Source: Macrostomum lignano
Lineage: Eukaryota
Length of the DNA: 45,664 nucleotides
Assembly: GCA_002269645.1 (NCBI GenBank)
Contig: NIVC01004446.1
Coordinates: 1 to 45,664 of the forward strand
Direction of reading: 5' to 3'
Made by a program: the position numbers and the translations under genes. This document shows, one piece after another, positions 1 to 45,664 of this stretch (position 1 is its first letter; each line of letters starts with the position of its first letter). The notes beneath the pieces are model-generated. The model saw nothing but the letters and a program-made list of their open reading frames with translations, was not told the origin of the DNA and did not search any database.

Positions 1-338
1 AATTCATTGTCAGATGGGAATTTTTCAGTTTTTATTTAGCACTGAACTCATAGTGCTAAATGGGGTTTACCATAGACAACAGGAACATAAGTGAGTTTTT
101 TCTGCAATCAGTCACATACCTAGATAGATAGATAGATACCGACAAACCATTTTTAGTGTATGAATTTAGTATAGTTAGATGTAAAATAATCTGTTAAAAG
201 TGTTATGGTTTTAAAAACTTTAAAAAGTTTCCTTAAGTTTTAAGGAAAAGCAAAATATACAAATTTAGTTAGGGGGGTAGCTATAGTAGGCAGGAGGTAC
301 ATACGTGATCAAATTAACTGCAACCACTCAGGAAGAAA

Positions 339-1230
339 GAAATGGCGCCACTCAAAATAATATGGCACCACTCACATTGAAATGGCGCCACTCAAATGAA
401 ATGGCACCCACTCAAATTGAAATGGCACCCACTCACATTGAAATGGCACCCACTCAAAATGAAATGGCACCCACTCAAATTGAAATGGCACCCACTCAAA
501 TTGAAATGGCACCCACTCAAAATGAAATGGCATCCACTAAATATGAAATGGCACCCACTCAATATGAAATGGCACCACTCAAATGAAATGGCACCCACTC
601 AAAATGAAATGGCACCCACTAAAATGAAATGGCACCCACCCAAAATGAAGTGGCACCCACTCAAAATGAAATGGCGCCACTCAAAATTAAATGGCGCCCA
701 CTCAAAATGAAGTGGCGCCCCCAAATGAAATGGCGCCACTCAAAACAATGAAATGGCACCACTCACAATGAAATGGCACCCACTCACATTGAAATGGCAC
801 CCACTCACATTGAAATGGCACCACTCACATTGAAATGGCACCACTCACATTGAAATGGCACCCACTCACATTGAAATGGCACCCACTCAAAATTAAATGG
901 CACCCACTCACATTGAAATGGCACCCACTCACATTGAAATGGCACCCACTCACATTGAAATGGCACCCACTCACATTGAAATGGCACCCACTCACATTGA
1001 AATGGCACCCACTCACATTGAAATGGCACCCACTCACATTGAAATGGCACCCACTCAAAATGAAATGGCACCCACTCACATTGAAATGGCACCCACTCAC
1101 ATTGAAATGGCACCCACTCAAAATGAAATGGCACCCACTCACATTGAAATGGCCCACTCAAAAATTAATGGCGCCCCTCAAATGAAATGGCGCCCACTCA
1201 AAATGAAATGGCGCCTACCTCAAATGAGGC
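339..1230. repeat. 21-bp minisatellite (consensus GAAATGGCACCCACTCA[C/A]A[T/A]T), about 42 copies, probably intronic in the plus-strand ion-channel gene
   Basis: Read directly as head-to-tail copies of gaaatggcacccactcacatt / gaaatggcacccactcaaaat, with 20-bp and gcgcc variants. The periodic ORFs (EMAPTHI, KWHPLTL, SGCHFNV, EWVPFQC) are by-products. It ends ~65 nt upstream of the splice acceptor at 1294-1295. Confidence 0.97.
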
Positions 1231-1295
1231 ATTAGTCATTAGGAAACAATATTTCATACTTAATCTTCGAGCTCACCTTCATCCTCCCAACCCAG

Positions 1296-1796
1296 ATCAT
1301 GATCGAAGGGCTCGGCAGGCTGTTCCTCATCAAAGTGAGCGTCCCGCTGCCGCCGGAGCGTCGGGTTCTGCTTCGACAGCTGTCCAGCAACAGCGGCGGC
1401 GGTTGCGGCGGCCGTCAGTTTCAACAGCAACAGCAACAGCAGCAGTTTCGCATTCTCGAGAATCGCCAGAACGTCTATCACCAACCAGCCGCAGGCATGC
1501 AGGCACCCAGGCGAGCGGTCAGCGTTCTACGAACTGTGGCCGCTTCTGCTGGGCACCAGCTGCTGCTCACCTGCCCGCCAGATGTGGAGAGCGACCTGAA
1601 GGAGATCAGCAGGGCCATCCGGTTGTTCCTAGGTAGGAAGAAGGACGCTGATGCAAAAAACTTGTTAGCGGTTGAGTGGCGCACCCTGGCACAGGTGCTT
1701 GACCGGCTGTTTTTCTTGTTGTATGTTATCCTGCTGATCAGCTTCCTGATTTTATTTATTCCCCGTCGGGTGGAGTATGTGCGGCGAATGGACTGA
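1296..1796 (+). CDS. Terminal coding exon of a Cys-loop ligand-gated ion channel subunit (nicotinic acetylcholine receptor-like): M3-M4 cytoplasmic loop, MA helix, TM4
   Basis: Pyrimidine tract + cccAG acceptor at 1294-1295, then IMIEGLGRLFLIKV... The motif DLKEISRAIRLF...AVEWRTLAQVLDRLFFLLYVILLISFLILF matches the nAChR signature EWKYVAMVIDRLFLWIF followed by a hydrophobic TM4. Q8 tract in the loop; stop TGA at 1794-1796. Upstream exons are not in the window. Confidence 0.9.
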   Translation: MMIEGLGRLFLIKVSVPLPPERRVLLRQLSSNSGGGCGGRQFQQQQQQQQFRILENRQNVYHQPAAGMQAPRRAVSVLRTVAASAGHQLLLTCPPDVESDLKEISRAIRLFLGRKKDADAKNLLAVEWRTLAQVLDRLFFLLYVILLISFLILFIPRRVEYVRRMD

Positions 1797-1838
1797 TTGA
1801 TTGACTGATTGGCTCCTTGATTGATTGATGGATGGATG

Positions 1839-1869
<31 letters not shown>

Positions 1870-1922
1870 GATTGATTGGTTGGTTGATTAATTGATTGAT
1901 TGATTGATTGATTGACTGATTA

Positions 1923-1965
<43 letters not shown>

Positions 1966-1966
1966 A

Positions 1967-2026
<60 letters not shown>

Positions 2027-2070
2027 GTTGGTTGATTTATTGGTTGGTTGATTGATTGATTGTTTGATTA

Positions 2071-2106
<36 letters not shown>

Positions 2107-2208
2107 CTGACTTATTGGCTCCTTGGTTGATTGATGGATGGATGAATGGATTGATTGATTGATTGATTGATTGATTAATTGATTGATTGATTGATTGATT
2201 GATGATTA

Positions 2209-2255
<47 letters not shown>

Positions 2256-2275
2256 AATTGATTGATTGAATGATT

Positions 2276-2366
<91 letters not shown>

Positions 2367-2375
2367 AATTGATTG
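1794..2375. repeat. (ATTG)n/(TGAT)n tetranucleotide microsatellite, ~580 bp, in the 3' UTR of the ion-channel gene
   Basis: Read directly; interrupted by GGTT, TAAT and GGAT variants; begins at the stop codon. Confidence 0.98.
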
Positions 2376-2380
2376 CTTCC

Positions 2381-2466
2381 ATGGTTCCATTATTGATTAT
2401 TTAGTTCCATTATTAATTGATTGGTTCTATTGTTGATTGATTGGTTCCATTATTGAAGTATTGGTT
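2381..2466. repeat. Degenerate 20-bp tandem repeat (TTGGTTCCATTATTGATTGA-like), ~4 copies
   Basis: atggttccattattgattat / ttagttccattattaattga / ttggttctattgttgattga / ttggttccattattgaagta align at a 20-bp period. Confidence 0.75.
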
Positions 2467-2532
2467 TGATTGTTTTGCCTGCTTAAGACGGTAATTATTT
2501 AATTAACTTTTTGCATTGATACCAGTATATTT

Positions 2533-2538
2533 ATTAAA
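2533..2538 (+). promoter_or_regulatory. Candidate polyadenylation signal (ATTAAA) for the ion-channel gene
   Basis: First AWTAAA hexamer I found after the microsatellite. The context is AT-rich, so it may be chance. Confidence 0.25.
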
Positions 2539-3389
2539 TAGTAAGTTGGTTAATTTATGGCTTGATTTTTTACTAAAGGATTGAATACGATAACATGATG
2601 TATTGATAAAAAATCGTACGTTCTGTTTATTTATTTTGGTTGTGTCTAACTTTGTATCTATAACTGTCTGATCAATTGTTTGATTTGCATCAAACGAAAT
2701 TTTATTATTATTTTAAAATTCTAATTTATTTTTTTGTGAAAAGAGTTTTATTAATATTGGCTACTCCAATTCAAAGCAACTGGATTGCAGCGGAGACTTT
2801 TGTCAGACCAACAATCAGCAACGAATAACCATTTTGAGCAATTCATTTTTACTAGCGACTCATTTTTCGCATTCCTTCGTTTTTATATACGCAATCTGCA
2901 AACTTACTCTTGTCTCGATTTTTAATACTCTTATAGCATATTCGAAAATTCACGGAGAAAGCATTTTCCTAATGAATAAGGCGGATCAAATTCAAGATAA
3001 AGAATTTTATAATTTTTAGATCGCGTCTGCCGGCACATGCATGTACTTCGAATATTGTACCAGTTTTATATTTGTTGTACGAATAGGACTTTGCTTTGCA
3101 TTAATTTTTTACTGTTTTAATCAGGTTGTAAAAGCTTAAAGGTTGTAACCGATCGATTTTTCATTCTATACTTTTTCCTCTACAGTCTATATACAGTCCT
3201 ATATATCGAAATTATTTATATCGAAAAAAAAAATACCCTTAGAAATCTTACAAATGATAATTTTAACCCAAGTTTTGTTATCAAAGCAAGAGAAGAGATG
3301 CTTGCAAATAGACTTGCTATTTTAATGCCGGAAATTAAAATACATTGTAATCATACTTTGACTGACAAATTATCCGCTTGATTTCTTTG

Positions 3390-3401
3390 TTTATTTTTAT
3401 T
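3390..3401 (-). promoter_or_regulatory. Candidate polyadenylation signal (two AATAAA hexamers) for the giant mucin-like gene
   Basis: Plus strand tttatttttatt = AATAAAAATAAA on the minus strand, ~240 nt downstream of the stop codon. Confidence 0.45.
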
Positions 3402-3641
3402 GTTAAGAAATGAAATTTATATTGGGTGAGACTTTTAAATAGGAGAATAAAGATATTTTGTTATGATAGCACTGGTATGCGCTTATAACGAGGAAAAATT
3501 ATTAAAATTTAAGGATGTTAAAGAAATTTTTGTTTAAATTAACAACTACTCTAAAAAGCCTCCACCACAGCCAAGTGGATAATTATAGTTTTCGTCAAAT
3601 CGAAACAAAGCAGATTTCGATCTTCATTGAGATCAGCTGAA

Positions 3642-3791
3642 TCAAGCCTCAACACAATGACATTTATTAATGTGATACAAAGTGACGTCCATTTTGGAGC
3701 CGTCCTTGCAGTAGACAGTCTTCTTGGTAGGCTTCGGCTTGTAGCTTTCGGGTTTGCAGCACTGGCACACGCCCATCACCTTGACCTCGCC
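3642..3791 (-). CDS. Last exon: second half of the C-terminal cystine-knot (CTCK) domain
   Basis: ttgtAG acceptor (3792-3793). Translation GEVKVMGVCQCCKPESYKPKPTKKTVYCKDGSKMDVTLYHINKCHCVEA* (150 nt) has the CxCC...C...CxC pattern. Absent from the ORF track. Confidence 0.92.
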   Translation of the reverse strand, partial: GEVKVMGVCQCCKPESYKPKPTKKTVYCKDGSKMDVTLYHINKCHCVEA

Positions 3792-6700
3792 CTACAACGA
3801 TTTAAAAAAGGCACAGAGTGCAAATGAACTTATCAAAGTGAGTAAGTTGAAAGCCTACCAATTAAGCTAGAACATTTATGATCCCGTGCCATGTAACACT
3901 GGCTCACTCAGCATCGAATGTCCCGCCCCATGCACTTCCGATATCCGCTCACCTTGTCATTAACCGTCACTTGGTGGCTAGACGGGCAACCGCCGGTGCA
4001 CCAGTCGACCCAAATTGGCCGCACCAGCTTGCAGGTCGGCTTTCCAGGTCTGCGCAACTCGCGCACAGGCTTTTTATCTCGATGGCAAACGCGCAGGTAG
4101 GCCCTGAAGCAGCACGCCTTGGCGGAGTCCAGCACCCGGCTGACCAAATCTCCTGAACTCGCCAGCAGTTGCTGATCAGCCTGGGTGCATGGAGGCACCT
4201 CGTCGGGCGTCAACGGTCGCGATGTCAGGCGGCCGTGCAGGCAGACGGTCTTGCTGCAGTTGCCGAGGTAGTCAATGCTGGTGAATCCGTTCGGATAAGC
4301 CCTGCCGTCGGCGTCTCGACAGCCGAAACAGTCCTTCAGACTGATGCAGGCGCCCGTGGCCGAGTCGCGAACTGTGCCAGGCTTGCACTGGCAGCTTGGA
4401 CGGCAGTTCGAGTCAGGCTGCTCGGCGGTGTCGGGGTTGAGCAGCTGCTGACAGGTGGTTTCGCACCTGCCCGAATCCGAATAGACGTCGTCCGGTCGGC
4501 AGCAGGCGCCCTCGTCGCCGAAACAGTCGGTGTACTTTTGAGCCGGGCCCGAGCACTCGGCACCACCGCCGCTGGCCGGCCGAGCAATGGAGCTGAAGTT
4601 GAGTTTGAATTTGAGGCACCGTCTTAGTGATCGTTAGGTTAGTTTTATTCACAAATCTTTGACGTCGGTGAATGATGACTATTTTAGTGTTTCCCATTAT
4701 TTATCCCGATGACATGTGTATTATACCAATGTGGTTCGAACCAATATTTTTGCAAGAATCATTACAGATAATGGAGTCAAAGGTGTTAATGATCTGTTTG
4801 TTCATAAAATACATGTGCATTTTCAGTGTTTCTGATCTACAATATTCATTTTTAAAAATTGTTTTGACTCTTTCAAACTGTATAAGTACGGTCCCTTTGT
4901 AAAGCCATACTATATTCACAGCTAAGCGCAACTCACCGCGACCACAGCTGTTTTCCAGTTCCGCAGGCGACATTGCAGCCGCCCACCTTCTTCCAGGTGG
5001 ACCATTCGCAGTCCACAGAGCAGCTCTTCTCCTCGCAGACGAACCGTCCGTTGGTGCAGGTGCAGGTGTTGCAGTCCTTCGCCACCGTGGAGCCCGGCGG
5101 CATCAGCCGGCTGGAGTCGTCGGGATGAGCGCAGCTGCAGCCGTCAACGCTGACGCAGGTGTCACCTTCGCGAACTCGGTCGCCTGAGCAGCCACAGCCC
5201 TGCGTGAAATTTGATTTTCAACGTTTAAAATAAACGCTTAAATACAGATGGTCTCTCGTCTAGAAATTTTAAAGCGAACTTTCGATCAGAAACGGTGCTT
5301 AAGTGATTCTGACACACACGTATAAGTTTCTGATTCTTTTGAATCGTTGCAACCATCAACGGTAGCTTCTAGCGATCCCTAGGATAAAATGTCTAGACAA
5401 AAGTACATTTAATCTATATAACCAAATTCGGCAGACTGATCCGGCAAGTAACGGAATGGACAGGTTTTTCCGGGTTTTTACTTCTCTTTGGTGTCCGGTG
5501 AGACCACAGGAGCACCCATAAAGTAGCCTAGAGTCTGGCACCGGATCAAATCAAATGCATTGAATGAATCCCATTCGAAACGTCCCATTCAGGTGAATAC
5601 TTACCAAAAGCTCTAGTTAAAATTCTAAAGTGGAAATCCTATTTTCAGTATGTTCTAAAGGCTCAAAAGTCGATTTTTATGATATCCAAACGAGCGCTTG
5701 AGAACAAAAAGTTGAGGGTCAGTCTCCGGTCCTAGTTGGCTTGGTCGGTAGCCCGACTTTTGGTGCTTAAGTCCACTGTTCTGCTTTATTCTACCTTGGG
5801 CACTGAATGTACTGGCGTCGCTAATGTGTTTGGAATGACAGCAGATTTGCGAAATCATCGATGCTTCCATATCACCCATTTTGCCGCTTTAAATGAATCA
5901 GCTGCTCACCTGAACGCATCCCACATCCTGGCACTCCTTGTTTTGTCGGACATCCTCGCAGGTTCGCCAGCAGCGGGTGGCACACGGGATGACTGTCTCC
6001 GGGCCGCTGCACTTGGTCTCGTTGCAGGGCATCAGGGCTGGCTTGTACTCGCGGTCGCGGCACTCTTGGCCATCGTTGGCCGAGGGCCTCAGCACCGGCC
6101 GAGTTCGAACTTGTTCGCCAACTCCACAGCTAGGATTGTACACCGTGCCGACGCAGGGCTTGACAGTTTCGCTCCATTCCGACCACTTGCCGACTAGGCA
6201 GTCAACGGGGCACTGCCGGGTGCAGCTGACGATGTCGTAGGTGCTGGGACAGGCACGGCCGCCGTTCGCTGGGTGCTGCGTGACGCTGCGCAGTCGGAGC
6301 CGCTGGCCGACGGCGGTCGGGTTCACGCCGTCGCACTGGGCAAAGCAGGTGCCATTAGTCCAGTCAGACACCTGCAGAGTCGGTTGTTTTATCAGAGCAG
6401 AAAAGTATTAGAGAAGGAAACGTGACATTGTGAATTCGGACAGCCAGTCAGTTTCTAAAGTATGCCGACATGTATCAGATAGACATTACTGAGACAAGAA
6501 GAAACGCAGATTCAACTAGCAAGACCCTGGTTTCCCTCATGCTTGTGTTCCAATAGGCTTTCTTTAAAGATTTACTTTGAAAAATACATAAAGGACACAA
6601 AATTTCCTAAACGTATTCTTGATTTAAACGTTCCGAAACTTGTACGCAGCAACAGCAACAGCAAACCCCGTCACCTAAACTCACGCTTTCACCAGGTACA

Positions 6701-9700
6701 GAGAAGTTACACAATGCCCTTCAGTGATTCTGCTGCCAAAAGAGCATATCAACCGGTCTGTGATCAGGATGCCATAACTAGTAAAGGCCCTTCTACATAC
6801 ATTTGTGGATCACAAGTGACAATTCTTAACTTCTGCACTGTCTTTCGTTGAGCATGCGGTATGATTTTCGGAAGCTGATCGGTACTTTAAAGAGTTTTTT
6901 ATCCCACTATCTCGCAAATTATTTTATCTTTCCCAGCTGTACAAACCTGACAGTCAACTGGCAGTCGGCAGTCCTGCTGATTGCACGGCTGCTGGTCCGT
7001 GTCGAGGCGGCCGCTCTCGTCAGGCGCACAGTTCCTCGTGTCGTTGACGCACAAGCGAACGCAGATGCGGCTGCGTCGTCGCGTTCCTGTGCCGCACGGC
7101 GCGCTGCAGCCGGAGAAGTCCGACCATTCCGACCAGCTGGGAGGCGGGATCTCCGAGCTCATCTGACCGGGCAGGCACACTCGCTGGTGGGTGTAGAAGC
7201 TGCAGTAGCAAACGCCGCAGCCAGTGTCCGACGGCATGGTCTCTCCGGGCGACACCAGGTTGCCGAATCTGTCTACGCAGCCCGGACAGCGCTGCGCGTT
7301 GCACGGCTCCGAGTCGACAGCGGAACCAACGCAGGCCCTGCCCGAACCGCGGCGTTGCGTCGCAATCGATCTGGTGCGCGTCCGGCTACCGCCATCACAG
7401 GGCCGGCTGCAGGGACCCCAGTCCGACCAGGGGCCCCAGCTGCAGTCGCAGTTCGCGGTGGGCGCACACGTTGCAATACCATTCAGGCAGCGGGCCTGGA
7501 GCAGGGGCCGCAGCGCATTGCCGTGAGGTCGCACGTGCATTGATCAGGCTTGACGCACACGCCGGTTGATTCATCGAAGACCAATCCGGAGTCGCAGAAG
7601 CAACCCGTGCTGCAGGTAGTCACATCTGTGCAGGTCTCATTTGTCACGTGGCCGCACGTGTAAGGACACGAAGTGCTGCTGCATTGTCGGACAACCTTGC
7701 CACCCGAGCAAGCTGCCGAGGTCGTGGTGGAACCGCACGGATGCACATTGCATAGGGCGCTCGAAGTGCTGGCGTCGTCCTTCAGGCAAGCTCCAGAAGA
7801 TTTGCGGGAACGCGTTTTGATGCCTCCATTACAGGACTGGGAGCACTCGGACCACGCAGACCACTGACTCCAAATGCAAGGACAGTCATGAGTGTTGCAA
7901 AGTTCTGAATCCTGAAAAAGGTGAATAAAGTATAATGCAAACACAATACGCTCTTATTAGGAAACTAAAACACTTTAAACAAAGTAACAAAACCACAGCT
8001 TTACCGTAAACTCATTTGCACTGCAAGAAGCACCTCCAGGTTTTGCAGGAGACGCTACAGTGCGATTCCGAAAACGTAGTCCAGATCCACAGCTGGCTGA
8101 ACAAGCACTCCATGGCTGCCATTGACTCCATTGACAGTTCTGACTGCAGTTCGATATAACACAACGAAGTGCGCCATTATCGCAATTGCAGTGACCACAA
8201 GAAAAAAGCACGCTAACACCAGACTCTAAAATATCACCGTCGCTGACTTTCTCAGAAGGCGAAGTCAATCCCTCCGATCCATCCAGCTCAACCCAAACGT
8301 CAGAAGGATGCACACCGGTCTGTTGCAAACTTCACCAGCTGAGAACTGACACTCGCAGTCGCCACGAGATAGACACGGAGGAGGCGTAGCTACAAAACGA
8401 AAAAAATAAAGTAAAAACAATCAAAAAACCCTCAAACCACACTATAAAAATTGCGAACACATACTTGGCTCAACAATTATGCAGGTTGCAGTAGCCGTCG
8501 CCACAACGCTTGGCGTAGTCGTTGCCGAAGTTGTTGACACTGTCGTACTACTAGAATTGGGAGTAGTAGTGGTGTCGCTGTTGTTGTTGTTGTGCTGGGC
8601 GTTGTTGTTGTCGGCGTAGTTGTAGTTGTGCTCGGTGTCGTGGTAGTTGATGTTGTTGTTGTGCTCGTTGTGCTTCTCGGTGTTGTTGTCAGCTTTGTGA
8701 AGCAGCCTAGCATGCTGACTTGAATCGGGATCCTGTTACCGCCCTCGTTTTTGAAATTAAAAACCAGAGCGATTCGATAAGCTTCCAAGCCCAATCCACC
8801 AACAGAGGCGCACGAGATGAAGTCGAACATGCAGGTGGCTACTTCAGCGGCACCGACAGCCAGTTTGACTGAAGTGAATGGAGACACCGCGTCTGTTGCA
8901 TACTTTAGCTCCATTGACGTAATGAATCCTGGACTTGTCGTTGAAATCGATATTAGTCCGATGATCGAGTTACTAAGATCGTCTCCGCTGACGTTGAAAT
9001 CGAACTGAATGCTATCCGTTGCTGTCGACGGTGTTGCCACACGGTTTATATTCAGTCCTGTGCTAGTCGGACGCAGCAGGTCGTACTCGACGTCGGAATC
9101 AGTCCAACGCCCTGAGTGAGGCGCTCACCGTGATGTCGCTCACACTTATTATGCTGCTGTCGGCCATGAGATTTGTGTCAAGACAACGAGTGAAGCTTGT
9201 AGTCGACTTGCTCTTCACGCCTTCTGTAGTGGTAGACGTGCTAGATGTCGTCGTTGTCGTTGTCGGCGTAGTCGTGGTCGACGTCGACGTCGTCGGAGTT
9301 GTTGTAGTAGTAGGCGTTGTCGTAGTAGTGGTAGGCGTTGTCGTAGTAGTGTAGGCGTTGTCGTAGTAGTCGTCGGCGTTGTCGTAGTAGTCGTAGGCGT
9401 TGTCGTAGTAGTCGTCGGCGTTGTTGTTGTTGTGGTAGGCGTTGTCGTAGTAGTCGTAGGCGTTGTTGTTGTTGTGGTGGTGGTTTGTGTCGTCTTTTGT
9501 GGGAAGCAGCCATATATTCCGATCTGTATGTCAACAGAATTCCGATCGGTCACTGAATTGTAGAAAATCTCAAATCGCATCACCGTCGAGTTGATGGTCG
9601 AAGGCGTCGGCGGGATGCAGGCAAGCAGATTTGACTTGCACGCGGTGAGGTTCGCGCCAGAGAAGAAGTAAGTGTCCCAGGTGACTTGCGTGTACGTCTG

Positions 9701-12700
9701 CTTATTGTACAACCGCACAGCCTGAATGTCAGGAGTGTTGAAAGCGAGCTGGATCCGACCGACAATGGTGGCTTCTGGACTGCCTGCAGACGTTTCAATT
9801 TCAATCAGGATGTTCTCGTTCGGATTGGCAAACGACGAAGGCGTCGGTCTGTTTAGGTTGAATGGAACAGGCGAAGACAGACGCAAGTAGTTCAACTCAG
9901 AGGTGGCGTAACCGCCAAGCTGGGTTCCGTTGAGGATGCGCATTGCTGATAACGGAATCACGGTCTCGTCAGCCAGACCATCAAAATCATGCAAATTCCA
10001 GGTTGAGTAGTTGTTGCCGTCGTCGTTGTCGTTGTCGTTGTCCTAGGAGTAGTAGTGGTGCTCGCTGTTGTTGTTGTTGTGCTGGGCGTTGTTGTTGTCG
10101 GCGTAGTTGTAGTTGTGCTCGGTGTCGTGGTAGTTGATGTTGTTGTTGTGCTCGTTGTGCTTCTCGGTGTTGTTGTCAGCTTTGTGAAGCAGCCTAGCAT
10201 GCTGACTTGAATCGGGATCCTGTTACCGCCCTCGTTTTTGAAATTAAAAACCAGAGCGATTCGATAAGCTTCCAAGCCCAATCCACCAACAGAGGCGCAC
10301 GAGATGAAGTCGAACATGCAGGTGGCTACTTCAGCGCACCGACAGCCAGTTTGACTGAAGTGAATGGAGACACCGCGTCTGTTGCATACTTTAGCTCCAT
10401 TGACGTAATGAATCCTGGACTTGTCGTTGAAATCGATATTAGTCCGATGATCGAGTTACTAAGATCGTCTCCGCTGACGTTGAAATCGAACTGAATGCTA
10501 TCCGTTGCTGTCGACGGTGTTGCCACACGGTTTATATTCAGTCCTGTGCTAGTCGGACGCAGCAGGTCGTACTCGACGTCGGAATCAGTCCAACGCCCTG
10601 AGTGGAGGCGCTCACCGTGATGTCGCTCACACTTATTATGCTGCTGTCGGCCATGAGATTTGTGTCAAGACAACGAGTGAAGCTTGTAGTCGACTTGCTC
10701 TTCACGCCTTCTGTAGTGGTAGACGTGCTAGATGTCGTCGTTGTCGTTGTCGGCGTAGTCGTGGTCGACGTCGACGTCGTCGGAGTTGTTGTAGTAGTAG
10801 GCGTTGTCGTAGTAGTGGTAGGCGTTGTCGTAGTAGTCGTCGGCGTTGTCGTAGTAGTCGTCGGCGTTGTCGTAGTAGTCGTCGGCGTTGTTGTTGTTGT
10901 GGTAGGCGTTGTCGTAGTAGTCGTAGGCGTTGTTGTTGTTGTGGTGGTGGTTTGTGTCGTCTTTTGTGGGAAGCAGCCATATATTCCGATCTGTATGTCA
11001 ACAGAATTCCGATCGGTCACTGAATTGTAGAAAATCTCAAATCGCATCACCGTCGAGTTGATGGTCGAAGGCGTCGGCGGGATGCAGGCAAGCAGATTTG
11101 ACTTGCACGCGGTGAGGTTCGCGCCAGAGAAGAAGTAAGTGTCCCAGGTGACTTGCGTGTACGTCTGCTTATTGTACAACCGCACAGCCTGAATGTCAGG
11201 AGTGTTGAAAGCGAGCTGGATCCGACCGACAATGGTGGCTTCTGGACTGCCTGCAGACGTTTCAATTTCAATCAGGATGTTCTCGTTCGGATTGCAAACG
11301 ACGAAGGCGTCGGTCTGTTTAGGTTGAATGGAACAGGCGAAGACAGACGCAAGTAGTTCAACTCAGAGGTGGCGTAACCGCCAAGCTGGGTTCCGTTGAG
11401 GATGCGCATTGCTGATAACGGAATCACGGTCTCGTCAGCCAGACCATCAAAATCAATGCAAATTCCAGGTTGAGTAGTTGTTGCCGTCGTCGTTGTCGTT
11501 GTCGTTGTCCTAGGAGTAGTAGTGGTGCTCGCTGTTGTTGTTGTTGTGCTGGGCGTTGTTGTTGTCGGCGTAGTTGTAGTTGTGCTCGGTGTCGTGGTAG
11601 TTGATGTTGTTGTTGTGCTCGTTGTGCTTCTCGGTGTTGTTGTCAGCTTTGTGAAGCAGCCTAGCATGCTGACTTGAATCGGGATCCTGTTACCGCCCTC
11701 GTTTTTGAAATTAAAAACCAGAGCGATTCGATAAGCTTCCAAGCCCAATCCACCAACAGAGGCGCACGAGATGAAGTCGAACATGCAGGTGGCTACTTCA
11801 GCGGCACCGACAGCCAGTTTGACTGAAGTGAATGGAGACACCGCGTCTGTTGCATACTTTAGCTCCATTGACGTAATGAATCCTGGACTTGTCGTTGAAA
11901 TCGATATTAGTCCGATGATCGAGTTACTAAGATCGTCTCCGCTGACGTTGAAATCGAACTGAATGCTATCCGTTGCTGTCGACGGTGTTGCCACACGGTT
12001 TATATTCAGTCCTGTGCTAGTCGGACGCAGCAGGTCGTACTCGACGTCGGAATCAGTCCAACGCCCTGAGTGGAGGCGCTCACCGTGATGTCGCTCACAC
12101 TTATTATGCTGCTGTCGGCCATGAGATTTGTGTCAAGACAACGAGTGAAGCTTGTAGTCGACTTGCTCTTCACGCCTTCTGTAGTGGTAGACGTGCTAGA
12201 TGTCGTCGTTGTCGTTGTCGGCGTAGTCGTGGTCGACGTCGACGTCGTCGGAGTTGTTGTAGTAGTAGGCGTTGTCGTAGTAGTGGTAGGCGTTGTCGTA
12301 GTAGTCGTCGGCGTTGTCGTAGTAGTCGTCGGCGTTGTCGTAGTAGTCGTCGGCGTTGTTGTTGTTGTGGTAGGCGTTGTCGTAGTAGTCGTAGGCGTTG
12401 TTGTTGTTGTGGTGGTGGTTTGTGTCGTCTTTTGTGGGAAGCAGCCATATATTCCGATCTGTATGTCAACAGAATTCCGATCGGTCACTGAATTGTAGAA
12501 AATCTCAAATCGCATCACCGTCGAGTTGATGGTCGAAGGCGTCGGCGGGATGCAGGCAAGCAGATTTGACTTGCACGCGGTGAGGTTCGCGCCAGAGAAG
12601 AAGTAAGTGTCCCAGGTGACTTGCGTGTACGTCTGCTTATTGTACAACCGCACAGCCTGAATGTCAGGAGTGTTGAAAGCGAGCTGGATCCGACCGACAA

Positions 12701-15700
12701 TGGTGGCTTCTGGACTGCCTGCAGACGTTTCAATTTCAATCAGGATGTTCTCGTTCGGATTGCAAACGACGAAGGCGTCGGTCTGTTTAGGTTGAATGGA
12801 ACAGGCGAAGACAGACGCAAGTAGTTCAACTCAGAGGTGGCGTAACCGCCAAGCTGGGTTCCGTTGAGGATGCGCATTGCTGATAACGGAATCACGGTCT
12901 CGTCAGCCAGACCATCAAAATCAATGCAAATTCCAGGTTGAGTAGTTGTTGCCGTCGTCGTTGTCGTTGTCGTTGTCCTAGGAGTAGTAGTGGTGCTCGC
13001 TGTTGTTGTTGTTGTGCTGGGCGTTGTTGTTGTCGGCGTAGTTGTAGTTGTGCTCGGTGTCGTGGTAGTTGATGTTGTTGTTGTGCTCGTTGTGCTTCTC
13101 GGTGTTGTTGTCAGCTTTGTGAAGCAGCCTAGCATGCTGACTTGAATCGGGATCCTGTTACCGCCCTCGTTTTTGAAATTAAAAACCAGAGCGATTCGAT
13201 AAGCTTCCAAGCCCAATCCACCAACAGAGGCGCACGAGATGAAGTCGAACATGCAGGTGGCTACTTCAGCGCACCGACAGCCAGTTTGACTGAAGTGAAT
13301 GGAGACACCGCGTCTGTTGCATACTTTAGCTCCATTGACGTAATGAATCCTGGACTTGTCGTTGAAATCGATATTAGTCCGATGATCGAGTTACTAAGAT
13401 CGTCTCCGCTGACGTTGAAATCGAACTGAATGCTATCCGTTGCTGTCGACGGTGTTGCCACACGGTTTATATTCAGTCCTGTGCTAGTCGGACGCAGCAG
13501 GTCGTACTCGACGTCGGAATCAGTCCAACGCCCTGAGTGGAGGCGCTCACCGTGATGTCGCTCACACTTATTATGCTGCTGTCGGCCATGAGATTTGTGT
13601 CAAGACAACGAGTGAAGCTTGTAGTCGACTTGCTCTTCACGCCTTCTGTAGTGGTAGACGTGCTAGATGTCGTCGTTGTCGTTGTCGGCGTAGTCGTGGT
13701 CGACGTCGACGTCGTCGGAGTTGTTGTAGTAGTAGGCGTTGTCGTAGTAGTGGTAGGCGTTGTCGTAGTAGTCGTCGGCGTTGTCGTAGTAGTCGTCGGC
13801 GTTGTCGTAGTAGTCGTCGGCGTTGTCGTAGTAGTCGTCGGCGTTGTTGTTGTTGTGGTAGGCGTTGTCGTAGTAGTCGTAGGCGTTGTTGTTGTTGTGG
13901 TGGCGGTTTGTGTCGTCTTTTGTGGGAAGCAGCCATATATTCCGATCTGTATGTCAACAGAATTCCGATCGGTCACTGAATTGTAGAAAATCTCAAATCG
14001 CATCACCGTCGAGTTGATGGTCGAAGGCGTCGGCGGGATGCAGGCAAGCAGATTTGACTTGCACGCGGTGAGGTTCGCGCCAGAGAAGAAGTAAGTGTCC
14101 CAGGTGACTTGCGTGTACGTCTGCTTATTGTACAACCGCACAGCCTGAATGTCAGGAGTGTTGAAAGCGAGCTGGATCCGACCGACAATGGTGGCTTCTG
14201 GACTGCCTGCAGACGTTTCAATTTCAATCAGGATGTTCTCGTTCGGATTGCAAACGACGAAGGCGTCGGTCTGTTTAGGTTGAATGGAACAGGCGAAGAC
14301 AGACGCAAGTAGTTCAACTCAGAGGTGGCGTAACCGCCAAGCTGGGTTCCGTTGAGGATGCGCATTGCTGATAACGGAATCACGGTCTCGTCAGCCAGAC
14401 CATCAAAATCATGCAAATTCCAGGTTGAGTAGTTGTTGCCGTCGTCGTTGTCGTTGTCGTTGTCCTAGGAGTAGTAGTGGTGCTCGCTGTTGTTGTTGTT
14501 GTGCTGGGCGTTGTTGTTGTCGGCGTAGTTGTAGTTGTGCTCGGTGTCGTGGTAGTTGATGTTGTTGTTGTGCTCGTTGTGCTTCTCGGTGTTGTTGTCA
14601 GCTTTGTGAAGCAGCCTAGCATGCTGACTTGAATCGGGATCCTGTTACCGCCCTCGTTTTTGAAATTAAAAACCAGAGCGATTCGATAAGCTTCCAAGCC
14701 CAATCCACCAACAGAGGCGCACGAGATGAAGTCGAACATGCAGGTGGCTACTTCAGCGCACCGACAGCCAGTTTGACTGAAGTGAATGGAGACACCGCGT
14801 CTGTTGCATACTTTAGCTCCATTGACGTAATGAATCCTGGACTTGTCGTTGAAATCGATATTAGTCCGATGATCGAGTTACTAAGATCGTCTCCGCTGAC
14901 GTTGAAATCGAACTGAATGCTATCCGTTGCTGTCGACGGTGTTGCCACACGGTTTATATTCAGTCCTGTGCTAGTCGGACGCAGCAGGTCGTACTCGACG
15001 TCGGAATCAGTCCAACGCCCTGAGTGGAGGCGCTCACCGTGATGTCGCTCACACTTATTATGCTGCTGTCGGCCATGAGATTTGTGTCAAGACAACGAGT
15101 GAAGCTTGTAGTCGACTTGCTCTTCACGCCTTCTGTAGTGGTAGACGTGCTAGATGTCGTCGTTGTCGTTGTCGGCGTAGTCGTGGTCGACGTCGACGTC
15201 GTCGGAGTTGTTGTAGTAGTAGGCGTTGTCGTAGTAGTGGTAGGCGTTGTCGTAGTAGTCGTCGGCGTTGTCGTAGTAGTCGTCGGCGTTGTCGTAGTAG
15301 TCGTCGGCGTTGTTGTTGTTGTGGTAGGCGTTGTCGTAGTAGTCGTAGGCGTTGTTGTTGTTGTGGTGGCGGTTTGTGTCGTCTTTTGTGGGAAGCAGCC
15401 ATATATTCCGATCTGTATGTCAACAGAATTCCGATCGGTCACTGAATTGTAGAAAATCTCAAATCGCATCACCGTCGAGTTGATGGTCGAAGGCGTCGGC
15501 GGGATGCAGGCAAGCAGATTTGACTTGCACGCGGTGAGGTTCGCGCCAGAGAAGAAGTAAGTGTCCCAGGTGACTTGCGTGTACGTCTGCTTATTGTACA
15601 ACCGCACAGCCTGAATGTCAGGAGTGTTGAAAGCGAGCTGGATCCGACCGACAATGGTGGCTTCTGGACTGCCTGCAGACGTTTCAATTTCAATCAGGAT

Positions 15701-18700
15701 GTTCTCGTTCGGATTGCAAACGACGAAGGCGTCGGTCTGTTTAGGTTGAATGGAACAGGCGAAGACAGACGCAAGTAGTTCAACTCAGAGGTGGCGTAAC
15801 CGCCAAGCTGGGTTCCGTTGAGGATGCGCATTGCTGATAACGGAATCACGGTCTCGTCAGCCAGACCATCAAAATCATGCAAATTCCAGGTTGAGTAGTT
15901 GTTGCCGTCGTCGTTGTCGTTGTCGTTGTCCTAGGAGTAGTAGTGGTGCTCGCTGTTGTTGTTGTTGTGCTGGGCGTTGTTGTTGTCGGCGTAGTTGTAG
16001 TTGTGCTCGGTGTCGTGGTAGTTGATGTTGTTGTTGTGCTCGTTGTGCTTCTCGGTGTTGTTGTCAGCTTTGTGAAGCAGCCTAGCATGCTGACTTGAAT
16101 CGGGATCCTGTTACCGCCCTCGTTTTTGAAATTAAAAACCAGAGCGATTCGATAAGCTTCCAAGCCCAATCCACCAACAGAGGCGCACGAGATGAAGTCG
16201 AACATGCAGGTGGCTACTTCAGCGCACCGACAGCCAGTTTGACTGAAGTGAATGGAGACACCGCGTCTGTTGCATACTTTAGCTCCATTGACGTAATGAA
16301 TCCTGGACTTGTCGTTGAAATCGATATTAGTCCGATGATCGAGTTACTAAGATCGTCTCCGCTGACGTTGAAATCGAACTGAATGCTATCCGTTGCTGTC
16401 GACGGTGTTGCCACACGGTTTATATTCAGTCCTGTGCTAGTCGGACGCAGCAGGTCGTACTCAGACGTCGGAATCAGTCCAACGCCCTGAGTGGAGGCGC
16501 TCACCGTGATGTCGCTCACACTTATTATGCTGCTGTCGGCCATGAGATTTGTGTCAAGACAACGAGTGAAGCTTGTAGTCGACTTGCTCTTCACGCCTTC
16601 TGTAGTGGTAGACGTGCTAGATGTCGTCGTTGTCGTTGTCGGCGTAGTCGTGGTCGACGTCGACGTCGTCGGAGTTGTTGTAGTAGTAGGCGTTGTCGTA
16701 GTAGTGGTAGGCGTTGTCGTAGTAGTCGTTTGTCGTAGTAGTCGTTGTCGTAGTAGTCGTCGGCGTTGTCGTAGTAGTCGTAGGCGTTGTTGTTGTTGTG
16801 GTGGCGGTTTGTGTCGTCTTTTGTGGGAAGCAGCCATATATTCCGATCTGTATGTCAACAGAATTCCGATCGGTCACTGAATTGTAGAAAATCTCAAATC
16901 GCATCACCGTCGAGTTGATGGTCGAAGGCGTCGGCGGGATGCAGGCAAGCAGATTTGACTTGCACGCGGTGAGGTTCGCGCCAGAGAAGAAGTAAGTGTC
17001 CCAGGTGACTTGCGTGTACGTCTGCTTATTGTACAACCGCACAGCCTGAATGTCAGGAGTGTTGAAAGCGAGCTGGATCCGACCGACAATGGTGGCTTCT
17101 GGACTGCCTGCAGACGTTTCAATTTCAATCAGGATGTTCTCGTTCGGATTCGCAAACGACGAAGGCGTCGGTCTGTTTAGGTTGAATGGAACAGGCGAAG
17201 ACAGACGCAAGTAGTTCAACTCAGAGGTGGCGTAACCGCCAAGCTGGGTTCCGTTGAGGATGCGCATTGCTGATAACGGAATCACGGTCTCGTCAGCCAG
17301 ACCATCAAAATCATGCAAATTCCAGGTTGAGTAGTTGTTGCCGTCGTCGTTGTCGTTGTCGTTGTCCTAGGAGTAGTAGTGGTGCTCGCTGTTGTTGTTG
17401 TTGTGCTGGGCGTTGTTGTTGTCGGCGTAGTTGTAGTTGTGCTCGGTGTCGTGGTAGTTGATGTTGTTGTTGTGCTCGTTGTGCTTCTCGGTGTTGTTGT
17501 CAGCTTTGTGAAGCAGCCTAGCATGCTGACTTGAATCGGGATCCTGTTACCGCCCTCGTTTTTGAAATTAAAAACCAGAGCGATTCGATAAGCTTCCAAG
17601 CCCAATCCACCAACAGAGGCGCACGAGATGAAGTCGAACATGCAGGTGGCTACTTCAGCGCACCGACAGCCAGTTTGACTGAAGTGAATGGAGACACCGC
17701 GTCTGTTGCATACTTTAGCTCCATTGACGTAATGAATCCTGGACTTGTCGTTGAAATCGATATTAGTCCGATGATCGAGTTACTAAGATCGTCTCCGCTG
17801 ACGTTGAAATCGAACTGAATGCTATCCGTTGCTGTCGACGGTGTTGCCACACGGTTTATATTCAGTCCTGTGCTAGTCGGACGCAGCAGGTCGTACTCAC
17901 GTCGGAATCAGTCCAACGCCCTGAGTGGAGGCGCTCACCGTGATGTCGCTCACACTTATTATGCTGCTGTCGGCCATGAGATTTGTGTCAAGACAACGAG
18001 TGAAGCTTGTAGTCGACTTGCTCTTCACGCCTTCTGTAGTGGTAGACGTGCTAGATGTCGTCGTTGTCGTTGTCGGCGTAGTCGTGGTCGACGTCGACGT
18101 CGTCGGAGTTGTTGTAGTAGTAGGCGTTGTCGTAGTAGTGGTAGGCGTTGTCGTAGTAGTCGTCGGCGTTGTCGTAGTAGTCGTCGGCGTTGTCGTAGTA
18201 GTCGTCGGCGTTGTCGTAGTAGTCGTCGGCGTTGTTGTTGTTGTGGTAGGCGTTGTCGTAGTAGTCGTAGGCGTTGTTGTTGTTGTGGTGGCGGTTTGTG
18301 TCGTCTTTTGTGGGAAGCAGCCATATATTCCGATCTGTATGTCAACAGAATTCCGATCGGTCACTGAATTGTAGAAAATCTCAAATCGCATCACCGTCGA
18401 GTTGATGGTCGAAGGCGTCGGCGGGATGCAGGCAAGCAGATTTGACTTGCACGCGGTGAGGTTCGCGCCAGAGAAGAAGTAAGTGTCCCAGGTGACTTGC
18501 GTGTACGTCTGCTTATTGTACAACCGCACAGCCTGAATGTCAGGAGTGTTGAAAGCGAGCTGGATCCGACCGACAATGGTGGCTTCTGGACTGCCTGCAG
18601 ACGTTTCAATTTCAATCAGGATGTTCTCGTTCGGATTCGCAAACGACGAAGGCGTCGGTCTGTTTAGGTTGAATGGAACAGGCGAAGACAGACGCAAGTA

Positions 18701-21700
18701 GTTCAACTCAGAGGTGGCGTAACCGCCAAGCTGGGTTCCGTTGAGGATGCGCATTGCTGATAACGGAATCACGGTCTCGTCAGCCAGACCATCAAAATCG
18801 ATGCAAATTCCAGGTTGAGTAGTTGTTGCCGTCGTCGTTGTCGTTGTCGTTGTCCTAGGAGTAGTAGTGGTGCTCGCTGTTGTTGTTGTTGTGCTGGGCG
18901 TTGTTGTTGTCGGCGTAGTTGTAGTTGTGCTCGGTGTCGTGGTAGTTGATGTTGTTGTTGTGCTCGTTGTGCTTCTCGGTGTTGTTGTCAGCTTTGTGAA
19001 GCAGCCTAGCATGCTGACTTGAATCGGGATCCTGTTACCGCCCTCGTTTTTGAAATTAAAAACCAGAGCGATTCGATAAGCTTCCAAGCCCAATCCACCA
19101 ACAGAGGCGCACGAGATGAAGTCGAACATGCAGGTGGCTACTTCAGCGCACCGACAGCCAGTTTGACTGAAGTGAATGGAGACACCGCGTCTGTTGCATA
19201 CTTTAGCTCCATTGACGTAATGAATCCTGGACTTGTCGTTGAAATCGATATTAGTCCGATGATCGAGTTACTAAGATCGTCTCCGCTGACGTTGAAATCG
19301 AACTGAATGCTATCCGTTGCTGTCGACGGTGTTGCCACACGGTTTATATTCAGTCCTGTGCTAGTCGGACGCAGCAGGTCGTACTCAGACGTCGGAATCA
19401 GTCCAACGCCCTGAGTGGAGGCGCTCACCGTGATGTCGCTCACACTTATTATGCTGCTGTCGGCCATGAGATTTGTGTCAAGACAACGAGTGAAGCTTGT
19501 AGTCGACTTGCTCTTCACGCCTTCTGTAGTGGTAGACGTGCTAGATGTCGTCGTTGTCGTTGTCGGCGTAGTCGTGGTCGACGTCGACGTCGTCGGAGTT
19601 GTTGTAGTAGTAGGCGTTGTCGTAGTAGTGGTAGGCGTTGTCGTAGTAGTCGTCGGCGTTGTCGTAGTAGTCGTCGGCGTTGTCGTAGTAGTCGTCGGCG
19701 TTGTTGTTGTTGTGGTAGGCGTTGTCGTAGTAGTCGTAGGCGTTGTTGTTGTTGTGGTGGCGGTTTGTGTCGTCTTTTGTGGGAAGCAGCCATATATTCC
19801 GATCTGTATGTCAACAGAATTCCGATCGGTCACTGAATTGTAGAAAATCTCAAATCGCATCACCGTCGAGTTGATGGTCGAAGGCGTCGGCGGGATGCAG
19901 GCAAGCAGATTTGACTTGCACGCGGTGAGGTTCGCGCCAGAGAAGAAGTAAGTGTCCCAGGTGACTTGCGTGTACGTCTGCTTATTGTACAACCGCACAG
20001 CCTGAATGTCAGGAGTGTTGAAAGCGAGCTGGATCCGACCGACAATGGTGGCTTCTGGACTGCCTGCAGACGTTTCAATTTCAATCAGGATGTTCTCGTT
20101 CGGATTCGCAAACGACGAAGGCGTCGGTCTGTTTAGGTTGAATGGAACAGGCGAAGACAGACGCAAGTAGTTCAACTCAGAGGTGGCGTAACCGCCAAGC
20201 TGGGTTCCGTTGAGGATGCGCATTGCTGATAACGGAATCACGGTCTCGTCAGCCAGACCATCAAAATCATGCAAATTCCAGGTTGAGTAGTTGTTGCCGT
20301 CGTCGTTGTCGTTGTCGTTGTCCTAGGAGTAGTAGTGGTGCTCGCTGTTGTTGTTGTTGTGCTGGGCGTTGTTGTTGTCGGCGTAGTTGTAGTTGTGCTC
20401 GGTGTCGTGGTAGTTGATGTTGTTGTTGTGCTCGTTGTGCTTCTCGGTGTTGTTGTCAGCTTTGTGAAGCAGCCTAGCATGCTGACTTGAATCGGGATCC
20501 TGTTACCGCCCTCGTTTTTGAAATTAAAAACCAGAGCGATTCGATAAGCTTCCAAGCCCAATCCACCAACAGAGGCGCACGAGATGAAGTCGAACATGCA
20601 GGTGGCTACTTCAGCGCACCGACAGCCAGTTTGACTGAAGTGAATGGAGACACCGCGTCTGTTGCATACTTTAGCTCCATTGACGTAATGAATCCTGGAC
20701 TTGTCGTTGAAATCGATATTAGTCCGATGATCGAGTTACTAAGATCGTCTCCGCTGACGTTGAAATCGAACTGAATGCTATCCGTTGCTGTCGACGGTGT
20801 TGCCACACGGTTTATATTCAGTCCTGTGCTAGTCGGACGCAGCAGGTCGTACTCAGACGTCGGAATCAGTCCAACGCCCTGAGTGGAGGCGCTCACCGTG
20901 ATGTCGCTCACACTTATTATGCTGCTGTCGGCCATGAGATTTGTGTCAAGACAACGAGTGAAGCTTGTAGTCGACTTGCTCTTCACGCCTTCTGTAGTGG
21001 TAGACGTGCTAGATGTCGTCGTTGTCGTTGTCGGCGTAGTCGTGGTCGACGTCGACGTCGTCGGAGTTGTTGTAGTAGTAGGCGTTGTCGTAGTAGTGGT
21101 AGGCGTTGTCGTAGTAGTCGTCGGCGTTGTCGTAGTAGTCGTCGGCGTTGTCGTAGTAGTCGTCGGCGTTGTCGTAGTAGTCGTCGGCGTTGTTGTTGTT
21201 GTGGTAGGCGTTGTCGTAGTAGTCGTAGGCGTTGTTGTTGTTGTGGTGGCGGTTTGTGTCGTCTTTTGTGGGAAGCAGCCATATATTCCGATCTGTATGT
21301 CAACAGAATTCCGATCGGTCACTGAATTGTAGAAAATCTCAAATCGCATCACCGTCGAGTTGATGGTCGAAGGCGTCGGCGGGATGCAGGCAAGCAGATT
21401 TGACTTGCACGCGGTGAGGTTCGCGCCAGAGAAGAAGTAAGTGTCCCAGGTGACTTGCGTGTACGTCTGCTTATTGTACAACCGCACAGCCTGAATGTCA
21501 GGAGTGTTGAAAGCGAGCTGGATCCGACCGACAATGGTGGCTTCTGGACTGCCTGCAGACGTTTCAATTTCAATCAGGATGTTCTCGTTCGGATTCGCAA
21601 ACGACGAAGGCGTCGGTCTGTTTAGGTTGAATGGAACAGGCGAAGACAGACGCAAGTAGTTCAACTCAGAGGTGGCGTAACCGCCAAGCTGGGTTCCGTT

Positions 21701-24700
21701 GAGGATGCGCATTGCTGATAACGGAATCACGGTCTCGTCAGCCAGACCATCAAAATCGATGCAAATTCCAGGTTGAGTAGTTGTTGCCGTCGTCGTTGTC
21801 GTTGTCGTTGTCCTAGGAGTAGTAGTGGTGCTCGCTGTTGTTGTTGTTGTGCTGGGCGTTGTTGTTGTCGGCGTAGTTGTAGTTGTGCTCGGTGTCGTGG
21901 TAGTTGATGTTGTTGTTGTGCTCGTTGTGCTTCTCGGTGTTGTTGTCAGCTTTGTGAAGCAGCCTAGCATGCTGACTTGAATCGGGATCCTGTTACCGCC
22001 CTCGTTTTTGAAATTAAAAACCAGAGCGATTCGATAAGCTTCCAAGCCCAATCCACCAACAGAGGCGCACGAGATGAAGTCGAACATGCAGGTGGCTACT
22101 TCAGCGCACCGACAGCCAGTTTGACTGAAGTGAATGGAGACACCGCGTCTGTTGCATACTTTAGCTCCATTGACGTAATGAATCCTGGACTTGTCGTTGA
22201 AATCGATATTAGTCCGATGATCGAGTTACTAAGATCGTCTCCGCTGACGTTGAAATCGAACTGAATGCTATCCGTTGCTGTCGACGGTGTTGCCACACGG
22301 TTTATATTCAGTCCTGTGCTAGTCGGACGCAGCAGGTCGTACTCAGACGTCGGAATCAGTCCAACGCCCTGAGTGGAGGCGCTCACCGTGATGTCGCTCA
22401 CACTTATTATGCTGCTGTCGGCCATGAGATTTGTGTCAAGACAACGAGTGAAGCTTGTAGTCGACTTGCTCTTCACGCCTTCTGTAGTGGTAGACGTGCT
22501 AGATGTCGTCGTTGTCGTTGTCGGCGTAGTCGTGGTCGACGTCGACGTCGTCGGAGTTGTTGTAGTAGTAGGCGTTGTCGTAGTAGTGGTAGGCGTTGTC
22601 GTAGTAGTCGTCGGCGTTGTCGTAGTAGTCGTCGGCGTTGTCGTAGTAGTCGTCGGCGTTGTTGTTGTTGTGGTAGGCGTTGTCGTAGTAGTCGTAGGCG
22701 TTGTTGTTGTTGTGGTGGCGGTTTGTGTCGTCTTTTGTGGGAAGCAGCCATATATTCCGATCTGTATGTCAACAGAATTCCGATCGGTCACTGAATTGTA
22801 GAAAATCTCAAATCGCATCACCGTCGAGTTGATGGTCGAAGGCGTCGGCGGGATGCAGGCAAGCAGATTTGACTTGCACGCGGTGAGGTTCGCGCCAGAG
22901 AAGAAGTAAGTGTCCCAGGTGACTTGCGTGTACGTCTGCTTATTGTACAACCGCACAGCCTGAATGTCAGGAGTGTTGAAAGCGAGCTGGATCCGACCGA
23001 CAATGGTGGCTTCTGGACTGCCTGCAGACGTTTCAATTTCAATCAGGATGTTCTCGTTCGGATTCGCAAACGACGAAGGCGTCGGTCTGTTTAGGTTGAA
23101 TGGAACAGGCGAAGACAGACGCAAGTAGTTCAACTCAGAGGTGGCGTAACCGCCAAGCTGGGTTCCGTTGAGGATGCGCATTGCTGATAACGGAATCACG
23201 GTCTCGTCAGCCAGACCATCAAAATCGATGCAAATTCCAGGTTGAGTAGTTGTTGCCGTCGTCGTTGTCGTTGTCGTTGTCCTAGGAGTAGTAGTGGTGC
23301 TCGCTGTTGTTGTTGTTGTGCTGGGCGTTGTTGTTGTCGGCGTAGTTGTAGTTGTGCTCGGTGTCGTGGTAGTTGATGTTGTTGTTGTGCTCGTTGTGCT
23401 TCTCGGTGTTGTTGTCAGCTTTGTGAAGCAGCCTAGCATGCTGACTTGAATCGGGATCCTGTTACCGCCCTCGTTTTTGAAATTAAAAACCAGAGCGATT
23501 CGATAAGCTTCCAAGCCCAATCCACCAACAGAGGCGCACGAGATGAAGTCGAACATGCAGGTGGCTACTTCAGCGCACCGACAGCCAGTTTGACTGAAGT
23601 GAATGGAGACACCGCGTCTGTTGCATACTTTAGCTCCATTGACGTAATGAATCCTGGACTTGTCGTTGAAATCGATATTAGTCCGATGATCGAGTTACTA
23701 AGATCGTCTCCGCTGACGTTGAAATCGAACTGAATGCTATCCGTTGCTGTCGACGGTGTTGCCACACGGTTTATATTCAGTCCTGTGCTAGTCGGACGCA
23801 GCAGGTCGTACTCAGACGTCGGAATCAGTCCAACGCCCTGAGTGGAGGCGCTCACCGTGATGTCGCTCACACTTATTATGCTGCTGTCGGCCATGAGATT
23901 TGTGTCAAGACAACGAGTGAAGCTTGTAGTCGACTTGCTCTTCACGCCTTCTGTAGTGGTAGACGTGCTAGATGTCGTCGTTGTCGTTGTCGGCGTAGTC
24001 GTGGTCGACGTCGACGTCGTCGGAGTTGTTGTAGTAGTAGGCGTTGTCGTAGTAGTGGTAGGCGTTGTCGTAGTAGTCGTCGGCGTTGTCGTAGTAGTCG
24101 TCGGCGTTGTCGTAGTAGTCGTCGGCGTTGTTGTTGTTGTGGTAGGCGTTGTCGTAGTAGTCGTAGGCGTTGTTGTTGTTGTGGTGGCGGTTTGTGTCGT
24201 CTTTTGTGGGAAGCAGCCATATATTCCGATCTGTATGTCAACAGAATTCCGATCGGTCACTGAATTGTAGAAAATCTCAAATCGCATCACCGTCGAGTTG
24301 ATGGTCGAAGGCGTCGGCGGGATGCAGGCAAGCAGATTTGACTTGCACGCGGTGAGGTTCGCGCCAGAGAAGAAGTAAGTGTCCCAGGTGACTTGCGTGT
24401 ACGTCTGCTTATTGTACAACCGCACAGCCTGAATGTCAGGAGTGTTGAAAGCGAGCTGGATCCGACCGACAATGGTGGCTTCTGGACTGCCTGCAGACGT
24501 TTCAATTTCAATCAGGATGTTCTCGTTCGGATTCGCAAACGACGAAGGCGTCGGTCTGTTTAGGTTGAATGGAACAGGCGAAGACAGACGCAAGTAGTTC
24601 AACTCAGAGGTGGCGTAACCGCCAAGCTGGGTTCCGTTGAGGATGCGCATTGCTGATAACGGAATCACGGTCTCGTCAGCCAGACCATCAAAATCGATGC

Positions 24701-27700
24701 AAATTCCAGGTTGAGTAGTTGTTGCCGTCGTCGTTGTCGTTGTCGTTGTCCTAGGAGTAGTAGTGGTGCTCGCTGTTGTTGTTGTTGTGCTGGGCGTTGT
24801 TGTTGTCGGCGTAGTTGTAGTTGTGCTCGGTGTCGTGGTAGTTGATGTTGTTGTTGTGCTCGTTGTGCTTCTCGGTGTTGTTGTCAGCTTTGTGAAGCAG
24901 CCTAGCATGCTGACTTGAATCGGGATCCTGTTACCGCCCTCGTTTTTGAAATTAAAAACCAGAGCGATTCGATAAGCTTCCAAGCCCAATCCACCAACAG
25001 AGGCGCACGAGATGAAGTCGAACATGCAGGTGGCTACTTCAGCGCCACCGACAGCCAGTTTGACTGAAGTGAATGGAGACACCGCGTCTGTTGCATACTT
25101 TAGCTCCATTGACGTAATGAATCCTGGACTTGTCGTTGAAATCGATATTAGTCCGATGATCGAGTTACTAAGATCGTCTCCGCTGACGTTGAAATCGAAC
25201 TGAATGCTATCCGTTGCTGTCGACGGTGTTGCCACACGGTTTATATTCAGTCCTGTGCTAGTCGGACGCAGCAGGTCGTACTCAGACGTCGGAATCAGTC
25301 CAACGCCCTGAGTGGAGGCGCTCACCGTGATGTCGCTCACACTTATTATGCTGCTGTCGGCCATGAGATTTGTGTCAAGACAACGAGTGAAGCTTGTAGT
25401 CGACTTGCTCTTCACGCCTTCTGTAGTGGTAGACGTGCTAGATGTCGTCGTTGTCGTTGTCGGCGTAGTCGTGGTCGACGTCGACGTCGTCGGAGTTGTT
25501 GTAGTAGTAGGCGTTGTCGTAGTAGTGGTAGGCGTTGTCGTAGTAGTCGTCGGCGTTGTCGTAGTAGTCGTCGGCGTTGTCGTAGTAGTCGTCGGCGTTG
25601 TTGTTGTTGTGGTAGGCGTTGTCGTAGTAGTCGTAGGCGTTGTTGTTGTTGTGGTGGCGGTTTGTGTCGTCTTTTGTGGGAAGCAGCCATATATTCCGAT
25701 CTGTATGTCAACAGAATTCCGATCGGTCACTGAATTGTAGAAAATCTCAAATCGCATCACCGTCGAGTTGATGGTCGAAGGCGTCGGCGGGATGCAGGCA
25801 AGCAGATTTGACTTGCACGCGGTGAGGTTCGCGCCAGAGAAGAAGTAAGTGTCCCAGGTGACTTGCGTGTACGTCTGCTTATTGTACAACCGCACAGCCT
25901 GAATGTCAGGAGTGTTGAAAGCGAGCTGGATCCGACCGACAATGGTGGCTTCTGGACTGCCTGCAGACGTTTCAATTTCAATCAGGATGTTCTCGTTCGG
26001 ATTCGCAAACGACGAAGGCGTCGGTCTGTTTAGGTTGAATGGAACAGGCGAAGACAGACGCAAGTAGTTCAACTCAGAGGTGGCGTAACCGCCAAGCTGG
26101 GTTCCGTTGAGGATGCGCATTGCTGATAACGGAATCACGGTCTCGTCAGCCAGACCATCAAAATCGATGCAAATTCCAGGTTGAGTAGTTGTTGCCGTCG
26201 TCGTTGTCGTTGTCGTTGTCCTAGGAGTAGTAGTGGTGCTCGCTGTTGTTGTTGTTGTGCTGGGCGTTGTTGTTGTCGGCGTAGTTGTAGTTGTGCTCGG
26301 TGTCGTGGTAGTTGATGTTGTTGTTGTGCTCGTTGTGCTTCTCGGTGTTGTTGTCAGCTTTGTGAAGCAGCCTAGCATGCTGACTTGAATCGGGATCCTG
26401 TTACCGCCCTCGTTTTTGAAATTAAAAACCAGAGCGATTCGATAAGCTTCCAAGCCCAATCCACCAACAGAGGCGCACGAGATGAAGTCGAACATGCAGG
26501 TGGCTACTTCAGCGCCACCGACAGCCAGTTTGACTGAAGTGAATGGAGACACCGCGTCTGTTGCATACTTTAGCTCCATTGACGTAATGAATCCTGGACT
26601 TGTCGTTGAAATCGATATTAGTCCGATGATCGAGTTACTAAGATCGTCTCCGCTGACGTTGAAATCGAACTGAATGCTATCCGTTGCTGTCGACGGTGTT
26701 GCCACACGGTTTATATTCAGTCCTGTGCTAGTCGGACGCAGCAGGTCGTACTCAGACGTCGGAATCAGTCCAACGCCCTGAGTGGAGGCGCTCACCGTGA
26801 TGTCGCTCACACTTATTATGCTGCTGTCGGCCATGAGATTTGTGTCAAGACAACGAGTGAAGCTTGTAGTCGACTTGCTCTTCACGCCTTCTGTAGTGGT
26901 AGACGTGCTAGATGTCGTCGTTGTCGTTGTCGGCGTAGTCGTGGTCGACGTCGACGTCGTCGGAGTTGTTGTAGTAGTAGGCGTTGTCGTAGTAGTGGTA
27001 GGCGTTGTCGTAGTAGTCGTCGGCGTTGTCGTAGTAGTCGTCGGCGTTGTCGTAGTAGTCGTCGGCGTTGTTGTTGTTGTGGTAGGCGTTGTCGTAGTAG
27101 TCGTAGGCGTTGTTGTTGTTGTGGTGGCGGTTTGTGTCGTCTTTTGTGGGAAGCAGCCATATATTCCGATCTGTATGTCAACAGAATTCCGATCGGTCAC
27201 TGAATTGTAGAAAATCTCAAATCGCATCACCGTCGAGTTGATGGTCGAAGGCGTCGGCGGGATGCAGGCAAGCAGATTTGACTTGCACGCGGTGAGGTTC
27301 GCGCCAGAGAAGAAGTAAGTGTCCCAGGTGACTTGCGTGTACGTCTGCTTATTGTACAACCGCACAGCCTGAATGTCAGGAGTGTTGAAAGCGAGCTGGA
27401 TCCGACCGACAATGGTGGCTTCTGGACTGCCTGCAGACGTTTCAATTTCAATCAGGATGTTCTCGTTCGGATTCGCAAACGACGAAGGCGTCGGTCTGTT
27501 TAGGTTGAATGGAACAGGCGAAGACAGACGCAAGTAGTTCAACTCAGAGGTGGCGTAACCGCCAAGCTGGGTTCCGTTGAGGATGCGCATTGCTGATAAC
27601 GGAATCACGGTCTCGTCAGCCAGACCATCAAAATCGATGCAAATTCCAGGTTGAGTAGTTGTTGCCGTCGTCGTTGTCGTTGTCGTTGTCCTAGGAGTAG

Positions 27701-30700
27701 TAGTGGTGCTCGCTGTTGTTGTTGTTGTGCTGGGCGTTGTTGTTGTCGGCGTAGTTGTAGTTGTGCTCGGTGTCGTGGTAGTTGATGTTGTTGTTGTGCT
27801 CGTTGTGCTTCTCGGTGTTGTTGTCAGCTTTGTGAAGCAGCCTAGCATGCTGACTTGAATCGGGATCCTGTTACCGCCCTCGTTTTTGAAATTAAAAACC
27901 AGAGCGATTCGATAAGCTTCCAAGCCCAATCCACCAACAGAGGCGCACGAGATGAAGTCGAACATGCAGGTGGCTACTTCAGCGCCACCGACAGCCAGTT
28001 TGACTGAAGTGAATGGAGACACCGCGTCTGTTGCATACTTTAGCTCCATTGACGTAATGAATCCTGGACTTGTCGTTGAAATCGATATTAGTCCGATGAT
28101 CGAGTTACTAAGATCGTCTCCGCTGACGTTGAAATCGAACTGAATGCTATCCGTTGCTGTCGACGGTGTTGCCACACGGTTTATATTCAGTCCTGTGCTA
28201 GTCGGACGCAGCAGGTCGTACTCAGACGTCGGAATCAGTCCAACGCCCTGAGTGGAGGCGCTCACCGTGATGTCGCTCACACTTATTATGCTGCTGTCGG
28301 CCATGAGATTTGTGTCAAGACAACGAGTGAAGCTTGTAGTCGACTTGCTCTTCACGCCTTCTGTAGTGGTAGACGTGCTAGATGTCGTCGTTGTCGTTGT
28401 CGGCGTAGTCGTGGTCGACGTCGACGTCGTCGGAGTTGTTGTAGTAGTAGGCGTTGTCGTAGTAGTGGTAGGCGTTGTCGTAGTAGTCGTCGGCGTTGTC
28501 GTAGTAGTCGTCGGCGTTGTCGTAGTAGTCGTCGGCGTTGTTGTTGTTGTGGTAGGCGTTGTCGTAGTAGTCGTAGGCGTTGTTGTTGTTGTGGTGGCGG
28601 TTTGTGTCGTCTTTTGTGGGAAGCAGCCATATATTCCGATCTGTATGTCAACAGAATTCCGATCGGTCACTGAATTGTAGAAAATCTCAAATCGCATCAC
28701 CGTCGAGTTGATGGTCGAAGGCGTCGGCGGGATGCAGGCAAGCAGATTTGACTTGCACGCGGTGAGGTTCGCGCCAGAGAAGAAGTAAGTGTCCCAGGTG
28801 ACTTGCGTGTACGTCTGCTTATTGTACAACCGCACAGCCTGAATGTCAGGAGTGTTGAAAGCGAGCTGGATCCGACCGACAATGGTGGCTTCTGGACTGC
28901 CTGCAGACGTTTCAATTTCAATCAGGATGTTCTCGTTCGGATTCGCAAACGACGAAGGCGTCGGTCTGTTTAGGTTGAATGGAACAGGCGAAGACAGACG
29001 CAAGTAGTTCAACTCAGAGGTGGCGTAACCGCCAAGCTGGGTTCCGTTGAGGATGCGCATTGCTGATAACGGAATCACGGTCTCGTCAGCCAGACCATCA
29101 AAATCGATGCAAATTCCAGGTTGAGTAGTTGTTGCCGTCGTCGTTGTCGTTGTCGTTGTCCTAGGAGTAGTAGTGGTGCTCGCTGTTGTTGTTGTTGTGC
29201 TGGGCGTTGTTGTTGTCGGCGTAGTTGTAGTTGTGCTCGGTGTCGTGGTAGTTGATGTTGTTGTTGTGCTCGTTGTGCTTCTCGGTGTTGTTGTCAGCTT
29301 TGTGAAGCAGCCTAGCATGCTGACTTGAATCGGGATCCTGTTACCGCCCTCGTTTTTGAAATTAAAAACCAGAGCGATTCGATAAGCTTCCAAGCCCAAT
29401 CCACCAACAGAGGCGCACGAGATGAAGTCGAACATGCAGGTGGCTACTTCAGCGCACCGACAGCCAGTTTGACTGAAGTGAATGGAGACACCGCGTCTGT
29501 TGCATACTTTAGCTCCATTGACGTAATGAATCCTGGACTTGTCGTTGAAATCGATATTAGTCCGATGATCGAGTTACTAAGATCGTCTCCGCTGACGTTG
29601 AAATCGAACTGAATGCTATCCGTTGCTGTCGACGGTGTTGCCACACGGTTTATATTCAGTCCTGTGCTAGTCGGACGCAGCAGGTCGTACTCAGACGTCG
29701 GAATCAGTCCAACGCCCTGAGTGGAGGCGCTCACCGTGATGTCGCTCACACTTATTATGCTGCTGTCGGCCATGAGATTTGTGTCAAGACAACGAGTGAA
29801 GCTTGTAGTCGACTTGCTCTTCACGCCTTCTGTAGTGGTAGACGTGCTAGATGTCGTCGTTGTCGTTGTCGGCGTAGTCGTGGTCGACGTCGACGTCGTC
29901 GGAGTTGTTGTAGTAGTAGGCGTTGTCGTAGTAGTGGTAGGCGTTGTCGTAGTAGTCGTCGGCGTTGTCGTAGTAGTCGTCGGCGTTGTCGTAGTAGTCG
30001 TCGGCGTTGTTGTTGTTGTGGTAGGCGTTGTCGTAGTAGTCGTAGGCGTTGTTGTTGTTGTGGTGGCGGTTTGTGTCGTCTTTTGTGGGAAGCAGCCATA
30101 TATTCCGATCTGTATGTCAACAGAATTCCGATCGGTCACTGAATTGTAGAAAATCTCAAATCGCATCACCGTCGAGTTGATGGTCGAAGGCGTCGGCGGG
30201 ATGCAGGCAAGCAGATTTGACTTGCACGCGGTGAGGTTCGCGCCAGAGAAGAAGTAAGTGTCCCAGGTGACTTGCGTGTACGTCTGCTTATTGTACAACC
30301 GCACAGCCTGAATGTCAGGAGTGTTGAAAGCGAGCTGGATCCGACCGACAATGGTGGCTTCTGGACTGCCTGCAGACGTTTCAATTTCAATCAGGATGTT
30401 CTCGTTCGGATTCGCAAACGACGAAGGCGTCGGTCTGTTTAGGTTGAATGGAACAGGCGAAGACAGACGCAAGTAGTTCAACTCAGAGGTGGCGTAACCG
30501 CCAAGCTGGGTTCCGTTGAGGATGCGCATTGCTGATAACGGAATCACGGTCTCGTCAGCCAGACCATCAAAATCGATGCAAATTCCAGGTTGAGTAGTTG
30601 TTGCCGTCGTCGTTGTCGTTGTCGTTGTCCTAGGAGTAGTAGTGGTGCTCGCTGTTGTTGTTGTTGTGCTGGGCGTTGTTGTTGTCGGCGTAGTTGTAGT

Positions 30701-33700
30701 TGTGCTCGGTGTCGTGGTAGTTGATGTTGTTGTTGTGCTCGTTGTGCTTCTCGGTGTTGTTGTCAGCTTTGTGAAGCAGCCTAGCATGCTGACTTGAATC
30801 GGGATCCTGTTACCGCCCTCGTTTTTGAAATTAAAAACCAGAGCGATTCGATAAGCTTCCAAGCCCAATCCACCAACAGAGGCGCACGAGATGAAGTCGA
30901 ACATGCAGGTGGCTACTTCAGCGCACCGACAGCCAGTTTGACTGAAGTGAATGGAGACACCGCGTCTGTTGCATACTTTAGCTCCATTGACGTAATGAAT
31001 CCTGGACTTGTCGTTGAAATCGATATTAGTCCGATGATCGAGTTACTAAGATCGTCTCCGCTGACGTTGAAATCGAACTGAATGCTATCCGTTGCTGTCG
31101 ACGGTGTTGCCACACGGTTTATATTCAGTCCTGTGCTAGTCGGACGCAGCAGGTCGTACTCAGACGTCGGAATCAGTCCAACGCCCTGAGTGGAGGCGCT
31201 CACCGTGATGTCGCTCACACTTATTATGCTGCTGTCGGCCATGAGATTTGTGTCAAGACAACGAGTGAAGCTTGTAGTCGACTTGCTCTTCACGCCTTCT
31301 GTAGTGGTAGACGTGCTAGATGTCGTCGTTGTCGTTGTCGGCGTAGTCGTGGTCGACGTCGACGTCGTCGGAGTTGTTGTAGTAGTAGGCGTTGTCGTAG
31401 TAGTGGTAGGCGTTGTCGTAGTAGTCGTCGGCGTTGTCGTAGTAGTCGTCGGCGTTGTCGTAGTAGTCGTCGGCGTTGTTGTTGTTGTGGTAGGCGTTGT
31501 CGTAGTAGTCGTAGGCGTTGTTGTTGTTGTGGTGGCGGTTTGTGTCGTCTTTTGTGGGAAGCAGCCATATATTCCGATCTGTATGTCAACAGAATTCCGA
31601 TCGGTCACTGAATTGTAGAAAATCTCAAATCGCATCACCGTCGAGTTGATGGTCGAAGGCGTCGGCGGGATGCAGGCAAGCAGATTTGACTTGCACGCGG
31701 TGAGGTTCGCGCCAGAGAAGAAGTAAGTGTCCCAGGTGACTTGCGTGTACGTCTGCTTATTGTACAACCGCACAGCCTGAATGTCAGGAGTGTTGAAAGC
31801 GAGCTGGATCCGACCGACAATGGTGGCTTCTGGACTGCCTGCAGACGTTTCAATTTCAATCAGGATGTTCTCGTTCGGATTCGCAAACGACGAAGGCGTC
31901 GGTCTGTTTAGGTTGAATGGAACAGGCGAAGACAGACGCAAGTAGTTCAACTCAGAGGTGGCGTAACCGCCAAGCTGGGTTCCGTTGAGGATGCGCATTG
32001 CTGATAACGGAATCACGGTCTCGTCAGCCAGACCATCAAAATCATGCAAATTCCAGGTTGAGTAGTTGTTGCCGTCGTCGTTGTCGTTGTCGTTGTCCTA
32101 GGAGTAGTAGTGGTGCTCGCTGTTGTTGTTGTTGTGCTGGGCGTTGTTGTTGTCGGCGTAGTTGTAGTTGTGCTCGGTGTCGTGGTAGTTGATGTTGTTG
32201 TTGTGCTCGTTGTGCTTCTCGGTGTTGTTGTCAGCTTTGTGAAGCAGCCTAGCATGCTGACTTGAATCGGGATCCTGTTACCGCCCTCGTTTTTGAAATT
32301 AAAAACCAGAGCGATTCGATAAGCTTCCAAGCCCAATCCACCAACAGAGGCGCACGAGATGAAGTCGAACATGCAGGTGGCTACTTCAGCGCACCGACAG
32401 CCAGTTTGACTGAAGTGAATGGAGACACCGCGTCTGTTGCATACTTTAGCTCCATTGACGTAATGAATCCTGGACTTGTCGTTGAAATCGATATTAGTCC
32501 GATGATCGAGTTACTAAGATCGTCTCCGCTGACGTTGAAATCGAACTGAATGCTATCCGTTGCTGTCGACGGTGTTGCCACACGGTTTATATTCAGTCCT
32601 GTGCTAGTCGGACGCAGCAGGTCGTACTCGACGTCGGAATCAGTCCAACGCCCTGAGTGGAGGCGCTCACCGTGATGTCGCTCACACTTATTATGCTGCT
32701 GTCGGCCATGAGATTTGTGTCAAGACAACGAGTGAAGCTTGTAGTCGACTTGCTCTTCACGCCTTCTGTAGTGGTAGACGTGCTAGATGTCGTCGTTGTC
32801 GTTGTCGGCGTAGTCGTGGTCGACGTCGACGTCGTCGGAGTTGTTGTAGTAGTAGGCGTTGTCGTAGTAGTGGTAGGCGTTGTCGTAGTAGTCGTCGGCG
32901 TTGTCGTAGTAGTCGTCGGCGTTGTCGTAGTAGTCGTCGGCGTTGTTGTTGTTGTGGTAGGCGTTGTCGTAGTAGTCGTAGGCGTTGTTGTTGTTGTGGT
33001 GGTGGTTTGTGTCGTCTTTTGTGGGAAGCAGCCATATATTCCGATCTGTATGTCAACAGAATTCCGATCGGTCACTGAATTGTAGAAAATCTCAAATCGC
33101 ATCACCGTCGAGTTGATGGTCGAAGGCGTCGGCGGGATGCAGGCAAGCAGATTTGACTTGCACGCGGTGAGGTTCGCGCCAGAGAAGAAGTAAGTGTCCC
33201 AGGTGACTTGCGTGTACGTCTGCTTATTGTACAACCGCACAGCCTGAATGTCAGGAGTGTTGAAAGCGAGCTGGATCCGACCGACAATGGTGGCTTCTGG
33301 ACTGCCTGCAGACGTTTCAATTTCAATCAGGATGTTCTCGTTCGGATTCGCAAACGACGAAGGCGTCGGTCTGTTTAGGTTGAATGGAACAGGCGAAGAC
33401 AGACGCAAGTAGTTCAACTCAGAGGTGGCGTAACCGCCAAGCTGGGTTCCGTTGAGGATGCGCATTGCTGATAACGGAATCACGGTCTCGTCAGCCAGAC
33501 CATCAAAATCGATGCAAATTCCAGGTTGAGTAGTTGTTGCCGTCGTCGTTGTCGTTGTCGTTGTCCTAGGAGTAGTAGTGGTGCTCGCTGTTGTTGTTGT
33601 TGTGCTGGGCGTTGTTGTTGTCGGCGTAGTTGTAGTTGTGCTCGGTGTCGTGGTAGTTGATGTTGTTGTTGTGCTCGTTGTGCTTCTCGGTGTTGTTGTC

Positions 33701-36700
33701 AGCTTTGTGAAGCAGCCTAGCATGCTGACTTGAATCGGGATCCTGTTACCGCCCTCGTTTTTGAAATTAAAAACCAGAGCGATTCGATAAGCTTCCAAGC
33801 CCAATCCACCAACAGAGGCGCACGAGATGAAGTCGAACATGCAGGTGGCTACTTCAGCGCACCGACAGCCAGTTTGACTGAAGTGAATGGAGACACCGCG
33901 TCTGTTGCATACTTTAGCTCCATTGACGTAATGAATCCTGGACTTGTCGTTGAAATCGATATTAGTCCGATGATCGAGTTACTAAGATCGTCTCCGCTGA
34001 CGTTGAAATCGAACTGAATGCTATCCGTTGCTGTCGACGGTGTTGCCACACGGTTTATATTCAGTCCTGTGCTAGTCGGACGCAGCAGGTCGTACTCAGA
34101 CGTCGGAATCAGTCCAACGCCCTGAGTGGAGGCGCTCACCGTGATGTCGCTCACACTTATTATGCTGCTGTCGGCCATGAGATTTGTGTCAAGACAACGA
34201 GTGAAGCTTGTAGTCGACTTGCTCTTCACGCCTTCTGTAGTGGTAGACGTGCTAGATGTCGTCGTTGTCGTTGTCGGCGTAGTCGTGGTCGACGTCGACG
34301 TCGTCGGAGTTGTTGTAGTAGTAGGCGTTGTCGTAGTAGTGGTAGGCGTTGTCGTAGTAGTCGTCGGCGTTGTCGTAGTAGTCGTCGGCGTTGTCGTAGT
34401 AGTCGTCGGCGTTGTCGTAGTAGTCGTCGGCGTTGTTGTTGTTGTGGTAGGCGTTGTCGTAGTAGTCGTAGGCGTTGTTGTTGTTGTGGTGGCGGTTTGT
34501 GTCGTCTTTTGTGGGAAGCAGCCATATATTCCGATCTGTATGTCAACAGAATTCCGATCGGTCACTGAATTGTAGAAAATCTCAAATCGCATCACCGTCG
34601 AGTTGATGGTCGAAGGCGTCGGCGGGATGCAGGCAAGCAGATTTGACTTGCACGCGGTGAGGTTCGCGCCAGAGAAGAAGTAAGTGTCCCAGGTGACTTG
34701 CGTGTACGTCTGCTTATTGTACAACCGCACAGCCTGAATGTCAGGAGTGTTGAAAGCGAGCTGGATCCGACCGACAATGGTGGCTTCTGGACTGCCTGCA
34801 GACGTTTCAATTTCAATCAGGATGTTCTCGTTCGGATTGGCAAACGACGAAGGCGTCGGTCTGTTTAGGTTGAATGGAACAGGCGAAGACAGACGCAAGT
34901 AGTTCAACTCAGAGGTGGCGTAACCGCCAAGCTGGGTTCCGTTGAGGATGCGCATTGCTGATAACGGAATCACGGTCTCGTCAGCCAGACCATCAAAATC
35001 ATGCAAATTCCAGGTTGAGTAGTTGTTGCCGTCGTCGTTGTCGTTGTCGTTGTCCTAGGAGTAGTAGTGGTGCTCGCTGTTGTTGTTGTTGTGCTGGGCG
35101 TTGTTGTTGTCGGCGTAGTTGTAGTTGTGCTCGGTGTCGTGGTAGTTGATGTTGTTGTTGTGCTCGTTGTGCTTCTCGGTGTTGTTGTCAGCTTTGTGAA
35201 GCAGCCTAGCATGCTGACTTGAATCGGGATCCTGTTACCGCCCTCGTTTTTGAAATTAAAAACCAGAGCGATTCGATAAGCTTCCAAGCCCAATCCACCA
35301 ACAGAGGCGCACGAGATGAAGTCGAACATGCAGGTGGCTACTTCAGCGCACCGACAGCCAGTTTGACTGAAGTGAATGGAGACACCGCGTCTGTTGCATA
35401 CTTTAGCTCCATTGACGTAATGAATCCTGGACTTGTCGTTGAAATCGATATTAGTCCGATGATCGAGTTACTAAGATCGTCTCCGCTGACGTTGAAATCG
35501 AACTGAATGCTATCCGTTGCTGTCGACGGTGTTGCCACACGGTTTATATTCAGTCCTGTGCTAGTCGGACGCAGCAGGTCGTACTCAGACGTCGGAATCA
35601 GTCCAACGCCCTGAGTGGAGGCGCTCACCGTGATGTCGCTCACACTTATTATGCTGCTGTCGGCCATGAGATTTGTGTCAAGACAACGAGTGAAGCTTGT
35701 AGTCGACTTGCTCTTCACGCCTTCTGTAGTGGTAGACGTGCTAGATGTCGTCGTTGTCGTTGTCGGCGTAGTCGTGGTCGACGTCGACGTCGTCGGAGTT
35801 GTTGTAGTAGTAGGCGTTGTCGTAGTAGTGGTAGGCGTTGTCGTAGTAGTCGTCGGCGTTGTCGTAGTAGTCGTCGGCGTTGTCGTAGTAGTCGTCGGCG
35901 TTGTCGTAGTAGTCGTCGGCGTTGTTGTTGTTGTGGTAGGCGTTGTCGTAGTAGTCGTAGGCGTTGTTGTTGTTGTGGTGGCGGTTTGTGTCGTCTTTTG
36001 TGGGAAGCAGCCATATATTCCGATCTGTATGTCAACAGAATTCCGATCGGTCACTGAATTGTAGAAAATCTCAAATCGCATCACCGTCGAGTTGATGGTC
36101 GAAGGCGTCGGCGGGATGCAGGCAAGCAGATTTGACTTGCACGCGGTGAGGTTCGCGCCAGAGAAGAAGTAAGTGTCCCAGGTGACTTGCGTGTACGTCT
36201 GCTTATTGTACAACCGCACAGCCTGAATGTCAGGAGTGTTGAAAGCGAGCTGGATCCGACCGACAATGGTGGCTTCTGGACTGCCTGCAGACGTTTCAAT
36301 TTCAATCAGGATGTTCTCGTTCGGATTGCAAACGACGAAGGCGTCGGTCTGTTTAGGTTGAATGGAACAGGCGAAGACAGACGCAAGTAGTTCAACTCAG
36401 AGGTGGCGTAACCGCCAAGCTGGGTTCCGTTGAGGATGCGCATTGCTGATAACGGAATCACGGTCTCGTCAGCCAGACCATCAAAATCATGCAAATTCCA
36501 GGTTGAGTAGTTGTTGCCGTCGTCGTTGTCGTTGTCGTTGTCCTAGGAGTAGTAGTGGTGCTCGCTGTTGTTGTTGTTGTGCTGGGCGTTGTTGTTGTCG
36601 GCGTAGTTGTAGTTGTGCTCGGTGTCGTGGTAGTTGATGTTGTTGTTGTGCTCGTTGTGCTTCTCGGTGTTGTTGTCAGCTTTGTGAAGCAGCCTAGCAT

Positions 36701-39700
36701 GCTGACTTGAATCGGGATCCTGTTACCGCCCTCGTTTTTGAAATTAAAAACCAGAGCGATTCGATAAGCTTCCAAGCCCAATCCACCAACAGAGGCGCAC
36801 GAGATGAAGTCGAACATGCAGGTGGCTACTTCAGCGCACCGACAGCCAGTTTGACTGAAGTGAATGGAGACACCGCGTCTGTTGCATACTTTAGCTCCAT
36901 TGACGTAATGAATCCTGGACTTGTCGTTGAAATCGATATTAGTCCGATGATCGAGTTACTAAGATCGTCTCCGCTGACGTTGAAATCGAACTGAATGCTA
37001 TCCGTTGCTGTCGACGGTGTTGCCACACGGTTTATATTCAGTCCTGTGCTAGTCGGACGCAGCAGGTCGTACTCGACGTCGGAATCAGTCCAACGCCCTG
37101 AGTGGAGGCGCTCACCGTGATGTCGCTCACACTTATTATGCTGCTGTCGGCCATGAGATTTGTGTCAAGACAACGAGTGAAGCTTGTAGTCGACTTGCTC
37201 TTCACGCCTTCTGTAGTGGTAGACGTGCTAGATGTCGTCGTTGTCGTTGTCGGCGTAGTCGTGGTCGACGTCGACGTCGTCGGAGTTGTTGTAGTAGTAG
37301 GCGTTGTCGTAGTAGTGGTAGGCGTTGTCGTAGTAGTCGTCGGCGTTGTCGTAGTAGTCGTCGGCGTTGTCGTAGTAGTCGTCGGCGTTGTTGTTGTTGT
37401 GGTAGGCGTTGTCGTAGTAGTCGTAGGCGTTGTTGTTGTTGTGGTGGCGGTTTGTGTCGTCTTTTGTGGGAAGCAGCCATATATTCCGATCTGTATGTCA
37501 ACAGAATTCCGATCGGTCACTGAATTGTAGAAAATCTCAAATCGCATCACCGTCGAGTTGATGGTCGAAGGCGTCGGCGGGATGCAGGCAAGCAGATTTG
37601 ACTTGCACGCGGTGAGGTTCGCGCCAGAGAAGAAGTAAGTGTCCCAGGTGACTTGCGTGTACGTCTGCTTATTGTACAACCGCACAGCCTGAATGTCAGG
37701 AGTGTTGAAAGCGAGCTGGATCCGACCGACAATGGTGGCTTCTGGACTGCCTGCAGACGTTTCAATTTCAATCAGGATGTTCTCGTTCGGATTGGCAAAC
37801 GACGAAGGCGTCGGTCTGTTTAGGTTGAATGGAACAGGCGAAGACAGACGCAAGTAGTTCAACTCAGAGGTGGCGTAACCGCCAAGCTGGGTTCCGTTGA
37901 GGATGCGCATTGCTGATAACGGAATCACGGTCTCGTCAGCCAGACCATCAAAATCATGCAAATTCCAGGTTGAGTAGTTGTTGCCGTCGTCGTTGTCGTT
38001 GTCGTTGTCCTAGGAGTAGTAGTGGTGCTCGCTGTTGTTGTTGTTGTGCTGGGCGTTGTTGTTGTCGGCGTAGTTGTAGTTGTGCTCGGTGTCGTGGTAG
38101 TTGATGTTGTTGTTGTGCTCGTTGTGCTTCTCGGTGTTGTTGTCAGCTTTGTGAAGCAGCCTAGCATGCTGACTTGAATCGGGATCCTGTTACCGCCCTC
38201 GTTTTTGAAATTAAAAACCAGAGCGATTCGATAAGCTTCCAAGCCCAATCCACCAACAGAGGCGCACGAGATGAAGTCGAACATGCAGGTGGCTACTTCA
38301 GCGGCACCGACAGCCAGTTTGACTGAAGTGAATGGAGACACCGCGTCTGTTGCATACTTTAGCTCCATTGACGTAATGAATCCTGGACTTGTCGTTGAAA
38401 TCGATATTAGTCCGATGATCGAGTTACTAAGATCGTCTCCGCTGACGTTGAAATCGAACTGAATGCTATCCGTTGCTGTCGACGGTGTTGCCACACGGTT
38501 TATATTCAGTCCTGTGCTAGTCGGACGCAGCAGGTCGTACTCAGACGTCGGAATCAGTCCAACGCCCTGAGTGGAGGCGCTCACCGTGATGTCGCTCACA
38601 CTTATTATGCTGCTGTCGGCCATGAGATTTGTGTCAAGACAACGAGTGAAGCTTGTAGTCGACTTGCTCTTCACGCCTTCTGTAGTGGTAGACGTGCTAG
38701 ATGTCGTCGTTGTCGTTGTCGGCGTAGTCGTGGTCGACGTCGACGTCGTCGGAGTTGTTGTAGTAGTAGGCGTTGTCGTAGTAGTGGTAGGCGTTGTCGT
38801 AGTAGTCGTCGGCGTTGTCGTAGTAGTCGTCGGCGTTGTCGTAGTAGTCGTCGGCGTTGTTGTTGTTGTGGTAGGCGTTGTCGTAGTAGTCGTAGGCGTT
38901 GTTGTTGTTGTGGTGGCGGTTTGTGTCGTCTTTTGTGGGAAGCAGCCATATATTCCGATCTGTATGTCAACAGAATTCCGATCGGTCACTGAATTGTAGA
39001 AAATCTCAAATCGCATCACCGTCGAGTTGATGGTCGAAGGCGTCGGCGGGATGCAGGCAAGCAGATTTGACTTGCACGCGGTGAGGTTCGCGCCAGAGAA
39101 GAAGTAAGTGTCCCAGGTGACTTGCGTGTACGTCTGCTTATTGTACAACCGCACAGCCTGAATGTCAGGAGTGTTGAAAGCGAGCTGGATCCGACCGACA
39201 ATGGTGGCTTCTGGACTGCCTGCAGACGTTTCAATTTCAATCAGGATGTTCTCGTTCGGATTCGCAAACGACGAAGGCGTCGGTCTGTTTAGGTTGAATG
39301 GAACAGGCGAAGACAGACGCAAGTAGTTCAACTCAGAGGTGGCGTAACCGCCAAGCTGGGTTCCGTTGAGGATGCGCATTGCTGATAACGGAATCACGGT
39401 CTCGTCAGCCAGACCATCAAAATCGATGCAAATTCCAGGTTGAGTAGTTGTTGCCGTCGTCGTTGTCGTTGTCGTTGTCCTAGGAGTAGTAGTGGTGCTC
39501 GCTGTTGTTGTTGTTGTGCTGTGCTGGGCGTTGTTGTTGTCGGCGTAGTTGTAGTTGTGCTCGGTGTCGTGGTAGTTGATGTTGTTGTTGTGCTCGTTGT
39601 GCTTCTCGGTGTTGTTGTCAGCTTTGTGAAGCAGCCTAGCATGCTGACTTGAATCGGGATCCTGTTACCGCCCTCGTTTTTGAAATTAAAAACCAGAGCG

Positions 39701-42700
39701 ATTCGATAAGCTTCCAAGCCCAATCCACCAACAGAGGCGCACGAGATGAAGTCGAACATGCAGGTGGCTACTTCAGCGCACCGACAGCCAGTTTGACTGA
39801 AGTGAATGGAGACACCGCGTCTGTTGCATACTTTAGCTCCATTGACGTAATGAATCCTGGACTTGTCGTTGAAATCGATATTAGTCCGATGATCGAGTTA
39901 CTAAGATCGTCTCCGCTGACGTTGAAATCGAACTGAATGCTATCCGTTGCTGTCGACGGTGTTGCCACACGGTTTATATTCAGTCCTGTGCTAGTCGGAC
40001 GCAGCAGGTCGTACTCGACGTCGGAATCAGTCCAACGCCCTGAGTGGAGGCGCTCACCGTGATGTCGCTCACACTTATTATGCTGCTGTCGGCCATGAGA
40101 TTTGTGTCAAGACAACGAGTGAAGCTTGTAGTCGACTTGCTCTTCACGCCTTCTGTAGTGGTAGACGTGCTAGATGTCGTCGTTGTCGTTGTCGGCGTAG
40201 TCGTGGTCGACGTCGTCGTCGGAGTTGTTGTAGTAGTAGGCGTTGTCGTAGTAGTGGTAGGCGTTGTCGTAGTAGTCGTCGGCGTTGTCGTAGTAGTCGT
40301 CGGCGTTGTCGTAGTAGTCGTCGGCGTTGTCGTAGTAGTCGTCGGCGTTGTTGTTGTTGTGGTAGGCGTTGTCGTAGTAGTCGTAGGCGTTGTTGTTGTT
40401 GTGGTGGGTTTGTGTCGTCTTTTGTGGGAAGCAGCCATATATTCCGATCTGTATGTCAACAGAATTCCGATCGGTCACTGAATTGTAGAAAATCTCAAAT
40501 CGCATCACCGTCGAGTTGATGGTCGAAGGCGTCGGCGGGATGCAGGCAAGCAGATTTGACTTGCACGCGGTGAGGTTCGCGCCAGAGAAGAAGTAAGTGT
40601 CCCAGGTGACTTGCGTGTACGTCTGCTTATTGTACAACCGCACAGCCTGAATGTCAGGAGTGTTGAAAGCGAGCTGGATCCGACCGACAATGGTGGCTTC
40701 TGGACTGCCTGCAGACGTTTCAATTTCAATCAGGATGTTCTCGTTCGGATTGCAAACGACGAAGGCGTCGGTCTGTTTAGGTTGAATGGAACAGGCGAAG
40801 ACAGACGCAAGTAGTTCAACTCAGAGGTGGCGTAACCGCCAAGCTGGGTTCCGTTGAGGATGCGCATTGCTGATAACGGAATCACGGTCTCGTCAGCCAG
40901 ACCATCAAAATCATGCAAATTCCAGGTTGAGTAGTTGTTGCCGTCGTCGTTGTCGTTGTCGTTGTCCTAGGAGTAGTAGTGGTGCTCGCTGTTGTTGTTG
41001 TTGTGCTGGGCGTTGTTGTTGTCGGCGTAGTTGTAGTTGTGCTCGGTGTCGTGGTAGTTGATGTTGTTGTTGTGCTCGTTGTGCTTCTCGGTGTTGTTGT
41101 CAGCTTTGTGAAGCAGCCTAGCATGCTGACTTGAATCGGGATCCTGTTACCGCCCTCGTTTTTGAAATTAAAAACCAGAGCGATTCGATAAGCTTCCAAG
41201 CCCAATCCACCAACAGAGGCGCACGAGATGAAGTCGAACATGCAGGTGGCTACTTCAGCGCCACCGACAGCCAGTTTGACTGAAGTGAATGGAGACACCG
41301 CGTCTGTTGCATACTTTAGCTCCATTGACGTAATGAATCCTGGACTTGTCGTTGAAATCGATATTAGTCCGATGATCGAGTTACTAAGATCGTCTCCGCT
41401 GACGTTGAAATCGAACTGAATGCTATCCGTTGCTGTCGACGGTGTTGCCACACGGTTTATATTCAGTCCTGTGCTAGTCGGACGCAGCAGGTCGTACTCA
41501 GACGTCGGAATCAGTCCAACGCCCTGAGTGGAGGCGCTCACCGTGATGTCGCTCACACTTATTATGCTGCTGTCGGCCATGAGATTTGTGTCAAGACAAC
41601 GAGTGAAGCTTGTAGTCGACTTGCTCTTCACGCCTTCTGTAGTGGTAGACGTGCTAGATGTCGTCGTTGTCGTTGTCGGCGTAGTCGTGGTCGACGTCGA
41701 CGTCGTCGGAGTTGTTGTAGTAGTAGGCGTTGTCGTAGTAGTGGTAGGCGTTGTCGTAGTAGTCGTCGGCGTTGTCGTAGTAGTCGTCGGCGTTGTCGTA
41801 GTAGTCGTCGCGTTGTCGTAGTAGTCGTGGCGTTGTTGTTGTTGTGGTAGGCGTTGTCGTAGTAGTCGTAGGCGTTGTTGTTGTTGTGGTGGCGGTTTGT
41901 GTCGTCTTTTGTGGGAAGCAGCCATATATTCCGATCTGTATGTCAACAGAATTCCGATCGGTCACTGAATTGTAGAAAATCTCAAATCGCATCACCGTCG
42001 AGTTGATGGTCGAAGGCGTCGGCGGGATGCAGGCAAGCAGATTTGACTTGCACGCGGTGAGGTTCGCGCCAGAGAAGAAGTAAGTGTCCCAGGTGACTTG
42101 CGTGTACGTCTGCTTATTGTACAACCGCACAGCCTGAATGTCAGGAGTGTTGAAAGCGAGCTGGATCCGACCGACAATGGTGGCTTCTGGACTGCCTGCA
42201 GACGTTTCAATTTCAATCAGGATGTTCTCGTTCGGATTCGCAAACGACGAAGGCGTCGGTCTGTTTAGGTTGAATGGAACAGGCGAAGACAGACGCAAGT
42301 AGTTCAACTCAGAGGTGGCGTAACCGCCAAGCTGGGTTCCGTTGAGGATGCGCATTGCTGATAACGGAATCACGGTCTCGTCAGCCAGACCATCAAAATC
42401 GATGCAAATTCCAGGTTGAGTAGTTGTTGCCGTCGTCGTTGTCGTTGTCGTTGTCCTAGGAGTAGTAGTGGTGCTCGCTGTTGTTGTTGTTGTTGTGCTG
42501 GGCGTTGTTGTTGTCGGCGTAGTTGTAGTTGTGCTCGGTGTCGTGGTAGTTGATGTTGTTGTTGTGCTCGTTGTGCTTCTCGGTGTTGTTGTCAGCTTTG
42601 TGAAGCAGCCTAGCATGCTGACTTGAATCGGGATCCTGTTACCGCCCTCGTTTTTGAAATTAAAAACCAGAGCGATTCGATAAGCTTCCAAGCCCAATCC

Positions 42701-45664
42701 ACCAACAGAGGCGCACGAGATGAAGTCGAACATGCAGGTGGCTACTTCAGCGCACCGACAGCCAGTTTGACTGAAGTGAATGGAGACACCGCGTCTGTTG
42801 CATACTTTAGCTCCATTGACGTAATGAATCCTGGACTTGTCGTTGAAATCGATATTAGTCCGATGATCGAGTTACTAAGATCGTCTCCGCTGACGTTGAA
42901 ATCGAACTGAATGCTATCCGTTGCTGTCGACGGTGTTGCCACACGGTTTATATTCAGTCCTGTGCTAGTCGGACGCAGCAGGTCGTACTCAGACGTCGGA
43001 ATCAGTCCAACGCCCTGAGTGGAGGCGCTCACCGTGATGTCGCTCACACTTATTATGCTGCTGTCGGCCATGAGATTTGTGTCAAGACAACGAGTGAAGC
43101 TTGTAGTCGACTTGCTCTTCACGCCTTCTGTAGTGGTAGACGTGCTAGATGTCGTCGTTGTCGTTGTCGGCGTAGTCGTGGTCGACGTCGACGTCGTCGG
43201 AGTTGTTGTAGTAGTAGGCGTTGTCGTAGTAGTGGTAGGCGTTGTCGTAGTAGTCGTCGGCGTTGTCGTAGTAGTCGTCGGCGTTGTCGTAGTAGTCGTC
43301 GGCGTTGTTGTTGTTGTGGTAGGCGTTGTCGTAGTAGTCGTAGGCGTTGTTGTTGTTGTGGTGGCGGTTTGTGTCGTCTTTTGTGGGAAGCAGCCATATA
43401 TTCCGATCTGTATGTCAACAGAATTCCGATCGGTCACTGAATTGTAGAAAATCTCAAATCGCATCACCGTCGAGTTGATGGTCGAAGGCGTCGGCGGGAT
43501 GCAGGCAAGCAGATTTGACTTGCACGCGGTGAGGTTCGCGCCAGAGAAGAAGTAAGTGTCCCAGGTGACTTGCGTGTACGTCTGCTTATTGTACAACCGC
43601 ACAGCCTGAATGTCAGGAGTGTTGAAAGCGAGCTGGATCCGACCGACAATGGTGGCTTCTGGACTGCCTGCAGACGTTTCAATTTCAATCAGGATGTTCT
43701 CGTTCGGATTCGCAAACGACGAAGGCGTCGGTCTGTTTAGGTTGAATGGAACAGGCGAAGACAGACGCAAGTAGTTCAACTCAGAGGTGGCGTAACCGCC
43801 AAGCTGGGTTCCGTTGAGGATGCGCATTGCTGATAACGGAATCACGGTCTCGTCAGCCAGACCATCAAAATCGATGCAAATTCCAGGTTGAGTAGTTGTT
43901 GCCGTCGTCGTTGTCGTTGTCGTTGTCCTAGGAGTAGTAGTGGTGCTCGCTGTTGTTGTTGTTGTGCTGGGCGTTGTTGTTGTCGGCGTAGTTGTAGTTG
44001 TGCTCGGTGTCGTGGTAGTTGATGTTGTTGTTGTGCTCGTTGTGCTTCTCGGTGTTGTTGTCAGCTTTGTGAAGCAGCCTAGCATGCTGACTTGAATCGG
44101 GATCCTGTTACCGCCCTCGTTTTTGAAATTAAAAACCAGAGCGATTCGATAAGCTTCCAAGCCCAATCCACCAACAGAGGCGCACGAGATGAAGTCGAAC
44201 ATGCAGGTGGCTACTTCAGCGCCACCGACAGCCAGTTTGACTGAAGTGAATGGAGACACCGCGTCTGTTGCATACTTTAGCTCCATTGACGTAATGAATC
44301 CTGGACTTGTCGTTGAAATCGATATTAGTCCGATGATCGAGTTACTAAGATCGTCTCCGCTGACGTTGAAATCGAACTGAATGCTATCCGTTGCTGTCGA
44401 CGGTGTTGCCACACGGTTTATATTCAGTCCTGTGCTAGTCGGACGCAGCAGGTCGTACTCAGACGTCGGAATCAGTCCAACGCCCTGAGTGGAGGCGCTC
44501 ACCGTGATGTCGCTCACACTTATTATGCTGCTGTCGGCCATGAGATTTGTGTCAAGACAACGAGTGAAGCTTGTAGTCGACTTGCTCTTCACGCCTTCTG
44601 TAGTGGTAGACGTGCTAGATGTCGTCGTTGTCGTTGTCGGCGTAGTCGTGGTCGACGTCGACGTCGTCGGAGTTGTTGTAGTAGTAGGCGTTGTCGTAGT
44701 AGTGGTAGGCGTTGTCGTAGTAGTCGTCGGCGTTGTCGTAGTAGTCGTCGGCGTTGTCGTAGTAGTCGTCGGCGTTGTTGTTGTTGTGGTAGGCGTTGTC
44801 GTAGTAGTCGTAGGCGTTGTTGTTGTTGTGGTGGCGGTTTGTGTCGTCTTTTGTGGGAAGCAGCCATATATTCCGATCTGTATGTCAACAGAATTCCGAT
44901 CGGTCACTGAATTGTAGAAAATCTCAAATCGCATCACCGTCGAGTTGATGGTCGAAGGCGTCGGCGGGATGCAGGCAAGCAGATTTGACTTGCACGCGGT
45001 GAGGTTCGCGCCAGAGAAGAAGTAAGTGTCCCAGGTGACTTGCGTGTACGTCTGCTTATTGTACAACCGCACAGCCTGAATGTCAGGAGTGTTGAAAGCG
45101 AGCTGGATCCGACCGACAATGGTGGCTTCTGGACTGCCTGCAGACGTTTCAATTTCAATCAGGATGTTCTCGTTCGGATTCGCAAACGACGAAGGCGTCG
45201 GTCTGTTTAGGTTGAATGGAACAGGCGAAGACAGACGCAAGTAGTTCAACTCAGAGGTGGCGTAACCGCCAAGCTGGGTTCCGTTGAGGATGCGCATTGC
45301 TGATAACGGAATCACGGTCTCGTCAGCCAGACCATCAAAATCGATGCAAATTCCAGGTTGAGTAGTTGTTGCCGTCGTCGTTGTCGTTGTCGTTGTCCTA
45401 GGAGTAGTAGTGGTGCTCGCTGTTGTTGTTGTTGTGCTGGGCGTTGTTGTTGTCGGCGTAGTTGTAGTTGTGCTCGGTGTCGTGGTAGTTGATGTTGTTG
45501 TTGTGCTCGTTGTGCTTCTCGGTGTTGTTGTCAGCTTTGTGAAGCAGCCTAGCATGCTGACTTGAATCGGGATCCTGTTACCGCCCTCGTTTTTGAAATT
45601 AAAAACCAGAGCGATTCGATAAGCTTCCAAGCCCAATCCACCAACAGAGGCGCACGAGATGAAG
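3642..45664 (-). CDS. Giant secreted gel-forming mucin / SCO-spondin / hemolectin-like glycoprotein (5'-partial): [FA58C-like A - Thr linker - FA58C-like B - Thr linker] x >=25, then vWC-like, 7 TSP1, 3 TIL, CTCK
   Basis: Seven exons reconstructed by hand with GT/AG boundaries and compatible phases: >45664-8465, 8389-8005, 7911-6947, 6371-5910, 5199-4937, 4592-3953, 3791-3642. Introns are 75, 93, 575, 710, 344 and 161 bp. Domain motifs join correctly across junctions (e.g. SANEFT|DSELC, VDCQ|VSDW, GCVQ|GCGC, LWSR|SIARP, VNDK|GEVK). Single-base indels must be assumed at several sites. Confidence 0.9.
3953..4592 (-). CDS. Exon: end of TSP1 #7, TIL #3, vWC-like module, first half of CTCK
   Basis: ttcAG acceptor (4593-4594), phase 2 in, GTGAGC donor; 640 nt open: (R)SIARPASGGGAECSGPAQKYTDC...CETTCQQLL...CRPSCQCKPGTVRDSATGACISLKDC...CHRDKK...CKLVRPIWVDWCTGGCPSS. 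The CxGxC motif is typical of a cystine knot. Confidence 0.92.
4937..5199 (-). CDS. Exon: end of TIL #2, vWC-like module, start of TSP1 #7
   Basis: cgcAG acceptor (5200-5201), GTGAGT donor; 263 nt: GCGCSGDRVREGDTCVSVDGCSCAHPDDSSRLMPPGSTVAKDCNTCTCTNGRFVCEEKSCSVDCEWSTWKKVGGCNVACGTGKQLWSR. Absent from the ORF track. Confidence 0.92.
5910..6371 (-). CDS. Exon: TSP1 #5 and #6 and start of TIL #2
   Basis: tgcAG acceptor (6372-6373), GTGAGC donor; 462 nt in frame with WxxW and RxR TSP1 motifs (VSDWTNGTC...GQRLRLRSV; GKWSEWSE...GEQVRTR) and CATRCWRTC. Confidence 0.93.
6947..7911 (-). CDS. Exon: end of TSP1 #1, TSP1 #2, TIL #1, vWC-like, TSP1 #3, vWC-like, TSP1 #4 (one internal frameshift at ~7485-7535)
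   Basis: tttcAG acceptor (7912-7913), GTTTGT donor. Two overlapping ORFs (7483-7944 and 6899-7540) each carry canonical WSxWSxCSxxC TSP1 motifs. Length 965 nt is one base short of a multiple of 3. Confidence 0.88.
8005..8389 (-). CDS. Exon: vWC-like module with insert, and TSP1 #1 (one internal frameshift, probably at 8327-8329)
   Basis: ttttgtAG acceptor (8390-8391), GTAAAG donor. TTPPPCLSRGDCECQFSAGE(V)LQQ...SCGHCNCDNGALRC...CQWSQWQPWSACSASCGSGLRFRNR. Length 385 nt is one base short for phase 1 in / phase 0 out. Confidence 0.82.
8465..45664 (-). CDS. Giant repeat exon (>37 kb, 5'-partial) encoding >=50 discoidin-like domains separated by Thr-rich mucin linkers
   Basis: A 1956-aa ORF (23565-29435) reads through four units with no stop or intron. 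The unique tail ...TTTTPNSSSTTVSTTSATTTPSVVATATATCIIVEP appears after correcting a 1-bp loss near 8575 and ends at a GTATGT donor (8464). Confidence 0.85.
24897..25382 (-). other. Representative domain B of the repeat unit (162 aa, F5/8 type C / discoidin-like)
   Basis: CLDTNLMADSSIISVSDITVSAS...LLRP...SIQFDFNV...FITSMELKYATDA...EAYRIALV...IPIQVSMLGC aligns by eye with FA58C landmarks (C..LGM.SG.I.DSQITASS; ARL; WLQVDLG; YVTSY.V.YS.DG; ARYIRI; LRLELLGC). No HMM was run. Confidence 0.7.
25383..25682 (-). repeat. Representative nested 21-bp coding repeat (PTTTTTT heptads) in the 100-aa Thr-rich linker 1
   Basis: Plus-strand units such as ggcgttgtcgtagtagtcgtc; 7 copies in standard units and 8 in long units. 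Linker 1 has 70 Thr in 100 aa. Confidence 0.95.
25683..26171 (-). other. Representative domain A of the repeat unit (163 aa, discoidin-like, paralogous to domain B)
   Basis: CIDFDGLADETVIPLSAMRI...YLRLSS...NILIEIE...VMRFEIF...VDIQIGIYGC has terminal Cys residues and the xLELxGC-type ending of FA58C. Its Cys positions (1, 119, 126, last) are the same as in domain B. Confidence 0.6.

Follow-up and report, generated by a model that had tools for sequence, protein, structure and literature searches.

Adhesion protein 2 (ap2), described in 2019 and 2021, is the surface-binding glue protein of Macrostomum. In M. lignano, the duo-gland adhesive organs use a temporary glue made of two proteins, of which Mlig-ap2 is the surface-binding one (PMC6410801, PMC8621496). 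Mlig-ap2 (GenBank MH586845) has 14,794 aa, with vWD/TIL/LDL domains at the N-terminus and TIL/TSP-1 domains at the C-terminus. Two large repeat motifs, described as two blocks of 21 x 255 aa and then 25 x 221 aa, account for roughly three quarters of the protein, and two antibody peptides recur 21 and 26 times in the published protein (PMC6410801, PMC8621496). Adhesive gland cells express ap2, RNAi against it results in non-adhesive worms, and the protein localises to footprints. PNA lectin pulls down Mlig-ap2, which bears Gal-beta1,3-GalNAc. ap2 is conserved in six Macrostomum species, with ap2a/ap2b known from M. pusillum, M. spirale, M. tuba, M. hystrix and M. poznaniense (PMC6410801, PMC8621496). 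GenBank entries OK245456-OK245469 contain ap2a/ap2b sequences from four species.

We analyzed contig NIVC01004446.1 of the Macrostomum lignano assembly GCA_002269645.1 over positions 1 to 45,664 (the window, 45,664 nucleotides). The gene lies on the minus strand, and we assign a probability of about 0.78 to the reading that the window covers the central repeats of an ap2-type gene along with its C-terminal region. The encoded product has two paralogous types of beta-rich domain bounded by Cys, A and B, at least 50 in total, which alternate with Thr-rich linkers and are followed by a Cys-rich tail. The array and one representative unit are:

8465..45664, minus strand: single giant array exon, 5' end open at the window edge (blastn and domain counts)
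23568..29573, minus strand: longest uninterrupted array frame, 2002 aa, four units; no other long frame is present
28620..29111, minus strand: representative domain A, 164 aa, CIDFDG...GIYGCF, 4 Cys
28323..28619, minus strand: linker 1, 99 aa, (TTTTTTP)n
27834..28322, minus strand: representative domain B, 163 aa, CLDTNL...SMLGCF, 4 Cys
27642..27833, minus strand: linker 2, 64 aa, 67% Thr

Searching the window with the 1470-bp unit (blastn) returned 24 full copies, one diverged last copy and one copy cut by the window end. Arranged head to tail, the copies extend from 45664 to about 8515 and are 97.7-100% identical; several of them show 100% identity. Each unit has the order domain A, linker 1, domain B, linker 2, giving about 25.3 tandem units. 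Separate searches with the domains found 25 full copies of A, and 25 full copies of B plus one cut copy. These counts bear out the first-pass annotation, which had proposed at least 25 such repeats with sizes of 163, 100, 162 and 65 aa, each within one residue of the representative unit. Domains A and B are homologous (25% identity, E 2e-10). Both have a Cys at the start and GCF at the end, and the four Cys of B occupy the same alignment columns as those of A. Linker 1 is 71% Thr (89% T+S+P), carries an extra in-frame 21 nt in 8 of 25 units and is a probable region of mucin-type O-glycosylation. Note that open reading frames on the plus strand inside the array were disregarded as mirror images of the Thr codons. 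After the last unit, the array exon ends in a unique Thr/Ser linker (...TATATCIIVEP) at the splice donor ccaa/gtatgt (8465/8464); in the homologue mRNA (L002) the Thr linker runs directly into the tail.

The tail comprises 956 aa in six exons, with six GT-AG introns joining array and tail:

8005..8389, minus strand: tail exon 1, VWC-like module and first part of TSP1-1; 1-nt frameshift between about 8328 and 8310
6947..7911, minus strand: tail exon 2, end of TSP1-1, then TSP1-2 to TSP1-4, TIL-1 and a VWC-like module
7878-7735, minus strand: TSP1-2 (tail exon 2)
7710-7537, minus strand: TIL-1 (tail exon 2)
within 7543-7486, minus strand: 1-nt frameshift (tail exon 2)
7444-7286, minus strand: TSP1-3 (tail exon 2)
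7279-7175, minus strand: VWC-like module (tail exon 2)
7135-6968, minus strand: TSP1-4 (tail exon 2)
5910..6371, minus strand: tail exon 3, TSP1-5, TSP1-6 and first half of TIL-2
6371-6210, minus strand: TSP1-5 (tail exon 3)
6200-6009, minus strand: TSP1-6 (tail exon 3)
4937..5199, minus strand: tail exon 4, second half of TIL-2, VWC-like module and first half of TSP1-7
5133-5020, minus strand: VWC-like module (tail exon 4)
3953..4592, minus strand: tail exon 5, end of TSP1-7, TIL-3, VWC-like module and first half of the cystine knot
4504-4328, minus strand: TIL-3 (tail exon 5)
4321-4226, minus strand: VWC-like module (tail exon 5)
4114-3953, minus strand: cystine knot, first half, with CTGGC (tail exon 5)
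3642..3791, minus strand: tail exon 6, remaining half of the C-terminal cystine knot (CQCC...CKDG...CHC) and stop
3644-3642, minus strand: stop codon TGA, the position at which the first-pass annotation had also placed this end of the gene

Pfam identified seven TSP1 stretches and three TIL domains in the tail, as well as a Cys_knot match (E 7.6e-6; 26.6 bits vs a gathering score of 24) that was likewise obtained in all four scanned homologues. Together with the VWC-like modules, this agrees with the earlier description of a ~950-aa TSP1/TIL/vWC-like/CTCK tail. The cystine-knot region aligned with Norrin at E 0.009. It contains the knot motifs CTGGC and CHC, the chain ending three residues past CHC, and lacks the Cys that usually follows CxC. 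A search of PDB sequences with the cystine-knot profile gave no match, nor did Rfam over positions 1-9000.

The relatives of the window protein are Macrostomum proteins only. Tail identity is 62-64% to the sequences P0003-P0006, which comprise M. lignano BOX15_Mlig003285g1 (P0005) and RNA-seq transcripts, and the tail is collinear with three homologues, nearly all Cys being invariant. No close match to the window was present among the annotated M. lignano proteins. Outside Macrostomum, the best tail matches were generic multi-TSP1 proteins at 25-31% identity; a SCO-spondin-like protein of Lineus was among the tail matches (E 4e-23). When 1.84 billion representative proteins were searched with the A/B profile, one credible relative was obtained, M. 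lignano A0A1I8GJ02 (P0001), which has two VWD, two C8, two TIL and four LDLa domains at the N-terminus, with B-like and A-like domains after them. The window's domain B shares 52% identity with its B-like counterpart in A0A1I8GJ02 and locus L001. No contig location was found for A0A1I8GJ02. M. lignano contig NIVC01002293.1 encodes an A-like domain, Thr linker, B-like domain and Thr linker, and then the tail. The second A/B-profile match (P0002), a Val/Ala/Gly-rich repeat protein with ten weak stretches, was judged unrelated. Word-indexed searches of 5.8 billion proteins, with A and B joined or with a five-sequence A/B alignment, returned no match.

Exact tryptic peptides of the A0A1I8GJ02/BOX15_Mlig003285g1-type proteins are present in the footprint Dataset S2 (PMC6410801), covering the N-terminal region, the B-like domain, the tail and the cystine knot. 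Sequence comparison shows homology between the window product, over its whole length, and M. lignano proteins with peptides in secreted footprints. We equate A0A1I8GJ02/BOX15_Mlig003285g1 provisionally with Mlig-ap2 on the basis of matching architecture and footprint peptides. A first search for the repeat sequences in the supplements of the same study yielded unrelated mass spectrometry rows only; the footprint dataset also includes non-glue proteins such as actin and vitellogenin. In the published annotation, the best hits of the M. lignano transcript are MUC5B and Hemolectin (PMC6410801).

The window gene is most likely an orthologue of Mlig-ap2. It shares with ap2 the C-terminal TIL and TSP-1 region and a giant core of two large motifs, each repeated dozens of times; the N-terminal vWD/C8/TIL/LDLa region is present in the homologue A0A1I8GJ02, and the window's own 5' end lies beyond 45664. 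However, the window is not the published sequence. A and B alternate here as (AB)x25, in contrast to the two published blocks, and the recurrent Mlig-ap2 antibody peptides are absent from all six frames of both the window and the M. lignano locus L001. The first-pass annotation had not recognised the architecture and allowed for an earlier description. It has in fact been described as ap2, and is not a new kind of protein. The accompanying proposal of a secreted scaffold that forms polymers, serves as mucus, adhesive or clot and presents its domains at very high valency agrees, in its adhesive form, with the experiments on homologous ap2 (PMC6410801, PMC8621496). The terms "threonine", "cystine knot"/CTCK and "discoidin" occur nowhere in the main texts of PMC6410801 and PMC8621496; the present analysis therefore adds, modestly, the mucin-type character of the linkers, the terminal cystine knot and the fold of the repeats.

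The array as assembled is not one open frame, a caveat absent from the first-pass annotation. We counted 46 frameshifting indels in units 1-24, about five in the last unit and two in the tail. If these were real, the gene would be dead, and a pseudogene in which ~50 genuine frameshifts had spread through the array by unequal crossing-over could account for an intact frame in only 4 of 24 full units, for deletions that recur in differing combinations between units, as inherited variants would, and for the two further lesions in unique tail sequence. We consider this very unlikely. Nearly all indels are deletions of 1 nt, as is typical of long-read consensus errors, and they recur at four unit columns, 27, 768, 1007 and 1370. 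Apart from these the units are virtually identical, and three of the four columns carry a base substitution in other units. After frame repair there are no stop codons, and the tail has kept nearly all conserved Cys across its 956 aa. Both tail frameshift sites are read through in the homologue mRNAs. Moreover, the related M. lignano long-read contig NIVC01002293.1 has similar frame breaks where A0A1I8GJ02 reads through, yet its protein was detected by mass spectrometry. Given the recurrent columns, the absence of stops, the mRNA read-through and the similar contig breaks, the ~50 one-base deletions are most likely consensus errors of the long-read assembly and not real lesions. Of similarly low probability is an ap2 paralogue with another use, such as mucus, egg-shell cement or another gland secretion, in place of adhesive-organ glue. 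An identity of just 52-64% to the M. lignano proteins, the missing repeat peptides and the A/B alternation would all fit such a paralogue. But the tail search recovered a single ap2-like tail cluster from M. lignano (P0005), and the four related tails group into three lineages about equally distant from one another (62-65% identity), as expected for orthologues in deeply diverged congeners.

We regard it as unlikely that the beads are genuine discoidin (F5/8 type C) lectin domains in an undescribed architecture related to SCO-spondin/hemocytin. The "discoidin-like" label of the first-pass annotation received weak support. An AlphaFold model of domain B reached a pLDDT of 62.9 and a pTM of 0.67, with residues 1-54 below 50 and thus unreliable; the single-sequence model of domain A, at a pLDDT of 39.5, was unusable. 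With this moderate B model, Foldseek gave no match at E<=1e-3. The best matches (E 4e-3 to 7e-2, TM 0.34-0.47) were APC10/DOC, BIRC6, factor V, CBM32, MAM and other CBMs. The model suggests a weak resemblance of domain B to galactose-binding-type jelly rolls, including CBM32 and factor V, although the top matches, APC10/DOC and BIRC6, are not discoidins. As in discoidin domains, the first and last Cys bound each domain. The order VWD, LDLa, jelly roll, TSP1/TIL and cystine knot in the homologue also recalls SCO-spondin. Sequence profiles did not substantiate the label: Pfam produced no F5_F8_type_C (PF00754) match for A or B even at E<=10, and PDB sequences searched with the A/B profile gave none. 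Aligning this profile with four FA58C domains (hhalign) gave a probability of 0.5% (E 0.12), but this non-significant alignment is in register, from the first Cys through a motif resembling I-x-D-x-Q-I-T-A-S-S...W-L-Q-V-D. Moreover, the supposedly undescribed architecture is already in print as ap2 (PMC6410801, PMC8621496).

The ap2-type product shares features with two further groups of secreted proteins. It resembles the gel-forming mucins (MUC2, MUC5B) and VWF in the Thr/Ser/Pro-rich regions and C-terminal cystine knot of the window, and in VWD-C8-TIL assemblies, which were seen only in the N-terminal region of the M. lignano homologue. In contrast to mucins, its Thr-rich stretches measure just 64-99 aa and alternate regularly with some 50 globular domains of 163 aa, and it has many TSP1 repeats, absent from mucins, in its C-terminal part; Pfam detected no CysD-type or other mucin-specific domain in A or B. 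With SCO-spondin and insect hemocytin/hemolectin it has in common the many TSP1, TIL and VWC-like modules and the C-terminal cystine knot, and, in the homologue, N-terminal VWD and LDLa repeats. SCO-spondin differs in having one FA58C domain, located after the LDLa cluster, and no Thr-rich array.

These features are compatible with the following mechanism. The cystine knot would dimerise the tails in the ER, and the N-terminal VWD-C8-TIL assemblies, seen in the homologue outside the window, would join the heads as in gel-forming mucins and VWF. Dense O-glycosylation of the Thr linkers would hold the chain in an extended, hydrated state. Once released by exocytosis from the adhesive gland, the polymer may spread over the substrate and bind it multivalently, using its ~50 jelly-roll modules, their glycans or both; its Cys-rich ends may connect to the cohesive partner ap1. 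A more far-reaching combined reading, which we consider quite improbable as a whole, is that ap2 is a disulfide-linked polymer in the style of mucins and VWF, with more than 50 diverged discoidin-type lectin domains and O-glycosylated linkers. Its chains would be linked tail to tail through the previously unremarked cystine knot and head to head through the VWD assemblies. The beads would trace back to the one FA58C domain of an ancestor resembling SCO-spondin, and would bind the substrate or the glycans of neighbouring chains, generating an instantly self-crosslinking gel. If this were true, the (AB)n order would represent a reorganised array relative to the two blocks described for Mlig-ap2.

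In conclusion, the window reveals no new class of protein, but supplies an essentially complete ap2-type repeat core together with its tail. In the 2021 comparative study the ap2 repeat core was not assembled in most Macrostomum species; repeat-unit differences were considered important for adhesion, and good genomes necessary to study them (PMC8621496). The suggested structural reading, with jelly-roll-like beads in pairs, linkers of mucin type and a cystine knot at the C-terminal end, can guide the production of recombinant single A or B domains for a biomimetic glue.

Alignment of the 1470-bp unit (query 27500-26031) to the window found it 24 times in full, once more as a diverged last copy and once truncated by the window end, with identities of 97.7-100% (several at 100%). 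The array and its unit are organized as follows:

Window 45664 to ~8515, minus strand: repeat array of head-to-tail 1470-bp units
Window 29573-23568, minus strand: longest unbroken reading frame of the array (2002 aa), with the unit plainly visible
Within this frame: domain A, 164 aa (CIDFDG...GIYGCF)
Following A: linker of 99 aa, 71% Thr
Within this frame: domain B, 163 aa (CLDTNL...SMLGCF)
Following B: linker of 64 aa, 67% Thr

Domain A is present in 25 complete copies, and B in 25 complete copies plus one that is cut. Thus, the first-pass annotation, which had described at least 50 such domains on Thr linkers, was correct in its repeat counts and lengths. A and B align at 25% identity (E 2e-10) with four Cys in the same columns, and by this comparison the two are paralogous. 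In 8 of the 25 units (for example those at 42265-40778, 36353-34866 and 21622-20134), the Thr linker is seven residues longer owing to a 21-nt in-frame insert at unit columns 430-450. This insert looks like a true length polymorphism among otherwise identical units.

The array exon closes with a final unique Thr/Ser linker and a GT donor at 8465/8464. Six further exons, with six GT-AG introns (75-710 nt), lead to a TGA stop at 3644-3642, giving a spliced tail of 956 aa. Pfam recognized seven TSP1 stretches and three TIL domains in the tail, with weaker VWC-like matches. The last 103 aa scored 26.6 bits against Cys_knot (gathering threshold 24), a threshold also exceeded in the matching segments of three homologues. 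The knot motifs CTGGC and CHC are present in the tail C-terminus, and Norrin was the sole PDB sequence match to the knot region (E 0.009). Three homologous proteins, two of which derive from RNA-seq contigs, support the exon model: they align with it collinearly and without gaps (62-64% identity, nearly all Cys invariant). In a homologue transcript the Thr-rich linker runs into the tail in one frame (...CLMWEPTTPPLCLARGDCEC...DVWVELD). The proposed connection of array and tail is thus found at the RNA level in a relative.

The 3' flank of the gene contains a 21-bp minisatellite (GAAATGGCACCCACTCAAATT; ~43 copies, 339-1225). A long (TGAT)n microsatellite (~146 copies) lies at 1794-2456. The final ~100 residues of a plus-strand ORF at 1299-1796 have a weak similarity (E 4.7e-4, short of the cut-off) to the end of Pfam Neur_chan_memb. 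This ORF is probably the final exon, covering the M3-M4 loop and M4, of a gene for a Cys-loop receptor subunit that is convergent with the ap2-like gene.

As assembled, the array does not form an open frame. Compared with the intact unit, units 1-24 contain 46 frameshifting indels and the last unit ~5 more, leaving only four units intact in frame; two further 1-nt shifts lie in the unique tail exons, near 8320 and 7500. The shifts in the array are nearly all 1-nt deletions at four unit columns (27, 768, 1007 and 1370), and the units hardly differ otherwise, except for a G/A site (column 373) and the 21-nt insert. In three of those four columns a substitution (G/C, G/C, C/T) is seen in other units. 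Several variable or deleted columns lie at or beside CpG (27, 373, 1007 and 1370; GC[G]AA, CC[G]CC, GTG[G/C]CG, CAT[C]GA), a pattern suggestive of base-calling errors linked to methylation, or of CpG decay. All homologues are uninterrupted, with the same spacing, at both tail shift sites, and frame repair leaves zero stop codons. Moreover, the long-read M. lignano contig of the related gene has similar breaks at places where an independent protein model continues in frame and peptides have been detected. On these grounds the frameshifts are, with high probability, errors in the consensus of a long-read assembly at paralogous-variant or methylated sites, with a true pseudogene as the rival reading.

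Neither A nor B matched a Pfam family, and word-indexed searches of 5.8 billion proteins found no relative of either. An AlphaFold model of B, built from a four-sequence alignment, was of moderate confidence (pLDDT 62.9, pTM 0.67; ~ten strands; first 54 residues unreliable). Foldseek returned nothing from the PDB at E<=1e-3 for this model. Its best matches (E 4e-3 to 7e-2, TM 0.34-0.47) were almost all galactose-binding-domain-like jelly rolls, including APC10/DOC, BIRC6, factor V, CBM32, MAM, other CBMs, the ephrin-receptor ligand-binding domain and laminin LN. By hhalign, the A/B profile gave non-significant probabilities of 0.2% against factor VIII C2, the one sequence confirmed in the PDB, and 0.5% against four FA58C domains, although the alignment was in register from the first Cys. 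The earlier term 'discoidin-like' is thus a sensible guess at the superfold and not a demonstrated family assignment.

When the A/B profile was run with HMMER, exhaustively, against 1.84 billion representatives, one credible relative emerged: UniRef100_A0A1I8GJ02, a 'VWFD domain-containing protein' from the flatworm Macrostomum lignano. It carries two VWD, two C8, two TIL and four LDLa domains and, after them, a B-like and then an A-like domain. The best matches to the tail are also from Macrostomum, among them BOX15_Mlig003285g1 (contig NIVC01002293.1, assembly GCA_002269645.1). The 4.7 kb upstream of this gene encode an A-like and then a B-like domain, each with a Thr linker behind it, before the tail; the two domains are 56% and 52% identical to A and B of the window, respectively. 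Note that the contig end truncates this gene, with only ~4.7 kb left upstream of the tail gene as annotated, and that 1-nt shifts in the public assembly likewise put parts of its A-like and B-like domains (contig positions 1-3300) into different frames. The B-like domain directly after LDLa in A0A1I8GJ02 (residues ~1255-1560, UniProt model) is identical to the tail-adjacent one on this contig. This suggests that the older assembly collapsed the array, or that both array ends are flanked by this domain.

The first-pass annotation did not recognize the architecture, which is that of the published adhesion protein 2 (ap2) family and is not new. Mlig-ap2, the M. lignano form, has two vWD, two TIL and one LDL domain at its N-terminus, 46 central repeats and C-terminal TSP-1 repeats; the adhesive gland cells express this protein, which is left behind in footprints and bears Gal-beta1,3-GalNAc, and RNAi showed that worms need it to attach (PMC6410801). 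Conservation of the family (ap2a, the repeat motifs RP-1/RP-2, and ap2b) extends to other Macrostomum species, in which its function has been confirmed but the repeats were beyond the resolution of short reads (PMC8621496).

Of six tryptic peptides that the M. lignano homologues are predicted to yield, four were found in the footprint mass spectrometry dataset of PMC6410801: KDESISFDFNVSGDDGSQSIIGK, LSIISSTPGLITSIQLYK and SSGVAATFTLVK from the B-like domain and ACPSTYEVVPCSK from the tail. The nearest relatives of the window gene are therefore secreted into the glue. Among the dataset's entries were further exact matches to the B-like domain (SANSAEDVATCSNNFIECASIGGLGLQTNR), the N-terminal region (SVTLAAGTRPSVIIDGVDFTNSLPYENVR and VNHCDGHDDCGDGSDEIGCK) and the tail and cystine knot (ELQLSESYPR and FATPVSIDR) of the homologues. 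Entries in Dataset S2 of that paper include a 7877-nt M. lignano transcript with these peptides, its best matches annotated as MUC5B and Drosophila Hemolectin; a mucin/hemolectin affinity of the N-terminal part was therefore already public.

The window gene is not Mlig-ap2 itself, since both recurrent antibody epitopes of the latter are absent from all six frames of the window. Mlig-ap2 has 21 repeats of 255 aa and 25 of 221 aa (PMC6410801), whereas the window alternates 164-aa A and 163-aa B domains with Thr linkers. The four related tails form three roughly equidistant lineages (62-65% identity), and no close match to the window was found among database proteins. The simplest reading of these comparisons is an ap2 orthologue from another, unannotated macrostomid species.

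Domain composition, homology and the footprint homologues being established, a mechanism can be proposed. As in mucins and VWF, cystine knots may join tails tail-to-tail as dimers and VWD assemblies may join heads head-to-head; the Thr linkers would be densely O-glycosylated, and ~50 beads could bind the substrate multivalently. The relatives have a surface-binding role, with ap1 as cohesive partner (PMC6410801, PMC8621496), and the 2021 ap2 paper treats vWD-mediated polymerization in mucins (PMC8621496). The words threonine, cystine knot and discoidin are absent from the main texts of both papers; the linkers, the knot and the fold are therefore modest additions.

In conclusion, the anatomy first read from the sequence is confirmed: the gene is real and spectacular, and a newcomer to the published, functionally characterized ap2 family. 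To bioadhesion specialists it offers a repeat core that is resolved, along with a hypothesis on structure.
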